The notes under the pieces are model-generated. The model was not told where the DNA came from. It made no database searches and worked only from the letters and a program-made list of their open reading frames with translations. The position numbers were made by a program, and so were the translations under genes. From an uncultured virus (IMG/VR IMGVR_UViG_2061766007_004178) (taxonomy: Duplodnaviria; Heunggongvirae; Uroviricota; Caudoviricetes): 64,000 nucleotides of DNA. The stretch lies in the IMG/VR virus record IMGVR_UViG_2061766007_004178. The stretch is one strand, 5' to 3'. Shown here piece after piece: positions 1-64,000 of the stretch (position 1 is the stretch's first letter; the number at the start of each line of letters is the position of its first letter).

Positions 1-554
1 ATGTCAGTCGCGAGCAAATCGATGGTATCGTCTACGAACAGCGTCGCGTCTGCCGTGGCGCTTATAGCCGTTACGATCCTCTCGAATGGATTATGCTTCT
101 TCGTGGCGTATAAAGCGCCTTTCGCTACATCGCTTCCCGAGCCGATGGCGATGTATTCGCTTATCTCTGAAACGCTTAAATCATTTCAGATAAGTCAGGC
201 TTTGTCCTTATAGGCGAAAATGAAAGAATTAGGCATCATCTCGCACGTAGCTTCCTCTTTGGCGCTGATATTGATGCCGTTTTGCTTTAAACTCGCGACT
301 ATGGCCGGAGCTATTGAGCAGACTATGCAATCGGTAGACATTTCGTCATTCAGCACGTTTTTGTCGATAATATTCGAATATTGGACTATTTGCAAAGCCC
401 TTATAGAGCCAACGCTGCCCATTATTGCGCCTGGCAAATCGGCGACTGGCCAAATCTTGGTGCATGTATGTTCTTTAGAATCGCCGGTGCTGACCTGTTT
501 GTCGGCGCCAAGAACGATTCTATCTTTATCACGAATTGCTATGACAAGAGACAT
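1..554 (-). CDS. HslV/proteasome-beta-like Ntn peptidase, runs off window; needs TGA=Trp
   Basis: N-term SLVIAIRDKDRIVLGADKQVS. Reading through TGA at 195-197 and 186-188 gives KDKAWLIWNDLSV..YIAIGSGSDVAKGAL, restoring the typical AIGSG motif. Confidence 0.8.
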
Positions 555-557
555 AAA

Positions 558-1160
558 CTAATCCTCCTTATAATGTTGTCAATGATAACCACCAGCAGTT
601 TTGCGGTGACCATGTAAGCAGCTACAAATATTAGTTGTTGTCGCTAAACCTAAAATATTTTTAGCTTCTGCAGTAGAGTTAAACACTCTGCCTAACTCTA
701 CACAATAAATTTTTCCTGTTTTACATAACCCATAACTTATAGCCAAATTATGCTCTGCTGAATGTTTTCTACCGGCCATTCTTTTACTGTGGGCTAATTT
801 TTGTTCTTCTGATTGTGGCTTACCCTTATTTCACGGTTCATGGTGAACAACAGAATCTCCACCTTCAGTCATATTATAGCCGTTACAATTTGGGCTATAA
901 ATTCAAGTATTGTAATATGAAATTCAATATTTTTCTCTTTTATTAGCTTCTTCTAAAGTTTCTATGTCAGACTCTAAGATCTCATGCTCAAAGTTTTCTC
1001 AGCCGTATTTTTGAATAGCTTCAGCAAAAATTCTTTGGTCTTTCAATGTATAGCCATAACCATTTTTCCATCTTAAATTTAATTTTGGTCTACTAGTTTG
1101 GCCAATATATCTTTTACCATTAATTTTATTAATATGACAATATATTATTCAAGTCTTCAT
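558..1160 (-). CDS. GIY-YIG homing endonuclease with NUMOD-like C-terminus, 200 aa with TGA=Trp
   Basis: IIYCHINKINGKRYIGQT, KYG*ENF, EKY*ISYYNT, GYNMTEGG, TAGGYH*Q. Six in-frame TGA (1149, 999, 924, 903, 831, 579), several at family-typical Trp positions. AT-rich relative to neighbours. Confidence 0.9.
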
Positions 1161-1162
1161 AA

Positions 1163-2086
1163 TTAATTCAATAAATCGGCCAAAGCCGCGGTCGCCGAGC
1201 GCTCTGATTTAACCAGATGCACGTAACCGAAAAGCTTTTCACCTGCTAAGTTCTCTATAAGCGTCTCGATGCCTTTCGACTTCTCAAAGACAGCTTTATC
1301 CCTTTGCCTGTTATCGGCGTCAAACCAAACCTCTGAGCCTTCTGCCGCTCGAGCGATGATAAGCTGTATATGCTCTTTCGTCAGGTTTTCCGCCTCTGAG
1401 CACATAATCAGCGTATTCTCCAGATTGCGGCCTCTCAGGGACTGCAATGGCTCGACGACCAATGTGCCTTTGTCGAGCATCGTTCTGACGCTATGCTCGC
1501 CGGCATGGTCGATGAACGGCCCCAAAAACGGAAGCAGCTTGTCTATGACTTCGCCTGGAAGCGCACCTAAATCTTTCGTATCGCGCACGTCGACATTGTT
1601 GCGAATCCATACGATTCTTTCGAACCTGCCGGCCTTCAGCGCCTCTAAAGCGGCCGTAACGAGGATGAGCGTTTTGCCTGTGCCTCAGGTTCCGGTCAGC
1701 AATTTGATGGTCTTCGATTCGTCTTTCATCAAATCGAAGGCGCATACTTGCTCGTCATTCCTCGGCGTAATGGTCACGCTCTTGCCTTTTGCGTATCTTT
1801 TTGCTGTCGTTCTCTGCGATTTATCGTCTTTCTCTTTCGTTTTCGACTCTCCGAGCGGAACAGGCGTCAAATCTTTGTAGGTCGTGATCGAGCCGCCTGT
1901 GAATTTCCTCAGCTGATTGTTCTCATAGCAGTAGAAAGTCGTCGAACCGTCGGTCGTATGGACGATCAGATACTCGTTCTCTCTGAGCTTGAGCGAGGTC
2001 GGAACCACGTTTTCCGTATAAAGGGCAAGCCATTCATCGGAAGTCGGATTCCAACGTTTCCAACCAGTGTAACCTGATTCAGTCAT
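1163..2086 (-). CDS. phoH: PhoH family ATPase; one in-frame TGA
   Basis: PRNDEQ..LLTGT*GTGKT Walker A (TGA 1685-1687), DLGALPG, LRGRNL, SEAENLT, RSATA. The two ORF-track pieces are one frame. Confidence 0.92.
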
Positions 2087-2162
2087 TAAATATCTCCTAT
2101 GTCGATAAACCTGAGTGCCATGTCGGCGTATCGCGCCCTAAATAACCAACAAGTTATCACAT

Positions 2163-2171
2163 TAATTTAGC
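2163..2171 (-). promoter_or_regulatory. GCTAAATTA motif, candidate phage late/middle promoter
   Basis: Same intergenic motif on the same strand at 21235, 24769, 25478, 31885 and 50098 (variant at 21171), each upstream of a gene start. Confidence 0.6.
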
Positions 2172-2181
2172 TTATATTAAT

Positions 2182-2211
2182 AAAAAGCCCCGCAAATTGC
2201 ATGCGGGGCTT
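2182..2211 (-). terminator. intrinsic terminator after TerD-like gene
   Basis: AAGCCCCGCA..TGCGGGGCTT hairpin followed by T run on the minus strand. Confidence 0.75.
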
Positions 2212-2233
2212 CAGTTTTGCTAGGGGTTTTCGA

Positions 2234-4242
2234 TTAAGCGAGCTCAGCGCCGTTGGCGAGCTGGACAAGCTTCTCGATCTCATACGGCCTGACGACCTTC
2301 TGAGCTTCTGTTGGCGTATAGGCGGCATCGAAGACGACATCGGCCTCTTCTGGAGTCGAGACGACCTCAGATCCTCTGTACTGAGCGACTAAGCCCATGT
2401 TGAGGTCTAAGCAGCTAGAAGATAAGTATTTCATTACTGTATCTTTCATATCGCCGGAAACAACGCGGTTTTCGGAGTCTAAGAGCATATTGAAGATGAC
2501 GACTTCATTGGTTTGTAAGTCAATACCAAATGACATAAAGGCACGGGTATCGCCCTTAACATGAATTTTTAATTCGATGTTCTTTGGATCCCAAGCTTTT
2601 GTATTCAAGTTGTTCTTGTCTTGGTAACCGCAGTAGATTTCTCCGCTGTTGAGGTTGGAACAGAAACCATGGAAAGCTTGAATGATGTAACGGACACCAT
2701 GTCTACGAAGGCCATCTAAGTCCATATCGTAGTATTCAGTGCCATTTGGGCTTGTGACGTCGCCGGAGAAAAGCAAATCGTTAGAGTATGCTTTATACAT
2801 GTAGTTGAAGAAACCCATAACGTCGACATTGCCTTTTTCATCAATGATGACTAATGAAGAGTCGATATCGAACGCATGTTCCCAGTGAACGAAAGTGCGG
2901 ATTTTGTTTCCTCTGACCGGAATTCTAGAGCCGGCTGGTAAGACATCAATACCTTTGCCGGAAGCAGAAGTGTTGACTGGAACGCCGACTTTGTAGAAGT
3001 CTTCAGAAACATAAACCTTACCTAAAGAAGGCTGAGCGCGGTAACCGGCCTCAATCTGAGCGAAGGTTGCGTCTTTGACCATCTTGCGGGTGGCGTCATT
3101 GAGCCTGGACTTTCTCCATTTGGCCTCATATTCGGTCTCAGTGTGCTTTTTGACGAGCTTGTTCTTGGTGAAAGCGAATGTGCGGTTTCCGCCGTTGTCT
3201 TCCATCAAGGTATTGACGAACTGATATAAGGCGACTGGGTTCTTTGATGGGATCATCTTGACGATCTCCAATGCCTCCGCCGGATTGGCGCGAGACATCA
3301 AATATTTGATGTTCCTCTCGAATAAGGAGCCATTTGCTGCATAGACTTTCGCCGCGCCTAAAACGTCGCCTTTGTTCATCAAAGCCTGGGCTTTTGCGTA
3401 TGGCGAACGCTTGTTGGTGGCAAGGCTGACTTTGCCCTGCGCGCCGACTTTATTGACCAAAGTATTGAAATATTTGGCCTGTTTCTTGGACATTGGGCAG
3501 TCTTTGACGTATGGGATAGCGCGTCTGATCAAATCTTTCGTCTCATCGTCTAAGATAAGCTTGGACTTCTCGCCGCAGCGGGAGACCGAAAGCTTGACCA
3601 AATCCTTTTTATAAAGGAAACGCGCGAAGTTTTCGTCTTTCTTAAGCATGGTGACCGCGTTATCGCCGCAAAGGATGTCGAAATCCTTGTAATAACCGTG
3701 CTCGCAGAGGTAAACGAATTCGTTTTCCTCGTCCAAAGACCATGGGCGCTTGTAATCGCAGTAGGCTTTGGCGATTCCGGACAAGACCTCATCGGCCTCA
3801 TCGACAGTCAAAATCTTGAATTCGCGGAGTTTGATCTCGCTGCCGACCGGATAGCTTGGCAGGTTCTTCTCGGCGCCGAATAAATCGATGGCGGAATTAG
3901 CCTCGCCATAAGCCAAGAAGTAGGAAACGACCTGGTTGACGAAAAGCTCGCCGGCGGNNNNNNNNNNNNNNNNNNTTCTTGTAGAAAGAAGCTGGGACAT
4001 CTAATCTGAACAAGTCAGAGATTTCTTTGACCGCCTCAGCGCTCAAAAGCTTGGGCCTGTCGACGACGATGCCGAAATTGGCGTATAAAAACGCGTTGTA
4101 ATAAGCGGCTTTGGCTGCATCGGCCTCTGCGACAGGAGNNNNNNNNNNNNNNNNNNNNNNCGATCAAAATGGTCATTTCGTTGACGTGGTTCTTCGATGC
4201 GATGGTCGAATTGGTTAATTCATAGAATTTCTCAAGTGTCAT
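2234..4242 (-). CDS. large protein with C-terminal TerD-like domain (~670 aa, spans N gaps)
   Basis: RTFVHW..DIDSSLV..FSGDVTS..GTEYYDMDL motifs. Frame is continuous from ATG 4242 (AGGAGG RBS) across two gaps. Confidence 0.7.
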
Positions 4243-4254
4243 AATAACCTCCTA

Positions 4255-4415
4255 ATAAAAAATAAAGCAGTTCTTAATGCGTCAGAAACCATCTCGCCTA
4301 ACGTATTAAAAACTGCTTTAATAAATTAAGTAATATGGCCTAACTATCTTAATAAACCAATTTTATTTCTAGAGAAATAAGTATAGGCTCTATCGTGAGG
4401 AATAACCCTCACATC
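4255..4415 (-). promoter_or_regulatory. structured 5' leader with three hairpins upstream of the TerD-like gene
   Basis: TATAAT at 4419-4424. Hairpins at 4395-4412, ~4337-4390 and 4263-4320 (~24 bp with G-U pairs, followed by a T run). Confidence 0.55.
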
Positions 4416-5027
4416 AATATTATACGATATTTTTTTAAATTTTTTTGTTTTTAGTAATCAAAACGGCAAATTCCTACTGAGGCCTCTGCCATCCTAGCCA
4501 CTTCAACAGCCACAGAATGCNNNNNNNNNNNNNNNNNNNNNNNNNNNAAGCGCTTCTAACCAGCTTTTGATCTCGTTTTTATCCAATAAGCTGTAATTTT
4601 TGGCTTCTTCTAAGGTTTTAATTAACGAATCAATATATTTGATCGCGCTTATTGATTCGGACATTTCCAACTCTGGATCCATAATCGCCTNNNNNNNNNN
4701 NNNNNNNNNNNNNCGTCGACTGAATTCTCAGTCGCGTCCGCCAGAACGTAGTCGTAATAGACTTCATTCGGCTCGATATTGGTATGGATGACCAACAAAT
4801 GCTGCTTACCGGTCTTTTCGGTGATGAGGTCGAGCAGCTGCGCTCTTTCGAGTTTGTCGAGATTCGGCCCATTGCCAAAATAAGTGTCTTTGATCAATGT
4901 ATCAGCCATTCGCTCGAGTATTTCCATTGCGCGCTCCAATTATGCCGTTCTTAATATACTATACGGTTTTTCCATAGATTTTAGCATATCGCCGAAAGCA
5001 AAACTGAATTGCCTGATAAGCTTATGC

Positions 5028-5417
5028 TTAGCGCTCTTTATATTCTGGAAGCCCTAAAGCCTTTTTGACCGCATTATACTCGGCGTTCTTCTTATCGATC
5101 GCCTCTCGCTCGCGCTTGTTGGTGAATATGCTCTTATCGACCGTATACCGCATGTCGATAAGCATGCGCTCAGGGTACTTCTCATAGAAGAACATGTCTG
5201 GGTGGTCCTGAACTTCGACATGCTCGCGAAGCACCTTAAGCACCCCTGCGTTATCGAGCTCTGACAGCTTATGCGTCGCCTTAGCGTCTGCTTCGGCTTC
5301 CACGTTCGCTATGAAGGTCTTCAGGGTCTCGAAGGCCTTATTGGCTTTCTCATCGTTTTCGTCATGGGCATCGACCCTAAGCTTGAGCTCCCATAGAGCG
5401 TCCATAAATCTATTCAT
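5028..5417 (-). CDS. hypothetical protein
   Basis: ORF in tightly packed operon. Confidence 0.7.
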   Translation of the reverse strand: MNRFMDALWELKLRVDAHDENDEKANKAFETLKTFIANVEAEADAKATHKLSELDNAGVLKVLREHVEVQDHPDMFFYEKYPERMLIDMRYTVDKSIFTNKREREAIDKKNAEYNAVKKALGLPEYKER

Positions 5418-5706
5418 CTTCGTTCTCGCTTTCTGCCTCTAAATCATGCGGATAGACCGTTATGCATCTCGTGCTCGTCGAAGCAAATACGAACACGTAT
5501 CCGTTATAATATTTTATTCTTCTGCGGTTGACTTCTTGTTTGCCCTGCAGCCAATCCCTGCCAGGTCCTGGTGGCAAGTTCTGCCAGCATTTCCCATACC
5601 TTTGGGCAAGCTTCATCATCTCTTTGGCTTTCTTCTTGCCCCAGCCGCAGCGCTCAGCCGCGCGAAAATACGCATGATCCGTATTCGGCGCCTTAATCCT
5701 GCTCAT
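5410..5706 (-). CDS. hypothetical protein (small, basic)
   Basis: ORF with TDHAYFRAAER..TRCITVY. Confidence 0.65.
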   Translation of the reverse strand: MSRIKAPNTDHAYFRAAERCGWGKKKAKEMMKLAQRYGKCWQNLPPGPGRDWLQGKQEVNRRRIKYYNGYVFVFASTSTRCITVYPHDLEAESENEDE

Positions 5707-6684
5707 TTTTGAAGGCCTTCTTAAACAGCTTCAGTCTCTTCTTAGCCGTCTCAAGCTGGCTGGCCGTCGGCTCATTGATTCCCAAAGCCTTGCAGATCTC
5801 CTCGATATTGTCGCTATCCAGTATGGATATCGGCTTNNNNNNNNNNNNNNNNNNNNACGCTGAAATCGGTCCTTTTGCCGTCTGCGGTTTTCGGATGCAC
5901 ATGTTCTTTCCTCCAGATGACCTCATTAGTCGCCCAGTCCAGCTTCATGATGGCGTACTCACCATTCCATTCGCCTTTCCTGAAAGCCCAACGATACTTG
6001 TGATACCGGCAGTAAGAATCATACCATTCAAGATAGCCCTGATTGATGCTGATGTCATGCTCCGTCAGATATTTGATGAATTCCTCTAAGCTTGCCGTAA
6101 ACTCATCGGCGGTAGCGTCTCTGAGGCTCGTCATAATCCCGCAGACGATNNNNNNNNNNNNNNNAGTCTTCTTGTATGCCGACGTATTGCTTCAAAGTGT
6201 CGAAGTTCCAGAATTCGAAATCGCTTCGCTCAAAGCCTTTGTACATCCTATCAACAGCAGCCCGATAGTACTCATACATGCAATCGTGATAAAAACCGCC
6301 CATCCAAGAGCTGCCGTCTGTATCACGTTGATCTAAAACGTACCTGAACCCAGTCTCACCTTGCGGAAAAATCTTAAACGCTTCAGCTAAGATCGGCTTG
6401 GCTCGCGGCAGAGAATATACGATCGCATCATCGAATTCAAGCAGCGGCTTATCGGTCTTACAATCGTGCCCTATAACTGGCGCGCCAAGCTTGAACTGCT
6501 CTTCTGGAAAAGGCAAATAAATCGCCTTGTGCCAGCGTTCTTTATAACCATCGCGTGCCGCTTCATATGCGGCATCGCTGTCAAAATAAGCGCGTTTCGG
6601 TTCGACTTCTTTGAAGTTCTTGTCAACTTCGAACGGAGAGCACCCGAAAGTCAATCCGCCGCGCACGTATGTCCATTCGCTCAT
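5693..6684 (-). CDS. hypothetical protein (three ORF-track pieces joined across N gaps)
   Basis: RBS GGAGG before 6684; the pieces abut the gaps. Confidence 0.6.
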
Positions 6685-6697
6685 AAACGATGACCTC

Positions 6698-7021
6698 CTA
6701 GTCCAAATAGCCTGGCTGCCCGGCCTGGCCGAGCAAAGACTTTAAAAACTCCGCCTTATTGCGAAGCTGATAAATAGCATATTCGATATCGCTGAGCTCG
6801 TTTCTAAGGTCGAGCTCGCAAATGTCTACGAAAAAGTCCTCCTCGAAGTCGTTATAGCCTATTTTCGGATACTTCTTCTTCGCCTCATCATAATCGAAGA
6901 TGCCAGCAAGCTTCTCATCTTGGGCATAGCCGGCATAGCTCGGCTTCCACCAAGCCTCATGCTCATTGCTGTAGATTTTAACGAGCTTCCTCATTATATG
7001 GCATACCGTCCTTTCCTTCAT
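6698..7021 (-). CDS. hypothetical protein
   Basis: ORF. Confidence 0.6.
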   Translation of the reverse strand: MKERTVCHIMRKLVKIYSNEHEAWWKPSYAGYAQDEKLAGIFDYDEAKKKYPKIGYNDFEEDFFVDICELDLRNELSDIEYAIYQLRNKAEFLKSLLGQAGQPGYLD

Positions 7022-7153
7022 CGCCTTCGATGAGCTCAGGGTCGTCTTTTTCCCTGCAGGCCATGCCGACGATCAAGCAGAATCCGACGATAAACGCCGC
7101 CGTAATACCAAACTTGATAAGCAAATCCAAAAGTATTGTCATTGTTTTACCTC

Positions 7154-7663
7154 CTATCTTGTGAATTTATAGTTTACTACTGGGTCATCTTTATAATAAC
7201 CTTCTTCCAAAGCCGCTCTGGCCCAGTCATTAGCCTCGTCTTTGAACGGGCCTTCGGTCTCTAAAAACCAGTCCCTAATCCTGACAACGTCTTCTTTGCT
7301 GAGAATTTGATCTGATTGGCTTACTCTGAATTCGCTCGGCCATTCGGCTTCGTTATCGAAGACCAGATTCAAGGTCTCGCCAGGACCGGCATCTCCGACG
7401 ATATTGTGGTCANNNNNNNNNNNNNNNCCCTTTATGTCTACCGGCGGCTCATCATCCGTCTTGCAAAAGGCGACAGATCCGCCGTTGTCGCCGAATATAT
7501 GGAATTCGTCCCAGTATTTTTTCGAAATCTCCTGAACAGACTCGCCGGCCTCGAAAAGCCTGGCTAGCTCAAAACATTGCTTTGCATTGTCCAGCCAAAA
7601 AGAAATGAACAAAGTGCCTGGTTTGACGGTTTTAAGGAATTCTTTCGCGCCTAATAATCTCAT
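7154..7663 (-). CDS. hypothetical protein
   Basis: ORF with own TGTATAAT promoter and GAGG RBS. Confidence 0.7.
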   Translation of the reverse strand: MRLLGAKEFLKTVKPGTLFISFWLDNAKQCFELARLFEAGESVQEISKKYWDEFHIFGDNGGSVAFCKTDDEPPVDIKXXXXXXDHNIVGDAGPGETLNLVFDNEAEWPSEFRVSQSDQILSKEDVVRIRDWFLETEGPFKDEANDWARAALEEGYYKDDPVVNYKFTR

Positions 7664-7972
7664 AATAGCTGACCTCTAATTATATTATACAGCCGACTGA
7701 ACGCTTTTCTTGCTTGTTTCTGGCGCCCATTCTTTGACCGCTCGAATCTCGACCTCTAGAATCTTGTACGAGACGATAGCTTCTGGCCTGCTGNNNNNNN
7801 NNNNNNNNNNNNNNNNNNNNNNNGGATTGAACCAGCAAGCTTCAGGCACTTATCGCCGGCTTCTACGGCCCTATCGATCGAGTTGTATATCTTGGCTTTC
7901 CTCAATTGAGGACTGGTCGTGTTATAGCCACACCAATATAAGCCGTTGTTGAATCGTATTACGAACATTTGT

Positions 7973-8164
7973 CTAGGCCTCCTTAGGACAGATATCGTAT
8001 AAACCTTTAGAGTTCATGACAATTACCCAATTTGTAAGCTTGTATTTCTGAATATTTCTTATAGCTTCGCCAATGGTTTTATATCCATCAAACCGCAAAT
8101 CGGCATAAACGAATCCGTCAAGGCCACCCTTTATGATTTCTTTAGCTTCTTTTTTAAACTCCAT
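7973..8164 (-). CDS. hypothetical protein
   Basis: ORF, TAATG overlap with upstream gene. Confidence 0.6.
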   Translation of the reverse strand: MEFKKEAKEIIKGGLDGFVYADLRFDGYKTIGEAIRNIQKYKLTNWVIVMNSKGLYDICPKEA

Positions 8165-8508
8165 TATTCAGAATCTCCTTTGCTCACGATGTTTCCGCGG
8201 CAGACGTACATATTGTAGAAAGCCGAGCTTGGGCCATCGTATATCTCATTGTTCTTCAGCAGCCAATGCGAGAAAATGCCGAATGCGATCTGATCCAGGT
8301 CTTCCGGATAGCACCAGCCGTCATAAATATATACTTTGTCTTTGATTAAGATCTGAACCTTATATCTATAAGTAGTTACCTCATCCGTCAATGGATTATA
8401 CGCATCGTAAAGCTCTGTGCACCTGACGGCGATGTCATAGCCGCTATGGCGAAAGAATGCTTTGAGCAGCTTAAGCAATTCCTTTCGAATCGAACGCTTG
8501 GTGACCAT
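8164..8508 (-). CDS. hypothetical protein
   Basis: ORF, TAATG overlaps. Confidence 0.65.
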   Translation of the reverse strand: MVTKRSIRKELLKLLKAFFRHSGYDIAVRCTELYDAYNPLTDEVTTYRYKVQILIKDKVYIYDGWCYPEDLDQIAFGIFSHWLLKNNEIYDGPSSAFYNMYVCRGNIVSKGDSE

Positions 8509-8716
8509 TATTCATGGTTCTCCTTAGTCTTCGAAAATTCACGCAGAAGGTCTTCGAAGAACTCTTCCACATAACCTACATCAGCGTGTATGACGACTCC
8601 ATTTGATAACAGACCTTGTGTTTGGCCTGAATTATCCAAGAAGAATTCGATTTCTCTCAACAATGCCTCAGCATCGACTTCATAGTCTAAAAATTTCATT
8701 CTTTTTTCTCCTGTGA

Positions 8717-9031
8717 TTAAATGTCTAAAACTATCCATTCCCAATTTTTATATTTATAGGATTTGGTTTCTTCGTTCCATTCCAGCTCGTCCCAGATAGT
8801 TTCCCAGCTAGTGTTCTTGTCTTCTTCGTCTAACCCTATATCGGCGCCAGCAACATCGTCTAAAAAATCATACAAGGTATCAAAATAACTGGCTTCTTCG
8901 ATCCAGGACTTTCTAAAGCTTTCTGTTGCGCCTTTGGCCACTTTTGTTCCTTTATAAAACAAAACGGCTATATCGTCGTCGTACTTATATTTTTTTCTTA
9001 CGCTGTATTGGACCTTATCGATGTCTTTCAT
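8717..9031 (-). CDS. hypothetical protein
   Basis: ORF, TAATG overlap. Confidence 0.65.
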   Translation of the reverse strand: MKDIDKVQYSVRKKYKYDDDIAVLFYKGTKVAKGATESFRKSWIEEASYFDTLYDFLDDVAGADIGLDEEDKNTSWETIWDELEWNEETKSYKYKNWEWIVLDI

Positions 9032-9289
9032 TATTCAAGGTCTCCCTTCATGTTTCTAGCCTGCGCACAGTCTTTTTCAGAAAGCCAAATATTTATGGCA
9101 GACTTATATTTGTCATTTAAGCACGTTCTGCCACACGTTATCTGCGTGACTTCGCAATCGCCGTATTTTTGCAGCGTTTTATCGACAGATTGTTTACAAG
9201 ACTTTTTGTTATAGCAACCCCAGCCGATATGATTGCTGATAAANNNNNNNNNNNNNNTGGGAGCACGTCAACGATTTCTCTATAAGTCA

Positions 9290-9640
9290 TTATTCGAGAT
9301 GCTCCTTCTTTAGCCCGTTAAGTTCTTTAATCTTTTTCAGAACTGCTTCTTTCTCTTCTTCGCTGCATGGACCTGTGCCGCAGAGAGTGATTTTACGGGG
9401 CGAATTCGTTGCGTTGCGTAATTTTAACTCAAGTATATGCAATTTTAATATATTCCAAGGACTTTTATTATTACTCAGCTGATAATTGAACTCGCTATCT
9501 TTCTGATAAGCTTTGAATAAGCATTCCATGCTCTTAATACATTCTTCTATAGAGGGCATATGCACTTCAGCCGGTGCCGCAAGTTCAATATCTTTTCCTA
9601 AGTTAATTATTTTCTGTTTCATCTTTATCCATCTCCACAT
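9290..9640 (-). CDS. hypothetical protein
   Basis: ORF; start uncertain. Confidence 0.55.
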   Translation of the reverse strand: MWRWIKMKQKIINLGKDIELAAPAEVHMPSIEECIKSMECLFKAYQKDSEFNYQLSNNKSPWNILKLHILELKLRNATNSPRKITLCGTGPCSEEEKEAVLKKIKELNGLKKEHLE

Positions 9641-9844
9641 GCTCGTCTTCGTCTATGAGCATCGCCACCCTTCTACTGAAATTGTTTATCTGCTTGAAGG
9701 ATAACATGACATCGGTTTCTCCGGTATCGGGGTTCCTGATACCTCTGCCACTGTCGGCCAAGGCTTGAAGGAACTCATGTATGAAATCAAATTCTTTCTT
9801 AGTCATTGCTCAAAGTCCTCCTTATTAAATGGCATAAATATGCC

Positions 9845-10348
9845 TTACTCATCTTTTTTATAATCTCCTAACCCCTGTACCTTTAATGGCTCAATGACTA
9901 CCAAGTCCTCGGTTATCAGCTGCGGCATCGCCGCGTCGAAGGCTTCGCTAAAAAGCTTTTTCGTCGCCTTCGTCCATTCTTCGTCTCTTCTTTGCTGCTC
10001 GGCGATCTCCTCGTCGCTCGGCTCGTAGTCTTTGAAGGTCTTGTTCATTTCGTCTAAATAATAAACAGCTCCGGCTACTTCGGTCCAGCAACCGATCCTG
10101 CCGTCTTCGTAGATATCGAGATTGTCCCAGTCATCATCGAACCTTTTATTATCCATAGACGCGAAATCGATGTCTCCTTCTACGAACTTGATGGCGTCCT
10201 CGACCGAGACGTCTAAGCCCATGAGATAATCGATGACTTTTTTATAGTCGCACTTGTCTTCGTTCTCCGCCAAGCAGCCGCCTGGATGGAGGAACGTATC
10301 GCCTCTATACATGTGCTGGATGACTCTTATCGCTTCATTGAATGTCAT
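9845..10348 (-). CDS. hypothetical protein
   Basis: ORF with AGGAG RBS. Confidence 0.7.
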   Translation of the reverse strand: MTFNEAIRVIQHMYRGDTFLHPGGCLAENEDKCDYKKVIDYLMGLDVSVEDAIKFVEGDIDFASMDNKRFDDDWDNLDIYEDGRIGCWTEVAGAVYYLDEMNKTFKDYEPSDEEIAEQQRRDEEWTKATKKLFSEAFDAAMPQLITEDLVVIEPLKVQGLGDYKKDE

Positions 10349-10371
10349 GGTTATTTCTCCTTTTCAGAATG

Positions 10372-11415
10372 TTAGTCATTAAAATCTTCTTTGTTAGCTA
10401 CTCTTACCATACGACCATATTGATAAGTGCCTGGTAATGGTAAGCCAGGAATTTGTGAGTCATTGATAACGCATTCGAATTTACATTGACCTTTATCGTC
10501 TAAATAGGGTTCTTCGCCAGCTATTTTTACGCCGACTCTGTATAATGATTCAACTAGCCTACAAAAATCATGTGGGTTTGCCTTAATAGCAGAAGTTCTA
10601 ACTAAAACATGATAGCCGCCAGAAGTATCAACGATAACGTAATTGCCCTTGCCAAATGTAATATTAAGCATCGCCCTTAAACCGTCAGTGTAAGACACAT
10701 CTTGAACAAAGGCTTTGCCTTGAAGTTTCATTAATTCGCTGACCCAAGCTTCATAGCTCTTGATTGGGATGCATTTAACGCAGTTACCGAATTTTGATTC
10801 TGGCAATTTATTTTCTTTGAACCATTTTGGAACGTCGATATCGAAATCCATCCAATATCTGCTGCCCTTCTGATTGGCTTTTAAGTGCTTAATCGTGCTC
10901 TCTGCGTTGCCGAACCATTGGTAGCTCTGGATGTTATCGGCGGTGGTTTTGCCCTCTAGCATGGCCTTAATGATGGCCTGATTGACATCTTGGTATTCCT
11001 CGACGAATTTTTTGCAGACTTTGATATCGTCGCCAGGATTGACGTAAAAAATAACCGCAAGGGTCTTTTCTGGTATGGGCAAGCCTTTTGCGGTCGTGTA
11101 AGCCCCTTTATCTACGTTAAAACATTTGAGGTTCTTCAGGAATCTCTCAAAAGTCCATAACGTTGGGTCATCCTTTTCAGTTGAGTCTTTGATTCCTCTC
11201 AGCCTAAAGGTCTGAGTAGCAAGGAATTCAGCCTCTTTTCTGGTCAAGCCGATTTCCTCTTGCTCTTCTTTGGTGAGCTTTTTATGACGCGAGACGAAAA
11301 CAGCCGAATAGGATTCGTTGATATTCGGTTTTTGGATAACGTGATCGAAGAACCACTTGAGCTCGTTCTCATCAGCGATCATCTGATACATTTCGCTTTT
11401 ATTGGTTTTTTCCAT
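10372..11415 (-). CDS. putative AEP (primase-polymerase) fold protein
   Basis: WMDFDID, DTSGGYHVL and LPLPGT resemble AEP motifs I-III. Confidence 0.5.
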   Translation of the reverse strand: MEKTNKSEMYQMIADENELKWFFDHVIQKPNINESYSAVFVSRHKKLTKEEQEEIGLTRKEAEFLATQTFRLRGIKDSTEKDDPTLWTFERFLKNLKCFNVDKGAYTTAKGLPIPEKTLAVIFYVNPGDDIKVCKKFVEEYQDVNQAIIKAMLEGKTTADNIQSYQWFGNAESTIKHLKANQKGSRYWMDFDIDVPKWFKENKLPESKFGNCVKCIPIKSYEAWVSELMKLQGKAFVQDVSYTDGLRAMLNITFGKGNYVIVDTSGGYHVLVRTSAIKANPHDFCRLVESLYRVGVKIAGEEPYLDDKGQCKFECVINDSQIPGLPLPGTYQYGRMVRVANKEDFND

Positions 11416-12883
11416 TCTGGTCCCTCCAGACCCTTGCCATGTCAAGCAAGGTTTTGATATTGTTTTTCGAAGCATCTTCCAAAACCGCTTCGGTAAGATA
11501 TCGCAGGCAGTCTCCGATTTGCTTGCCGGCTAAGCCGAGATCCATGAGATCATAGCCATCAACGACGAGGTCAGCGATATTCAATGGTTCCTTCATTCTG
11601 ACGATCTTCATAAAGCGCTCTTTGTCTGCGCTCAGATTGTCTATCGCGAAATCGACGCCTTTGGCAAGATCATGCGCGAAGGTATCGGCAGCACGGAGCT
11701 TGAGGAAATCCAAAAATTTGTCTTTCCCGATTTCGTCGATCAGCCTCTTGAACTTCGAATCGCGCATATCGACCAAAAGGTCGTCATGATGCTTGACGAA
11801 TTCGTAAATCGTCCTCGTCTCATCGAGCGGAAAGCGCAGAAGCTCCATAAGCTCTTTGGCGATCGATGCTGACACGTCAGAATGCCCATGATAGCTGTAT
11901 ACGCCTGGAATGCCTTCTTTTTGCGCTTTTACGGACGGCTTGCCGAGATCGTGGAACAATGCGGCCCATCTAAGCTCGAATGTCTGAGGCACGCCTTTGA
12001 CTACGTCCATCGTATGGTGAAATACGTCGGCGTAATGCCTTGGATTGTCATGCGGGCAATCTAAAACGTCTCTGAGCGGAGTCTTTCCGTCGAAGGCGTA
12101 TTTCTCCAGCCCCGAGAAAGCGAACAACTTCAGCATCTCCGGTCTATCGCTCAGCAAAATCTTGGTCAGTTCGTCTCTGATTCTCTCTTTGGAGACCTTA
12201 CCCAAAAGCGGCGCTGCCGTTTCAATAGCATGATAGGTGCAAGAGTCAATAGAGAAATTGAGCTGCGCCGCGAAGCGCAATGCCCTAAGCATCCTCAAAG
12301 CGTCTTCGCTGAATCTTTCCGCAGGCAAGCCTACGCATCTGATGACGCCGGCTTCCAAGTCATCTAAATAACTTTCATCCAAACAGATCAGCTTATGCGA
12401 GATAAAATTGTAGGCAAATGAGTTAATCGTGAAATCCCTTCTCTTAAGGTCTTCCTCAAGGCTCGGCGTAAAAGCAACGCTGTCTGGGTGCCTTCCGTCA
12501 GAATAGCTTCCATCGACCCTATATGTCGTGATTTCGTAATTCACGCCGAAAAAATCGTCTATAATGGTCAGTGTGCCGTGTTTTATGCCAGAATCATAGG
12601 TTCGCAGATTGGCGGAAGCGCAGATTTGCTTGACCTCATCTGGCGTAGCGTCTGTGCAAAGATCGTAGTCTTTCGGCTCGCGGCCCAATAACAGGTCCCT
12701 TACGCAGCCGCCGACCAAAAAAAGCTCTTTATGCGGCCTTCCAAATATGAAAAGATCAAAAAGGCGCTGCAAACTGCGATAAACTCGATTATCTATACCA
12801 AGCTGGACATCCTTTAGCGGATGTTTGCCTTCCGGATATCTGGTCGATTTAAGTTGCTCGAATTCAATGATTTTCTCGTACAT
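11399..12883 (-). CDS. cca: CCA-adding tRNA nucleotidyltransferase with HD domain
   Basis: LVGGCVRDLLLG, DYDLCT, DLKRRDFTINS, EDALRMLRALRF, ALFHDLGK. Confidence 0.93.
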   Translation of the reverse strand: MYEKIIEFEQLKSTRYPEGKHPLKDVQLGIDNRVYRSLQRLFDLFIFGRPHKELFLVGGCVRDLLLGREPKDYDLCTDATPDEVKQICASANLRTYDSGIKHGTLTIIDDFFGVNYEITTYRVDGSYSDGRHPDSVAFTPSLEEDLKRRDFTINSFAYNFISHKLICLDESYLDDLEAGVIRCVGLPAERFSEDALRMLRALRFAAQLNFSIDSCTYHAIETAAPLLGKVSKERIRDELTKILLSDRPEMLKLFAFSGLEKYAFDGKTPLRDVLDCPHDNPRHYADVFHHTMDVVKGVPQTFELRWAALFHDLGKPSVKAQKEGIPGVYSYHGHSDVSASIAKELMELLRFPLDETRTIYEFVKHHDDLLVDMRDSKFKRLIDEIGKDKFLDFLKLRAADTFAHDLAKGVDFAIDNLSADKERFMKIVRMKEPLNIADLVVDGYDLMDLGLAGKQIGDCLRYLTEAVLEDASKNNIKTLLDMARVWRDQNGKNQ

Positions 12884-13263
12884 TAGCTCAGCTTCCTCCT
12901 ATGCCTTCTCATGATGTTCTTTTCGGTTCCGGAATTGTCTCTGAAAACGAATGCGATATCGAAATCAGACGCAGCCGTCATAGCCGCATCTCTTTCTTCG
13001 TCGCTCTTGAAGCCGCCGACCGTATTCATATGCATCTTATCGGCTATATGCCTAGGCTTGCTGAACATATGGTATACGGTTACCTTCTCGGCCAGCCCTT
13101 TATAAGCGAGATAATGCTGCGCAAAAGTATCGACGCCCTTGAAATCGCCTACTACGAACTTTGGATCGGCATCTAATGCTAAAATGCGCTCTAAAACAGG
13201 CACATAGTAGAGATTGAATTGCTCAGACGTAAGCCAGCCATGGCCGGAAATGAAATATCTCAT
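12883..13263 (-). CDS. SLOG-like small protein (leaderless start)
   Basis: YFISGHG..VVGDFKGVDTFAQ..ERDAAM..SGTEKN. Confidence 0.55.
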   Translation of the reverse strand: MRYFISGHGWLTSEQFNLYYVPVLERILALDADPKFVVGDFKGVDTFAQHYLAYKGLAEKVTVYHMFSKPRHIADKMHMNTVGGFKSDEERDAAMTAASDFDIAFVFRDNSGTEKNIMRRHRRKLS

Positions 13264-13306
13264 ATAATTATTATACATTAAAAAAAGATGCGCGTACGCA
13301 TCTTTT

Positions 13307-13708
13307 TTAAAGCTTTTTGAAATCTTCGATGGCCTTGATTGCCTGCTCATGCAGCTCAGCCGTCGTCCATTTTTTGTCGTGCGTCTGAAAATAATCGTGG
13401 TAAGGGCTTGGCGTCAGATAATAGCCACTGAAATCACCTGCATGGGCATAGNNNNNNNNNNNNNNNNNNNNNNNNNNNNNTCCAATTTCGTCTTTGATGT
13501 GCGCCAGACAGCCGTCATAGGTCAGTCCGCCATGTACGTTCAATGGAACAGTGTCGTAATCTGCATTGGCGTATTTATGGCTTTTTGGCACCCTTATGTA
13601 CGTGCATGGATGCGTCCCATATGATATGATGAGGTAATCAATGCCCTTGTGCTTGCCAGAATCGAGAACCTCGACGGCACTGCTTGATTTGTAAACCATT
13701 TCTTTCAT
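13307..13708 (-). CDS. conserved phage hypothetical protein
   Basis: HPCTYI, VHGGLTY, YAHAGD. Confidence 0.7.
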   Translation of the reverse strand: MKEMVYKSSSAVEVLDSGKHKGIDYLIISYGTHPCTYIRVPKSHKYANADYDTVPLNVHGGLTYDGCLAHIKDEIGXXXXXXXXXXYAHAGDFSGYYLTPSPYHDYFQTHDKKWTTAELHEQAIKAIEDFKKL

Positions 13709-13709
13709 G

Positions 13710-15041
13710 TTATATATCCTCTCTGACCCTTAAATAGATAGGGAATCTCAGTGATGGCAATTTCGTCTTCGAATCGTAGCTTTCCTCGAAGTATTTGACT
13801 GTTATGAATTTGCCTAAATATTTGTCTTTATTGGCCCAAAAATACGCGCGGTCTTCGTCGCTTAGCCCAGAGCCGACCTTAACGGTGTTGTTCTTATATT
13901 CGCAAATGAATGCACCTAATGTGCCAGCCAGCTTATTCGTGCCCTCTTCATATCCGATGATTTTGACTTCTGTATCCTGAAATTTCTTTACTTTGAGCAA
14001 GTTATTCGTCCTTTTGAAGTCATATGGGGCGTTAACGATGTTAATCATGATGCCTTCTTCACCTTTTGAAGTTTGGTCTTCCAGAAGCTCTAAAATCTTA
14101 GATGTATCGGAACCTTGATACAGCTTAGGCAACAATTTGAAATACTTAAAGGCGTTTAAATCAAACATCGCATCGAGCTTGGCACGTCTGTCCCTATATG
14201 CTATTGGGCAGTTCTGAGCCTTGAAATTGGTGATAGGCATATAGTCGAAAACGAGCATCTGTAGGCCATGCTTCTCCTGTTCTTTGGTTCTGCTGAGCTT
14301 CATGGTGTTCTTATAAGTATTCTCTAAATCCGTGTCAATCGCGACTATCTCGCCATCAAGCACGAAATTATCATCGGAAATGCCTAGCAAATCCCGCTCC
14401 AAATCGACTAAGCCTTCATATGGCTGGCCCTGTCGTGTCCAAAAGCTTACCTTGCCATTGTCTTTCATGGCGATAATCCTTGATCCGTCGATTTTGGTTG
14501 TGATGGCGAATTCTTTGCCCTCGACTATTTCTGGTTTGTCGAAATATTTATTCGAAAGCTGGACGTTGAACTCAGAAATAAGGCCTGGAATGACCTTATT
14601 GATCGTCTTACTGTCGATGCCTAATTGAAGATTTTTCGTAATGACCCTATCAAATAAATCGACCATTTCTGGACGCTCAGCGAAATGACCGCGTTTAAAT
14701 TCTTGAACTGTTCTGATATCGCTGTCGCGACCGGTATTGTGTTCTTTGACGTATTCAAAAATGACTTTATCTTCTGGATAATCCAACCAGTAGGTGCAAT
14801 TTGCCGCTTCGTTGAAATTACCGTCTTCATCGAATAGGCTGTATAAATCTCTGTCTACGTTTTTATTTAGCTTTTTGTCTGACAGCCCGGTAATGACATA
14901 TGGGTCATAGATGAAATGTAAGAAATACCTTACTGATTCGTTGTCTTTCCACTTCTCTAAAACGGTGATTTTGGCCAATCTGGAATTATCGGCTAAAATC
15001 TCATTCGTGAAGGCATAAAAATCATTTAAAAATATTGACAT
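13710..15041 (-). CDS. lig: ATP-dependent DNA ligase
   Basis: KIDG active site, LDGEI, EEGIMI, LLKVK, VGSG, SLRFP. Confidence 0.95.
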   Translation of the reverse strand: MSIFLNDFYAFTNEILADNSRLAKITVLEKWKDNESVRYFLHFIYDPYVITGLSDKKLNKNVDRDLYSLFDEDGNFNEAANCTYWLDYPEDKVIFEYVKEHNTGRDSDIRTVQEFKRGHFAERPEMVDLFDRVITKNLQLGIDSKTINKVIPGLISEFNVQLSNKYFDKPEIVEGKEFAITTKIDGSRIIAMKDNGKVSFWTRQGQPYEGLVDLERDLLGISDDNFVLDGEIVAIDTDLENTYKNTMKLSRTKEQEKHGLQMLVFDYMPITNFKAQNCPIAYRDRRAKLDAMFDLNAFKYFKLLPKLYQGSDTSKILELLEDQTSKGEEGIMINIVNAPYDFKRTNNLLKVKKFQDTEVKIIGYEEGTNKLAGTLGAFICEYKNNTVKVGSGLSDEDRAYFWANKDKYLGKFITVKYFEESYDSKTKLPSLRFPIYLRVREDI

Positions 15042-15306
15042 TAATCTTCCACCTTTTCTAGCCATTTGGCGTTGTATTTGCGTCTATGTGAAGTCGCATG
15101 CGTTAGCTCATGGGCTTGAAACCAATCTACCTCGTCTGGTAGCGGCTCTATAAAATATTGAACCGTTGCGCGCTTAGCGTCTTTTGTAATAACGAAGCCG
15201 GTAACGGTCGCTTTAATCGGCAGNNNNNNNNNNNNNNNNNNNNNNNNNNNNNNNNNNNNNNNNNNNNNNNNCCGATATTAAACTTAACGTCAAATTCCAG
15301 TTTCAT
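15041..15306 (-). CDS. hypothetical protein (gapped)
   Basis: MKLEFDVKFNIG...; TAATG overlaps at both ends. Confidence 0.55.
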
Positions 15307-15745
15307 TAGCGGTTTTCCTTAATGTAGTCGATATAAAGCTTGCCATTCATATGATCTATCTCATGTTGAAGAACTCTAGCCAAAAATCCAGAAGCCTGGA
15401 TAGTGATGTTTTTGTTCTGAATAGCGTCAAATGCCATGACGGAGACAGACCGAGATCGCATAATCGGGTCATCGTGGTCCTCTGGAACGGATAAGCAGCC
15501 TTCAGCGGCGGNNNNNNNNNNNNNNNNNNNNNNNNNNNNNNNNNNNNNNNNNNNTGTCGCCCGCTGCGAACCTGATAACGCACATCCTTTTCAGCACACC
15601 GACCTGCACGGCGGATAAACCGACGGCGGTCTCACCGTTCTCTTTAAGCCAGGCGAACATGCTATCAAGCAAAANNNNNNNNNNNNNNCCTGACAGCCTG
15701 TGATTTCTCCCTAAGCACGGGATTCGGATATTTGATGATGTCCAT
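15306..15745 (-). CDS. def: peptide deformylase (missed by ORF track because of N gaps)
   Basis: YPNPVLRE, VGLSAVQVG, EGCLSVP, QHEIDHMNGKLYID: all three PDF motifs. Confidence 0.93.
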
Positions 15746-16215
15746 TAGCTAAGCTTCTCCATCTTCGTTTTGTATTTCGGCATGTGGACCCAATCGTAAG
15801 CTTCGATTTCCGAAGCTTTGATTATCGTATCTATCGAATTCGCGACCATGAGGCTTTCCGGCTCATCGGTCATCTTGACGCAGATGATGCGCGTCTGCCT
15901 ATAGCTGCGCATCGAATTCTGCCCGGTAACGTAGCCGATCTCCCATACGGCGCCGGCGTTGTTCTCTTTGCCGAAGCTGATGAAGATCACCATATCCGCT
16001 TTATTGAGCGCCTGCATATCGCGGTCATAGACCGCTTTGGCCCACTCTTCTAAGCTGATGTCCCAGGCATTCGGGATGGTCAGCTGATGCGGCAGATAAT
16101 ACTCGCCTGGGAGATATGCGCTGATTCTGCTTACGATTTTCTCAATCAAAGCTTTTCTTTCGGCTGTTTTGGCTCTGTCTTCGTAGCAGAAGCTCGCGGC
16201 GACGTAAATCCTCAT
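15745..16215 (-). CDS. nucleoside 2-deoxyribosyltransferase family protein
   Basis: RIYVAASF, DMQALNKADMV, GAVWEIGY. Confidence 0.8.
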   Translation of the reverse strand: MRIYVAASFCYEDRAKTAERKALIEKIVSRISAYLPGEYYLPHQLTIPNAWDISLEEWAKAVYDRDMQALNKADMVIFISFGKENNAGAVWEIGYVTGQNSMRSYRQTRIICVKMTDEPESLMVANSIDTIIKASEIEAYDWVHMPKYKTKMEKLS

Positions 16216-16272
16216 GATAATAAAAACCTCTATTTGTATTATACAATACATAGAGGCATTCGTAAACGTTTT

Positions 16273-17067
16273 TTAATCTACTTTGAAATATTCGATCTCT
16301 TTGCGATTGAATTTCAGCTTCCAAGAATCTTCGCCGGTCGACAGAGCTATCTGCGGCATATCCGGAGGGATGCAGCTGACGGCGCTGCGTTTGATCAGTA
16401 TATAATCGGTCTTTTTCACCAGCGGCGAATAAATGACCTTAATCTTTACGCCTTTTATGTTTTTGATCGAATCGCCGAGCTCATCGGAATGTGCGGTATT
16501 CGCGAATAGAAAATAATCTGGCGTCTCAAGAAAATCTATCGCGCGTTTGATCTCTGCGATGACGTCCTCTTTCGCGAAAGTCAGCTTTGTNNNNNNNNNN
16601 CGATCGATCGCTTTGGCCCATTCTGCGGTCACTTTATCCAAAACATCTTTGTATTTTTCATAGATTTCGTCAAATGCCAATGACTTTTCGAATACGGCTG
16701 CTTCTTCANNNNNNNNNNNNNNNNNNNNNNNNNNNNNNNNNNNNNNNNNNNNNNNNNNNNNNNNNNNNNNNNNNNNNNNNNNNNNNNNNNNNNNNNNNNN
16801 NNNNNNNNNNNNNNNNNNNNNNNNNNNNNTGCGCATACGACCGGCATAAGCCTCTTTGTCGCGATCAGACCCAATGCCGCCGCTGCTGCGCAAAATAACC
16901 GCTTGCGAGCTGCGAACTTCAAGCTCCCAAGCTCTTTTGGCAAAAACAGCTACCTCTGTGATGTATTCGCCACCAACCCGATAGTCAGAGTATATGGTAA
17001 CGCCGTCACCATACTCTTTTTTCTTCTTGAACTTATGGTCGAGCAAAAACCTTTCAATCTTGTACAT
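16273..17067 (-). CDS. hypothetical protein(s), gapped
   Basis: ORF across a 120-nt gap; leaderless start. Confidence 0.5.
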   Translation of the reverse strand: MYKIERFLLDHKFKKKKEYGDGVTIYSDYRVGGEYITEVAVFAKRAWELEVRSSQAVILRSSGGIGSDRDKEAYAGRMRXXXXXXXXXXXXXXXXXXXXXXXXXXXXXXXXXXXXXXXXXEEAAVFEKSLAFDEIYEKYKDVLDKVTAEWAKAIDXXXXTKLTFAKEDVIAEIKRAIDFLETPDYFLFANTAHSDELGDSIKNIKGVKIKVIYSPLVKKTDYILIKRSAVSCIPPDMPQIALSTGEDSWKLKFNRKEIEYFKVD

Positions 17068-17179
17068 ACTATATTATACGGCTTAGTACCGAAAAATAAG
17101 CTTAAATTTTTACATTTGAGCGGTTGCGCCGCATTTTAGGCACAAAAAAAGAGCCTTATTTCGGCTCTTAATCTAAAGC

Positions 17180-17649
17180 TTATTTTTTCGATGCTTTGTT
17201 CCAAAACGAAACCAAATCGCTGGACCAATTAGGTGAACTAACGTGAGTATCTAGTTCAGGATGATTGAATGAGCTTATCATTTCATGATAGTAGCTTACG
17301 CCTAATCCATCTTGCATGGCGGTGTCTGTGCAATAAGGCTTATTCTTCTGGCACCAATCGCACGGCGTATCGCCGACCTGAACTGGCTTATTTGGGTTTG
17401 GCCTGCTTGGGCAGGTTTCGCAATCCGGCCAAGAGTCTTTCGAAGTCTCCCAAATGATGTTTGGGATGCTGGGCTGCACTATAGGGCAATGATGCGGGCA
17501 AAGATGTCCGCAATCCGGACATTTGACGACGCTTCTGCCAAGATAATTCTTTTCTATATCAGAAACTTCGTATTCGAATTCGCATCCGCAATCTGGGCAG
17601 ACCGCGATAAGCGGNNNNNNNNNNNNNNNNNNNNNACTTTAATCGCCAT
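17180..17649 (-). CDS. Cys-rich zinc-binding protein
   Basis: CPDCG twice, CETC, CDWC. N-terminus resembles the gene starting at 21559. Confidence 0.6.
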
Positions 17650-18106
17650 TTTCAGCTTCTCCTTTTAATTTTTTTAATAAAGCGGCCAATTCACAGGCTT
17701 CTTTGCCGACGACAGTCTCATACTCGTCTTCGGTAATATAAGTTCTGCCGGTTTTTAATATATGCTCAAGAGTCAAAATGGCCAACTGCCTATTGTATTC
17801 TCGATTGCCTGCATATTCGGCCGTGACATCCTCAGCTTGTTTCTGACTGATTGGCTCATATCTCCAACAATAAGCCTCGCAAGTCTCAAAATCATCGTAT
17901 AGGCCTTCGAATTTGAAATCAGAATCTTTAAGAGCTAGCCGCGTATCTTCCCAATGCTGGTCTAAAAAGCTGTTGACTTCGCTTTCCATGTACCTTTGAA
18001 GCGCCATATTGAATTTATCGCAGTAATCATGTATGTGAAAAAACGAATCTCCGCCAGCTGTTAAAAGGCCGTGATAATGGCTGCAACTGTAACATGTTTT
18101 GATCAT
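17639..18106 (-). CDS. hypothetical protein
   Basis: ORF with GGAG RBS. Confidence 0.65.
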   Translation of the reverse strand: MIKTCYSCSHYHGLLTAGGDSFFHIHDYCDKFNMALQRYMESEVNSFLDQHWEDTRLALKDSDFKFEGLYDDFETCEAYCWRYEPISQKQAEDVTAEYAGNREYNRQLAILTLEHILKTGRTYITEDEYETVVGKEACELAALLKKLKGEAENGD

Positions 18107-18122
18107 CAGATATATTCTCCGT

Positions 18123-18437
18123 CTATTTGGCTATTTTTCTAAGAAGCTTCTGTCGTGTCTCAAAGCAGGTATCATCCATGTAAATCAAATCGAAATACTG
18201 CTGCGCCGTCTTAAGGTTTATCTCAAAAGTCTTTCCGGCCAAAACGTCCAATTTCATCTTGCTTTCGCCATCGTCTTCCAAAACGGCTATCTGGTCTTTT
18301 TTCGAGACCAAAATAATCGCATTATCGAATAGATCTTCGCATCTCAGCGTTTTCGACATGCCTTTGCGGCTATTGCCGAATCTATCAGACACCCAGTCAT
18401 AGTAGAGTGTTTTCTTGCAGCGCGCAATATACTTCAT
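18123..18437 (-). CDS. hypothetical protein
   Basis: ORF just after CGTATAAT. Confidence 0.65.
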   Translation of the reverse strand: MKYIARCKKTLYYDWVSDRFGNSRKGMSKTLRCEDLFDNAIILVSKKDQIAVLEDDGESKMKLDVLAGKTFEINLKTAQQYFDLIYMDDTCFETRQKLLRKIAK

Positions 18438-18477
18438 CTTATTATTATTATACGATAAAAAAAAGACAAGCTTTTGA

Positions 18478-18951
18478 TTAGCTTATCTTTTCCGCGTACT
18501 GATTTTCTGATGCGAGCTCGACGCCCAAGACTTCATCGAATCTATGTCGGTCATTCGGTCTGAATCTACCGAATTTGACGATGATATTCGGATAGCCTTT
18601 CAGCGTCTCAAGCTTGTCTAAGACCTCGTCTTTATTATAGCCTGTGTAAATCACCACGTCATCTTGACTGACTGCTCTAAGCTTTTGAATCAGCTCAAGC
18701 ACGTCATCGAATGAATCGAATGGCTCAAGTCCGCCTAAGACGATGGCATGGGTTATGGGATTGCCCAGATATCTTTCGACCAGCCAATCGGTCTCGACTT
18801 CCTTGATCGGCAGCTTCATGGTAGGCGAATTCTGGCAGCATTTAATGCCGCATTCTTTCTCGCATTTGAAGCTGCAGAATGGGAATGCCAGGAACATGCT
18901 GGCTTTCTTATAATTGACGAAGTCTTCTTCGATAAGACCTCTGATGCGCAT
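18478..18951 (-). CDS. nrdG: anaerobic ribonucleotide reductase activase (radical SAM)
   Basis: CSFKC..CCQN, LGGLEP, IYTGY, KFGRF, LASENQ; adjacent to nrdD. Confidence 0.92.
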   Translation of the reverse strand: MRIRGLIEEDFVNYKKASMFLAFPFCSFKCEKECGIKCCQNSPTMKLPIKEVETDWLVERYLGNPITHAIVLGGLEPFDSFDDVLELIQKLRAVSQDDVVIYTGYNKDEVLDKLETLKGYPNIIVKFGRFRPNDRHRFDEVLGVELASENQYAEKIS

Positions 18952-20900
18952 TAAGCATCCACTCCCTTATCGGCGAGCTCTTGCCATTCGCGAAGCTTAT
19001 ATTCCGCTTTGCGTTCGCTGGACCATGTCGCCGTCTTGGTGAAGAAGCCGACACACCTAGTGTACTCAGCAGTTTTTCTGGCTCCGCATTCAGGGCAGAT
19101 ATCGCCATAGAACAAATGACCGTTATCATCGGTGCTGAGCTTTCCGTTGAACGCGAAGTACGTAACGCCCTGGTCTGTGATGTAGTTGAGCAAGTCCCAA
19201 GCCGTATCTTCGTTCTCGATCGGCTTATCGACGTTGATATGCATGATGGAGCCGCCGTTGCAGTAGCCGTCGAAGGTAGAGCAGATTTTGATTCGCTCCT
19301 TCAAGGTCGTCTTGATGCCTAGCGGAATCCACTGGTTGCCGTAAAGAGGCAAATCTAATACGACTTTGTCTCTGAACAGCTGCTTATCAGCTTTGAGGAA
19401 CTTAGCTGCGGCTGTCTCGCCTGGGATCTGCTCAACGTTGACGCGGTAGTCTTTGTCTTTGGTAAACTCATCGATCTGCTTATGGATGGTATCGAAGATC
19501 TCTTTGCCGAACCTCATGGCGTTCTCGCTGTAAATAGTATTTCCGAATTCGTCGATTTCAGTGTATCCGAATGTCTTCATGGTCTCATAAACGCCATTGA
19601 TGCCAACTGTATTGTATAGGTGCTCGAAATCAATGATACCATCAGCGAAGTTAGGGAGCAATCCTCTGTCCTTGTTCTTGCCGATGATATTTCTTATGAC
19701 GTGAAGGACCTTCATATCGATATTGAGCCTATCAGTCAGGATCTGGAGATATTTCTTCTCGCTGCCATCGGCCTCATAGGCGATTCTGGCGAGATTGATC
19801 GTCGAAACCTTGACGGAACCGACTTTCAGAGCCGTGCCGCCGATGGAATTGAAGTATCCTAAATCCTTGATATTCGATTTAAGCCTGCAGCAGTTCGAAA
19901 GCGACGTGACGTCCTTATCGGCGAAGATATTGGAATCGTTCCACTTCTGATTATGCTTGATGGCCCATTTCGCGAACTCTTCGTCGACGAATTTGCCATT
20001 GACCTTCTGAAGCGAAATCGTATTGACAGGGAAGGTGAACATCCTGCCCCTGTTCTTAATATCTGACATCTCTTCAAGGAACCATTTCTGGAATTGCATA
20101 ATACCGTCTTTATGCTCAATCATGAGCTCGCCGTCTGGGAAAACCGAACCGCCGAACAGAGCATCGAAGTATTCGCTGTCGAATACCGACGTATTGACGA
20201 AAGCGGACTGAATGCCATCTCTCGTATAAGGCTGATTCATGCCGTATATGACTCTCTGGATTTGGCTCTTGGCATATTTCTCGCCGTCGACGACTTTCAA
20301 GCCGTGGAGGCCTTCTTTGCAGTCCTTCTGCCAGTACCAATACATGTATGGGATGAGGTTTGGAAGACCGCAGGCGCCAGAGGTCCTATTGCTCGTGAAG
20401 TTGATAAATTCTTTGACGAAGTCGACGAAGGTCTCTAAGTGCTGCGCAGGCTCCGATTTCTGATGGTCTGGCAAATAGAACAAGCCGTCTTCGGCCATCT
20501 TCGTAAGGTCGTAGGCGAAGCAATACGGAACAAACGTGGAAGTGTTGGCATCATGAAGGTATAAAGCCTTATCCCACTCTGATTTGAACCATTTCTTGGC
20601 TTCTCTGAGGCCATATTCCTGCTTCATCTCTTTGAAGATTTTGCTGTAGGCCATCAGTTTCTCATGAGGCTTCGACATCTCAGACCTGAGCGTGACGATG
20701 TCCCTCGTGCCGACGTTAGAGCTGCCGTCGACAGAGACGTCGGCGACAGTTTTTGCGGCGACGAATTGGTCTAAGAAGTCATTATAGCTGAGCTTCTCGT
20801 CGGATAGGCCGTTCAAATCGGTGAAATATTCGCCGTATTCTTCTTTTAATGCGTTTAGGTATCTTTCGAAATCTTTGTCAAGTTTAATCTCTATAAACAT
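18951..20900 (-). CDS. nrdD: class III anaerobic ribonucleoside-triphosphate reductase
   Basis: LHD, PYCFAY, FTFPV, SNCCRL, EQIPGE, GGSIMH, CPECG, YTRCVGF glycyl-radical loop. Confidence 0.95.
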   Translation of the reverse strand: MFIEIKLDKDFERYLNALKEEYGEYFTDLNGLSDEKLSYNDFLDQFVAAKTVADVSVDGSSNVGTRDIVTLRSEMSKPHEKLMAYSKIFKEMKQEYGLREAKKWFKSEWDKALYLHDANTSTFVPYCFAYDLTKMAEDGLFYLPDHQKSEPAQHLETFVDFVKEFINFTSNRTSGACGLPNLIPYMYWYWQKDCKEGLHGLKVVDGEKYAKSQIQRVIYGMNQPYTRDGIQSAFVNTSVFDSEYFDALFGGSVFPDGELMIEHKDGIMQFQKWFLEEMSDIKNRGRMFTFPVNTISLQKVNGKFVDEEFAKWAIKHNQKWNDSNIFADKDVTSLSNCCRLKSNIKDLGYFNSIGGTALKVGSVKVSTINLARIAYEADGSEKKYLQILTDRLNIDMKVLHVIRNIIGKNKDRGLLPNFADGIIDFEHLYNTVGINGVYETMKTFGYTEIDEFGNTIYSENAMRFGKEIFDTIHKQIDEFTKDKDYRVNVEQIPGETAAAKFLKADKQLFRDKVVLDLPLYGNQWIPLGIKTTLKERIKICSTFDGYCNGGSIMHINVDKPIENEDTAWDLLNYITDQGVTYFAFNGKLSTDDNGHLFYGDICPECGARKTAEYTRCVGFFTKTATWSSERKAEYKLREWQELADKGVDA

Positions 20901-20911
20901 AAAGTCGTCCT

Positions 20912-21121
20912 CTATTTTTCGTTAATGAATTTCACCGCTTTTGAAAAGTCAAAAAAATCATCGCCTGAACGCAGAATCGGCGCGGTTAAGATCTGATGCT
21001 CTTCGCCAATGCGCACAACCTCATCCTTGTCGTCTACGATTTCGAATGGAATGTTCTTTTTAGTGAGCAAAATCTCAAGCGCCTTGCATTTCGGGCAATG
21101 CGTGGAATATAAAATAATCAT
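20912..21121 (-). CDS. glutaredoxin-like (NrdH-type) protein
   Basis: LYSTHCPKC..APIL. Confidence 0.85.
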   Translation of the reverse strand: MIILYSTHCPKCKALEILLTKKNIPFEIVDDKDEVVRIGEEHQILTAPILRSGDDFFDFSKAVKFINEK

Positions 21122-21628
21122 TTTAAAAACGTCCTTTCGATATTGTTATATGTAATCTTTGTTGAGCACTGAATTTAGCCAATCAGCAAATAAAAAGGCC
21201 ACTAATTTCTGTTGATTTGTGGCCATATTTCAATTAATTTAGCAGTAAAAATTAAGCCTGAAAATTGTCTAAAATTTTCGATGTTTTTCGCTGAAATTTT
21301 CGATTTGAAATACTCCATATAGTCGGCTTTTATTCGTCTGATCGTAAATTCGAGAGAAACCATCTGGACACGGTGATTTCTTGGNNNNNNNNNNNNNNNN
21401 NNNNNNNNNNNNNNNNNNNNTGCCGTCTAAACGCCTTTCAATCGAAATAAAATCGGCGTCTTCTGCTTCGAATACGCAACCGCAGACCGGACAAGTGATT
21501 TTATAGACCTGTTTCTTCTGCTTCAGCTGTTTTCCTGGTTTTATGATTTTAATAGCCATAAATATCTGTTCTCCGAATAGTTATCCTATGTATTATTATA
21601 CAATAGAACGGCGTCGAAAAAATGATTT

Positions 21629-22214
21629 TTAATCCTTTTTATGCTTTAATGCTTCTTTTTCGTCGAGATAGCATCTATAGCAGAGAACCTTATACGTTTC
21701 GTCTCCGCCTATCTCTATCTGCTCGCCTTCCGTCACCAGCTTGCCATCGTGGTATCTGGCGTTGATGACCGCCTCTGGGCGGCCGCATTGAGAGCAGAAA
21801 GACTCCAGCTCATATATCTTGTCCGCAAGCTCGAACAAACGCTTAGAGCCCTCGAACAATTCGCCTTTGAAGTCAGTTCTGAGACCATAGCAATAAACAG
21901 GCGTGTTAGCTATTTCAGTAATAATTTTAAGGTCTTCGACTTGCGCTGCGGTCAAAAATTGCGCCTCATCGACGATTACGACGCCGCAGCCGCTCTTCGT
22001 CCAGCCTGTAAGCAAACGGTCTTCGCGCCCGAGAAGCAGGTCAGCCTCAGCCGCTAAGCCGGTCCTGGAGCTCACTGTCGCGCCGGCCGACCTATTGTCG
22101 ATCTTCGGCTTGATGAGCACCGTGCCGATACAGCCGCCGGCATCGGTAGNNNNNNNNNNCGTTGGCCGTTTTGCTGCTCGCCATCGTGCCATAATAAAAA
22201 GTCAAATCCGCCAT
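21629..22214 (-). CDS. tdk: thymidine kinase
   Basis: FYYGTMASSKT, IVDEAQFL, YGLRTDFKG, FEGSKRL, CSQCG, IGGDETY..LCYRC. Confidence 0.92.
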
Positions 22215-22217
22215 AAA

Positions 22218-22511
22218 TTAATCCTTAAGCTCAAAAGCGCTGTCTATGCGACCGAAAGCGACCGCCTCTTCCTCAGTATCGAATATATGCTTTCTTTGGA
22301 AAGGCCCTTCATAAGAGTCTTCCCAAACGCAGCGTCCGTCATTCGTTTTTCGCGCGGCCAAGAAAAACGGCTTCGTCGCTTTCACCCAAACAAAAAGCTC
22401 TTTCGAAAACGTATGATGGGACATTACGTAATCGGCGTCCATTTCTCGCACTTCTTCCAAAGGAATGACGCTGAATAAGCCCCAGTCGTGAAATTCATAT
22501 CCGTATTTCAT
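22218..22511 (-). CDS. hypothetical protein (leaderless)
   Basis: ATG 5 nt after TATAAT. Confidence 0.65.
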   Translation of the reverse strand: MKYGYEFHDWGLFSVIPLEEVREMDADYVMSHHTFSKELFVWVKATKPFFLAARKTNDGRCVWEDSYEGPFQRKHIFDTEEEAVAFGRIDSAFELKD

Positions 22512-22558
22512 AGTTTATTATACGGTATCAGCCATTAAAAAAGACCGATTTTTTCGGT

Positions 22559-22831
22559 CTAGAATTTTTCACCACGGGCAGCTTTCGCAGTCGTCCCTGG
22601 CTTGACTAAGCCTTCGTCTTCGAATTGCTTTAGGAAGCCTAAGGCTCTAGCCCATAGAACTTTTTTGAACTGACCGAAATCATCGCAGTTGTTGGCAATG
22701 GTAATGATTTCCAAAAGCACTTGCTGCTTAATGACTTCGGCGCGTTTGTCCAAAGCCGCTATCACATCTTCGTTGAATCCGCCTGGCATATTATTTTCTA
22801 TATCTCCTTGGGACGAAATTGTATACGTCAT
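22559..22831 (-). CDS. hypothetical protein
   Basis: ORF. Confidence 0.65.
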   Translation of the reverse strand: MTYTISSQGDIENNMPGGFNEDVIAALDKRAEVIKQQVLLEIITIANNCDDFGQFKKVLWARALGFLKQFEDEGLVKPGTTAKAARGEKF

Positions 22832-23038
22832 CGTTCTTGTGCCTCGCCCAGTGGAAATAGATGCTGGCGTCGGCGTCGCGCAAAGGCTCGCCTTTGTCGA
22901 TGACGCTCACGAGAATGCTGAGCAACCTCTTCTTGAAGTCCTTGCTGACCGGTCCTGTGAATTCCTGTGTCGTTTCGTAATCGCCTAACATAATCTCATC
23001 GCCTTTCTTGCTTACGTTTATATTATACAACGGAGAAT

Positions 23039-23500
23039 TTACCTCGTAAACGCTTTTTGCGAGAAAACAAGATTCTCCAAAAGATTTTTATTATGCACGA
23101 CTATTTCGCCTTCGCCGTTTCTGTAAGCTGGGCAAGCCATTCCTGAGAACCCGGTGCTTATGACGAGCATCTGATTGTCTCGCAGCGCTGGCGTCCTGTG
23201 TAGCTTCTTGCCTTCCAATAGATAAGCTTTTTTATCTGCGCCGTCGAAGTTTTCGCCCATATATATGATATTAGCATTTTGAGTTTTCGTGGCATTATAG
23301 ATCCTTACGTCGGATTCAGCCAAAAATTCTGGCATATATTCCGGATAATCGTAAGTTTTGGCCGCATTGGTCAAAGTCGTGATGTCCTCTTCGGTCAGAT
23401 TGTCAAAATCCAAAGCGGTGCCGTCTACATTTGTCAGTGATACTCTGACCGTCGACAAACCATTCTCAGGCTTATTATATGTGTAGTTAATCAAGTGCAT
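23039..23500 (-). CDS. hypothetical protein
   Basis: ORF with own promoter. Confidence 0.7.
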   Translation of the reverse strand: MHLINYTYNKPENGLSTVRVSLTNVDGTALDFDNLTEEDITTLTNAAKTYDYPEYMPEFLAESDVRIYNATKTQNANIIYMGENFDGADKKAYLLEGKKLHRTPALRDNQMLVISTGFSGMACPAYRNGEGEIVVHNKNLLENLVFSQKAFTR

Positions 23501-23590
23501 GCTATTCGCCCTTCTTCTGTTACATTATTATACGATAATCGCAAAGAAAAAGACCGGCTGATTCCGGTCTTATTCGAAAGCTTTTTAACG

Positions 23591-24725
23591 TTAATCGCTT
23601 GAATCGTGCTCGTAGTGCTGGCTTTCGCCTGCGGTAAGTCCTAGAGCCTGCGCTTCTACTGGGATGTCCTTAGCTGCTATGGTTTCGATCATCAAGCCGT
23701 TGCCGGTACCTTCCCAATGGCTGGCGTCTTCNNNNNNNNNNNNACGTCGCCAGGCATCTCTGGGTTGTAATAGATATGCGTTATGGTATCGGTCCAGCCT
23801 GTGCCCTCTGAGTGATAAATCTCAGCGGAAACAGCCGCGACCTTGGCTTTGCTCATATCCGGAAGCACGTCTTTCGTGACGGTCGCCCATGAGGCTCCCT
23901 TCTCGACCTCAAAGGTATAAACGCCATTCTGCAGCGCTGCTTTATAAACCAGGCCGTCTATGACGAGATATCCGACTCGCCAGCGCCTAATCTCGTTGAT
24001 GCCTAGCTTTTGAATGGCATCGACGGCCATGTGGCTCGCGAAATCGGCCGAAATCGATAATATTTTATCTTTAAGCAATCTTGTTATGCGATCTGTCAGC
24101 AGCTGCGTATTGGCAAGGTCTTTCTGCCTCAGCCAATAGTATCCAGCGCCCTTGACGCCGAGCTGATAATCTTTGGCGATCGCTTCTTCGGCGCCGTAGC
24201 CGAACTGCGGCTCGAGAAAAACGTCATCGGCGATATCGTCGGTCTCGGCGGCCAGTTTATAGGCCGCAACGAGCTTNNNNNNNNNNNNNNNNNNNNNNNN
24301 NNNNNNNNNNNNNCCTGCCTCTTCTGCTCTCGCTCTTCGGCCGCTTTCCTATGTCTTTCTTCAACTTCGTTCTCGGCGGCTTTCTGAGCCTCGATCTGCT
24401 TGCTGGTCTTCAGCCTGTCCACGTATTGCGCGACCCAAAGCCTCTTCAAAGCCCTCGCGGCCTGCGCGTTGGCGCACTCTTTGATTTTGCCATAGAGCCA
24501 TTTGCCGGCGATGACGCCTTCTTCATTGAAGATGTCTGCCATATCGGCGTCTTTGATCAGCGCGTCATAGGCTTTGTGGAACGCTTCGACGTCGATGTAT
24601 CCCGGTCTTTCGCCTAAAGCGTCGTAAAAGCGCTTCTCAGCCTCCTGGTCTACGTGCGACTGCTGTGCGTCTATTTCTAATAGAAGCTCTTCTACCAAGG
24701 CTTCGCTGTAATCTTCGCGCATCAT
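23591..24725 (-). CDS. hypothetical protein, ~380 aa joined across gaps, downstream of GCTAAATTA
   Basis: AGGAG RBS; frames on either side of the gaps read as one protein. Confidence 0.6.
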
Positions 24726-24871
24726 AAATAGCTCCTTATATGTTGTTTTTCGTATTCTAGCTACCAAATAATTTAGCAAATAAACCAGCTTATAACAGAT
24801 GATTTCTCTTATCGCAAGCATAAAAAAGACGCAGACGGGGAATCTGCGCCTTAAATGCTTTATGAATGTCT

Positions 24872-25168
24872 TTACTTGAAATATTCGGTGACATCCACCC
24901 AGGAATTGCTGTCGCAGAACCAATAGGCGCCGTTCAATTCAACGACGTCCGATACGGACAGCGAATGGCCTTCGAAATCGGCCGGATGCTTCGCGTTGAA
25001 TATGTAATAGATTTTGTCGAGCGTGCCCTCGGTCGAGCCTGTCTCCTCGATTTCGCCGGAATAGACGAGCTTATAGTCTTTGGCCGAGAAGCGGTCTTTG
25101 CACCAAGACCACCACTCGAACGCGTAATCGCAGGTATCCGGCTCTACTTGGTATATCTTGTATTCCAT
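24872..25168 (-). CDS. YodL-domain protein
   Basis: YKIYQ, DYKLVYSG, IFNAKHPADFEGHSLSVSDVVEL. Confidence 0.85.
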   Translation of the reverse strand: MEYKIYQVEPDTCDYAFEWWSWCKDRFSAKDYKLVYSGEIEETGSTEGTLDKIYYIFNAKHPADFEGHSLSVSDVVELNGAYWFCDSNSWVDVTEYFK

Positions 25169-25175
25169 GGCCAGA

Positions 25176-25460
25176 CTATCCTATGATGTTCACAGGCGCG
25201 TCCGGATCCTCCGGTTCGAGCCTGCATGTGTCTTTCTGCTTGGTCATCGCGAAATCGTACGCCTGTTCGAACGTCTTGAACCAAACCTCGTCTCCGTCGA
25301 CGAATACGGTGTATCCGCCCGATTTGTACATCGAGCTGCCGGTCAGCTCGCCCATCTTGTCAAGATCGGTGATGCTCGTGCCGTTGACATTTATGATCGC
25401 GCCGAAGCATTCGACTTCTTCGACTTGGTATTTTTTTCCAGCGTGTATGTATGTTTCCAT
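25176..25460 (-). CDS. hypothetical protein
   Basis: ORF after GCTAAATTA. Confidence 0.6.
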   Translation of the reverse strand: METYIHAGKKYQVEEVECFGAIINVNGTSITDLDKMGELTGSSMYKSGGYTVFVDGDEVWFKTFEQAYDFAMTKQKDTCRLEPEDPDAPVNIIG

Positions 25461-25491
25461 CTTGAATTGCCCTCGCGTAATTTAGCGCATG

Positions 25492-25977
25492 CTATTTCCA
25501 CCAAACGGGACACGGGTACACGACCTTCGGTGCGGCGGCGTATTTCATGTCGTTGTTGGCTTTGATCGGCCCGTACATAAGATTGCAGCGGCGGTTGTCG
25601 AACGTATCTCCGTTCTTATAGCCTANNNNNNNNNNNNNNNNNNNNNNNNNNNNNNNNNNNNTTCTCTTGCCGCATTTCGCGGATCTGTCGTTCACGGTCG
25701 TCTTCGGATAGCCGGTCTTGCGCCTGTCGGAGGATACGCTCCACTTGCAGTCCCTGAACCTGTGGCCGACGCCGTCGTGCGTGACGAACACGGCGGATCT
25801 GGCCCAATCGAGGTCTACGGCGATCACGCCGTGGATGAGCTTCGAAGGAAGAAGGAAAAGGACGTTCTGCCTCTCATCCTCGTAGTACGCGTTCTTCCAT
25901 TTTAAATCGGGCGCGTGGAACATGCTTATGTCAGCCCCTGCAGGAGCTATGCCTTCTATGACGTTCTTGTCTTCCAT
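25492..25977 (-). CDS. HNH-endonuclease-like protein (gapped)
   Basis: KNGDTFDNRRCNL. Confidence 0.55.
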   Translation of the reverse strand: MEDKNVIEGIAPAGADISMFHAPDLKWKNAYYEDERQNVLFLLPSKLIHGVIAVDLDWARSAVFVTHDGVGHRFRDCKWSVSSDRRKTGYPKTTVNDRSAKCGKRXXXXXXXXXXXXXGYKNGDTFDNRRCNLMYGPIKANNDMKYAAAPKVVYPCPVWWK

Positions 25978-26207
25978 AAGTTTAGCCTCTCATATTGAGC
26001 TTCGCCCTGAGCGTCTTCTTCCAGGAGCCTTTCGACCTGACGTATTCGTAGCCATCGACGAATATCCTGCCCTTGGCTATCGTGAGCCTGCTCTCGCACA
26101 GAGGCTTCTTGGTCGGGCATTCCGGTATCGCCGCGCCTCCGATATGTATTCTGTCATCCACCAGGGATATGCGGCCGCACTTAGTCGCGCCTTTTATCTT
26201 CATAGGA

Positions 26208-26618
26208 TCATTCTCCTTTCTTATAGTAGCTCTTGAGCCTGAGCCCTTGGCGGTCGTATCCCGTTCCGCCTCTTCTGAGCCCTCTGTCAAGCTCCATATC
26301 CACGTACCTCTGATATATATCTATCGTCTTCTGAGGGACGTCCAATTTGAGCTCTGCGCATCTGCGCAAGGCCCAGTCAGTGGCGAAGTACTCGGACTCC
26401 GCCCTCCGCATATAGGATTTGGTCGTCTCTATATGCCCTATCTCATGCAATAGGGTGAAAGTCGAGGACAATCCGTTCGACGCCTTCCATTTGCATATCT
26501 TGCGCTCCTTCACGTGGGCGTGCGTCCTGCCGCGGCATCCATGCCCGTCAGATAGGATGATACGATATCTCTCCACGAGCTCGTTCTGAAGCTTTATATA
26601 TTTCCCTGTCTTATGCAT
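26208..26618 (-). CDS. putative zinc metallopeptidase (HExxH)
   Basis: FTLLHEIGH..ESEYFA; ends in TGA. Confidence 0.55.
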   Translation of the reverse strand: MHKTGKYIKLQNELVERYRIILSDGHGCRGRTHAHVKERKICKWKASNGLSSTFTLLHEIGHIETTKSYMRRAESEYFATDWALRRCAELKLDVPQKTIDIYQRYVDMELDRGLRRGGTGYDRQGLRLKSYYKKGE

Positions 26619-26947
26619 TCCCAATCCTCCTCTGAGAGTTCGTCTTCCTCTCGCTTGAATTTCTTGACGCAGTCCACGAGAGGGCCTGTATACTTGATGT
26701 CCTCGAAGAAATCCAAAATCTCCTGCTTCTCGTAGTTCCCGTTGTACAGGCAGCACTCGATGTCGCCCTTGTCGATGGCGTCGTCGATAGGCTGGCATCT
26801 GTGCTCGAACGCGAATTCGCTCGTGCCTTCCCGCTCTAAGATCTCCCGCTTAGAGGCGTTCCAATAGATCGGGCCGTCCACGACGGTCGACCACACGCCG
26901 TATTTCCCGTTCGGCTGCTTGAATACGATATGAGGCATATTACGCAT
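26594..26947 (-). CDS. hypothetical protein
   Basis: KQPNGKYGVWSTVVD; AGGAG RBS. Confidence 0.7.
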   Translation of the reverse strand: MRNMPHIVFKQPNGKYGVWSTVVDGPIYWNASKREILEREGTSEFAFEHRCQPIDDAIDKGDIECCLYNGNYEKQEILDFFEDIKYTGPLVDCVKKFKREEDELSEEDWECIRQGNI

Positions 26948-27237
26948 CTCCTTCTCCGGAAGCTTCCGGATTCCCTATAAGGCGCCTATACCGACGCCGT
27001 TCGGGGCTTACGGTATTATTATACGGTGCGGGCGAGGGAGATGTAAACGTTATTTGCGACTATTTTTGCTACTACTTATTACATGCATGCGGGTGCGCGC
27101 GTAAAAATTTTTTGGTCTCTCTTACGAAAGCCCCTAAAGGGGGTATGCCCCCAGAAAAAGCCCCTAGGCCCGATCGTTTCTAAGCCCTCTGGAAAGCCTC
27201 CTGGGAGGCCTGATACGGTTCATGAACCTCCCAAATC

Positions 27238-27256
27238 CGCACTGAAATTCAGTGCG
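27238..27256. repeat. palindrome CGCACTGAA-A-TTCAGTGCG, copy 1 of 3
   Basis: Other copies at 28642-28656 and 32369-32383, all intergenic. Confidence 0.8.
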
Positions 27257-27357
27257 ATGTGGAAAGATCTTTCTCCCTGATCCCTGGGATCGCCCTTTCC
27301 TTGTATATGAAAAAGCCCTCCCTTATGGGAAGGCTCTATCGTTTTTTTCCTTATGCC

Positions 27358-27576
27358 CTAGGTCAGGCAGTAGCCTATCCAGAGCAGCGCTATGAACAAG
27401 GCGTCCAAGACGAGCGACGTTACGAGGTAGGCGATCTCGCCTCCGTACTTCCTATGCCCGTGGCTCTCTCTGCCGAGCTGGATCACGGCGTATAGGGCGA
27501 ATGCCGTGAGCAAGGCGCATAATCCTAACGCGCCGGTCCCGGCCAGCGCCTCGAATAAGGTGACTCCGTCTCTCAT
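27358..27576 (-). CDS. small membrane protein
   Basis: Two hydrophobic segments. Confidence 0.6.
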   Translation of the reverse strand: MRDGVTLFEALAGTGALGLCALLTAFALYAVIQLGRESHGHRKYGGEIAYLVTSLVLDALFIALLWIGYCLT

Positions 27577-27884
27577 GCCTATGCCCTTCTTTCGGTTATA
27601 TTATACGGCATGGGCATTATGTTGTAAACGTTTTTCCTAATTCTTCAGCGGGCGGAGCTGGGAGATATGGCACACCTGCTCGGTCTCTCCGTCGGTTATG
27701 AGCACCAAGCCGTTGCCGATCTCTTTGGAGATGCGCACCTGCTTGCCTGCCGTGAACGTGTTCGTCATGACGTATGGGCGGCATCTGTCCGCGACGACGT
27801 GGGTGAATATCTGGTTATTCATTTGGATGTTCCTTTCCCATATCATTTATTATATCACGACGATATGATAAATGATACGGTTTT

Positions 27885-28292
27885 CTATAAGAACCTCTTC
27901 AAGGCCGAGAACGCTTTCTTAGTTCCGGTGAGCTCGTACACATTGTTCCCGAGGTCTTTGGCCTCCGTGAAGCCGAACGTCTTCTTCATCGTATCCGCGA
28001 GAGGCTCTCTGCCGAACTTGACGCTGCCTCCGATGGCCACCATCAGCGGAGCCATTCTCTGGACCGCCTCAGCGTAGCCCTTGCAGTCGACGGTTCTGGT
28101 CTCGACGTTCTTAGGCTTGATCTGGCTTACGATTTCCTCGTAGTTGAGTATGTCGCATTCTTCGATGTTGTCGAGCTTGAACTTGTCTGTGGTAGCGGCT
28201 TTGAGCGCCTTGACCACTTCTTCTCTGCTGATGATGAGGTCGTTGTAGTCGACGTCGCAGTCGATGCCGTTTACGGTGATTGTCTCTCTCAT
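27885..28292 (-). CDS. hypothetical protein
   Basis: ORF with GGAGG RBS. Confidence 0.7.
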   Translation of the reverse strand: MRETITVNGIDCDVDYNDLIISREEVVKALKAATTDKFKLDNIEECDILNYEEIVSQIKPKNVETRTVDCKGYAEAVQRMAPLMVAIGGSVKFGREPLADTMKKTFGFTEAKDLGNNVYELTGTKKAFSALKRFL

Positions 28293-28293
28293 G

Positions 28294-28539
28294 TTACTGT
28301 TCCTCCCAGTTTCCTTCTCTCTCGCGCTCTATCTCTTTGGCTTTGGCCACTTCGAGCTTGTACATCCTTCTCCACTTGATTTGGTGGTATATCATCAGGA
28401 TGAGCCGGATTGCGGCGAGCGAGAGCCAGAGAACCGTCAGGATTACATTGTCCTGGTCCTTCCAGGCGAACGACGCGAGCACGATGAAAAAGCCCATGAC
28501 CGCGAAGTCCCAAACCAATGTCCTCTCATGTCTAAGCAT
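28294..28539 (-). CDS. small membrane protein
   Basis: Two hydrophobic segments, charged tail. Confidence 0.65.
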   Translation of the reverse strand: MLRHERTLVWDFAVMGFFIVLASFAWKDQDNVILTVLWLSLAAIRLILMIYHQIKWRRMYKLEVAKAKEIEREREGNWEEQ

Positions 28540-28796
28540 ATTCGGTTCTCCTTACTCTATTATTATATCATGTTCCGGTTTCTAAGCGAACAAGTTTTTC
28601 GGCGAGCATCTCCAGTCCGACCTGGTCAGGGGATCCGATGCCACTGAATTCCAGTGCGATGTAGATGATGAGTCTGTCAGGACCTGACGATGTTCATCTG
28701 ACTGTCTCATGCACTGGATGACGGAAATTCACTAGATGACAGATCCCTGGAGGATCCGATGCTACTAACGATGCTACTGAAAACCGCCGGATACAG

Positions 28797-28823
28797 AAAA
28801 TCCCAGAGCCTCTCCTCTGGGAT
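28797..28823 (-). terminator. terminator of paralog array
   Basis: ATCCCAGAG..CTCTGGGAT hairpin followed by T run. Confidence 0.7.
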
Positions 28824-28830
28824 CCGTTGA

Positions 28831-29163
28831 TTATTTCTTCACTCGCTTTCCTTGCAGCTGGAGCCGCGTGCATACGTCGCCAGGCTCTTTCCAGTATTCA
28901 TAAAGATAGCTTGCGATGCGCGCCACTATCTTCGGTTCCCCTGACAGATTCCCATAGTCGACGTAATCGTCCATCCACATCGATAAATCCGGATCATATC
29001 AATCAGGCGTGAAATAGAAATCCGTGCAACCGCCTTTGAAACGGCTTGACGTGATGGTAAAGACATAGCCGGCTTTGGCTATTTGCAGATCGACGTTCTT
29101 ATGCCTGCGCAGCAAGTCCACCGCTTTCTGGACTATCTCCTTGCTTTTGTCGCTGTAGTCCAT
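28831..29163 (-). CDS. paralog array member 8 (absent from ORF track; TGA=Trp)
   Basis: KAVDLLRRHKNVDL..PD*YDP..DYGNLSGEPKIVARIASYLY. TGA 28999-29001 aligns with W of NWFDP in paralogs. Confidence 0.85.
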
Positions 29164-29164
29164 C

Positions 29165-29548
29165 TTAGCCTTTCCTCTTCTTTTTCTCGGCCATGAGATG
29201 CGTTATCATCTCTCCCCAATCCGGTCTGAGCCAGAGATTGTAGAGCATGAACGCCAGCCTCGCCACCATTCTGTCGAAATCAGGCAGATTAGCCGAAGCT
29301 TGCGGCAGATAATCGTCGATGACTGTGCGTCCGAGCGGATCGAACCAATTCTGCCCCAGCCTGAGCACATCATCGCCGTTCTGGCCTCTGAGACGCGACG
29401 ACTGTATGCGACACGCAATACCGGAGTCGGTCGGATAGGCGTCGATGAAAGCCATGTCGGTATGCTTGTGCTCGTTCAGCAAAGCGATCGCGGTTCCGAC
29501 CATCTTCATTCAGTCTTTGTAATTGTTCTTTATATACATGTCAGACAT
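29165..29548 (-). CDS. paralog array member 7 (TGA=Trp near N-terminus)
   Basis: RBS before 29548; YKD*MKMVGTAIALLNEHKHTD..NWFDP..VARLAFMLY. Confidence 0.8.
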
Positions 29549-29563
29549 CGTTGTTCTTCCTCT

Positions 29564-29923
29564 CTACCAACCAAGCTTCTTCTGGAGCGCAGTCAGCAAT
29601 TTGGTTCTGAAAGCGGCTTGGTCTTTCCAAGTGCCGTACAGAAACGCGGCGAAACGGGCGATTATCTTCTGCTCGTTTTTCAGATCGCCGTAATCAGTAA
29701 TCCAATCGATGGGAAGCTCATGAGTATCCGTATCGAACCAGCTTGGCGAGAATGAGAATTGCTCTTTGCCGCCATAGAAGCGCTTTGAGCCGATCGTGAT
29801 ATCCAAGCAGCCGGACGACTTGCCCGAGCTGAGAGCGGTAAAATCGGTGTGCTTGTGTCTGTTCAGCTGGTTCATCGCGGTCACCACCGCCGTCACTCGC
29901 GCGTCGAAACTATCCAACACCAT
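29564..29923 (-). CDS. paralog array member 6
   Basis: LNRHKHTDF..SWFDT..IARFAAFLY. Confidence 0.8.
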   Translation of the reverse strand: MVLDSFDARVTAVVTAMNQLNRHKHTDFTALSSGKSSGCLDITIGSKRFYGGKEQFSFSPSWFDTDTHELPIDWITDYGDLKNEQKIIARFAAFLYGTWKDQAAFRTKLLTALQKKLGW

Positions 29924-30320
29924 GCTCGTTCCTCCACTCTAGCGGCTTCTTGTGCACCAGCTTGCTCCTGCCGTCCGCGAACCAGCCGTCTCCCAAGCAC
30001 AGGCAGTACAGCCAGAAAGCCAGCCTAGCGACGACTTTGTCGTCTCCGGACAGCGAGCCATAGTCGGCGTAATCGTCTATCCACGCCACTCGCTGCTGTG
30101 GGTCGAAGTAGCTCCATGGGAGCAGCTCCTCAGTCGCATGCCCTGGCTTGTCAAAAGCCAGCGACATTATCTCCGTTTTGAGCCCGTAGATGCTTTTAGT
30201 GCTGTCATAATAGTACGGTTTCGCATTGGCGAATGACAGACCTAGGTCCTTTTTCTTGTTCAGAAGCACGGTCGCTTTCAGAAGCAGCTGTTTCCATCTG
30301 CTGAAATCCTGTTCGGTCAT
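29910..30320 (-). CDS. paralog array member 5
   Basis: LLNKKKDLGL..SYFDP..DYGSLSGDDKVVARLAFWLY. Confidence 0.8.
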   Translation of the reverse strand: MTEQDFSRWKQLLLKATVLLNKKKDLGLSFANAKPYYYDSTKSIYGLKTEIMSLAFDKPGHATEELLPWSYFDPQQRVAWIDDYADYGSLSGDDKVVARLAFWLYCLCLGDGWFADGRSKLVHKKPLEWRNEHGVG

Positions 30321-30322
30321 CG

Positions 30323-30736
30323 TTAATCCTTAAGTTCAAGGCCTGCTTTTTCAAGACCTTTTTCAATAAAGCCTTTGCCTAATCATTTGTAGTACATAAG
30401 ACTGGCGAGACGCGCTATGACTTTCTGATCGCCGGACAGGTTTTTGTAATCTACGTACTTATCGAGCCAAAAAGCTTTGTCTGCGGCAAAATGGTGGTCG
30501 TTGAAATCCCAATGATCGCTGCCGTCGGCGAATTTGTGCCCTTGAGCGATGGTAGGTCCTTCGACGCGCGTCTCCAAACGAGCGAACGGAAAATCGGTAT
30601 ATTCTATGGATGTGAAAGCGAAATCGATGTTCTTGTGCTTTCGCAGAAGCTCAACCGCATCTAGCAACAATTTTTTGTTTTTGTCGATTTCTTGTTCGGT
30701 TCAGGCCGGTCTAGTGCCTTCAAATGGGTCAATCAT
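30323..30736 (-). CDS. paralog array member 4 (two TGA=Trp)
   Basis: TGA at 30701 and 30383. ARLASLMYYK*LGKG aligns with ARLIFAIYAVWLGDG. Confidence 0.82.
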
Positions 30737-30749
30737 GCTATTTATCCTC

Positions 30750-31148
30750 TTAATTCCTGACTACGTTTTTATCGTGAGCGGCCATGGCGCTCGTCTCATC
30801 GAACATCCCATCGCCGACGTATGAGAAGAATATGAAGCATGCCAGACGCGCCAGCACTTTGTCTTCTCCGGTGAGCGTCTTGACGTTCCACAGATATCTG
30901 TCTATCCAGCATTCGCTATCCGTAAGGGAGTCAAACATCTCATCGCCCACAATCGTCACGCGCCTTACGTGCTCGCCCCAGCCTTGGCTGCCGTCGAAGC
31001 TCGGCGAAGTCATGTAGATGTCTGGGAGCTCGTGGCCGTTATACTCGAGATACTCGATCTCTCAGGTCATGTCTGTGAGCTTGCCATGCTTGTGCAGAAG
31101 CTCCAAAGCCTTGTCGAGCAAGTATACTTTTCTATTGTAGTCTATCAT
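30750..31148 (-). CDS. paralog array member 3 (TGA=Trp)
   Basis: DKALELLHKHGKLTDMT*EIE (TGA 31062)..EDKVLARLACFIF. Confidence 0.8.
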
Positions 31149-31151
31149 ATG

Positions 31152-31538
31152 CTAATCGCTCGCTTTCTTCTTAATCTTAATGTCTTCCATTTGCTGCAGA
31201 CCGGCATAGGTCGAACCGTCTCCAAGCCAGACCGCGTAAATGGCGAATATCAGTCTGGCCAAGACTTTCTGGTCGCCGTCTAATTTGCCGTACTCTGCGT
31301 GAAGATCGATGTTGACGGTCTCGTCGGGATCGAACCAGTTGTTCACGAACCTCAGCGGCATGAGATGGCTGTGAGGGGCGGACGCGAATTTGGTCGGCGA
31401 GCGCAGCCAGACCGCCGCGCCGTAGGAGTCGCACGGTATGACGGAGATTATCTTCAGGTCCGTGCCTTTGCGCTCATTCAGAAGTTTGACGGCTTTCTTT
31501 ACCATCTCTTCGGCCGCGTAGAAATTCATGTCGCCCAT
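31152..31538 (-). CDS. paralog array member 2
   Basis: KAVKLLNERKGTDL..NWFDP..DQKVLARLIFAIY. Confidence 0.8.
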   Translation of the reverse strand: MGDMNFYAAEEMVKKAVKLLNERKGTDLKIISVIPCDSYGAAVWLRSPTKFASAPHSHLMPLRFVNNWFDPDETVNIDLHAEYGKLDGDQKVLARLIFAIYAVWLGDGSTYAGLQQMEDIKIKKKASD

Positions 31539-31539
31539 A

Positions 31540-31878
31540 TTAATACTGTTTCAGGTCTCCCAACACGAACATATGGTACAGCCCGTACGCCAAACCGGCT
31601 ATGACGCGCTGATGCCAGTCGAGTTCCTCTGGGATGCCGGCGTTCATCAGCGGGTAGAATGTGTGGCGAGCGTCTCCGTCCCACCAATTGGTCAGCATCG
31701 AAAGCGTTTCGGTTTTCCCGAGCTTCTGAGACGTGACCGTGAAAGCTACTCTGTTGGCGAGCTTCACCATATTGCTGTGGTCGGGAATCTCTAAATCCAG
31801 GCCTTTCAGCCTGTTGATTTTCTCGATCGCGTCGTCGAGAAACAGTCTTTTCGTGAGCAGTTCGTTATATTGGGACAT
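31540..31878 (-). CDS. paralog array member 1
   Basis: DAIEKINRLKGLDL..NWWDG..QRVIAGLAYGLY; ATG directly after GCTAAATTA. Confidence 0.8.
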   Translation of the reverse strand: MSQYNELLTKRLFLDDAIEKINRLKGLDLEIPDHSNMVKLANRVAFTVTSQKLGKTETLSMLTNWWDGDARHTFYPLMNAGIPEELDWHQRVIAGLAYGLYHMFVLGDLKQY

Positions 31879-31917
31879 TCTGAATAATTTAGCTGATTAA
31901 GGAAAAGAGGTTATCTT

Positions 31918-32220
31918 TTAGATAACCCCGAGTCCTTGTCCCTTAAGCTTCGCATTCGTGACGAATAGCAAGATGTCGAACTTGCTTCTTTGTCTCTGGA
32001 GCGTATTGATGAAGTTCTTCTTGGCAGGAGTATCTTTGGCTTCTGCTACGACATTCTGAACGAACGCTCTGAATGCATTGGCATCGACTGTCTGGTCGCC
32101 GAACTTAGCGTTGATGTCATTCATGCTCTGGTCGAGATAATGACAGTAGCTGTTCTTGTTGTTGGTCAAGTCGTGCTTGAAGACGTCTTGTTCTGGGGTG
32201 ACGGAGTTTGTTTTTTTCAT
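31918..32220 (-). CDS. hypothetical protein
   Basis: Own TTTACA-17-TATAAT promoter and RBS. Confidence 0.75.
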   Translation of the reverse strand: MKKTNSVTPEQDVFKHDLTNNKNSYCHYLDQSMNDINAKFGDQTVDANAFRAFVQNVVAEAKDTPAKKNFINTLQRQRSKFDILLFVTNAKLKGQGLGVI

Positions 32221-32507
32221 ATCATTTTTCCTCTTTTCTTACATATATTATAATCTTTCCGGACCATTTTGTAAACGATAAAATAGCTTAAGCTAACTAT
32301 TTTCTTCGAATATGAACGGTGGCTCATATATCGAAAGATCCTGACAGGGTCTGAGGACGATCGTCATCCACTGAAATTCAGTGCGGATTTCTGACGGCGA
32401 CAGTTTCCTGAACCTCCAAGAGAACCTCCACTTCCGTCATGAGAAAAAGAAAAAGCCGGCTTCCCCAAGCTCGGCTTTTTCCCAGAAAGGAATGATATGA
32501 AATGTGG

Positions 32508-32840
32508 CTAAATGCAGATGTGTTTAGGAGACTTCATGTCTCTGAGGGCATAGCAGGCCTTGCAAAGCTCGCTCGCCTCCTTGAGAAGATATCGGTAATC
32601 AAGCTCGCAGTCTTTCTTCTTCTGTTTGTCTTCGAGCTTCATGAGCTGGCTCGTGATGGTGAAGTCGAAGTGCTGCGCCTTGCCGTGGCTGTCTTTGTCG
32701 ACGAAGCAGACGACGCGGTTGTAGAGATGCGCTTTGACGAAAGCGGTCGTGCCTCCGTATTTGCTGTATTCGTATGGCCCGACTTTCTCGAGCTTGTAGC
32801 CTCTCATTTTGAGAAGCTGTCTGTAGTCTTTAGCTTTCAT
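32508..32840 (-). CDS. hypothetical protein
   Basis: Own promoter and RBS. Confidence 0.7.
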   Translation of the reverse strand: MKAKDYRQLLKMRGYKLEKVGPYEYSKYGGTTAFVKAHLYNRVVCFVDKDSHGKAQHFDFTITSQLMKLEDKQKKKDCELDYRYLLKEASELCKACYALRDMKSPKHICI

Positions 32841-32898
32841 TGAGGTCTCTCCGTTTCTTCTTCGATATTATAGCGCGTTTCCCGTACTGCGTAAACGG

Positions 32899-33375
32899 CT
32901 AATTCTCTTTTCCCAAGAGCTTCTTGATTCTCTCGAACAATGCCGGGAGCATGGTTTTGTTTATCTTGTTTTCGATGCTCTCGTCTTTGAGCGCGTCGAG
33001 TTTGGCCCTCGCGGTCTGCCAGCTGTATCCATGTCTGAATACTTCCGCGGCTTTCTGCAAGGTATAGAAGGTTTTCATGTAGTCGACGAGCTCATAAATC
33101 TCATCGTCCGTGAGCGGGGTCTCGGCGAAGAAATCTTTGAACTCGTTGAACGCGTTCTGCTTTCCGCTGAGGAAGAGGCTGTCGAAATGCTGATGGGACA
33201 GGATGTCTTTGGCGAGTTTCGGATTCGCGTTGTTGGTGTAGGTCTCGATATAGCCGAAGCCCCAATACCAATCGCAGTCCCAAGTCGGCTCCTCAAGCCA
33301 GTAGTTGGTTCCCTCGGCGTCTCTGCCTAGAAGGTATATGTTCTTGCCGAACGCTTTCGTGGTTTTCTTTTTCAT
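32899..33375 (-). CDS. conserved phage hypothetical protein
   Basis: YWLEEPTWDCDWYWGFGY, all Trp as TGG. Confidence 0.75.
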   Translation of the reverse strand: MKKKTTKAFGKNIYLLGRDAEGTNYWLEEPTWDCDWYWGFGYIETYTNNANPKLAKDILSHQHFDSLFLSGKQNAFNEFKDFFAETPLTDDEIYELVDYMKTFYTLQKAAEVFRHGYSWQTARAKLDALKDESIENKINKTMLPALFERIKKLLGKEN

Positions 33376-33442
33376 GTTCTCTTTCCGTCCTTTCCTTTAT
33401 TATATCAGGAAAGGCCGCCTTCGTAAACGGCCTGTTTTCGTT

Positions 33443-33652
33443 TTATCGCTGCCAACCGTATTCGGCGCAGAGCTCATCGTAGTTCTGCATCCAGTTGGTA
33501 AGAATCTCTCTGGCGAGCTTGATGTCGATGCTGTCGTATTCTGCGAGATATGGGGCGGCTCCGAACATGTTGGTCTCTCCGGATCTCCTAATGGCCTCAA
33601 GAGTCTGATAGTGGGTTTTCCAAGCTGGGTTGATAGGGTTTTTCTTTTCCAT
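33443..33652 (-). CDS. hypothetical protein
   Basis: LEAIRRSGETNMFGAAPYL. Confidence 0.7.
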   Translation of the reverse strand: MEKKNPINPAWKTHYQTLEAIRRSGETNMFGAAPYLAEYDSIDIKLAREILTNWMQNYDELCAEYGWQR

Positions 33653-33738
33653 ATGAGTTTCCTCTCTTCTTTCTGATATAATTATATCGGATTATGATGC
33701 GCGCGTAAACAGAAAACCTCACGATATGGAAAGAGACC

Positions 33739-34281
33739 TCATTCAGAGGTCTCTAAGGCTTTCATCAAAGCGTATCTGTCTTTGTATATGATTTCAAGGA
33801 TGGCGACGTCGCTGCGATTGGCTTCTCTGCACTTCTCGCGGACGAGCTTGTAGATTTCTTTGGCGAATTCGAAATCGCTTTGTTTCTTCTTTTCTTCCTC
33901 GGCGATTTTCTCATCTATCTTGCCTAGCATCTTTTCGAACGGAAGGCCTTGGTACGGTCCGTTGCCCTCGTTCCAGAAATCGGCGCGGCACTCTTTGAAC
34001 GTCCACTTATAGCAGCCGCCTCCGAAATAGCCGCGTTCGAACTTGCCTCTCTGCTTCTTGAAGCTCACTCTGCCGATGACGTGTTTCTTATAGCTGATCG
34101 TGCTTTCGCTGTTCGACCAGTCGTCAAACCGGAAGTCATTCTGGTTGAAGTCAAGCTTCTCGATGAAGTCGTTGAGCACCTTATGCGCCGCGATTGCGAA
34201 ATTGATTTTCGCGTAACCGACGTCCGTGCCGACGAGCGCCTTATTCAAGGCTTCGGCGTATATAGTTGAATTGAATTCCAT
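33739..34281 (-). CDS. hypothetical protein (TGA stop)
   Basis: GGAGG RBS. Confidence 0.7.
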   Translation of the reverse strand: MEFNSTIYAEALNKALVGTDVGYAKINFAIAAHKVLNDFIEKLDFNQNDFRFDDWSNSESTISYKKHVIGRVSFKKQRGKFERGYFGGGCYKWTFKECRADFWNEGNGPYQGLPFEKMLGKIDEKIAEEEKKKQSDFEFAKEIYKLVREKCREANRSDVAILEIIYKDRYALMKALETSE

Positions 34282-34292
34282 GTCAATCCCTC

Positions 34293-34562
34293 CTATTTTG
34301 CCAACTCCAAGAGTTTGGCGTAATCGTCGTCTTGGAAAATCAGGTCGATTTCGTAAGCGACAGACTTATCGCTCTTGTCGATGAGCTTCAAGGTTCCGGA
34401 CTTCTGGCCTAAACAGCTTTCTGACACGTTTTCGAGCTTCCAATCGAACCAGCCGATGAAATAGTTCTGCCAGCCGGGCTCTCCGCAAGCGTCTAAGACT
34501 CTGGCATCGACGTAACGATTTTCGAATAAGAATTGTTTTTGGGCTTTGTTTAATTTCTTCAT
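34293..34562 (-). CDS. hypothetical protein
   Basis: Own promoter. Confidence 0.7.
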   Translation of the reverse strand: MKKLNKAQKQFLFENRYVDARVLDACGEPGWQNYFIGWFDWKLENVSESCLGQKSGTLKLIDKSDKSVAYEIDLIFQDDDYAKLLELAK

Positions 34563-34650
34563 GATAATCGTTCCCTTCTCTTTCTAAGATTATTATATCA
34601 AATTCAAAAAGAAAAGCGAATGGTTTTTCAGGTCATTCGCATATCCGTTT

Positions 34651-35451
34651 CTATTCGATGGGCTCGAACCAAGTCACAGGCTCTTCGACGGACGCGACCA
34701 TGCATTTTTGCTGAACGCTCGCCAACACGGTCTCAAGATTGAGCCTCTTCTGCTTGCTGTCATAAGGGTTAAGAGATTTGCAGAAGACCGACTTATCGGT
34801 GATTTTGTCGATGGCGAGAACGTTGCGGCATTCGTGCTCGTAGCCGATTACCTTAGAATAATCTTTATCGTATCGATTGTACGTATAGATGTCCGCGACG
34901 AACTTAGCCTGCTTAAGACGCTCTAACGTCTCTTGACGTTTGCGCGCTCTCTCATTGGCGGCGATTTCCTCGTCTAAGCGCCTGAGTTCGTTGTTGTATT
35001 TGTCGAACTCGACGTAGAGCGATTTGTCGATGTGCTTTTTGTAGACGTCGATGATAGCGTCGTGGTTGTCCCAAATTGCGGCGAGCAAACGATCGCGTGC
35101 CACTTGGTATCCGTTGGAAAGGTCGTATTCGCCGCAGCATCCTTTGTTGATTTTTATTTTGTCAGAAAGGATGGTGATGTGGAGGTCAGAGCCGAAATCA
35201 GTGGTGTAGCCGTGTTCGTCTGGCTTCGGCAACTTGAATTCGATGTCTCCGCGGAGCCCGTCTCTGTAGAAGTCCGCATAGCCGTCGAAGCGAAGGCTGG
35301 CTTTGATTTCGAATCCGGCCGGAACGCACTTGCTCTGAATGAAGTCTGCGACCGCGTTGACGGTCTCGGTTTCATTGGCTTTGAAAGCCTCGTGCGCCTT
35401 ATCGCGGCGGTATTTGAGTTCTTGGTAAGCGTTCTTCGGGGTTGAGTTCAT
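34651..35451 (-). CDS. hypothetical protein
   Basis: Own promoter and RBS. Confidence 0.75.
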   Translation of the reverse strand: MNSTPKNAYQELKYRRDKAHEAFKANETETVNAVADFIQSKCVPAGFEIKASLRFDGYADFYRDGLRGDIEFKLPKPDEHGYTTDFGSDLHITILSDKIKINKGCCGEYDLSNGYQVARDRLLAAIWDNHDAIIDVYKKHIDKSLYVEFDKYNNELRRLDEEIAANERARKRQETLERLKQAKFVADIYTYNRYDKDYSKVIGYEHECRNVLAIDKITDKSVFCKSLNPYDSKQKRLNLETVLASVQQKCMVASVEEPVTWFEPIE

Positions 35452-35532
35452 ATCGTTTTCCTCTTTTCTATGGCTTTATTATACCAAGGCATGAAGAAAA
35501 AGCGAACGGTTTTTTAGCCGCCCGCTTATTTT

Positions 35533-36213
35533 TTATTGGTAGATGCGCGTATCGAACACGCCTTCGAGGAACGCTCCGATGAATTTGTCGAAGTCCTCTC
35601 TGACGGCTTTTACGCACTTTTTGTCGGATTGGCTGAGCCCGAAGAGGATGTCGATGACTCCTTTGGCTCTGACAACGTCTTTATCGAATTCCTCCTGCCT
35701 GTAGTGGTAGCAGTCTTTCAAGGTGTCGTCATGGCCGAATCTCTCGAAGACCCTAAGCATGTCATTCAGGTCGGTGACGTTGAACGCATGGCTGTAGGCC
35801 GTGCCGCCGAGGATGACCGAGAGCATGTCATATATGTGTTCTTTCGTGAACTCGTTGATGCCAGAGTAAGAGCCGAACACGCGGTTGTAGAGCTTGCCCA
35901 CGAGGTCGTCCTTGAAGCAGATGTCGCATAGCAGCTGATCGCCACCGCCCATCCAGAAGCTGATGTCGAGGTACTGACCCAATGGCATGTATTCCTCTTC
36001 ACCGAGTTTGCCTGCGAGGTACTCATATACCTCTAAGGTCGCCTTCAAGAACATGAGCTTGCGGTTGATTTTGCTCTCATCGAACCCTGAGACGAGCTGG
36101 TCGTACTTTTTCTCTTTCAAAGACGGCAAGTCAGCCTGAAGGCTTTCGAGCGCCTTGATGTCTTCTTTGAGATGGTTTATGTTCTTTTCGTGTCGTTCGT
36201 GTAATTTGTTCAT
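35533..36213 (-). CDS. hypothetical protein
   Basis: AAGGAGG RBS before 36213. Confidence 0.75.
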   Translation of the reverse strand: MNKLHERHEKNINHLKEDIKALESLQADLPSLKEKKYDQLVSGFDESKINRKLMFLKATLEVYEYLAGKLGEEEYMPLGQYLDISFWMGGGDQLLCDICFKDDLVGKLYNRVFGSYSGINEFTKEHIYDMLSVILGGTAYSHAFNVTDLNDMLRVFERFGHDDTLKDCYHYRQEEFDKDVVRAKGVIDILFGLSQSDKKCVKAVREDFDKFIGAFLEGVFDTRIYQ

Positions 36214-36439
36214 ATCCAATCCTCCTTGGTTTGACATCGATATTATAGCATGTCGCATCTGGCTTGTACGCACTAAATTCAAGAGATATAGAAGAAGAGA
36301 ATGCGCGCATCGCGCATGGATCACGCCTATGCGCATGCGAGTCGGTGAAATAAAAAAAAGAAGCTCGGCCAGAAAAGAGAAATCTATGAAAAATGAAGAA
36401 TGTGGCGAGCTTCTATGTATAAGACAGCCTAAGCTGCTC

Positions 36440-36682
36440 TTACCAGTTTGCTTCTGGGACTTTGCAATAAGACTCGTTGAGGAAACCTCTCGAAACCTCT
36501 CCGCGGAGAGCGAGGTTGTTCCTGATCAAGTCTAGCATGAATGCAGGCAATTCCGTGGCGCAGTCGAAAACGAGCTTCTTGTCTTGGATCTTGACGACGA
36601 CGATCTGCTCGGCTCCTTCATGCACGAACTTGACGGTCCATGCGCCGTAGTCTTTGTTTCTTGTAACTGAGACGATGTTCAT
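36440..36682 (-). CDS. hypothetical protein
   Basis: GAGGAGG RBS. Confidence 0.65.
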   Translation of the reverse strand: MNIVSVTRNKDYGAWTVKFVHEGAEQIVVVKIQDKKLVFDCATELPAFMLDLIRNNLALRGEVSRGFLNESYCKVPEANW

Positions 36683-36741
36683 TTGAATACCTCCTCTGAC
36701 CATACCATAACGCATGATAGGGAGTTTGTAAACGATTTTTT

Positions 36742-37470
36742 TTAGAATTTCGAATTCGTGTCGATTCCGGCTCCGGCCTTCTGCTGGACTCCGACGAACG
36801 TACCGTTGCCGCGATAGTCCTTCTCGTAGATCTGCCTGGCCCAAGCGAAGTCGCCGTACGCGTGCACGGTGGCAGCTTCGAGCACTTTGAGCTTGATTTG
36901 CTTGTTGTCGGTATACGAATTCAGGTTGTTTTGGAAAATCTCGACGGCTTTCTTAGTGATAGGCTTCTTGACTTCGAGGATCGCGTCGATCCAGTCTTTG
37001 TAGGCCTCGAGGACCTCTGCATCGGTCTCTGCGAGAGCCGCGAAGAGGTTTATTCTCACAGAATACCTTTTGGCTCTGGCCTGAGCGTCTCTGTCGAGCT
37101 TCGCGGTCTTCTGCATCTGCCTGATCGCGTCGATGTCGTCCTCTACGAGGTACGATGCCACTTTCGATGCGTCGATGGCCACCCAAATCGGATCGTTTTC
37201 GCGCCAGTCGAGTATGCCGAGCCTCTTCAGCGCGGCGTCTATCTCCATCTGCTCTTCCAGGCTCAGAGTGGTCCTCTTGAAGATGTAGTCTCTGTCGAGC
37301 TCGAAGTATCCTTCGTTCTCTAAGAGCTCGTCTTTCTTTTTGTTCACGACCCTAGAATACACGTTGAGCAATTCGGCCATGTAGACGGCCGCTTTGAGCC
37401 CTAAGAGGTTCGCGAACTTAAGGTTGATGGGGAGCATGCAGTATGGGCTGAGAGCGTCTAGCCATGCCAT
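36742..37470 (-). CDS. putative winged-helix replication initiator/organiser
   Basis: LLGLKAAVYMAELL..GYF..TTLSLEEQ..LKRLGIL resembles phage replication wHTH proteins. Confidence 0.55.
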   Translation of the reverse strand: MAWLDALSPYCMLPINLKFANLLGLKAAVYMAELLNVYSRVVNKKKDELLENEGYFELDRDYIFKRTTLSLEEQMEIDAALKRLGILDWRENDPIWVAIDASKVASYLVEDDIDAIRQMQKTAKLDRDAQARAKRYSVRINLFAALAETDAEVLEAYKDWIDAILEVKKPITKKAVEIFQNNLNSYTDNKQIKLKVLEAATVHAYGDFAWARQIYEKDYRGNGTFVGVQQKAGAGIDTNSKF

Positions 37471-37472
37471 GA

Positions 37473-38365
37473 TTAGAGCACCTCCGCCATGATAGGCTTG
37501 GCCTGCTTGAGGCTGGCCCTCATCTCTTTGTAGAGCTTTTGGGAGTTAGCGCGCTTCANNNNNNNNNNNNNNNGGCCTTGAGATGCTTCGGCGCGATGGA
37601 ATAGCTTGAAGCGAAATACTCAGCGTAATCTTCCGGTATGCTGCTGAGCATCTGAACCGCTTTGTACGGCCAGAACTCGTGGGAATACTGCGTGTATTTG
37701 TGAAGCTTTCCGTCGGTTCCTTCGCATCTGACGGTCTTCTTATCAGTCTTGGCGGTGTCGCCGAACGCTATGATGTCGAGTATGATGGCCTGGACGATCT
37801 TGTTTTTGTCGATGAAATGCTGAATGACGTCTTTGGCCACTGACGCGCCGTCTGAGTGCTTGACTTCCGATGCGACGTCCTTATCGAAGAGCCTGTCTTC
37901 GTATGAGGTCTCCTCTCCGTCGTTGCCTACTGGGTTAGAGAGCGAATCGACGTTGTAGTTCGCCGCGCTCTGGTCTAAGTTGAACTCATAGTAATGGCGG
38001 GCAAGGATGGTGCTGAGGCACTGATTGATGCACTGCTGGGCGTTGACGTTCGGATCGATCTGCCATTTTCTGTATTTGCAGGCCAATTCGATGGCTTCGA
38101 AAACCCAGTCGATGAAATCGTTTTCCTCGTAGCCGATGTTGACGCACTTGGCGGAGAAGTTCTTCACTTTGTCCCAATGCCTGACTAACAAAGCGCCGAT
38201 GTAGAGGTCTTTCATCTCCTCGTCGCCTTTGTCTTTGGCCTCGCAGTAGCCGTCAAGCATGCGTCTGATGGTCTCTTTGTACGGCTTGGCATCGTATTTG
38301 ATCCCGGTTTTCTGAAGCAAAAGGTCGGCTTTCTTCTTGAAAAGCGCGAAATATGGATTTGTCAA
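37473..38365 (-). CDS. putative phage RNA polymerase sigma-like factor
   Basis: Region-2-like DFIDWVFEAIELACKY and region-3-like DSLSNPVG; TTG start with AGGAGG; continues past the gap to TAA at 37473. Confidence 0.45.
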
Positions 38366-38435
38366 GTGCGTACCTCCTTATAGTCGAAAAAACCAAATTG
38401 CGTGAATTTGGCTTGAAATTGATGACGTCGGTCGG

Positions 38436-38750
38436 CTAGTCGTGGAAATGATAGCTGACTTTTCTGATGAACTTGTTTTCGTTCGCCTCGCGCCTGGCTT
38501 CTGCCATAGACTCGACCGTGAGCTCGCCGCGATATACTTTGGCCGCGAGGTTGGCTGAGAGCCTGATGAGCTTGTCGGCTTTGCCGTCGCTAGTAGGCCT
38601 TTCGAAGATGTAGTAGTAGGACTGATGGCCTGGGTTCTTGGAGAACATGCCATGTCTGGTCTTTCTGGCTTGCACGCGGCTGATGCCGACGTAGGTGCAA
38701 ACCCAGCCGTTGTCGAAGGATTTGTTAAGGTATTTAGATGTTCGTTTCAT
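38436..38750 (-). CDS. hypothetical protein
   Basis: AGGAGG RBS, own promoter. Confidence 0.7.
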   Translation of the reverse strand: MKRTSKYLNKSFDNGWVCTYVGISRVQARKTRHGMFSKNPGHQSYYYIFERPTSDGKADKLIRLSANLAAKVYRGELTVESMAEARREANENKFIRKVSYHFHD

Positions 38751-38808
38751 GAACGCCCTCCTGTATATGGGTATAGCCTTATTATATTATACGGCATTCC
38801 CTTGCGCA

Positions 38809-39150
38809 TTAAAGCGCTTTTTTGAGATCTTTTTCGTATTTCGGGTTGATGACGCGCTCGACGTAAAGCGAGCCTTGGTTCTCTTCGTAGCCGTCTTCGA
38901 ATTTGACGACCTCTTCGACTTCGACGCCTACGTAGGCGACGCCGTCATCGAAGTATTGCGAGAGCTCGAGCGGATCGTTGACGAGGCTTTCGGCGCGTTT
39001 CTTCGACGCATCGTAGTCGGCGGATTCGCTGATGAAATCGCTGCTGATGATATTATCGTCTTCGTCGTATTTGAAGACACACACCTGAAACACAGGCTGG
39101 TCGGATTCGAAATCCTCGATTGAATTCGGATCGATTTCGATTTCTTTCAT
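38809..39150 (-). CDS. hypothetical acidic protein
   Basis: AGGAG RBS. Confidence 0.7.
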   Translation of the reverse strand: MKEIEIDPNSIEDFESDQPVFQVCVFKYDEDDNIISSDFISESADYDASKKRAESLVNDPLELSQYFDDGVAYVGVEVEEVVKFEDGYEENQGSLYVERVINPKYEKDLKKAL

Positions 39151-39163
39151 CTCGATTTCCTCC

Positions 39164-39487
39164 TTATGGCTTTTCGAAACGCACGTCGGAAAGCACTTTG
39201 AGGACGCTCGCCTTAGAGAGCTTCTCGATGTTGGTTTCGGCTTTCTTTATTCTGTTTAGGACGAATTTCTCATGGCAGGTTCTGTAAAGCTCTTCTGCGT
39301 GTTGCTTTTCTTTCTGCCAATTCGAAGTCTCGATCTTGATGAAGTTCTTCGCGGTCGCTTCGGCTTCGAAGCTGTTGTCGAGCACCGTAGCTAAGTCGTC
39401 TGGTTTCCTCCAGACGCCGGCATGCTTGTATCTGTAATATTCGCCGTCTTCTGAGACGATGGCGAATCTGAAGCTTCCATTTTCCAT
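39164..39487 (-). CDS. hypothetical protein
   Basis: Own promoter and RBS. Confidence 0.7.
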   Translation of the reverse strand: MENGSFRFAIVSEDGEYYRYKHAGVWRKPDDLATVLDNSFEAEATAKNFIKIETSNWQKEKQHAEELYRTCHEKFVLNRIKKAETNIEKLSKASVLKVLSDVRFEKP

Positions 39488-39558
39488 GTCTGCATCTTCC
39501 TCCTACTGATATTATGGCATGATATAAACGCCTTGTAAACGTTTTTTGCTGATCGAAA

Positions 39559-40167
39559 TTACTCGACTTCTTTGTAGCGATAGACTTTTTCGTATCCGTC
39601 GTCTTCTAAAACGACGGTATCATCGACGTTGACTCCTAAGAATTCACAGATGCTCTTTTTGCCGTTCCATGCGACTTCATGCGGCACATATGCGGTGTTA
39701 GACCAGTCATCTTCGTCGAAGTTCTCTGGGTCGACGTCCTCGAATACCTGATATTCGTTGTACTTACCCATGTAATAGGCTTCGAACAGCTTCAAGCGTT
39801 CTTGAGTGATTTCAGAAGGCACATAATAAGCGGTTTGCCAGTCGCCTTGGCTGTATCCTCTGAACGTGACCTCTTCCCAGTCCTTGCCGGTAAGCTTTTT
39901 GAGTTCTTCGAGTTTGTCGTAATCGTATTCGATAGGCTCGTCTGTACCGGGCTTGTTGTCCTCATCGCAATAGTCGCCTTTGACGACGGCGATCAAAGTT
40001 TTATCGCCGTATTCTGAGAAATTGCGATTGCCGCAAACGATAAGCTGCTTGGCGGTAGTTTCAGTTGCATAGTATTCATCGACGAAAGGACAGCTGTAAA
40101 CGTTTTCATCGGGAACCTTCTTGATCACGGTTTTTAAAACGTTCTTGCTTTCATTATTCTTTTTCAT
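39559..40167 (-). CDS. hypothetical protein
   Basis: RGYSQGDWQ motif; own promoter. Confidence 0.7.
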   Translation of the reverse strand: MKKNNESKNVLKTVIKKVPDENVYSCPFVDEYYATETTAKQLIVCGNRNFSEYGDKTLIAVVKGDYCDEDNKPGTDEPIEYDYDKLEELKKLTGKDWEEVTFRGYSQGDWQTAYYVPSEITQERLKLFEAYYMGKYNEYQVFEDVDPENFDEDDWSNTAYVPHEVAWNGKKSICEFLGVNVDDTVVLEDDGYEKVYRYKEVE

Positions 40168-40257
40168 GAGCGATTCCTCTCTTTCTCTCTTGACAATATT
40201 ATAGCACGCGCAAAAGAAAAAGCGAATGGTTTTTTGGTCCATTCGCGAATTATTGCG

Positions 40258-40596
40258 TCAATAGCGGCAGCGCCACCAGAGATCGATGCCGGCATCGGTC
40301 GCATAGTAGTAACTGCGCCTGCCGTCTGTGTATCTCTCGAGCAAGCCCGCCCTGACCATGTCCCTGAGCATCGGCGTGTATGGTTTGTCGACGCCCGGAT
40401 AGATTTCCTTGATGGTGCGAGGACGCGATGCGCAAGTGCCTAAGATCTTGACGTAGCGTCTGTTCGGAGTAGGCTTAGAGAACTTCGTGGTGGTCTCTCT
40501 GTAGTTCTTGATGTGATAGAAAGCCTCGACGAATGTCGGCTCCATCGGATAGGGAGTCAATCCCAACTGGTCCATCTGATCCATGTTTTCGTACAT
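40258..40596 (-). CDS. putative winged-helix protein (TGA stop)
   Basis: TIKEIY..LRDMVRAGLLER..YYATDAG. Confidence 0.6.
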   Translation of the reverse strand: MYENMDQMDQLGLTPYPMEPTFVEAFYHIKNYRETTTKFSKPTPNRRYVKILGTCASRPRTIKEIYPGVDKPYTPMLRDMVRAGLLERYTDGRRSYYYATDAGIDLWWRCRY

Positions 40597-40608
40597 ATGC
40601 TGGCCTCC

Positions 40609-40962
40609 TTAAGCCATAGCGGCTGGCGAGATATGCTCGATCTCGACGCCGATAGTCAATTCGACCACTGAGAAGCGGATGAGCCTGACGGTCTGATTGT
40701 CGTCGTTTCTGACAAGCGAAAGGTGCCAGGATTCGTCTTCTTCGAAAGTCTTGTCGAAATGGTATGTTCTCTCGAAGGCCTCTTTGCCCATGCTTCTGAT
40801 GTATTCGAGGGTGATGTCAGTCTCGAAATGCGGAATGAGCGTGTTGTGGATGTGAGCGCAAGCCTCGACTTCGGTCGGGAATGCGGCCTCGACAAGGCCG
40901 AACTCAGTTTTGCCGATGTCGGCGGCAGTCAGATTGACGTGGTTGATTAGGTACATTTTCAT
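40609..40962 (-). CDS. hypothetical protein
   Basis: Own promoter. Confidence 0.7.
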   Translation of the reverse strand: MKMYLINHVNLTAADIGKTEFGLVEAAFPTEVEACAHIHNTLIPHFETDITLEYIRSMGKEAFERTYHFDKTFEEDESWHLSLVRNDDNQTVRLIRFSVVELTIGVEIEHISPAAMA

Positions 40963-41045
40963 AGTGCTTCCTCTCTTTCTTCTATATGTATTATAGTCTG
41001 GATAAAGAAAAAAGTAAATACTTTTCGCATTTACTTTTTTGTCAA

Positions 41046-41387
41046 TCAGTCTTTGAAAGCGTAACTGACCGCGATTTCGACGGCTTTGATCTGCGTTTTC
41101 TCAAGCTTTTCTAGCCCCTCGCGGGATTCCGCAAGCAAGCGTTCAAGGTTCGGAAGCGCGCTTTGCTCGAAGAATTCATGGGTGCCGGCTTTTACGCGCT
41201 TGACCCAATCTTCGTACTGCTCGACGCTCTCTTTGCGCGTTTTTATCGACTTACGCAAAATCTTTTTGGCGCTTTCCTGGCTCTTGTATTGAGTGGCGTA
41301 TGGGAAGACTTCTTGGAAGAATTCGTCTTCAGACATCTTAGCGACTTCCGGCGTGACGATCACGTAAACTATTTTGTATTCGGTCAT
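41046..41387 (-). CDS. hypothetical protein (TGA stop)
   Basis: ORF with RBS. Confidence 0.7.
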   Translation of the reverse strand: MTEYKIVYVIVTPEVAKMSEDEFFQEVFPYATQYKSQESAKKILRKSIKTRKESVEQYEDWVKRVKAGTHEFFEQSALPNLERLLAESREGLEKLEKTQIKAVEIAVSYAFKD

Positions 41388-41408
41388 AGCTTGTTTCCTT
41401 TCACGCGC

Positions 41409-41858
41409 TTATTTGCGGTCGAATTCCGCCTTGAAGAACTTTTTGACCGTGTCGACGATGAACGCGGACGCTCTTTGCTGTTCATTGTAACTGAAATGAG
41501 TGTTGAACGTGAACTGTTCTTTCTCAGGATCGATGACCTCTTTGCTGACATAGTTGTTATAAGCCTTCCCGTCGAACATTCCGTTGTGCGGGTGCTCCGT
41601 CTGGCAGATGACCATGATGCTGTCGCTGTTTCTGCATTCGCAAGCGAAAATGTGAAGTTCACCTTCGGTTCTGTTTTCGTTGTCCCAGTCGATTGAATCG
41701 ACGTGCAAGCAAAAACCTTGCTCTCTGCAATTATAGAACGTCTCTAACCAGCCGTCGATCTTGACGTTGAATTCTGTCTGTTCGCAATCGAGTTCGTCGC
41801 AGACCGGCCCTAACACCGCCTCGCTGACTCTGATCGTATTCGTCTTTCTGAATCCCAT
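41409..41858 (-). CDS. hypothetical protein
   Basis: FYNCREQG, ECRNSDSI. Confidence 0.7.
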   Translation of the reverse strand: MGFRKTNTIRVSEAVLGPVCDELDCEQTEFNVKIDGWLETFYNCREQGFCLHVDSIDWDNENRTEGELHIFACECRNSDSIMVICQTEHPHNGMFDGKAYNNYVSKEVIDPEKEQFTFNTHFSYNEQQRASAFIVDTVKKFFKAEFDRK

Positions 41859-41935
41859 TGATGAATGCCTCCGCTTTCTTTCTACGGATATTATAACATG
41901 AAAAGGGGTTTCTGTAAACCCCTTTGCGATGAATT

Positions 41936-42295
41936 TTAGTCGTCTTCCCAGACGATTCGCTTATAGCCTAAGCCTTCGCTGTCGGTGCCGGCGTCTTCGA
42001 TGCGCGCCCTCGACATGGAATCGATCTGCTCTGCGATGAGCTCGTCGAGCCTGCTTTCGGTAATACTGCCGTCATGGAGGCTGGCACCCGGTTTGGTAAA
42101 TGGCTTAAGATACTCATTGTACTTATAGCCGCCTTTCTTGACGCCGTAGACTCCATCGTAGCAAAGGATCGAATCGATCATGCTTCTGCAATCGAGTTCG
42201 GCTTCGAGGTCCGCGTCTTCGTCGGACCAGTTGTCATTCGAGCCGTATTTCATTTTGAGCGCGTTTTTCGCGGCTTCTTGCTGTTTGCCTGTCAT
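41936..42295 (-). CDS. hypothetical protein
   Basis: Own promoter. Confidence 0.7.
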   Translation of the reverse strand: MTGKQQEAAKNALKMKYGSNDNWSDEDADLEAELDCRSMIDSILCYDGVYGVKKGGYKYNEYLKPFTKPGASLHDGSITESRLDELIAEQIDSMSRARIEDAGTDSEGLGYKRIVWEDD

Positions 42296-42362
42296 ATCCA
42301 GTGCCTCTTTTCTGATATTATTATGACGTAAAAAACCGCTTTTGTAAGCGGTTTATTTGCGT

Positions 42363-42677
42363 TTATTCTTTCGGCTGTCTGTGCCTGACTACGGACACTC
42401 TGCCGTGCTTGATGTCGCTGTTGAGCTTGAGCAATGCCTTGAGCTCATCGAACGTTCCGCAGAACTCTTTTCCGTTGCAATCGCGATAGCAGGATGAACC
42501 TTCATTGGTTCCGATGCTGATTCGAAGTTGCTCTTTTCCGTTCTCGTCTTCGACGTACTCGTTGCTGACGATCACGCTGCCGTCATAGGATTGGGCCGCG
42601 CAGGTGACTCCGTCTCTTCCGCCGCGGGCAGTGCGCTCTCCGCGCATTCCCCAACATGTTGCATAAGTAGCTGACAT
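42363..42677 (-). CDS. hypothetical protein
   Basis: GGAGG RBS. Confidence 0.7.
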   Translation of the reverse strand: MSATYATCWGMRGERTARGGRDGVTCAAQSYDGSVIVSNEYVEDENGKEQLRISIGTNEGSSCYRDCNGKEFCGTFDELKALLKLNSDIKHGRVSVVRHRQPKE

Positions 42678-42785
42678 TTTGTTTACCTCCGTTTTTTATA
42701 GCGGTCGCCATTCCGCTTTTCTTGATTATATTATAACGAAAAAAGACGCCGTTGTAAGCGTCTTTTTAAATTATTTTAATAATTT

Positions 42786-43250
42786 TTATTCGGCTTTGAT
42801 AATGTCGTATTTGAAGTTGACGACCCGAACGCCGTTGGCTCTCTCTGAGATCGCGTCGCTGAGTTCTTTGTATAAGTCGTCTTTTTCGCAGGTGACGATA
42901 ATCTCAATGTCCTGAGGCAACTGCCCTTCGTATTCTTTGATGGCGGCGTCGACGCTGTCTTGATCGTCCCAGTCGATCGGCGCGAGGTTCGCTATTTCCT
43001 CGTTGCCCAAATCGAATTCGTTGGCTTTGTATTCGATGTCATGGCATCTGACGGTGTACCTGGCTTCGGCCGCCGTGACTTTCGGCTCGTCCAAGAGTTT
43101 GCCGCCGTATGCGTGATCCTCATCTAATGCTTTGGCTGGGTTCTCGTTGAGGCTGGTCTCTAATTTAACGATCGCCTCTTCGGCATTCTCGGCCTCGACT
43201 TCGATGTCGTTGTAGTTGACGCGGGCTACGCCTGATAGTTTGAATTTCAT
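42786..43250 (-). CDS. hypothetical acidic protein
   Basis: ORF. Confidence 0.7.
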   Translation of the reverse strand: MKFKLSGVARVNYNDIEVEAENAEEAIVKLETSLNENPAKALDEDHAYGGKLLDEPKVTAAEARYTVRCHDIEYKANEFDLGNEEIANLAPIDWDDQDSVDAAIKEYEGQLPQDIEIIVTCEKDDLYKELSDAISERANGVRVVNFKYDIIKAE

Positions 43251-43252
43251 GC

Positions 43253-43462
43253 TTACTTCACCTTTCTGTATGGGAGTTTCCTGAAATTGGCTTGGAAGTA
43301 TCTTCCCATGCTCGGAGCGGCCAAGAATTCGTCGAATGTCTCTTTGGAGACTCTGTCGTACTCGTATGAGCCGCCGTTTCTGAAATTGACCGTAAGGGTC
43401 TCGCCTTCATGCGCGACGCTTTCGATCGCAGAACTTTGAACGTAGATTTTGGACATATCCAT
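43253..43462 (-). CDS. KTSC domain protein
   Basis: SSAIESV..LTVNFRNGGSYEY..FLAAPSMGRYF. Confidence 0.88.
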   Translation of the reverse strand: MDMSKIYVQSSAIESVAHEGETLTVNFRNGGSYEYDRVSKETFDEFLAAPSMGRYFQANFRKLPYRKVK

Positions 43463-43528
43463 TACCTCTCTTTTCTGCATTAATTATAGCGCATTTTTCA
43501 GATAAGGTAAATAGAAAAACAGACGGGT

Positions 43529-43951
43529 TTACATCTTCCCGAATATTCTTCTATGGTCGAAGCATTCCCTGTCTGGACGCCAGCGATTCAAAACGAAAGT
43601 ATCGATCAGATGGAAGCTGAGCATATAGCGGAGATGCTCTGACAGCATGGACTTAAGTATCCTGAGCTCCTCTTCATAGAACGCGATGCACTCGTCGAAG
43701 CGGATCGCCATCCCGACGGATCTCACGTCGAACCTATCGGTCATGAGCTCATACTTCACGAGCCTATCCGTATTGTCTTTGCACGCTTTGAAATAGCGCA
43801 CGACCCTTTTCGTCGTCTTCGCGCAATCGGCGGCCAGTCTGCGCATGCCCCAATTCCTGATGTACTCGAACTGGCGGTGCTCGCCGGTCAGCGCGAGCTT
43901 CATCAGCCTGGCGACGAGAACGGCGTCTGTTTGAAAACGATCCGTTTCCAT
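43529..43951 (-). CDS. hypothetical protein
   Basis: ORF directly after the ArfA-like gene. Confidence 0.6.
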   Translation of the reverse strand: METDRFQTDAVLVARLMKLALTGEHRQFEYIRNWGMRRLAADCAKTTKRVVRYFKACKDNTDRLVKYELMTDRFDVRSVGMAIRFDECIAFYEEELRILKSMLSEHLRYMLSFHLIDTFVLNRWRPDRECFDHRRIFGKM

Positions 43952-43952
43952 G

Positions 43953-44111
43953 CTATTCGCCCTCGTCGACCTTTTTGTCGCGCTTGAAAGACCCCTTCCC
44001 CTTATGCGGGCGGTATACGTGGGCGCGATTGCGGAGCTGGACCTCGAAATGCATCTCGTTCCTGAGCTTGGAATCGTCCGGTTTGATTTTAAAGGAGACT
44101 TTCTTCTTCAT
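43953..44111 (-). CDS. ArfA-like (alternative ribosome rescue factor) peptide, 52 aa
   Basis: RAHVYRPHKGKGSFKRDKK matches the ArfA KGKGS(Y/F)xR core; leaderless, own promoter. Confidence 0.65.
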   Translation of the reverse strand: MKKKVSFKIKPDDSKLRNEMHFEVQLRNRAHVYRPHKGKGSFKRDKKVDEGE

Positions 44112-44168
44112 ATGTATATTTTAGCATGAAAAAAGGGGTCCGTAAACCCCTTTCGTATGTTTTTCTGA

Positions 44169-44621
44169 CTAACCCAAAATGATTTTGTTCTCTGGGTGGT
44201 CGATGCGGTCGTATTGCGCCACGTCTTCGGTGAAATCGTAGAAGCACTCATGGAAGCCGTTGCCTTCGTCGTCGTTGGAAAGGAGGATTTCCTTGTCTCC
44301 GTTGCCTTTCTTGATTTCCGCGGCGCACAATGCGTAAAGCCTCTTCACGGTCATAGGCTGCCAGCTTTGGCCGGCTGCGGCGATTTCCTCTTTGGCGAAT
44401 CTATCGAACGTGTAAATTGTGTCGCTGCTCTGCTGCTTTACGAATTCGATATGATGCTTATTGAGTATGCGCTCGACGTCTTGTTCGTCTTTCGATGGGA
44501 CGCTGACGATGATTGTAGCGGTGCGGATGTCGATATCCCAGCTGGTGGCTTTGCGCTTGTACTTATGAGCAAGCTCGCACACCGCATCGGCGATGTCTTT
44601 CTGTTGTTTGGTCATTTTCAT
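44169..44621 (-). CDS. hypothetical protein
   Basis: C-terminal GNGDKEILLSNDDEGNGFH. Confidence 0.7.
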   Translation of the reverse strand: MKMTKQQKDIADAVCELAHKYKRKATSWDIDIRTATIIVSVPSKDEQDVERILNKHHIEFVKQQSSDTIYTFDRFAKEEIAAAGQSWQPMTVKRLYALCAAEIKKGNGDKEILLSNDDEGNGFHECFYDFTEDVAQYDRIDHPENKIILG

Positions 44622-44672
44622 TACCTCTTTTCTGTTATCATTATAACATAAAAAGGGGTGTTTGTAAACCCC

Positions 44673-45305
44673 TTATTGTTTTGAAATCCACCTGATTTCG
44701 GGATATCCGTCGTAGTCGGCCTCGAATATGAACCACGCGTAGCACGCGGCGGAGCCGATTTTCATCGGCTGCCCGGTTCTGTCTAATTTCACGGAGCCGT
44801 CTTCGTTTTTCTGGTATCTTTCGTCGTTTTTGTAACAGGCTACCCTCTTAGAGTAGACATAGACTTTCTTGAGCTTCCTTCTGCTGAATATCCTGTCGGC
44901 TCGCTCCTGGCCTTCCAAGAACTGTATCTTCAGGAACATCGCGAGCTTCCTGCCGGGCTTCAATTGGCTCAAAGCATGCTCGGCGAATTCGGTCTGACAC
45001 ATGTACGGAGGGTTCGTGATGACGTCCATATCGATGTCTTTGTAAGTGAAGAAATCGACGCCTGATTTTCCGTAACCGTGGTCATAGAGGTCTGTGGAGA
45101 TTACGGTTTTCCCAAGCTCCTCCATCCTCTTAGAGAGATTGCCGGAGCCGCAGCAAGGCTCTAAGACCGTGTCCCCAAACTCCTCGACGGCGAATAAGTC
45201 GTCGATGCATTCCGGGTCGGTGGCGTAGAAGTCAGTCGCCTCCCTTTCGTCCTTGCAATGGTTGCTGGCTCCTAAGAGCCTGAATAAATCTTCCGATGTG
45301 TGCAT
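44673..45305 (-). CDS. DNA amino-methyltransferase-like protein
   Basis: DFYATDP, LEPCCGSG, ITNPPY. Confidence 0.8.
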   Translation of the reverse strand: MHTSEDLFRLLGASNHCKDEREATDFYATDPECIDDLFAVEEFGDTVLEPCCGSGNLSKRMEELGKTVISTDLYDHGYGKSGVDFFTYKDIDMDVITNPPYMCQTEFAEHALSQLKPGRKLAMFLKIQFLEGQERADRIFSRRKLKKVYVYSKRVACYKNDERYQKNEDGSVKLDRTGQPMKIGSAACYAWFIFEADYDGYPEIRWISKQ

Positions 45306-45326
45306 GGTGTTTCCTCCTAATCCCCG

Positions 45327-45551
45327 CTAATAGCAAGTGCACTGCAAATAAATCAGCAACGCGGCTTTGCAGCCTGCGCTTAGGCTATTGAACTGAGCTT
45401 TATCGATATGGTAGATCTCACTGAGCATGAGACGATAGCTGCCGATGTCCTTCTCGAAGTTCTCTTTAAGGCACGCGGCCAAATCGGCCGGGTCGGCCTC
45501 TTTGACGTATTTCGCGATTTCTTCCTTGATTTCTTTTGTAAGTTTTGCCAT
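45327..45551 (-). CDS. hypothetical protein
   Basis: Own promoter. Confidence 0.6.
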   Translation of the reverse strand: MAKLTKEIKEEIAKYVKEADPADLAACLKENFEKDIGSYRLMLSEIYHIDKAQFNSLSAGCKAALLIYLQCTCY

Positions 45552-45599
45552 AGCTTTACCTTTCGTTTATATTATACCGCTTGATTTACTGTAAGTAAA

Positions 45600-47318
45600 C
45601 TACAAATTGACGATAATCGATCTGAGTTCGTTGGCCAATGAGTCCGAGATGTAGTTCTCTTTGCCGTCGACGACGTAGTCAGACAGCTCTTTCTTGGTTT
45701 CGACGATGTACTTCACCCTTTCGTCGATGGTATCCTTGCAGACGAGCACCGTCACGAAAGCAGGCCTGTCGTTGGTGATCCTCCAAATCCTGTCAGTGGA
45801 TTGAGAGAAGCTCGCGTCTGTGTACGGCGTATCCAGGCAGATCATGTACGATGCGGCGTTCAGAGTGAAGCCGGTTCCCATCTTGCTGTGAGTGCACAGC
45901 ATGAGCTTAGGCTTCGGATCGCCTTGGAAGTAGTTGACGTTCTGCGTGATGACCTGCTCGCTCATATCGCCCGTGCATACGAGCGGATCGAATTCGGCGA
46001 GCATCGACTGCAGTTTATATATAGGCTCTTTGAACGATCCGAATATCACTACCTTCTCGCCTTGGGAAATCAGGTCGCGCGCTATCTCGGCGGCTCTGTC
46101 CAGTTTGCTGGACGCGATGTCTTGGGTCGTGAGTATGCTCGGGCTGACCGTGGCCTGACGCAATCTGGTGGTCAGAGCCAGTAAATTAGCGTTGTTGAGG
46201 TTTATCTTGTCTGCTTCGTCTTTGATCCCGGCTTTTATGGCCTCATAGAACTTGCGGTGCTGGTCGTTCATCTCGATGCACTCGTAGTTGATGTTCTTGG
46301 CGGGCATGTCGCTGCGCACCTGATCCAACGTGCGTCTGATGCTGCAGGTTCCAAGCTCCTCTCTGAGAAGCGGCAGGTTCTGATATGAGATTATCTCTGC
46401 GCCGTTGATCCCGCCTTTGACGCAGTATTGCTCTTTGAAGTGCGTCAGCGTGGCGTGATCGTTGTCGGTCCAGCTGAGCGGCAGATAGCAGGATACCGGG
46501 GAGTTCAGAAGCAGCGTGCCGGTCGCGGCGACTTTGTATTCAGCGTCGAGCTTCAGGAGGTTGTTCCCCTGAGCCGATTGCGACGTGAAGCGATGCGCCT
46601 CGTCGACCGCCATCAATCCGAATTTGTTCGGGTTCTTCGGCGATCTGAGCGCTTTGATGATGTCGTCGCTGCGCAGCGTAGCGGCGTTGATGACGACGAA
46701 GAACTCGTCTATCGGCTGCATGAGCCTCTCGGCGCGCGCTTTGATCGTCGCGTATGATATAGTGCCTTTGGAATTCACTTTCTCGCCGAGCACCATGACC
46801 CCTTCTCTGCTGAATTTCCGTATCTCGGATTTCCAGTTCTGCCTGAGCGAGTCGACGCCGCAGATTATCATGCAGTGATCTATGAGACCGCGTCTTTTGA
46901 GGGTCTCTGCGTATCCGATTATCTCTAATGTCTTGCCAAGGCCCATGCTGTCGAGCAGGAGCCATTTCTTGCGCCTTGGGTCCAAGCCGTAGTTTATGCC
47001 TGTGATTTGGTGATCGAACGGAGTGAACGAAAACGACCTGATTTCGTCGTCTGTCAGGCAGAACGTTTTCGGATCCGGCTCAGGCTCTTGCGAAGGCGGC
47101 AGCATTATGAGCTGCAGGCTGTCGTAGAAGCAGAGCCTGTCCAACGCGTCGCTCAATTCGTTCGAAGGGATCTCGAAGCATTGCTCGCTCTTAAGGTACG
47201 CTTTGCTGGTGAAGCTGTTGCAGACATCCCAGACCTCTTTGCTGTACGCGAAGCTGATGAGAAAGCTAGAGAGCCCGGAGAATTTCCTCGGAGGCGTTAC
47301 TTCTCTGATGTAGATCAT
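45600..47318 (-). CDS. SNF2-family helicase
   Basis: DSMGLGKT, VDEAH, ATGT, GTGFTLN, QSTDRIWRI. Confidence 0.9.
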   Translation of the reverse strand: MIYIREVTPPRKFSGLSSFLISFAYSKEVWDVCNSFTSKAYLKSEQCFEIPSNELSDALDRLCFYDSLQLIMLPPSQEPEPDPKTFCLTDDEIRSFSFTPFDHQITGINYGLDPRRKKWLLLDSMGLGKTLEIIGYAETLKRRGLIDHCMIICGVDSLRQNWKSEIRKFSREGVMVLGEKVNSKGTISYATIKARAERLMQPIDEFFVVINAATLRSDDIIKALRSPKNPNKFGLMAVDEAHRFTSQSAQGNNLLKLDAEYKVAATGTLLLNSPVSCYLPLSWTDNDHATLTHFKEQYCVKGGINGAEIISYQNLPLLREELGTCSIRRTLDQVRSDMPAKNINYECIEMNDQHRKFYEAIKAGIKDEADKINLNNANLLALTTRLRQATVSPSILTTQDIASSKLDRAAEIARDLISQGEKVVIFGSFKEPIYKLQSMLAEFDPLVCTGDMSEQVITQNVNYFQGDPKPKLMLCTHSKMGTGFTLNAASYMICLDTPYTDASFSQSTDRIWRITNDRPAFVTVLVCKDTIDERVKYIVETKKELSDYVVDGKENYISDSLANELRSIIVNL

Positions 47319-47356
47319 ATAGTGTTGATAGTGCGATGTATAGTATTGACAGTGCG

Positions 47357-47688
47357 CTAGTCCAATAGGGATACTGACTGCTCTCCGAAATCCAATGTCT
47401 CGTCTTCTTTGCGCACTTTGAAGCTGACCGTCGGCTCGACTATGAACGATTTGCCGCAGTGGTCGCAGACGTATCTCTCCGGCTGGCATGGCTCGTTCTC
47501 TNNNNNNNNNNGTGGAAGATGACCGTCCAAGAGGCGCACGCGCTGAAGCTCTGGGCGACCGCNNNNNNNNNNTCTGGCTTGCCTTCTATCTGTCCCGGCA
47601 CGAATATCTCGCTGGCGACGTACTGAGCCCCGCAATGAGGGCAGGTGATTATGAGCCTCGCTCAGGCCTGTTGTTCGTTTTTCTCCAT
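47357..47688 (-). CDS. zinc-finger protein; TGA at codon 9 probably Trp; gapped
   Basis: AAGGAG RBS; MEKNEQQA*ARLIITCPHCG..CDHCGK. Confidence 0.6.
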
Positions 47689-47689
47689 T

Positions 47690-49240
47690 TCTGAAATCTC
47701 CTTGGTTCGAAATCCGAAATCATTCTGTTTTCGCACGCATATACGTATGCATGCGTCAGAGTATAGCTTTTAATATAAGCTATGTATATAAGCTATGCAT
47801 CTTAAGTTTAGACATAAGCTAAGCATCTTAAGCTTGGCTCTGTATCCTTAGCTTATAAACATCGCTGTTAAGCATATGCTGTAGAATGAAGTATTTAAAT
47901 AACGATCTATTATTTATGTGTTAATAAATCATTAAATTATTAAATCATTAAATTATTAAAAATCTGAATTTGGCCGTCAGGCCGTTTAGTTGTCGGAATT
48001 TGTATCAGACATCGCCGGTTTCACCGGCAGTCGACCGAGGTCGACATATTCAGAATGTCTGAAATCATCTTAATTCCGGCTCCATTTATATTATACAGTC
48101 TAAATGACTGTATTATAGGCGTTTTTTCGTAAATTTTTACAGAATTCTCCTCCCCCAGCTAATTATACGCCGTTTTTCCGCATTTGTAAATGACTTTTAT
48201 GCTGTCTTTCATATGACTATCTTGCTGCATTCGTAAAGTCTCTTATGCATGCATGTGCGCCTGCATGTTTTATGTGATTTTTTTCTAATACTTATTACTC
48301 ATAGCAAGTAATAATTATTACAAAAAAATCGCACAAAACGCGTTATGTCACGCATCGCGCGCAAGAATTTTGAGATCATTCTGTTTTTGTCAGCCTGTTT
48401 TTATACACGCATACGTATGCGTGACCGTATGCGGTATCACGCGCATTACGCGCAACTTCACGCGATACCGCGCGCCGTCATGCGCACGCACGATGAAAAC
48501 GATCTGTTTTGGACTTTTTGCAGAAAAATATCTGAAATCAGATGAATTCGCATCGTATAATATAACGTAGGCCGGATGAAGCCGCCTTAACCACAGGCCG
48601 GTCTGCACCCCTTTTCCGAAGGCATGTGGCTTCGAAAAAACCTGCGTTCCTAGACGTCCTCGATCAACACAGCGTCGATGGCGCGCAATCATTATTACCT
48701 CCTTTCTCAAGCCTTCGGAGATCACCTCCCAACGGACGTCGACTAGCCGCCATTTCCTCCTGCGGCCATCAGTCGGCGTCTTTTTGTTTTTTCCTGGGGT
48801 ACCTTGAAAAGTCAGCCAGAATCTGGCCAGGAAGCGCAGAAAGGCCATTCTGGCGAGAATCGCCCGTTTCCGCCGCTTTTTATATACAGAAATCGAAATC
48901 GTTCGAATTTGGCCCGTTTTCGCGAATATGAGCGCGCGCTCATGCACGTGACGCCCGAAAACGAAAACGCCTCTTTTTGGGGAAATCGGAAATGAGGCGG
49001 TTTCGCCCGCTTCTTATTACGCATGTGCGCGCATATGAAAACAGATCGTTTTCGGGAAAGGCTGAAAACGAAAACGCGTCTTTTTCGGCCGCCGATATAT
49101 GGATGAGAGAAAAACGGCTGAGAATATAGGCCGAAATCGGAATCGCCTCGTTTTCGGGCGCATATACGCACGCATATAAAGAAAAACCGTTTACATGATA
49201 AAACCTCCGCGCCATAATAGATAGGATATCGGAGGACATA
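47690..49240. other. 1.5 kb noncoding interval between divergent genes; possible replication origin/control region
   Basis: TAAGC/GCTTA repeats, tandem TAAATCATTAAATTAT, hairpins, purine-pyrimidine alternating tracts. Confidence 0.5.
48564..48792 (+). ncRNA. candidate structured small RNA with anti-Shine-Dalgarno loops
   Basis: CGTATAAT at 48554-48561, nested stems with G-U pairs, terminal hairpin plus T run, CCTCC tracts. Confidence 0.55.
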
Positions 49241-49241
49241 T

Positions 49242-49575
49242 ATGGACAAAGAGAAGTTCGACAAAATAAAAGAAGGCCTTGAGCGCAGGATCGCCAAGTG
49301 CGAGGAAAGGCTCAATGATATACATACAGGCGAAGACCTATGGAAGATGACCGTCCAAGAGGCGCACGCGCTGAAGCTCTGGGCGACCGCGGAGATGAGC
49401 AAGATGGACCAGATAGTCTGCACGGACCTATACCATATCGTGGGCATGGGGAAGCTGACCGCGTCTCAGACCAATACATTTCTGGGCCTCATGAGGAAAT
49501 ATATGGGATACAGGTCGGACGTCAAGTCGATCGCGTATAACCTGTCATTGGACAATCCGGCGAAGCTCCCGTACG
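49242..49575 (+). CDS. hypothetical protein, only clear plus-strand gene (3' end obscured by gap)
   Basis: TTTACA-17-CATAAT promoter, GGAGG RBS. Confidence 0.7.
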
Positions 49576-49673
49576 NNNNNNNNNNNNTCGTTCGGCGGGA
49601 TAAAGGTCAAGTCAGAGCTCAGATGCGCGGATGCCAGACGCGCGCTCGAAGCCAAGAAGTGAGACAGAATAAA

Positions 49674-49706
49674 AAAGCGCCAGGCCTATATAGGCCTGGC
49701 TTTTTC
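49674..49706. terminator. bidirectional terminator between convergent genes
   Basis: GCCAGGCCTATATAGGCCTGGC flanked by A and T runs. Confidence 0.75.
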
Positions 49707-49707
49707 T

Positions 49708-50077
49708 TTATCTGAGGTGGTAGTAGATGGCGTATCGGTACAGCCACGTCGCGAGGCAGGCGATCAGGAACTCCTTTTCCGAGACGCGCTTCCTCAGCTC
49801 TTGCAGCTCCGCATTGGAAGCGTAGACGAGCGGCAGGCTGAGCGGGTTGNNNNNNNNNNNNNNNNNNNNNNNNNNACAGCCTTTGCGTCGGCCCCGTCGG
49901 GAGATAGACCTCGCATGCGAAACGGCTCTCACCGCCCATATCGTCAGCCCTGTGGCTTTCGAGCTTCCAGCGCCCGCCTTTGTTCTTGCGCAGCGTCCCG
50001 AGGGCGGCTTCCATCGCCGACGCCATCTCGCGCTCGAATTCGTCCGTCGGCATGCTCTTCCAATCTATCTTATCCAT
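49708..50077 (-). CDS. distant member of the paralog family (gapped)
   Basis: ALGTLRKNKG..EFLIACLATWLY; GCTAAATTA upstream. Confidence 0.65.
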
Positions 50078-50316
50078 ATGCTTTTCCTATGCCTGAATAA
50101 TTTAGCGGTCCGGCGGCGGCCGTGCGTGCTGCCTAAGCATGCGTCGTCGGCTTTAACGTACGCGCGCACGCGAGCATGAGTATGAAAAAAGGCGGACCAA
50201 TTGAGCCGTGGGCGACCGACTGGCCTCCGGCGGGCTTGTCCAACCTTCAATTATTTTAGCATATCTGTTTTTTAATAATTTAATAAATCATTAAAATCTG
50301 CATTGACTGCGCCAGA

Positions 50317-50703
50317 CTATTCGGCCGTCTCCTTATGGACGTACGCCATCGGGACCAATCTTTTGCCCCAGCTTCTGTTCTTGTTCTCCACGCAGACTTC
50401 GTAGCAAGGCACTATTTTGTCTTTGGTTATGCCGCGTCGGCACCAATACTCGCACTCATCCTCCCAATAAGATATGTGGGTCGCTACGTTTTGCTTTCCG
50501 CAGATATATCCGTGAAACTTCTTCAGCTCAAGTTTTTTCACTTCGACCGGGTCGCCCTCATAGAACTCCTTTTCGTATTTAGGGTCGTTCGTCGATTCTA
50601 CCACTTCGTTTTTCCCGATTTCGTCGAACATGATGCAGTAGCCCGTCTTCTTGAGGTATCCGTCGCATATGACGCGTTCGCCTAGATTGAACTTCTCTTT
50701 CAT
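50317..50703 (-). CDS. hypothetical protein
   Basis: AGGAG RBS. Confidence 0.65.
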   Translation of the reverse strand: MKEKFNLGERVICDGYLKKTGYCIMFDEIGKNEVVESTNDPKYEKEFYEGDPVEVKKLELKKFHGYICGKQNVATHISYWEDECEYWCRRGITKDKIVPCYEVCVENKNRSWGKRLVPMAYVHKETAE

Positions 50704-50720
50704 TCTTCCGGCTCCTTTCC

Positions 50721-50966
50721 TCATTCCTCTCTATCCTTCTTCGGTTTCGCGCCGTGTCCGAGGGCGAGGTTGTTGTAATCGATCTGGACATACTCGAATA
50801 TCGCGTTTCCGAATAGCGTCCTTCTTTTCACTCTGCGCCCGAAGATGCTGCCGTTGGGGAAGACCATGAGGGCGTCGATGCCTTTGAACTCGTCCGTCTT
50901 CTGCAGGTTGGAGATCTCTCTCCCGAGGGGGACCGAGTAATCTGATAGCGTCTTCTGTTTCTTCAT
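50721..50966 (-). CDS. hypothetical protein (TGA stop)
   Basis: AGGAG RBS. Confidence 0.65.
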   Translation of the reverse strand: MKKQKTLSDYSVPLGREISNLQKTDEFKGIDALMVFPNGSIFGRRVKRRTLFGNAIFEYVQIDYNNLALGHGAKPKKDREE

Positions 50967-52332
50967 AAAGCTCTCTCCTTGTTTCTCTCTGCTCTCTGCG
51001 TATATCGTACTACGTCCTCACGCACTTGTAAATAGAAAAAGCCAGCTTACATGAACCGGCCGTTCNNNNNNNNNNNNNNNNNNNNNNNNNNNNNNNNNNN
51101 NNNNNNNNNNNNNNNNNNNNNNNNNNNNNNNNNNNNNNNNNNNNNNNNNNNNNNNNNNNNNNNNNNNNNNNNNNNNNNNNNNNNNNNNNNNNNNNNNNNN
51201 NNNNNNNNNNNNNNNNNNNNNNNNNNNNNNNNNNNNNNNNNNNNNNNNNNNNNNNNNNNNNNNNNNNNNNNNNNNNNNNNNNNNNNNNNNNNNNNNNNNN
51301 NNNNNNNNNNNNNNNNNNNNNNNNNNNNNNNNNNNNNNNNNNNNNNNNNNNNNNNNNNNNNNNNNNNNNNNNNNNNNNNNNNNNNNNNNNNNNNNNNNNN
51401 NNNNNNNNNNNNNNNNNNNNNNNNNNNNNNNNNNNNNNNNNNNNNNNNNNNNNNNNNNNNNNNNNNNNNNNNNNNNNNNNNNNNNNNNNNNNNNNNNNNN
51501 NNNNNNNNNNNNNNNNNNNNNNNNNNNNNNNNNNNNNNNNNNNNNNNNNNNNNNNNNNNNNNNNNNNNNNNNNNNNNNNNNNNNNNNNNNNNNNNNNNNN
51601 NNNNNNNNNNNNNNNNNNNNNNNNNNNNNNNNNNNNNNNNNNNNNNGTGACGACGTCCCATTCGGCGCCTGGGAAATCCTTGGCTAAGGCGTCTAAAGCC
51701 TCTTCCTGGGTGTAGAAGCTGTGGGTGGCGAACCTGTGCTGGGTCTTGCCGTCCTTTTGTTCGGTCCAGTGCTCCGTGATCTCGAAGTCCGGATCCGGAT
51801 GGCCGTAGTCCTCTTCCCATTCGAAGTAGTCTTTGCCGTATTCGATGTCGTTCGTGTCGACGAAGTATCCGGCCACGCCGGTGCTCTCGTCTTCGACCGC
51901 GCGTTCGATCATGCCGTATTCCCTGAACCTGACGCAGCGCTCGTCGACGGCCTTCAGGGCGTTGGCTTTGGCTTCGGCGTAATCCTTGCCTCTGACGAGG
52001 ATGTGGATCCAGTCGAACCCGCAGGTGGCGCTGACGACGTAGGTGCTCTTGCCGGGCTCCCTAGGCCTGTCGGCCTCATAGCGGTTGAGGAACCTCTTGC
52101 CTTTCTTCTTGGCAGCTTCCTTGGCTTTCTTATCCGCCTCTTGGACCTTGGCGTCGATNNNNNNNNNNTCTGGGATTTCCTGGACTCGGCTTCTTTCTTG
52201 CTTTCGTCTGGGTCTCTCTGGGCCAAGGCTTTCGCCCTCGTCTTCAATGCGGCCAAAAGGATGCTTGCTTCTTTTTCGGTCAATTCGATTCTGATTTTGT
52301 TCTGTTCCATTTTTGCATGCCTCCATGCTTTT

Positions 52333-52755
52333 CTATTCCGCCCATTCGATGGCGTGGATGATGACGACGCGGTGGTAGTCCCTGGACAATTTGTTCTTGT
52401 CCATAAGGGCGTATAAGAGAGCGACTCCCTTAGGACCGGTCTCCTGGGTGGCCTTCGATACCTCTTTCGTGTATTCGTGGCCGTCCTCGGTGAAGCGGAC
52501 GTATTCGCCNNNNNNNNNNNNNNNNNNNNNNNNNNNNNNNNNNNTTTCTTCGCCAATTCCGCCGAAGACCTTCTTGAGGAGCTCGAACTCTTCCTTGGTC
52601 TTCGCCTTCCCGTCTATGAGATGGCGGATGCCGATTTTGACGGACATCTCGTGCTCGTAGTCTTCGTAGCTCGTGCCGAGCAAAGCGGCCTCGAGGTAAT
52701 GGAGGCCTTTCTCTTTGATGATTCTTAATGCTTCGCGTTCTTCTTTTTCGTTCAT
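52333..52755 (-). CDS. hypothetical protein(s), EEFELLK family, gapped
   Basis: Shares motif with the genes at 54990 and 58980. Confidence 0.55.
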   Translation of the reverse strand: MNEKEEREALRIIKEKGLHYLEAALLGTSYEDYEHEMSVKIGIRHLIDGKAKTKEEFELLKKVFGGIGEEXXXXXXXXXXXXGEYVRFTEDGHEYTKEVSKATQETGPKGVALLYALMDKNKLSRDYHRVVIIHAIEWAE

Positions 52756-52770
52756 TTTTATTGTCCCCTT

Positions 52771-53154
52771 TCAGTTCTTGCTTTCTATATGACCAGTTCT
52801 TCGGCCGTAGAAGTACAGCTCAGTGGCTAGGCAGACGATCGAGAATTCGAAATCGGTCAGCTTGTCTTTTAGACTTCGTAATTCCGCGCGTTGCTTCGAC
52901 GGCATCGACATCGTGCCTATGTGCTCGTACGGCGCTTTGATGATCGAGTCGTTGATGAGCGTCCTTCCCTTGACGCCGTCAGGCCAGATGACATGGCATT
53001 CACAGAAATACGAGCCATCCTTTCGTTCGTCGGCGGAGGCGTCTTCCGGGTAGAAACGGATGCCGAGGCCCTTGTTGTCGTTCAGCAATGTGACCGTGTC
53101 ATGCATTAGATCTATCACACGTTCTTTGAAGTACTTTAAAGTCAGTTTAGCCAT
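52771..53154 (-). CDS. distant member of the paralog family (TGA stop)
   Basis: TVTLLNDNKGLGI..EFSIVCLATELY. Confidence 0.65.
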   Translation of the reverse strand: MAKLTLKYFKERVIDLMHDTVTLLNDNKGLGIRFYPEDASADERKDGSYFCECHVIWPDGVKGRTLINDSIIKAPYEHIGTMSMPSKQRAELRSLKDKLTDFEFSIVCLATELYFYGRRTGHIESKN

Positions 53155-53159
53155 GTCTT

Positions 53160-53702
53160 TTACTGCGCGCTCTTTTCGGCCTGGAAATACGGAAGGAGCT
53201 CACGGAGCCTTTCGTCGTCGATGTTATACGCCTTTTTGAGGTCTTCCGCCATGCGCTTCGCGGTGAGGATGTCGTTTTCTTTCTTCTTTCGGGCCTCCTC
53301 TTTCGCCTTCAATATGCTTTTTAGTATAATATCGAGCTGGCGTCTGTCGAAAGACCATTTCTTGTCATACTCGTCCATGCGCAAGGTCTCTGAGAACTCC
53401 CAGCCGCTCCAGACGTCGCGGCCTTTGAGTTCATATTCGTTATTGTTGTTCGGCGTCTCGGAGAAGCTCTCTACGTGGACTGTTGCTATTTTATTGCTCT
53501 CGGTGAGGAGATAGAGCTTCAATTTGTTGCTTTTGACGCCGTCAATGACGGCGACGTAGAAGTCTTCGCCGGCGTCGTTCTCTTGGCGGATAGCCTCCTT
53601 TGTGGCTTCATATGCGTCACGGAGTCTACTGGCGAATCCATGGAGGCGCTGTGTCATCTTTTCTTGGTCAAGGCAATCGGTTTTGGTTGTTTTGTTTTTC
53701 AT
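53160..53702 (-). CDS. hypothetical protein
   Basis: AAGGAG RBS. Confidence 0.65.
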   Translation of the reverse strand: MKNKTTKTDCLDQEKMTQRLHGFASRLRDAYEATKEAIRQENDAGEDFYVAVIDGVKSNKLKLYLLTESNKIATVHVESFSETPNNNNEYELKGRDVWSGWEFSETLRMDEYDKKWSFDRRQLDIILKSILKAKEEARKKKENDILTAKRMAEDLKKAYNIDDERLRELLPYFQAEKSAQ

Positions 53703-54315
53703 GCTTAGCTCCTTATTTTGTGGCATTAGCCGATCGGGAAGGGTCTGANNNNNNNNNNNNNNNNNNNNNNNNNNNNNNNNNNNNNNNNNNNNNNNNNNNN
53801 NNNNNNNNNNNNNNNNNNNNNNNNNNNNNNNNNNNNNNNNNNNNNNNNNNNNNNNNNNNNNNNNNNNNNNNNNNNNNNNNNNNNNNNNNNNNNNNNNNNN
53901 NNNNNNNNNNNNNNNNNCGCAGCGTCCGATTATGTATTTCATCTCACCGAGCGCTTCGACTAGATTGCGTTTGCAGGCGCTTTGCTCGAACCCGAACCTC
54001 AAAGCCTTGCAGATCGCCGTTTCGGCGNNNNNNNNNNNNNNNAGGTCAGATTGTCCTTCTTAATCTTGATAGGCTTGTGATCGCTTTCGAGAAGCTTCAC
54101 CTGATAATGGCCTTCGGTCACGCTGGTGATTCTGCCGATTATCATGTCATCGGCGTTTTCACATATTAGATATTGGCCAATCGCCAGCTCTTCGTTTGTC
54201 TTTCTTGGGAATTCGTTCATGCGGTCTGTCCTCCGTCGATATTATAATGATATCGTATTCATAGGCGTTCGTAAACAGAAAAAGCCAGAGTTTCCATCTG
54301 GCTTCATTTATTGAT

Positions 54316-54735
54316 TTAATATTTCTCAGTGCCCCATTTCGTAGCGGTCCCTTCGAACCATACGGAATCGTAAGGCGGGAGGTCCGTTCTTTTCTTCACT
54401 TTGGTGAGGTATCTGCGGTAGCAATATCTGGCGAATGAAGGTATGGCGACCAAGAAGAAATAGAATACGCCCATGAAGAGGACCTGGAGCGTGTGGCCGG
54501 ATTCGTGGCAGTCGGTATGGTTCGTAGAATCTTCGTTCGTGACGATGAACATGCCCAATGAGAAACCTCCCCAATGATGGCCGACCCTAGTGTATACGCA
54601 ATTGTGGAAATACGCGTGTCCCTTCGAGAACGGGAGCAAGGCCAAGAATACGAGGAACCCAATCACGTTCACCGGGAGTCCCCACGTGAACTGGATGAGA
54701 TAGAATAGGAATTTATGTTTCGCGATGAAGCCCAT
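54316..54735 (-). CDS. membrane protein with HExxH motif (putative metallopeptidase)
   Basis: FTWGLP, GGFSLG, CHESGHTLQ, WFEGTA. Confidence 0.7.
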   Translation of the reverse strand: MGFIAKHKFLFYLIQFTWGLPVNVIGFLVFLALLPFSKGHAYFHNCVYTRVGHHWGGFSLGMFIVTNEDSTNHTDCHESGHTLQVLFMGVFYFFLVAIPSFARYCYRRYLTKVKKRTDLPPYDSVWFEGTATKWGTEKY

Positions 54736-54989
54736 GAGTTCTCCTACTTCTGCCACCAAAGGCCTTTTTCGTACTCAGTAACGAGCGACTTAGCCGCCTC
54801 TTTGACTGTAGCAAACGCGTCTGTCTCCACGACATCGATTTCGTCTTTGTGTATTTCGACGACATAGTTGATAATGATTTTTGGAGCCTCCCTAGGGTCC
54901 GGCCATTGAACGGCTGCCGTGATTTTCTTGACCGAGCCTTTCTTAAGTACGTTATTATGGNNNNNNNNNNNNNNNNNNNGTGTTTATTT

Positions 54990-55478
54990 TCATTCTAATA
55001 CCTCTTTGAGCAAGTCGAATTCTTCTTGGGTCAACATTCTCCAGCTTTCGCAAAGACTGCCTGTAAAGCTTGTGTTGTACCAAATAACCTTATCCATGTC
55101 AGGATTTTCAATAATTTGTTCAACATCGACTTTCTTTTTCTTGATGATGTCGAAGGCTCTCGCTTTGCGGTAATCCGCCTGGATGTCGGGGATGGCGGCG
55201 TTGAACAACCGGAGGTACTTTTCGTCGGTTGTGGTCATATGCGTGTCGCGAGCCAAATCATCCCAATGATAACGCTTCGCTATCTCTTTGATTTCGTGAT
55301 AGTCTTTGAGCTCTTTTTCGAGAGCTTCAATCGCCTCTGGGTAATTCTCACGGACTGTGCCGTCATAGACTTCGTGGTCTGTATAAACCCATTCTCCATT
55401 GATGTCTTCATCTTGGTCATGCTCAATATGCCAGAGCTCGATCGCTTTGATATTCTCTAATGCTTCGGATCCGTTCAT
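54990..55478 (-). CDS. hypothetical protein, EEFDLLKE family (TGA stop)
   Basis: ATGA overlaps at both ends. Confidence 0.7.
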   Translation of the reverse strand: MNGSEALENIKAIELWHIEHDQDEDINGEWVYTDHEVYDGTVRENYPEAIEALEKELKDYHEIKEIAKRYHWDDLARDTHMTTTDEKYLRLFNAAIPDIQADYRKARAFDIIKKKKVDVEQIIENPDMDKVIWYNTSFTGSLCESWRMLTQEEFDLLKEVLE

Positions 55479-55676
55479 TCTAATACCTCATGTTCTTGAA
55501 GTGTTGCTACATCATATTTGTTTTCTTTGTCTGCGTATTCAGCCGCTTTATTCACGTTCATGAATACTCTGCAATATGGCGAAGCTCCGTATGGTGTTTG
55601 GTTTGTGGTTATTACAACATAGACTTTCATAATAGTTTGAGGTCTCCTTTCTTTGTTCGGATATATTTCATAGGCT

Positions 55677-56060
55677 TCATAGCAGCTCCAGATCCTCCTT
55701 CCCTTCAGCGGTATTGCGCTTGGCGACGGATTTGAGGATAGGCTCGCCATGTTCACCGGTCACCCAGATCGCGCCATAGGCCTCAGTTTCGATGCCTTCT
55801 TCTTCGCATTCCATCATAATCAGCACATAGCCTTCATATGAATAATACGTATGTTTTTGGCCATCTTTCGTCACTACCACGAACGCGTCGCACAGCTCAG
55901 GGACGGTGTCGGCTCGGTCGACAATGTAGTCGGAGCATTTTTTGCAGGCCTCTGGATCAAAGCAGCAGCATAAATCGCACACTTGCCCAACGCTGTCGTT
56001 TTCTGCTGAGAATATTCCGTCTTTGGTTTTGAGGTATTTGCCCAATTTGCTCATCGTCAT
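55677..56060 (-). CDS. hypothetical protein, YGAIWV family (TGA stop)
   Basis: Paralog of 59505-59915. Confidence 0.7.
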   Translation of the reverse strand: MTMSKLGKYLKTKDGIFSAENDSVGQVCDLCCCFDPEACKKCSDYIVDRADTVPELCDAFVVVTKDGQKHTYYSYEGYVLIMMECEEEGIETEAYGAIWVTGEHGEPILKSVAKRNTAEGKEDLELL

Positions 56061-56671
56061 TCGCCTCCCGCGCTTTTGGTTTCTGCGTAAATGCGCACCG
56101 TCTTTGGATTGCGGCTGGTTCGCCAGAGGAGATAATCTTCATCTGTGAAGCTGTTCTCATAGATGTGCTTTTTGCAGCCTGATGCCTTGTATTGCGCGCC
56201 GATTTTAGGCATCCAGCCAGGAGCCAGCTTCGTGAGCACCAATCCGCCGTTTGGGTCCGTCTCTTCCCACTTGTTGCCATACATATCGTAATGCTCGTTT
56301 CTTTCGGCCATGGTGAAGACGAGCGTGTCTAGGTTAGAGTCGATGAAGCGCTTGGTCACCGTTTGGACGATGGCGTTGCCGATGGCGTCGCCGACGGCGA
56401 CGTCGATGCCTTCTTTCGTTCCGATGCGGAGCTGTCCGTAGGCGTGGTGGATGTCTTCGAAATGAAGCTTGGTCCTGCGCTTGACGCCTCTGCAGGCCGA
56501 TGGGTGTTTGTGGGTCTCGTATCCGTCGGGGAAATCGTCTTCGTCGGCTATGACGGTTATCTCGCCGAAGTCTTTGACGTTGGCGGTTTTGCCGACGTAG
56601 AAATCTCGTTCGGCCAATTGGTTTTCGAACTTCTTTTCGAACTTTTCGCAGCCTTCTAGTATCTCAGTCAT
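56057..56671 (-). CDS. hypothetical protein (TGA stop, ATGA overlap)
   Basis: AAGGAG RBS. Confidence 0.7.
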   Translation of the reverse strand: MTEILEGCEKFEKKFENQLAERDFYVGKTANVKDFGEITVIADEDDFPDGYETHKHPSACRGVKRRTKLHFEDIHHAYGQLRIGTKEGIDVAVGDAIGNAIVQTVTKRFIDSNLDTLVFTMAERNEHYDMYGNKWEETDPNGGLVLTKLAPGWMPKIGAQYKASGCKKHIYENSFTDEDYLLWRTSRNPKTVRIYAETKSAGGE

Positions 56672-56692
56672 GCGTGTCTCCTTAGATATGCG

Positions 56693-56932
56693 CTAGATGT
56701 CTTGTTTCCAGGTCATTTCACTCTGGATATAACGGTCTGTCAAGAATGGGCCTCTGAAGCAGCCTCTTGCATCGAAGCAGCTTTCGAAGAAACCGCCGGA
56801 GCCATAATTGATGTCTTGGATATAGCAGCTTCGTCCACCTAAGCATTGCTTATAAAGGATCGCTCTTTGCCGGCGGGTCAGCTTCATAAGCTCTTCCATG
56901 GTCGTGTATTTGCGAATGTCTTTCAATGTCAT
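56693..56932 (-). CDS. hypothetical protein
   Basis: Own promoter. Confidence 0.6.
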   Translation of the reverse strand: MTLKDIRKYTTMEELMKLTRRQRAILYKQCLGGRSCYIQDINYGSGGFFESCFDARGCFRGPFLTDRYIQSEMTWKQDI

Positions 56933-57000
56933 AGGTTCTATCTCCTTAGCGAATATATTATGGCGTAAAGGAAAAGCCGCGTAAACGGTTTTTGCGCGGT

Positions 57001-57411
57001 TTAGTTCCAGGTCAGGTTCGCTCGATGCGAATAGCAGTCCAAGAGCAGTTGTCTGAAATCATCTTCTTGGCCGGCGAACCTGCCGAAGCTAATGTCTTTG
57101 CCTTTCAATAGGTCATACAGTTTCTTGCAGATTTTATAGTTGATTTTCCCATTGGTGTCGTTTTCGTATATGAAATCGACGATGTCCTTATCCAGATTTT
57201 TGCTCTTTATGATAGCATTAAGTCTGTCGTTAAGTTTTTTCCAGTCATCGTCCTTCCATAAGCACATCGCTTCTGCAGAATAGACTTTCTTATATTCTTT
57301 GCCATAGTCTTCATCAAGGAATGAGGCTATTTTTTGCCTCAGGATCCCGAATGAGATATAGCCGACGTCGATCTCTTTTTCAGAGCCTTTGCTTTGTAAA
57401 GTTAACCCCAT
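57001..57411 (-). CDS. hypothetical protein
   Basis: AGGAG RBS. Confidence 0.7.
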   Translation of the reverse strand: MGLTLQSKGSEKEIDVGYISFGILRQKIASFLDEDYGKEYKKVYSAEAMCLWKDDDWKKLNDRLNAIIKSKNLDKDIVDFIYENDTNGKINYKICKKLYDLLKGKDISFGRFAGQEDDFRQLLLDCYSHRANLTWN

Positions 57412-57439
57412 AGCTGTTTCTCCTATGCTTTGTCGTGTT

Positions 57440-57769
57440 TCATCGTCTGTTTTCCTTATTGTATTCTTTGAACTTTTCGAACGCTTTTCGTGGAGCCCTT
57501 ACCTTTAGGAGCCAGCAGCCGACGCCATCTTCGCTGAACTTGCGCAGTTGCTCTCTTTCGAGCTCTCGTATCGTCTTGGCTATCTCTGGGTGATCTTGCG
57601 CCAGAAGCCATGTGCTTTCTTCGAACGACACGCAGCATGTTTCGCCGTCGGGCGTTCTGAAATACTTGTCGACGAACCTCGCTTTGGGACTGGGATTCAG
57701 CGACACTGTGAACATAGGGCCGAGCCAGTTCGCGCCGAATGTGAACGATTCTTTGGTTTTGGTTTTCAT
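57440..57769 (-). CDS. hypothetical protein (leaderless, TGA stop)
   Basis: TTTACG-17-CATAAT then ATG 6 nt later. Confidence 0.6.
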   Translation of the reverse strand: MKTKTKESFTFGANWLGPMFTVSLNPSPKARFVDKYFRTPDGETCCVSFEESTWLLAQDHPEIAKTIRELEREQLRKFSEDGVGCWLLKVRAPRKAFEKFKEYNKENRR

Positions 57770-57819
57770 GTTTGTATTATGCCGCGATTCGTCGGCTTCG
57801 TAAATGGTTTTTGCGATGG

Positions 57820-58132
57820 CTAGCCGATGATATTCTGATGGCGCGCGACTTCCGCCGGCACCTTGATGTCGCCGGGTCTTTCGTCGGAGTCGAGCCACAT
57901 CTGCTTGAATGGCGTTCCAGGCTTTTTGCTGGTTTTGACGACGCAGAGTCTGAGCGGATAGCCCATCTCATCATAGGAGATGAACGAGCTTTCTGTGACT
58001 ACCTTGAAGCATTCGTTTTTCTTTTCGCTCACATCTTCGATGATGTAGGCCGTCAATACAGCCGCCGCCCAACCGATAGAGATAAATGCGACCGCGAGAG
58101 CGATCAGCTCTAATATGCTTAGCGTAAACATA
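57820..58132 (-). CDS. membrane-anchored hypothetical protein
   Basis: N-terminal hydrophobic helix. Confidence 0.6.
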
Positions 58133-58135
58133 TGA

Positions 58136-58615
58136 TTATTCAAGCTCCTCTCTGGTGAACGCCCAGGTTTTGCCGTAGTCTTTAAGCGCCCACCATTCCG
58201 CCTCGTCGAAGTTATAATGGCTGGAAGTCAGATACCAGCTGTTAAGGCCGTCATAGTTTCTCTCTAAGGTGACGTAGAATTTTCCGATGCCCTGCTCGCC
58301 CGTCTGTTCGCCTAGGAAGTTGACTTGCTTATATTTGGCGTAAACGCCTTGCGTCAGCGCTTTGAGCACTACGTCGGCTGGGCAGCCGAGGTTTTCCTCG
58401 AGGGCTTCCAATTTCGCGGCGGCTTCCTTCTTGCTGAGCTTGCTGCATTTTGCGGGAAGTTCTTCGTCTGGGATTTTCTCCAATCCGTCTAGATTGAAGC
58501 CGAAGAATATGATTTCGTATAAGAGCCATAAGCCGAATGGGATGGTGACACCCAATCTCCAGCCTAAAGGCAAATCATTAACCCATACGCATACGATGGC
58601 TAAGATGCTTAACAT
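58136..58615 (-). CDS. hypothetical protein, DYGKTW family
   Basis: Paralog of the adjacent gene. Confidence 0.65.
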   Translation of the reverse strand: MLSILAIVCVWVNDLPLGWRLGVTIPFGLWLLYEIIFFGFNLDGLEKIPDEELPAKCSKLSKKEAAAKLEALEENLGCPADVVLKALTQGVYAKYKQVNFLGEQTGEQGIGKFYVTLERNYDGLNSWYLTSSHYNFDEAEWWALKDYGKTWAFTREELE

Positions 58616-58983
58616 TTCGTTTGTCCTCCTTTTTCCAGCTCTTCTTTGGTGAGAGCCCAACCGCCCGGCGTTTTCTTGCCGTAGTCTTCGAACTTGAAGT
58701 ATTTGAATTGCGCGTCCTCGTCGTCGCCCCAGGCATAGTAGACCTTGACGAGATACTTGCGGCCGATATAGCTGACGTCGGAATGATAGATGTACCCTCG
58801 ATCGTCTATCTCATAGACGCCTTGTTTGAGCGCCTTGAATAAAACGTCGATAGGACAGCTGAGCGCGTCTTCGATGTCTTCGACCTCGCTGAGCTTATCG
58901 TAGATGGCGAGCTTAAGCTCGAAGTCTTCAAGACCTGCGGCGGTATTCGGCATGTGAGTGTTTTTATCGGTCAATCTGGTCAT
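58609..58983 (-). CDS. hypothetical protein, DYGK..WALT family
   Basis: CPIDVLFKALKQGVY. Confidence 0.7.
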   Translation of the reverse strand: MTRLTDKNTHMPNTAAGLEDFELKLAIYDKLSEVEDIEDALSCPIDVLFKALKQGVYEIDDRGYIYHSDVSYIGRKYLVKVYYAWGDDEDAQFKYFKFEDYGKKTPGGWALTKEELEKGGQTKC

Positions 58984-59411
58984 GAGAATATCTCCTTGAG
59001 AAGGTCGAACTCGTCTTGGGCGAGCTCTGGGAACTTGCTTCGTGAATCGGTATGCATGTTGTTGTACTCCTCCAAAGATCCGAGCGCTTTAACGAGCTTG
59101 ACGTTCACAGTCTTCTTTTTAAGCACCTCAAGCGCCTCGAGCTTCTTTTTGACTTCTGGGCAGTTGTCGAGAAAGAACTTCTCAAAGGCTTTGTCGACAG
59201 TGGTAGTCCCGACGATTTTCTTTTCTTCACCGGTCCTGACCGTTCCGATGAAGTTAAGCACTTCTTCGTAGGATTCGATTTTCGCCAAGCATTCATTTTG
59301 CTCTTTTTCGTCAAAATGAGGATGAACGCTTATTAGATAAGATAATCTATCTTTCGCTTCTTCTAGCTTCTTCTTAACGAAGTCATAGATTTCTTTTTCT
59401 GTTCTTTTCAT
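58980..59411 (-). CDS. hypothetical protein, DEFDLLKE family (TGA stop)
   Basis: ATGA overlap. Confidence 0.7.
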   Translation of the reverse strand: MKRTEKEIYDFVKKKLEEAKDRLSYLISVHPHFDEKEQNECLAKIESYEEVLNFIGTVRTGEEKKIVGTTTVDKAFEKFFLDNCPEVKKKLEALEVLKKKTVNVKLVKALGSLEEYNNMHTDSRSKFPELAQDEFDLLKEIFS

Positions 59412-59504
59412 AGTGGTTGGTCCTTACTGTTTCTTCTTCGTTCGCATGATTATAATATCACGAAGAAAAAAACATGCAAACGGTTTTTTCGCATGTTTGT
59501 GATT

Positions 59505-59915
59505 TTATTTCCAGACAGGTTTTCCCCACTCATATTTCGCGGGCAATTCGAACTTGCCTGTTTCTTTGTTGTATCTCATGGCGTAGAGAAGCCCCTTGCC
59601 GTCGACCCAGATGGCTCCGTATACGTGGTCTTCAGGCTTAAGCTCGAACAGCTCAGGCTGCGGCGATGAGTCGAACGCGTACTTCCAAAGCCTGGTGCCG
59701 TCTTGCTTAACGCTGTCGAGGACGATCGCGCCGACGCCTTCGAGAACCGTGGCGTCGATGAGCTCTTCCGGATTCTCTGCCGTGCCGTGGACCTCGCAAT
59801 GCCAATCATCAAGGTATTCTCTGCCGCTGGCGACTAGATACGATTTGTTCCAGAAGTCGTCTAAATAGGTCTTTATCACCTCAAAGATGCCGTCGTTAGT
59901 TTTAATGTAAAGCAT
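59505..59915 (-). CDS. hypothetical protein, YGAIWV family
   Basis: YIKTNDGIF..VYGAIWV. Confidence 0.7.
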   Translation of the reverse strand: MLYIKTNDGIFEVIKTYLDDFWNKSYLVASGREYLDDWHCEVHGTAENPEELIDATVLEGVGAIVLDSVKQDGTRLWKYAFDSSPQPELFELKPEDHVYGAIWVDGKGLLYAMRYNKETGKFELPAKYEWGKPVWK

Positions 59916-59917
59916 TT

Positions 59918-60770
59918 TTATATTTGCGCCTTTCCGATGTATTCTACCTCAGACCAGTTAGGGTCGTCTGGGTCGAACCAAGAAATTGTTTGATCTTTCA
60001 TTTCATGTTCTTTGTCGAGCTTCGTTATGTTATCTTTCAATAGGCTTTCGGCGGCAAAGGTTGTGAATGGCTTATGCAGCTGATGTGGCCTAAGATCACG
60101 ATTATAAGTATCCTCAGTTTCTTCAATGAGCTTGTCATAGGCTATCATATAGCCGGCTTTGCGGAATTCGCTGAGCTCTTTTGGTTTTTCGAGCACTGTG
60201 AAATCACGGATGCGCCAGAGATAGCCGACGATTCTTGTGTCCGCAAGCCTGAGGCGTTTGCCTATTCTGTCGTAGATGTCGTTGAAATCCAGGCCAGAGA
60301 GCCTTTCGATTCTGCTTTGATCGCAATAGAAATCGGTTTGGCCGGTCGATTTGTCGTTGAATTCTATCGGCTCGACGTCGAACAGAACGAATCTGGCTAC
60401 CGCTTTGCCATTGGCCAGGTAGTCATCGGGAGGGACATTCCAATTAACCGCTTGGATATCCTGGAACCATTCTTCGCGCTTGTCATAAAACCGATCGCAA
60501 TCGGCATCGAAGTCTTTGCAATACGCGTAATAGAAATCAGATGTGCAGCTGCCGTAGCAGCCGGTCTCGNNNNNNNNNNNNNNNNNNNNNNNNNNNNNNN
60601 NNNNNNNNNNNAAGCTCTGCGCCTTCGGCGCTGACGTAAACGAAAACCTCGCAAGGAAGCTCGCATTCAGGCACCGCTTTCGATACGATGGCGGATATTT
60701 CGCCGGTTACGCCTTTATTAATTAATTTTTGGGCAGGCACGACCGGCAGATAGAGCAAAAGGGTATTCAT
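59918..60770 (-). CDS. ASCH/PUA-like domain protein (gapped)
   Basis: PECELPCEVFVYV, NGKAVARF, EKPKELSEF; paralog of 61768-62361. Confidence 0.55.
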
Positions 60771-61150
60771 TGTTTTCTGCAGACGCATATTTTGGCGTCC
60801 GCTTCTTTGGCCGTTTCTACGGCTGAGGTCACGAGTGATAGCTCAGCTTCGTCGTCTTTTTCGCATCCGACGAATACGAATGCGTTCGCGTCATGGTAAA
60901 TCGCGTGATAGGCCGAATTGCTTCTGACCCATTCCGGAAGGCCTCCGTACGTTCTTTGCGGCCTAAGCTGGTTGACGCCGTTTATGATGAAGAAGAACCT
61001 ATGCTCTTTCTTTTTCTCGAGATAGCTTTTGATGCGGCCGATTTCCTGCTCGGTCAGCTCTTTGCCGACGTTGCACCAGCCGAATGACTCAGAGATGCCG
61101 CTGTCCCAGTTTTTCGTGAGCCAGCCTAAAAGACCTTTGACGGTTTTCAT
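60767..61150 (-). CDS. hypothetical protein (TGA stop)
   Basis: ATGA overlaps at both ends. Confidence 0.65.
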   Translation of the reverse strand: MKTVKGLLGWLTKNWDSGISESFGWCNVGKELTEQEIGRIKSYLEKKKEHRFFFIINGVNQLRPQRTYGGLPEWVRSNSAYHAIYHDANAFVFVGCEKDDEAELSLVTSAVETAKEADAKICVCRKQ

Positions 61151-61320
61151 TCGCTCACCTCGACAGGCTTGACGCCCAAGACTTTGATGTCGATGACCAT
61201 CATGTCGCGGGCTTTTTGTTCCGCGCTTCCGATATCGTCGGCCGCCACCATGATCCAGCGGTCCTTCATATCTTCGACGCCTTCGTCTACGAGATGGAAT
61301 TTGACTGAGTAGCTTTGCAT
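61147..61320 (-). CDS. small hypothetical protein (TGA stop)
   Basis: GAGGAG RBS, ATGA overlap. Confidence 0.6.
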   Translation of the reverse strand: MQSYSVKFHLVDEGVEDMKDRWIMVAADDIGSAEQKARDMMVIDIKVLGVKPVEVSE

Positions 61321-61342
61321 AGGTTTCTCCTCTGTGTTTTAT

Positions 61343-61418
61343 TGGTGCTCCCAGGTGGATTCGAACCACCGACCGCACGATTATAAGTCGTGAGCTCTGA
61401 CCGCTGCGCTATGGGAGC
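61343..61418 (-). tRNA. tRNA-Ile, anticodon UAU, encoded CCA
   Basis: GCTCCCA acceptor stem, CACGA-CTTATAA-TCGTG anticodon arm, GGTTCGAATCC T arm, ACCA end, 76 nt. Confidence 0.95.
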
Positions 61419-61472
61419 ATGGTCTTATTATGCCATATAAGAATAAAGAAGCGAATGGTTTTTTCGCCTCTT

Positions 61473-61751
61473 TTATTTTTTGTAGACGTATACAGTTTCG
61501 GTAGGCTGTCCATCGGCATACCAGCCGGCCTCGACGAAATCGTTGCAGGCCTCATGGTATTTCAAAGGCGTCTTGTCGTATTTCCAAAGGCTGCCATAGC
61601 GGATATAGAACCTGAAATCGTAATGGCAGGCGTTGCAGATCGAATATTCGTCTTGCTTGCCTTTGAAGCTGTAGTCTATGTCATCGATGTCAAGCTTCGC
61701 GCCGCAGAGCGGGCAGGTCTTGATGTATGCTTCGTTGTCTAAATAGCTCAT
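61473..61751 (-). CDS. zinc-ribbon protein
   Basis: CPLCG, CNAC. Confidence 0.65.
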   Translation of the reverse strand: MSYLDNEAYIKTCPLCGAKLDIDDIDYSFKGKQDEYSICNACHYDFRFYIRYGSLWKYDKTPLKYHEACNDFVEAGWYADGQPTETVYVYKK

Positions 61752-61767
61752 GGTTTCGGATTCCTCC

Positions 61768-62361
61768 TTATACATAGCGCCAGCCATGTGGGATTCCGGT
61801 CAAAGGCTCGTAGACGTGATTGCAGATATCGTACTCAAGGTCTGGGCTGTTGTGCTTGCACTTCTCGCAATTCCCGTCGCACATATGATAGATTTCTTTG
61901 AGCTCCATCGGTTTCTCCAATTTCGATAGCTCATTGATGAACCAGGCATATCCATAGGAATTGGCGCCGAGATATTTTAATAGCTCGCCTGTGCTGAGCT
62001 TGGATTTTTCGAACATCTCGTCTTTTGCCCAGACATGGTTTTCCCCGCTGACATGGGTACGATAGTTCTCGCCATTCCATTTGCAGTTGACGCAGACCCT
62101 ATCGAAGTCTTTCAGCACGAACTTAGCGACGACTTTGCCGTTGAGCGCATAGCTTGGCCTAAAGTTTTTGTTGTATTCTTCGGCAAAATATTCGCCGGTC
62201 GTACGCTCTTTGAAGAGCAATGAGCCTTTCTTGGCCACGTAAACGAGGACTTCGCAAGGCAGCTCGCAATCAGGTATGCTTTTGCGCACTTCGATCGTCG
62301 CCTTGCCATTGAGCAACAATGCCGCGCGCTCTGGGCTGACCACTAATATAAGACGTCTCAT
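61768..62361 (-). CDS. ASCH/PUA-like domain protein
   Basis: LLNGKATIEVRK, NGKVVAKF, GYAWFI. Confidence 0.7.
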   Translation of the reverse strand: MRRLILVVSPERAALLLNGKATIEVRKSIPDCELPCEVLVYVAKKGSLLFKERTTGEYFAEEYNKNFRPSYALNGKVVAKFVLKDFDRVCVNCKWNGENYRTHVSGENHVWAKDEMFEKSKLSTGELLKYLGANSYGYAWFINELSKLEKPMELKEIYHMCDGNCEKCKHNSPDLEYDICNHVYEPLTGIPHGWRYV

Positions 62362-62372
62362 TCTAGCGCTCC

Positions 62373-62606
62373 TTATGGCCTGACGTTTCCGTCAGGGTCG
62401 AGCCTTTTGATCTCGAAGGCGTATCTGTTGGAGATCTTGGAAAGGTGCCTGGCATGCGTCCTTGCAGCCGTATCGCCTGTATGGTAATTGACGAAGTATT
62501 CGTCGCCTCCGCAGACTCTTTTCACGATGCCTAATTCGACTTTGGTTCCGTTCGTGTAGATGACCGGTTCGCCGACGTCGTATTCAGGGTATTCTCTTTC
62601 GTTCAT
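62373..62606 (-). CDS. hypothetical protein
   Basis: AGGAG RBS. Confidence 0.6.
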   Translation of the reverse strand: MNEREYPEYDVGEPVIYTNGTKVELGIVKRVCGGDEYFVNYHTGDTAARTHARHLSKISNRYAFEIKRLDPDGNVRP

Positions 62607-62702
62607 TCTGAAGGCTCCTTTCTTTTGATTGGGTTTATTATGTCGTAATTCTGACATAAAGTAAACGGCGAAATGCGATTATCGAAAAATCGCTTGCGTT
62701 TC

Positions 62703-63218
62703 TTAAGCGGAATATCTTTCTAAGACCGTTCCGAACGGCACATAGATATTGTAATAGTAATTTTTTGGGTCTGTGAATTCGCTTTTGCATCTATAGATTG
62801 ACGGATCGATTTGGTCTGTCTCGACCAAATAAATTGTATGGCTGNNNNNNNNNNNNNNNNNNNTGTTCTCGCCGACTTCGCGATAGTAATAGTAGACCGG
62901 TCTTTCGCTTACCGTGCCGTAGCCGATGCGGAATCTGCCGTAAACGCCGGTATCTCGATCGAGCGATGCGATTTTAGAGACCAGGGTTTCGTAGCCGGCA
63001 TCGAATTGCTCTTGCCATTGCGCATGCGATTTCCATGCAAAGACTATTGTTAAGATTGAGATGGCGACGGCTCCGACGCAGCCAACCGCGCCGAGTATAT
63101 ATTTCCATTCGCGTTCGTCCATGAAGGTGGCGATAGCGACCAAAGCCAATACGATAAACGCGAGTATTACAGCTGCTAAACAAACAGTGCAAATGACTGT
63201 GCTTGTTAAATCGTTCAT
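62703..63218 (-). CDS. membrane protein
   Basis: Two N-terminal TM segments. Confidence 0.7.
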   Translation of the reverse strand: MNDLTSTVICTVCLAAVILAFIVLALVAIATFMDEREWKYILGAVGCVGAVAISILTIVFAWKSHAQWQEQFDAGYETLVSKIASLDRDTGVYGRFRIGYGTVSERPVYYYYREVGENXXXXXXXSHTIYLVETDQIDPSIYRCKSEFTDPKNYYYNIYVPFGTVLERYSA

Positions 63219-63234
63219 AGTATCTCCTTATATT

Positions 63235-63678
63235 TTATTGCCACGAAATGTGGAGGTCGTCCCAGTCGTCGTTGGTCCTGACCTGTTTGACGGTGTATTT
63301 GTGCTTTGCGTTCAAATCGAAGGCGACTTCGGCGCAAAGACGTTTGCCGAGCTTTCGAGGCCAGCGATATATGAGCGCCTGCTCATTTTTCTCTTTCGCG
63401 AAATCGATGCAGAGCAAGATGTCTTCGATTGCTTTGTCGTAATCCGATTTGCGGTCATGGGCCTCTTTGATGGCCTGGAAGTAGGACATAGGGTCGCATT
63501 CTTTTTCGAGCGCGCTTTCCCCGACGTCCCACTGGGCTATGCTAGCGACTTCTTCGGTCAGGCAGTCTAAGCTGCATTTTTCCGGATAGAGAAGCTCAAG
63601 CCTGTATTCTGTCGGGGATATCTGGTAGAAATCGTCGCAGATGTGCTTCTGCTTGTCGGTCAATTCGATGATGTACAT
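63235..63678 (-). CDS. hypothetical protein
   Basis: ORF. Confidence 0.65.
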   Translation of the reverse strand: MYIIELTDKQKHICDDFYQISPTEYRLELLYPEKCSLDCLTEEVASIAQWDVGESALEKECDPMSYFQAIKEAHDRKSDYDKAIEDILLCIDFAKEKNEQALIYRWPRKLGKRLCAEVAFDLNAKHKYTVKQVRTNDDWDDLHISWQ

Positions 63679-63709
63679 ATTGTCGTCTCGTCTTTCCGCC
63701 TTGATTGGG

Positions 63710-63991
63710 CTAATTTTCTTTTGAGCTGTTGATCTTTAACAATACCTCATCGTAGTGCTTTTCGCGCACTTTAGAGCGTATTTGGCAAAGGTTGAACGTG
63801 ATATTGCAGACAAACGTTATAAGAAGGATATACAAGATTTCCCAAGCATCTGAGTGCTTTTCGATGAATGTGGCAAGGCATATGCCAATTACGACGGCCG
63901 CGACGAAAAGGATGCCGCAGGTGACCCAGCTGGCGAAAATGCTCGCTTCGCTGTCTTTGATTCTTTGTTTAAGGTAATCGTTGAATGTCAT
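63710..63991 (-). CDS. small membrane protein
   Basis: Two TM segments. Confidence 0.65.
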   Translation of the reverse strand: MTFNDYLKQRIKDSEASIFASWVTCGILFVAAVVIGICLATFIEKHSDAWEILYILLITFVCNITFNLCQIRSKVREKHYDEVLLKINSSKEN

Positions 63992-64000
63992 GACGTTCCC

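What the first reader, a model, noticed from the sequence alone, without database searches (positions are those of the whole stretch)
1..64000. TGA has two meanings in one genome, partitioned by promoter class: Trp, stop, or avoided
Seen in sequence, three zones. (1) TGA is sense in the HslV-like gene (186, 195), GIY-YIG (6 sites), PhoH (1685, inside Walker A), the paralog array (28999, 29510, 30383, 30701, 31062) and the Zn-finger gene (47662). Several of these align with Trp in family motifs or in-window paralogs. (2) TGA is a stop in right-arm genes. ATGA stop/start overlaps occur at 54990, 55475, 55627, 55677, 56057, 58980, 60767 and 61147. TGA ends at 40258 and 52771 would otherwise fuse genes across a promoter or RBS. 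(3) Genes from ~5 to 25 kb (cca, lig, nrdD etc.) use TGG for Trp and end in TAA/TAG. Established: stop-codon-recoded phages (TAG->Gln, TGA->Trp) of standard-code gut hosts are known and proposed to gate late genes. Inference: a temporal switch from early (stop) through middle (neutral) to late (Trp), with the recoded operons sitting behind GCTAAATTA.
Basis: partly seen in the sequence, partly recalled or inferred. Interest (0 to 1): 0.9.

Follow-up and report, generated by a model that had tools for sequence, protein, structure and literature searches.

The report
Phage reads TGA two ways
This stretch of a large uncultured rumen phage uses the codon TGA as an ordinary stop in its early genes and as tryptophan in a few later operons, a known phage strategy that is unusually sharp here and follows the type of promoter in front of each operon.

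Summary

- **TGA as Trp:** relatives swap TGG and TGA at the same column in PhoH, the HslV-like gene and GIY-YIG. In-window paralogs have Trp at three array TGAs.
- **TGA as stop:** 13 genes free of masked runs end in TGA, all in early-type units. Homologs end at the same point for two of them. The rest rest on ATGA/RBS junctions and a shift of the coding frame.
- **TGA absent:** the 2.2-23.6 kb genes have 0 TGA against 84 TGG and no clean TGA stop.
- **Artefacts:** two of my own gene finder's TGA ends (37558, 6105; not reader coordinates) come from masked N runs that break frames. Five more are unsafe.

GCTAAATTA is a real, clade-wide, promoter-like motif. In relatives it marks the TGA=Trp operons: 78 of 126 genes against 3 of 107 behind sigma70-like promoters in G4.

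Four relatives at least 93% complete carry tRNA(UCA), and three carry TrpRS beside it. The window holds neither.

Block-wise mixed codes are published, and this scan noted them before on other DNA. New here are frequent true TGA stops at 48% GC and the link to promoter class. The timing is inferred.

The parts
3..554 (-). HslV-like peptidase gene that runs off the window. It has in-frame TGA at 195-197 and 186-188.
   Evidence: Pfam Proteasome and PHROG HslV. The TGAs align with TGG in 7 of 7 and 5 of 7 relatives.
558..1160 (-). GIY-YIG homing endonuclease. Six of its seven Trp codons are TGA (1151, 1001, 926, 905, 833, 581). GC is 32%, against 47-50% in the neighbouring genes.
1163..2086 (-). 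PhoH-like ATPase with TGA at 1685-1687 inside the Walker A motif (GT-W-GTGKT).
   Evidence: Pfam PhoH, E 4.8e-32. The column is TGG in 6 relatives and TGA in 7.
2163..2171 (-). GCTAAATTA promoter-like motif behind a terminator hairpin, heading the PhoH / GIY-YIG / HslV unit.
   Evidence: The same motif lies just upstream of PhoH in G1, G4 and G5 (positions compared).
2234..23600 (-). TGA-free stretch: 588-aa protein, CCA-adding enzyme, DNA ligase, nucleoside deoxyribosyltransferase, NrdD, NrdG, thioredoxin-like protein and thymidine kinase. It holds 84 TGG and 0 in-frame TGA. All 34 genes without a masked run end in TAA or TAG.
   Evidence: Several intergenic -10-only (T/C)GTATAATA sites lie here.
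21235..21243 (-). GCTAAATTA motif ahead of the trx / nrdD / nrdG unit, which holds no TGA.
24769..24777 (-). GCTAAATTA motif. The TGA ends of the two downstream genes cannot be trusted because of masked runs.
25478..25486 (-). GCTAAATTA motif ahead of two small TGA-free genes.
25492..27628 (-). Early-type unit behind sigma70-like promoters at 27628 and 27047, lying between two GCTAAATTA units. Gene 26208-26618 ends in TGA, and the next start (AAGGAG, ATG 26203) follows directly.
28831..31878 (-). Array of eight paralogous small genes. In-frame TGA at 31062-31064, 30701-30703, 30383-30385, 29510-29512 and 28999-29001.
   Evidence: Paralog alignment. Coding density is 0.972 under code 4 and 0.869 under code 11.
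31885..31893 (-). GCTAAATTA motif 6 nt before the first ATG of the array, just after the terminator at 31907-31929.
33739..34281 (-). Early gene ending in TGA at 33739-33741.
   Evidence: Homologs in G4 and G2 end within five residues of this TGA.
40258..40596 (-). Early gene ending in TGA at 40258-40260. It is followed by TTCGCT-N17-TATAAT (40226-40198), an RBS and ATG 40167.
   Evidence: Homologs in G4 and G2 end within three residues. Sequence read.
41046..41387 (-). Early gene ending in TGA, with the next TAA/TAG four codons on.
47357..47688 (-). Zn-finger gene upstream of the helicase. TGA at 47662-47664 is its ninth codon. Masked runs break the frame further down.
   Evidence: The homolog in G5 is one gene and carries its own TGA at a different site.
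50098..50106 (-). GCTAAATTA motif ahead of a stretch with poor coding signal (48-50 kb).
50721..61320 (-). Right-arm early genes ending in TGA: 50721, 54990, 55475, 55677, 56057, 57440, 58980, 60767 and 61147. All but 57440 share an ATGA stop/start overlap with an RBS just upstream; 57440 also reads ATGA, but the next gene starts at ATG 57411, behind its own RBS. 52771 is TGA followed by AAGGGG-N9-ATG.
   Evidence: The 204-aa product of 56057-56671 has no homolog other than itself among 100 candidates.
61343..61418 (-). tRNA-Ile(UAU), the only tRNA in the window.

Best explanation
The window is the non-structural part of a roughly 230-kb, T4-like uncultured rumen myovirus. It belongs to a clade that reads TGA as tryptophan with its own opal-suppressor tRNA.

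Shown:
- In this one genome TGA is a working stop in genes behind sigma70-like promoters.
- TGA is a Trp codon in a few operons behind the clade's own single-element promoter-like motif (tATTTGCTAAATTAwwTG).
- TGA is avoided altogether in the nucleotide-metabolism and repair genes in between.

Inferred:
- The host uses the standard code. Host RNA polymerase transcribes the early genes at once, and host RF2 ends them at TGA.
- A middle set of genes is written to be readable under either code. In relatives this set appears to include the tRNA(UCA) and TrpRS module.
- Once the suppressor has built up, the GCTAAATTA operons can be translated through their TGA codons. So the code and the promoter class together gate late expression.
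- In this phage the suppressor gene probably lies in the tRNA cluster just beyond the left edge of the window, where its closest relative G1 has a tRNA cluster.
For: TGA read as Trp:
- TGG and TGA swap at conserved Trp columns.
- In-window paralogs confirm three of the five array TGAs as Trp, and a fourth must be read through.

TGA read as stop:
- Homolog C-termini match the TGA at 40260 and 33741.
- A promoter and RBS lie between the TGA at 40258 and the next start.
- ATGA overlaps with an RBS, together with a shift of coding signal into another frame after the TGA. At 58982 the score is -10.4 in frame against +18.7 in the other frame.
- Code 11 gives the higher density and score in the right arm; code 4 does in the array and the PhoH unit.

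Partition:
- 13 clean TGA stops lie in early-type units, 0 of 34 in the middle stretch, and none that are clean in GCTAAATTA units.

The motif behaves like a promoter:
- 6 exact copies against 0.57 expected, all on the coding strand.
- It is strand-biased in relatives: 24/1, 36/3, 36/5 and 35/3.
- 125 of 137 copies are intergenic, mostly 16-60 nt before a start codon, with no conserved -35 element.

Link between motif and code in relatives: G4 p 4e-24, G5 p 3e-14, G1 p 0.001, G2 p 3e-4.

Code-change parts in relatives:
- tRNA(UCA) is present in G2, G3, G4 and G5.
- TrpRS (TIGR00233, above its cut-off) lies beside it in G3 and G5. G4 has a tRNA-synt_1b hit by Pfam only. None of the three has an internal TGA.
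- A TTGTATAATA site lies directly upstream of the tRNA in G3, G4 and G5.

Map of G5: the replication module is free of TGA, while structural genes and PhoH are rich in it.
Against: - No suppressor tRNA, TrpRS or release factor lies in the window. The part of the closest relative G1 that is held (64% complete) has no tRNA(UCA) either. The window's own contig could not be found in the public collections.
- No expression data exist, so promoter classes and their timing rest on sequence resemblance.
- Four of the six GCTAAATTA units in the window hold no sense TGA.
- The Zn-finger TGA is not behind an exact motif. The nearest detected promoter is the sigma70-like one at 48190.
- In relatives some genes assigned to early promoters hold TGA (G5 15/131, G2 9/122), and by codon count G2 shows no difference.
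- The G5 major head gene holds no TGA.
- In relatives TGA stops are rare and not enriched in early units. Frequent TGA stops are therefore special to this 48%-GC phage.
- Gene calls and operon assignment come from my own simple gene finder. Genes within one operon are not independent, so the Fisher p-values are generous.
- Only 2 of the 13 TGA stops could be checked against homologs. The right-arm genes are orphans.
Confidence: 0.66

Rival explanations
1. Soft, untimed ambiguity. The suppressor is present through most of the infection and always competes with RF2, so every TGA is read both ways. The pattern then reflects tolerance, not timing. Small early orphan proteins tolerate occasional C-terminal extensions. 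Low-abundance proteins tolerate partial truncation. Highly expressed or essential enzymes avoid TGA.
For: - The Mgcod preprint proposes a 'soft' switch (passages seen).
- The major head gene of G5 has no TGA although it is late.
- The middle genes avoid TGA in both senses.
- In G3, G4 and G5 the tRNA(UCA) lies behind a -10-type site like those of host-read promoters, so it could be made early.
Against: - Read-through of 40258 or 52771 would fuse two proteins, across a promoter in the first case.
- Early genes use TGA stops at about 21% (13 of 63 genes; the other 50 include a few with unsafe ends), which shows no sign of selection against them, whereas the middle genes have 0 of 34. That contrast is what a difference in timing predicts.
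- The Walker A Trp of PhoH must be read efficiently for the protein to work.
Confidence: 0.17
2. A lineage in transit between codes. This higher-GC member of an AT-rich TGA=Trp clade is losing the recoding (or gained it recently). Its few sense TGAs would be leftovers or imports, and TGA stops are spreading back under GC pressure. On this reading the promoter link is history, not regulation.
For: - The window is 47.7% GC against 27-33% in five relatives. TGA makes up 3% of Trp codons here against 13-47% there. TGA ends about 20% (raw count) of genes here against 3-7% there.
- Six of the 15 sense TGAs lie in a 32%-GC homing endonuclease that looks imported.
Against: - The two HslV TGAs are TGG in nearly all relatives, so they arose in this lineage.
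- The PhoH TGA sits at an essential position.
- Five more TGAs lie in a 51%-GC paralog array native to this genome.
- The three-way partition is sharp rather than scattered.
- This reading is compatible with the best explanation rather than a replacement for it.
Confidence: 0.1
3. One code throughout (code 4, as in a TGA=Trp host). On this reading TGA never stops translation, and the right-arm 'TGA ends' are Trp codons near the C-termini of overlapping genes.
For: - Several extensions are short: 1 to 14 codons at 54992, 41048, 61149, 55477, 26210, 50723 and 60769.
- Density under code 4 is no worse at 32-50 kb (0.837 against 0.832).
Against: - Homologs end at the TGA in both testable cases.
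- The extensions of 39-60 codons score negative in frame (58982: -10.4; 56059: -3.6; 55679: -0.6) while another frame scores positive (18.7; 11.8; 5.5).
- Eight ATGA junctions have an RBS just upstream.
- A promoter lies inside the would-be fusion at 40258.
- At 50-64 kb density is 0.900 under code 11 against 0.865, with half the gene overlap.
- Relatives carry their own suppressor tRNA and TrpRS, which a code-4 host would make needless.
Confidence: 0.04
4. Artefact. Either the TGA-containing genes are decaying pseudogenes, or the window is a chimeric assembly of a code-4 phage and a code-11 phage.
For: - The sequence comes from a metagenome. It carries 34 masked runs that break frames.
- The GIY-YIG gene differs in composition.
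Against: - The TGAs sit at conserved Trp columns of otherwise intact genes.
- The TGA-stop genes at 41046, 40258 and 33739 lie inside the stretch that is syntenic with the single contig G1, which also holds PhoH.
- An early-type unit with a TGA stop (26208) lies between two GCTAAATTA units.
- Right-arm genes have homologs in G5 of the same clade.
- Contigs from other runs cover much of 26-34 kb: one X6 contig spans 29335-34000 with internal gaps, and separate contigs cover 26000-29286. No single contig spans the whole stretch.
Confidence: 0.03

Closest known systems
Stop-codon-recoded gut and rumen phages with a predicted switch from standard to alternative code during infection (Borges et al., bioRxiv 10.1101/2021.08.26.457843; passages seen). 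The closest group is the TGA-recoded, roughly 200-kb 'Jade' phages, which carry a suppressor tRNA + TrpRS + RF1 module.
   Same: - TGA is read as Trp in only part of the genome.
- The host is inferred to use the standard code.
- Relatives carry tRNA(UCA) with a TrpRS that is itself written without TGA.
- Alternatively coded modules are spread over a genome of about 230 kb.
- Structural genes are recoded in relatives, and the replication module is not.
   Different: - No RF1 was found in 0 of 5 relatives searched.
- That paper proposes that the codon is first lost as a stop in low-GC phages. It cites 4 of 146 genes ending in TGA in a standard-code relative. Here 13 of 63 early genes end in TGA at 48% GC.
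- The recoded genes visible here are PhoH, an HslV-like protein, a homing endonuclease, a paralog array and a Zn-finger gene, not lysis or structural genes.
- The word 'promoter' does not occur in that text.
- Membership of the Jade clade was not tested, because it needs their terminase tree.
[quoted passage not shown]
   Same: Some parts of one genome are best read with code 11 and others with code 4. One part (2.2-23.6 kb here) reads the same under both codes, which they call 'dual-coded'.
   Different: - In their data the code switch closely follows a change of coding strand, and the standard-code block is usually dual-coded.
- Here nearly all genes lie on one strand.
- The units alternate every 2-5 kb.
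- The early units are not dual-coded: read-through would add up to 232 codons.
The early / middle / late promoter programme of phage T4: sigma70-type early promoters, middle promoters lacking a -35 element, and single-element TATAAATA late promoters. This is recalled from general knowledge and was not checked in any call.
   Same: - Gene content of the relatives is T4-like: UvsX, clamp and clamp loader, split topoisomerase II, NrdD/G, RNA ligase, tail sheath, baseplate hub, gp23-like head protein, prohead protease and portal.
- Three promoter-like classes are present, one of them an A/T-rich single element without a -35.
   Different: - The motif is GCTAAATTA, not TATAAATA.
- No gp55-like or MotA-like factor was named by PHROGs among the 137 G5 proteins scanned.
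- No transcription data exist.
- T4 itself uses the standard code.
Homing endonuclease genes written in the recoded late code of a phage. This lead came from earlier scan note e1-5661084, which cites a recoded intron endonuclease of Agate phages in Borges et al. I did not read that passage.
   Same: A GIY-YIG endonuclease with 6 of its 7 Trp codons as TGA sits among genes that use few or no TGA codons.
   Different: Here the endonuclease lies inside a recoded operon, not among early genes. Its 32% GC points to import from an AT-rich relative.

Membership tests
TGA-to-Trp (code 4) recoded phage | In-frame TGA at conserved Trp positions of intact genes | tested here: met
   PhoH, the HslV-like gene, GIY-YIG and the paralog array. 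Relatives' TGA codons align with the window's TGG in 12 of 17 cases (G3), 9 of 12 (G5), 8 of 11 (G4) and 4 of 5 (G1).
TGA-to-Trp (code 4) recoded phage | Phage-encoded suppressor tRNA with anticodon UCA | tested here: inconclusive
   The window holds only tRNA-Ile(UAU). tRNA(UCA) is present in all 4 relatives that are at least 93% complete, and absent from the held 64% of G1. The rest of this genome could not be found.
TGA-to-Trp (code 4) recoded phage | Recoded codons concentrated in late (structural or lysis) genes and scarce in early genes | tested here: inconclusive
   The window has no structural genes. In relative G5 the structural module is rich in TGA and the replication module free of it. 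In the window, early-type units hold 0 clear sense TGA.
TGA-to-Trp (code 4) recoded phage | Host uses the standard code | not testable with these tools
   The host is unknown. The nearest cultured phages are only 35% identical in PhoH. A standard-code host is inferred from the TGA stops in early genes and from the suppressor + TrpRS module in relatives.
Block-wise multiple-code phage genome (Mgcod type) | Separate parts best read by code 11 and by code 4 | tested here: met
   Coding density and score per region under each code.
Block-wise multiple-code phage genome (Mgcod type) | Code switch coincides with a switch of coding strand | tested here: not met
   All units concerned lie on the minus strand.
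Block-wise multiple-code phage genome (Mgcod type) | The standard-code block reads almost the same under both codes (dual-coded) | tested here: not met
   Thirteen early genes end in TGA, and code 4 would extend them by 1-232 codons. The feature is met only for 2.2-23.6 kb.
Jade clade (Borges et al.) | Code-change module of suppressor tRNA + TrpRS + RF1 | tested here: not met
   In relatives only: tRNA(UCA) with TrpRS nearby in G3 and G5, and with an unconfirmed tRNA-synt_1b hit in G4. RF1 was found in 0 of 5. None of these parts lies in the window.
Jade clade (Borges et al.) | Placement in their large-terminase tree | not tested

The most novel reading that the evidence does not exclude
A genetic code wired to promoter class. 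In this clade of T4-like rumen jumbo phages, three promoter types on one strand would map onto three ways of writing genes:
- sigma70-type early units, where TGA is an ordinary stop;
- -10-only middle units that avoid TGA altogether and, in relatives, carry the tRNA(UCA) + TrpRS switch itself;
- GCTAAATTA units that need TGA read as Trp.

That would be the first circuit-level picture of a natural code switch. This 48%-GC member would also show that a codon can stay a frequent true stop while also being a sense codon. That runs against the view that the stop must first become rare.
Probability: 0.45. Interest if true: 0.65.

Novelty: new variant of a known kind. Interest (0 to 1): 0.5.

Why it matters
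The temporal code-switch idea for recoded phages is widely cited but has never been shown directly. Most known cases avoid the recoded codon in early genes, so they cannot tell a 'hard' switch from a 'soft' one.

In this phage the same codon is a frequent real stop in one set of operons and an essential Trp in another. One of those Trp codons lies in the Walker A motif of PhoH. The model therefore makes sharp, checkable predictions:
- Early proteins should end at TGA.
- Late proteins should carry Trp at TGA.
- Early proteins should gain extensions only if they are still being made late in infection.

The promoter motifs give handles for transcript mapping and for annotating such genomes. A gene caller that uses one code will mis-call part of any genome like this one. 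The work is computational, and the phage is uncultured.

Tried and rejected
- **Finding the rest of this genome.** An exact 50-base search found nothing in viral or metagenome contigs, and no whole genome is held. The suppressor could therefore not be sought in this phage itself.
- **Near-identical phage records.** None were found for window 1-8000 or 27000-35000.
- **Relatives of right-arm genes.** The 204-aa product of 56057-56671 had no relative in viral contigs. It found only itself among 100 candidates in the protein collection and had no match in five related genomes. So 11 of the 13 TGA stops rest on intrinsic signals only.
- **The odd tRNA of G1** (48045-48118). It has a six-base anticodon loop and no UCA, so it is not an opal suppressor.
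- **A named late sigma or activator.** PHROGs gave no such name among the 78 + 59 G5 proteins scanned. I make no claim about which polymerase factor reads GCTAAATTA.
- **Expression.** No RNA holder is listed for this DNA.
- **Strain variation at the TGA sites.** Contigs of four runs were laid on 26-34 kb. Only 40 of 706 differences are printed, and none of those falls on a TGA codon, so the result is not usable either way. In X5, X6 and X7 the ATG just after the TGA at 29510-29512 is changed (29508, 29509). That weakly argues against a restart there.
- **Rfam.** The only match above gathering score is the tRNA.
- **The base after the TGA.** Sense and stop TGAs showed no obvious difference by eye, and I did not pursue it.
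- **TGA = Gly (code 25).** I considered this for the Walker A site. It was dropped once relatives showed TGG at that column.

Full report
**What the window is.** Nearly all genes lie on the minus strand and are read from 64000 down to 1.
- Named genes include an HslV-like peptidase, a GIY-YIG endonuclease, PhoH, a CCA-adding enzyme, DNA ligase, NrdD/NrdG, thymidine kinase, a methyltransferase and a helicase. Most right-arm genes have no named family.
- No whole genome is held. The contig itself was not found by exact search.
- Fifty-one related loci in viral contigs were found through PhoH.
- I fetched five related records whole: G1 (146 kb, 64% complete, 81% PhoH identity, syntenic with window 1-42 kb), G2, G3, G4 and G5 (166-237 kb, 93-100% complete).
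- G5 carries a T4-like gene set.
- The nearest cultured phages are only 35% identical in PhoH.
- DNA runs that hold the window are labelled bovine gut or rumen metagenomes. No RNA holder is listed.

**A caveat about the sequence.** The window contains 34 masked N runs.
- Reading frames are not kept across them. After the runs at 37559-37573 and 6150-6164, the homolog in G1 continues in a different frame of the window.
- The apparent TGA ends at 37558 and 6105 are therefore artefacts.
- Those at 53999, 24129, 23692, 15502 and 4503 lie just downstream of masked runs, and I set them aside.

**TGA as tryptophan.**
- In PhoH the TGA sits in the Walker A motif. Across relatives the same column is TGG (6) or TGA (7), and other conserved Trp columns swap the two codons in the same way.
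- The two HslV TGAs align with TGG in 7 of 7 and 5 of 7 relatives. They therefore arose in this lineage.
- In the GIY-YIG gene, 6 of 7 Trp codons are TGA. Its GC is 32%, against 47-50% next door.
- In the eight-member paralog array, three TGAs align with Trp in sister copies. A fourth lies between conserved blocks. The fifth (30703) lies in an N-terminal extension and is less sure.
- The Zn-finger gene has TGA as its ninth codon, after a strong RBS and ATG, with no other start before the conserved motif.
- Seen from the other side, TGA codons of relatives align with the window's TGG in 4 of 5 (G1) to 12 of 17 (G3) cases.

**TGA as stop.** Thirteen genes without masked runs end in TGA.
- For the two with detectable homologs (40258-40596 and 33739-34281), the proteins of G4 and G2 end within three residues of the TGA at 40260 and within five at 33741.
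- After 40258 come a sigma70-like promoter, an RBS and ATG 40167.
- Eight sites are ATGA stop/start overlaps with an RBS just upstream.
- Past the TGA the coding signal leaves the frame and appears in another.
- Read as code 4, the genes would run on for 1 to 232 codons.
- 52771 is followed by AAGGGG-N9-ATG. I take it as a stop, but my gene finder preferred a fusion, so I left it out of the 13.
- The right-arm genes are orphans. For 11 of the 13 stops the case is therefore intrinsic only.

**TGA avoided.** Between 2.2 and 23.6 kb there are 84 TGG and no in-frame TGA. The 34 genes free of masked runs all end in TAA or TAG.

| Region | Density, code 11 | Density, code 4 | Score, code 11 | Score, code 4 |
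|---|---|---|---|---|
| 50-64 kb | 0.900 | 0.865 | 1260 | 1133 |
| Paralog array | 0.869 | 0.972 | 208 | 243 |
| 0-2.2 kb | 0.600 | 0.732 | 79 | 106 |

Fisher tests on the partition give p between 2e-8 and 0.0035. Genes within an operon are not independent, so these values are generous.

**Promoter classes.**
- GCTAAATTA occurs six times, against 0.57 expected, always on the coding strand and between genes.
- The same nine bases are strongly strand-biased in G1, G2, G4 and G5, but there are only two copies in G3.
- Of 137 copies, 125 are not deep inside a called gene. Most lie 16-60 nt before a start codon. The extended consensus is tATTTGCTAAATTAwwTG, with no conserved -35 element.
- Sigma70-like TTTAC-N17-TATAAT sites number 25 on the minus strand and 4 on the plus strand. 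They lie mostly between 64 and 23 kb, each followed by an RBS and ATG.
- A third class, (T/C)GTATAATA without a -35, is seen in intergenic gaps of the TGA-free stretch.

I assigned each gene to its nearest upstream promoter, using gene calls from my own finder.

| Genome | Behind sigma70-like, genes with in-frame TGA | Behind GCTAAATTA, genes with in-frame TGA | p |
|---|---|---|---|
| Window | 1/54 | 6/31 | 0.009 |
| G1 | 5/61 | 34/113 | 0.001 |
| G2 | 9/122 | 36/154 | 3e-4 |
| G4 | 3/107 | 78/126 | 4e-24 |
| G5 | 15/131 | 65/115 | 3e-14 |

- By codon count G2 shows no difference.
- In the window only two of the six GCTAAATTA units carry sense TGA.
- The Zn-finger gene is not behind an exact copy of the motif.

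**Code-change parts.**
- The window has one tRNA, Ile(UAU).
- G2, G3, G4 and G5 each carry a tRNA with anticodon UCA. G3, G4 and G5 also carry tRNA-Trp(CCA).
- G3, G4 and G5 carry a class Ib synthetase near the UCA tRNA. It scores as TrpRS above the curated cut-off in the two I scanned, G3 and G5, and none of the three has an internal TGA.
- RF1 was found in 0 of 5 relatives, while the control search rang in 10 of 14 known genomes.
- In G3, G4 and G5 a TTGTATAATA site lies directly upstream of the UCA tRNA.
- In G1 a tRNA cluster starts right after the HslV-like gene. In this phage the cluster, and perhaps the suppressor, would then lie just beyond window position 1.

**How this phage differs from its relatives**.

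| | Window | Relatives |
|---|---|---|
| GC | 47.7% | 27-33% |
| TGA share of Trp codons | 3% | 13-47% |
| Genes ending in TGA (raw) | about 20% | 3-7% |

In relatives the early blocks simply lack TGA.

**Comparison with what is known.**
- Borges et al. describe TGA- and TAG-recoded gut phages. [quoted passage not shown] They describe a suppressor + TrpRS + RF1 module in Jade phages. They propose that the codon first becomes rare as a stop (passages seen).
- Pfennig et al. describe block-wise multiple codes. In their data the switch usually tracks a strand change, and the standard block is usually readable under both codes (passages seen).
- A search for recoding terms together with 'late promoter' listed 12 of 35 papers that hold four of the five terms. 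None of the 12 contains 'late promoter'. The word 'promoter' is absent from the Borges text. I did not see any supplements, and they may bear on stop-codon usage.
- Earlier notes of this scan report similar dual-code phages on other DNA.

**Verdict.** The dual meaning of TGA in this genome is solid. The mechanism follows the published model: a suppressor tRNA made by the phage, early genes in the standard code and later genes in code 4. It fits the relatives, but the window itself lacks the suppressor, and no expression data exist.

Three things are new:
- true TGA stops at a normal frequency in early genes of a 48%-GC member of the clade;
- a three-way partition on a single strand;
- a clade-wide link between TGA=Trp and a specific promoter-like motif.

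Noticed in passing
window, 34 N runs (e.g. 37559-37573, 6150-6164): Masked stretches do not preserve the reading frame. Genes that cross them appear split or falsely ended, and homologs in G1 continue in another frame.
   Followed up: yes
window 558-1160: The GIY-YIG endonuclease has 32% GC among genes of 47-50% GC, and 6 of its 7 Trp codons are TGA. It looks like a recent import from an AT-rich, heavily recoded relative. Its best match in G1 lies far from PhoH (121018-121608).
   Followed up: partly
window 30325-30764: A contig seen in runs X6 and X7, which look like one data set filed twice, joins 30325 to 30764. What lies between the two sides is reported as 'not known'. If nothing does, that strain lacks one unit of the paralog array.
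   Followed up: no
window 4425-23533, minus strand; G3, G4 and G5 just upstream of tRNA(UCA): A third promoter-like class, (T/C)GTATAATA with no -35 element, marks intergenic gaps of the TGA-free genes. The same ATTGTATAATAT site lies directly before the suppressor tRNA in three relatives.
   Followed up: partly
window 31878-31893 and 44111-44125: The promoter-like motif ends only 5-6 nt before the ATG (GCTAAATTA-ttcaga-ATG; GCTAAAATA-tacat-ATG). These two genes may be translated from leaderless or nearly leaderless mRNAs.
   Followed up: no
G2 (L074) 2900-2995, minus strand: The tRNA(UCA) of G2 is 96 nt long, with a long extra arm that contains a ...GTCCAAA... stretch resembling a Trp (CCA) anticodon loop. 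Earlier scan notes describe such an arm in other phages. I did not fold it.
   Followed up: no
G5 84256-87344 (L066): NrdD is in two pieces, with a GIY-YIG endonuclease gene (85334-85939, holding TGA codons) between them. In the window NrdD is a single gene.
   Followed up: no
window 47700-50300: This stretch has poor coding signal and a different AT skew. It holds a plus-strand gene (49242-49715) with its own sigma70-like promoter that ends in TGA, and a cluster of three -10 boxes at 48095-48190 with no clear gene behind them.
   Followed up: no
G1 48045-48118 (L056): A tRNA-like gene with a six-base anticodon loop, which ARAGORN calls 'Asn|Stop (tt)'. It is not a UCA suppressor.
   Followed up: partly
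window 15306-15672: A peptide deformylase gene appears in pieces around masked runs. G5 has an intact homolog (208124-208852).
   Followed up: no
window 28567, 34597, 35483 and 40203 (-10 boxes): Several early-type promoters share a variant -35 element, TTCGCT, in place of TTTAC.
   Followed up: no

Follow-up and report, generated by a model that had tools for sequence, protein, structure and literature searches.

RNAIII of Staphylococcus aureus, a chromosomal RNA of 514 nt, is a quorum-sensing effector and in addition codes for a peptide; one of its hairpins with a C-rich loop is its terminator hairpin. The sar RNA of phage P22 and the countertranscript RNAs (ctRNAs) of plasmids of the pMV158/pT181 type are cis-antisense RNAs that cover a ribosome-binding site (RBS), and the STAB-SD of Bacillus thuringiensis cry3A is a strong Shine–Dalgarno (SD) sequence that stabilizes mRNA. 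To our knowledge, few trans-acting small RNAs (sRNAs) are known from Firmicutes phages, and none from rumen phages. Certain sRNAs of S. aureus and B. subtilis that have a 5′ hairpin and end in a terminator bear unpaired C-rich motifs, which bind the SD sequence and block initiation (PMC2790875). The SD sequence of B. subtilis hbs forms 10 Watson–Crick pairs plus two of the G–U type with 16S rRNA (PMC5737220).

The 64,000-nt stretch of DNA analyzed here (the window) belongs to a rumen phage with almost all of its genes on the minus strand. A candidate sRNA unit, set in a 1.5-kb gene-poor region, comprises a perfect −10 box, a 5′ hairpin from about position 48567, three CCTCC tracts, a two-tier hairpin, and a T run; all motifs and stems listed in the earlier note were recovered when the sequence was read directly (Table 1). 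A plus-strand noncoding RNA running from promoter to terminator, as proposed in that note, is the best reading of the locus, and the parts of the unit are retained in related phages. We consider it fairly probable that ~48567–48792 is a plus-strand phage sRNA gene with a −10-dominated promoter and its own two-tier terminator, belonging to an undescribed family in related rumen-type phages, and just as probable that its transcription is directed away from the replication (Zn-ribbon/helicase) operon.

Table 1. Features of the candidate sRNA unit, with positions counted along the 64,000-nt window.
Feature	Position	Strand	Basis
Near-perfect palindrome ATCTGAAATCAGAT, at the expected −35 place	48530..48543	.	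read in sequence
CGTATAAT	48554–48561	+	read in sequence
−10 box TATAAT, then ATAA	48556..48561	+	read in sequence
Putative small RNA, whole, ~225 nt	48567..48792	+	sum of parts
5′-terminal hairpin GUAGGCCGG...CCGGUCUGC, beginning at the inferred transcription start	48567..48606	+	folding
Stem AACGTAGG / CCTGCGTT	48564–71 / 48641–48	+	read in sequence
Stem GAAGCC / GGCTTC	48578–83 / 48629–34	+	read in sequence
Stem GCCTT / AAGGC	48585–89 / 48619–23	+	read in sequence
Middle domain, closed by long-range stem UUCCGAAGGCAUG / CAAGCCUUCGGAG	48613..48723	+	folding
Alternative pairing TCCGAAGGC / GCCTTCGGA	48615–23 / 48711–19	+	read in sequence
Tract 1, CATTATTACCTCCTTTCT; conserved core ATTACCTCCTTTC at 48694–48706	48690..48707	+	comparison with relatives
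Tract 2, GATCACCTCC at 48720–29, GATCACCTCCC in full	48720..48730	+	single-stranded between middle domain and terminator
Two-tier intrinsic terminator hairpin	48734..48781	+	folding; −24.5 kcal/mol
Terminal hairpin GACGTCGACT..GCCGC-loop-GCGGC..AGTCGGCGTC, then TTTTTGTTTTTT	48735–48780	+	read in sequence
Tract 3, the 11-nt apical loop CATTTCCTCCT of the terminator	48751–48761	+	read in sequence
U tract TTTTTGTTTTTT, terminator tail	48781..48792	+	sequence and comparison

Like RsaE/RoxS and the UCCC-motif sRNAs (PMC2790875), the putative phage RNA would be an orphan promoter–terminator unit, with a hairpin at its 5′ end and a terminator of the classical kind, in an SD-using Firmicute setting, and it is predicted to carry several unpaired C-rich motifs. 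In the known sRNAs such motifs are proposed or shown to bind SD sequences and to block the initiation complex (PMC2790875). Unlike RsaE/RoxS, the predicted RNA carries CCUCC/CCUCU, matching the 16S tail over 10 to 11 nt, instead of UCCC, and it is phage-encoded and about twice as long. With RNAIII it has in common a C-rich hairpin loop as SD-binding module, which in the phage is predicted to be the terminator loop, but it differs from RNAIII in having no coding capacity and a different genomic context. We read the sRNA as a new phage family of the known C-rich, SD-masking kind.

The TATAAT box lies 5 to 7 nt ahead of the 5′ hairpin in the related phages L124, L134, and L129, as it does in the window. 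The −35 element is poor (CTGAAA at 18 nt) and does not match the phage's own promoter family: the sRNA promoter scores −4 on the phage's own promoter position weight matrix, versus 25 to 53 for 16 true promoters. The palindrome listed in Table 1 may be a binding site for a regulator. Repeat family D5 has TCTGAAATC in common with this palindrome. The first 58 nt of the RNA, with the 5′ hairpin, have a predicted folding energy of −14.9 kcal/mol. An equivalent hairpin is present in all three relatives, with a compensatory change from G–C to A–U between L124 (UGAGGCG/CGCCUCA) and L134 (UGAGGCA/UGCCUCA). Downstream, the next plus-strand gene starts at 49242, ~445 nt past the terminator, and has its own phage-type promoter at 49190–49218; a riboswitch or attenuator leader was rejected because the putative transcription unit contains no gene after the RNA. 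Another hairpin followed by a T run is found at 48824–48886, 3′ of the unit.

The plus-strand RNA folds with a predicted energy of −71.7 kcal/mol (z −2.92; one of 200 shuffles as good), in a region, 47700–49240, where inverted repeats abound throughout on either strand and neighboring windows have z values of −2 to −6. The claim that G–U pairs favor the plus strand held weakly, but in raw energy the minus strand equals or surpasses the plus strand (minus versus plus, −77.6 versus −71.7 kcal/mol for the whole and −21.8 versus −23.9 kcal/mol for the terminator hairpin). When the nested 5′ fold of the earlier note was forced on an RNA starting at 48562, the energy was −50.7 versus −71.7 kcal/mol, and for an RNA starting at 48568 a similar nested fold is the optimum, at −70.0 kcal/mol. 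Since the optimum changes with the start, nested and long-range folds compete. The middle domain can also adopt a nested fold that is almost as stable and is not conserved in detail; the relatives use another long-range stem, AAACUGCC/GGCAGUUU. The terminator consists of an 11-bp lower stem, the upper stem GCCGC/GCGGC, and an 11-nt apical loop. Its two-tier shape recurs in all four sequences with different stem letters, and the terminators of the family have energies of −22 to −24.5 kcal/mol and apical loops of 11 to 21 nt that hold CCUCC or CACCUCUCUC.

A triple CCTCC cluster with gaps of 10 to 40 nt occurs once in the window, counting both strands, and at least one such cluster was seen in 3 of 100 dinucleotide shuffles. 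The proposed resemblance to the 3′ end of 16S rRNA was borne out: with the tail of the 16S rRNA taken, for this comparison, to be a short motif, the identity amounts to 11 nt for the tract at 48698 and 10 nt for that at 48725. These are the longest identities among the 66 plus-strand CCTCC sites, the other 64 reaching at most 8 nt. In the predicted ensemble of the window's plus-strand RNA, the three CCTCC pentamers are unpaired with probabilities of 0.54, 0.93, and 0.99, and the product, 0.49, was matched by 2 of 150 shuffled-context controls. The display of three tracts describes the window but not the relatives, which carry two. Tract 2 has no counterpart in L124 and L129, and L134 has GTCCTCT in a hairpin at that place; a triple CCTCC cluster was found in none of 20 upstream regions of relatives. 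The 13-nt core of tract 1 is identical in L124, L134, and L129 and lies inside an 18-mer that is invariant among those three, where tract 1 is predicted to be mostly paired (probabilities of being unpaired of 0.0, 0.11, and 0.40). The terminator-loop tract is predicted to be unpaired with probabilities of 0.99 to 1.0 in all four sequences. The anti-start-codon parts that the earlier note had also described are not conserved, the relatives having GACAATTACC where the window has CATTATTACC. The idea that the loop sequence follows each phage's SD style was dropped because L129 does not fit and the numbers are too small; L124 and L134, in which AGAGG is commoner than GGAGG as SD sequence, have CCUCU loops, and the window and the more distant phages L139 and L141 also fit.

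It was the comparison with related phages that settled the question of an sRNA. Homologous units were found in the IMG/VR phages L124, L134, and L129, whose helicases are 62 to 64% identical to that of the window. In all four phages, the start of the helicase gene has tract 1 upstream of it, at 1241 to 1380 nt (1.24–1.38 kb) and on the other strand, and the place and orientation of the unit are the same. Despite this homology, blastn detected no similarity between the window and the relatives over the sRNA span. The three units keep TATAAT, the 5′ hairpin, the invariant GACAATTACCTCCTTTCA, and a two-tier terminator with a C/U-rich apical loop, and the ACCTCCTTTC tract is retained along with the −10 box, the 5′ hairpin, and the U-tailed terminator. 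A covariance model built from L124 and L134 alone (R1) retrieved L129 at an E value of 1e-5, and its best match in the window was 48681–48790 on the plus strand (24.9 bits, E 0.0016), followed by matches with E values of at least 0.07. In the terminator, 8 of 14 pairs are altered on both sides and 98.2% of cells are paired, in an alignment of four sequences, two of them near-identical, that was fitted to the model. This level of covariation was reached by none of 500 shuffles, and slid controls gave at most 0.30 versus 0.71. Covariation of the stems is equally expected from a DNA hairpin.

The more distant phages L139 and L141 (helicase identity of 51–52%) have shorter analogous units at the same place, with two tracts each (ACACCUCCUU/AUCCUCCUUUCU and UUACCUCCUUUC/AUCCUCCUU, respectively). 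A second model, R2, yielded no further clear members among 22 other loci. L146 was rejected as a member because its match is an 18-mer RBS only, and L137 6363–6483 (E 0.008) was rejected because its hairpin is another one, lies on the same strand, and has CUUCCUCCUG in the loop. The region is carried at roughly 91 to 96% identity by runs X3, X5, and X7. Among the variants listed, the indels in the sRNA both belong to X3 and consist of an added A after 48695 and one nucleotide lost at 48787, within the T run; the homology in X3 and X5 stops at ~49095, short of the plus-strand gene at 49242. The search of Rfam returned no family overlapping the element, at the gathering score or at E values up to 10, and no relevant match in the relatives' loci. 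Relatives were likewise not found by direct DNA pattern scans of IMG/VR (five patterns), by pattern scans of genome contigs, or in phage and plasmid collections, and a metagenome scan with a pattern that was too loose gave at least 120 chance matches, none similar by blastn. For the neighboring plus-strand protein, ESM Atlas scores were all below 0.85. A metatranscriptome run (X20) contained a single 187-nt contig over 47583–47769, outside the sRNA span.

Read on the opposite strand, the tracts could be the RBS of a small or 100-codon minus-strand gene, or a strong SD sequence that stabilizes a minus-strand transcript in the manner of STAB-SD and hbs, ribosomes being held on that transcript and the plus-strand promoter and terminator being incidental; we regard both forms of this explanation as distinctly improbable. 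Nearly all genes and 66 of 86 CCTCC/GGAGG sites have the minus-strand orientation, and AGAAAGGAGGTAATAATG would be an ideal RBS with a 5-nt spacer that opens 100 codons and resembles the initiation regions of phage early genes, AGAAAAGAGGTAAT. A very strong SD sequence shields the B. subtilis hbs mRNA from RNase J1 (PMC5737220). The phage tracts are like such stabilizers in that a stretch of 10 to 12 nt is complementary to the 3′ end of 16S rRNA, more than in ordinary genes, the other 64 sites of the window reaching at most 8 nt. In the unrelated phages L146, L148, L151, and L153, this 18-mer occurs as the complementary strand of a genuine RBS followed by its ATG. The ATG is not conserved in the relatives, however, being ATA in L124 and L134 and GTC in L129, and no ORF of at least 30 aa lies behind the tract in any of the three. 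A small ORF that starts in the terminator loop has 29 aa in the window, 33 aa in L124, and 17 aa in L134 and is absent from L129.

The minus-strand ORF from 48692, which the earlier note had set against its own proposal, is not conserved, has codon usage that looks noncoding, and has no real homologue in the protein sets searched; as it is neither conserved nor coding-like, that objection falls away. Its codon score of −0.17 per codon lies under those of all 89 other longest minus-strand ORFs (median 0.447). A 5.8-billion word search ended without a homologue, the 1.84 billion representatives gave three weak repeat-like matches (E ~1e-6, proteins of 467–3500 aa) and no true homologue, and there was no Pfam or PHROG match. 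The longest minus-strand open frame in 48340–49240, 207 codons and matched by 3 of 1000 shuffles, is a point in favor of the minus-strand reading. No phage-type promoter lies upstream of the tracts on the minus strand; the next coding-like minus-strand gene is ~1 kb further on and has its own strong promoter at 48190–48162. Two of the three GGAGG sites are predicted to be paired on a minus-strand RNA (probabilities of 0.001–0.05 and 0.07–0.17), and the U-rich tail 3′ of the hairpin suits the plus strand only in all four sequences, the opposite strand having no T run. Stabilizers such as the hbs SD sequence (PMC5737220) and STAB-SD belong to the sense strand of an mRNA that is transcribed, and a gene follows them. 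The phage tracts do not share this arrangement: the phage strand that would match it has no promoter, conserved ORF, or nearby gene, and the terminator suits the other strand. RNAs of the sar and ctRNA type, like the putative phage RNA, are short, end in a terminator, come from the control region of a phage or replicon, have loops complementary to an RBS, and adjoin replication functions, but they require a real gene on the opposite strand, whereas the opposite ORF of the phage is neither conserved nor coding-like.

The position of the unit, flanked by a region of divergent promoters and by four repeats resembling GAAAACGAAAACGC (48957–49157) beside the helicase operon, would also suit an architecture for replication origin or control, in which a plus-strand terminator shields the iteron-like repeats to its right from stray transcription, the inverted repeats act as DNA, and the RNA has no role in trans. 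The layout is the same in L124 and L134, and inverted repeats are abundant on both strands, the second T-run hairpin (48824–48886) among them. We nevertheless think this account rather unlikely, for it leaves unexplained an 18-nt tract that is kept letter for letter in three phages with flanks beyond recognition by blastn, the match of tracts 1 and 2 to the 16S tail, the retention in all four sequences of a large terminator loop rich in C and U, and the fixed spacing of the −10 box and the 5′ hairpin.

The RNA could also be real but local in its action, its tracts pairing with the G-rich leader GGGGGAGGAG that follows the 48190–48162 promoter, so that this pairing would determine how stable the helicase-operon mRNA is or how well it is translated, and broad silencing would not occur. 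The leader ranked sixth, first, and eighth of 110 initiation-like sites for tracts 1, 2, and 3, respectively, in short-oligonucleotide duplexes (−15.9, −16.6, and −15.1 kcal/mol versus means of −8 to −10); use of the full-length sRNA in RNAduplex had been dropped in favor of short oligonucleotides because the long-loop duplexes were uninterpretable. Among 10 phages examined, three had no TTTAC-N17-TATAAT leftward promoter, and in the other seven this promoter is followed by a G-rich run (GGGGGG, GGGGAG, GGGGA, GGGAAA, or GGGGC); the sRNA and the leftward promoter remain neighbors in the relatives. Yet the pairings span 6 to 8 bp, which is typical of any G-rich site, the ranking is the sole statistical control, and the G run may serve as a promoter discriminator, or transcription may start downstream of it. 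The duplex energies computed for the tracts follow the energies obtained with the 16S tail (r 0.85). We consider purely local action quite unlikely. A broad silencer would also strike the phage's own SD-dependent genes. Target prediction revealed no complementarity of at least 13 nt elsewhere in the window, and hence no target was found.

Returning to the sRNA as a plus-strand, SD-masking RNA, its tracts copy the part of the ribosome that recognizes mRNA, and the sRNA therefore probably interferes with the start of translation. In the mechanism that we propose, the 5′ hairpin would stand flush with the transcription start and the C/U-rich tracts would serve as copies of the 16S rRNA 3′ tail, one of them, AUUACCUCCUUUC, being nearly invariant and another always presented, unpaired, by the terminator's large apical loop. 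The tracts would pair with the purine-rich SD regions of mRNAs, and this pairing would block binding of the 30S subunit or alter mRNA stability, as with the C-rich sRNAs of Firmicutes. Candidate targets are early mRNAs of the phage, the divergent transcript of the replication operon with its G-rich 5′ end, and host mRNAs. A bolder version, to which we give little credence, is that these phages make an RNA that imitates the 16S 3′ tail (a helix, then GAUCACCUCC; almost invariant ACCUCCUUUC) and would compete with ribosomes for SD sequences. If this were true, an abundant RNA from the replication-control region would reprogram translation during infection, through host shut-off or a switch-off of the phage's own early genes; alternatively, the mimic could lure away a nuclease or other host factor by which the 16S tail is recognized.

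What the family offers is a compact, conserved unit at a fixed place beside replication genes, with a near-invariant copy of the sequence by which the ribosome recognizes mRNA and with a related tract that is predicted to be exposed in every terminator loop. Mechanism aside, it is a new covariation-supported RNA for the catalogues. If the tracts do block RBSs, the unit would represent a directly testable case of translation control by a phage at the RNA level, and it could account for the timing of early-gene or replication-gene expression.

The window is a phage-like contig, and a run search points to bovine gut or rumen metagenomes as its source. Almost all of its coding-looking ORFs are on the minus strand, and the candidate small RNA (sRNA) gene is located inside a 1.5-kb stretch (about 47700–49240) without a coding-like ORF. 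The host is probably a Firmicute, as judged from the best named relatives of the neighboring helicase, which belong to phages of Bacillus, Streptococcus, and Clostridium (31–34% identity), and from the Shine-Dalgarno (SD) sites used by the phage's genes. The only tRNA gene of the window is a tRNA-Ile with anticodon TAT (61343–61418, minus).

Positions of the candidate sRNA gene, its neighbors, and the collinear units in three related IMG/VR phage loci
Feature	Position	Strand or orientation	Remarks
Candidate sRNA gene	about 48567–48792	plus	
Tract 1	48690–48707	plus	
Tract 2	48720–48730	plus	
Tract 3	48751–48761	plus	terminator apical loop
SNF2-type helicase	45600–47318 (572-aa form)	minus	left of sRNA; Pfam and PHROG matches
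Small Zn-ribbon ORF		minus	left of sRNA, upstream of helicase
Sole nearby plus-strand protein gene	49242 onward	plus	right of sRNA; codon score +0.46
Bidirectional terminator	49679–49700	both	ends the gene from 49242 and the convergent minus-strand gene
Unit in L124	3127–3426	as in window	same distance from helicase
Unit in L134	3149–3449	as in window	same distance from helicase
Unit in L129	3064–3318	as in window	same distance from helicase

Two peculiarities were observed in the Zn-ribbon ORF. Positions 47513–47562 are an exact copy of 50 nt at 49341–49390, within the plus-strand gene; the copy has 10 N on either side (the whole window has 34 N runs), as might be expected of an artefact of scaffolding or masking. 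In addition, the Zn-ribbon reading frame (CPHCG...CDHCG) lacks a canonical start codon of its own, and the segment 47688–47573 (minus) holds, in frame with it, a 9-codon ORF (MEKNEQQA) with a TGA stop at 47664–47662, which may reflect read-through, a sequencing error, or an unusual start.

All sequence elements that the earlier note had listed for the sRNA were found where it placed them. The three CCTCC tracts fall within 63 nt, and neither strand of the window has another such cluster; one arises in 3 of 100 shuffles. Compared with a short motif that we take to represent the 16S rRNA 3′ tail, tracts 1 and 2 show identities of 11 and 10 nt, the top two among 66 plus-strand CCTCC sites, the remaining 64 reaching at most 8 nt. 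In the predicted plus-strand RNA, the joint unpaired probability of the three pentamers is 0.49 (control median, 0.004; 2 of 150 controls as high), and of the three GGAGG in the predicted minus-strand RNA, two are mostly base-paired. The proposed plus-strand preference of the fold is favored by the z-scores (−2.92 for plus vs −1.04 for minus) but is weaker than the note had it, the raw energies being similar on both strands. Inverted repeats are abundant on both strands throughout the surrounding non-coding region.

Direct DNA scans of IMG/VR, genome contigs, and phage and plasmid collections found no relatives of the unit. Relatives were reached through the helicase: homologues of 60–71% identity were aligned, and the alignment was used to retrieve IMG/VR loci with their flanks, yielding 21 close loci (helicase 51–64% identical) and two remote ones (22–23%). 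A blastn comparison of the non-coding region with the 21 close loci matched the Zn-ribbon leader, an AT-rich tandem repeat, and a 16–19-nt palindromic motif, and gave no similarity over the sRNA span. Collinear units are nevertheless present in L124, L134, and L129. Each carries TGTATAAT and, 5–7 nt on, a hairpin, in which a G-C pair of L124 is cleanly replaced by A-U in L134; a variable middle part; an invariant GACAATTACCTCCTTTCA, for which the window has CATTATTACCTCCTTTCT; a small UUCG-capped hairpin (GGGGC/GUCCC in L124, CGGGU/ACCCG in L129); and a closing two-tier terminator. Two further loci, L139 and L141 (helicase 51–52%), have units at this position that are shorter and AT-rich; in each, TATAAT is accompanied by an enclosing stem and a pair of tracts (ACACCUCCUU and AUCCUCCUUUCU; UUACCUCCUUUC and AUCCUCCUU, respectively). 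Since covariance models gave no match to these units, we call them analogous and do not claim homology.

The tracts are only partly shared. Three are present in the window, as proposed, but the relatives have two, tract 2 being absent from L124 and L129, and none of 20 upstream regions contains a cluster of three. The relatives do not keep the CAT triplets that the note had taken for "anti-start codons." Tract 1 is predicted to be mostly paired in the relatives (P(unpaired) 0.0, 0.11, and 0.40), and the terminator-loop tract is always open (0.99–1.0, window included). In another locus, L137, a second covariance model of the unit (E 0.008) matched 6363–6483 on the helicase strand, downstream of the helicase, where a U-tailed hairpin with a large loop holding CUUCCUCCUG is preceded by AUCCUCCCUUUC.

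The terminator stem has wholly different letters between lineages (lower stem GGACGUCGACU, GGCGACGAC, and AGCAGCAGU; upper stem GCCGC, GAGCC, and UCCGCC), while its shape, energy (−22 to −24.5 kcal/mol), large loop, and U tail are kept in the window and the three relatives. In these four sequences CCUCC or CACCUCUCUC lies in an apical loop of 11–21 nt, and only in the plus orientation does the U tail come after the hairpin (4/4). A covariance model built from L124 and L134 alone, searched against 165 kb, recovered L129 (34.1 bits, E 1e-5) and had its best window match at 48681–48790 on the plus strand (24.9 bits, E 0.0016), all other matches having E values of at least 0.07. In the model alignment, 98.2% of cells are paired and 8 of 14 pairs are altered on both sides. 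The covariation score, which derives from four sequences, two of them near-identical, in an alignment fitted to the structure, is 0.71; shuffles score 0.29, with none of 500 as high, and slid partners score at most 0.30. Some 40 nt past the terminator is a second structured plus-strand segment (48824–48886) with a T run and ATATA behind it; at the matching place, L124 and L134 show a GTCACAGA...TCTGTGAC hairpin and T run. This segment may act as a tandem terminator or belong to another small unit.

The same letters could instead serve a minus-strand gene starting at 48692, with the tracts as its ribosome-binding site (RBS), which the earlier note had named as the alternative that would overturn its reading. 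The longest minus open frame over 48340–49240, 207 codons, is equalled in only 3 of 1000 shuffles. Moreover, an IMG/VR scan with the conserved 18-mer gave 10 loci, namely the three contigs already known (L124, L134, and L129) and seven other phages, and in four of these seven (L146, L148, L151, and L153) the complement of the 18-mer simply reads as an RBS with an ATG behind it; the 18-mer alone is thus no proof of an RNA role. However, the 48692 ORF scores −0.17 per codon, below all 89 other longest minus-strand ORFs (median 0.447), and has no Pfam or PHROG match. Its 100-aa and 185-aa forms found no match in a word-indexed search of 5.8 billion clusters, and full phmmer against 1.84 billion representatives yielded no more than three weak matches (E about 1e-6), to short repeated stretches in proteins of 467–3500 aa. 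Nor is the ORF conserved: the codon behind the tract 1 complement is ATG in the window, ATA in L124 and L134, and GTC in L129, and none of the three relatives starts an ORF of at least 30 aa there. A short ORF from the terminator loop has 29 aa in the window and 33 aa in L124 and, as read by eye from the sequences, stops after 17 codons in L134 and is absent from L129. Because neither start codons nor ORFs are kept at these two places, the conserved letters, as judged by this comparison, are not maintained for a protein, and we reject the minus-strand gene on present evidence.

The candidate sRNA promoter has a poor −35 and shares only the −10 and the following ATAA with the phage's own, sharply defined promoter family (TTTAC[A/G/T]-17-TATAAT; 16 intergenic copies). 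In its fuller form, (A-rich)CG TTTAC[A/G/T] -17- TATAAT ATA, this family has 16 minus-strand sites, from 48190 down to 901, before many small early-type genes, with an SD about 15 nt beyond; a weaker copy lies at 49190–49218, ahead of the plus-strand gene.

The surroundings are rich in repeats. In the relative from X3, a sequencing run with matching DNA, an AT-rich palindrome with 33-nt arms (48267–48339) shows paired arm changes, such as 48288 A>T with 48318 T>A and indels that correspond between the arms (48290/48292 and 48320/48322); from these changes in both arms, a hairpin or cruciform seems to be under selection. The GC-rich block at 48349–48465, between divergent promoters, contains by reading several TCACGC/GCGTGA copies and a perfect 14-nt palindrome, CGCATACGTATGCG (48408–48421), and has the look of an operator region. 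The segment 48890–49160 is filled with iteron-like direct repeats (GAAAACGAAAACGCNTCTTTTT, GAAATCGAAATCG, and similar), as is the space downstream of the L124 and L134 units, and the palindromic motif GAAAACGATCTGTTTT (48495–48510; inverted at 49038–49053) has exact copies in many related loci; together, these may form a replication origin or protein-binding array. The AT-rich 8-nt-period tandem repeat (TTAATAAATCATTAAA...; 47921–47960 and 50269–50295) flanks the helicase on both sides in relatives, and its depth of 280 in X5, another run with matching DNA, marks it as a repeated element that is widespread among these phages.

The Rfam search that had been suggested returned no family for the window or its relatives. 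A cis-antisense RNA does not fit, as there is no real gene opposite; nor does a STAB-SD-type stabilizer, the minus strand having neither promoter nor gene; nor does a leader RNA, since a separate promoter serves the next gene and the X3 and X5 homology stops before that gene. A literature search for phage-encoded anti-SD sRNAs found no description of such an element, which does not prove its absence. The element would act like the C-rich sRNAs of the RsaE/RoxS and RNAIII type, as proposed, while standing outside every described family.

Comparison of the loci shows a conserved plus-oriented unit made up of a promoter-like part, a 5′ hairpin, a terminator, and conserved C/U-rich tracts, and synteny, the model match, and compensatory changes support its reading as an sRNA gene. 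That a conserved plus-strand RNA element is present at all we consider quite probable; that it is an sRNA gene with SD-pairing tracts we favor by a modest degree, and SD masking as its action is less assured than the element itself. In Firmicutes, sRNAs that combine a 5′ hairpin and a terminator with unpaired C-rich motifs bind the SD and keep the initiation complex from forming (PMC2790875). Following this precedent, the unit would be transcribed as a plus-strand sRNA whose tracts pair with purine-rich SD regions.

In predicted duplex energies, tract 1 mimics the 16S tail (correlation 0.85 over 110 sites). No specific target stands out within the window, where the longest exact complementarity elsewhere is 12 nt, about chance by our own estimate. 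A truly broad silencer role appears unlikely, because the phage's own genes depend on SD sites. The strong promoter at 48190–48162 (minus) drives the divergent replication-operon transcript, which begins with GGGGGAGGAG (48161–48140), with no start codon or ORF behind it; this leader ranks 6th, 1st, and 8th of the 110 sites for tracts 1, 2, and 3. Of 10 phages compared, seven have a recognizable equivalent leftward promoter, in each case with a G-rich run behind it, and 3 have no such promoter. In L124, L134, L129, L133, L139, and L141 it reads ATGGGGGG, ATGGGGAG, ATGGGGA, ATGGGAAA, or ATGGGGC, within a few bases of the promoter. By this comparison the G-rich run is a conserved element of these phages, and the predicted energies offer the divergent replication-operon leader, as a lead only, as a possible target of the sRNA.
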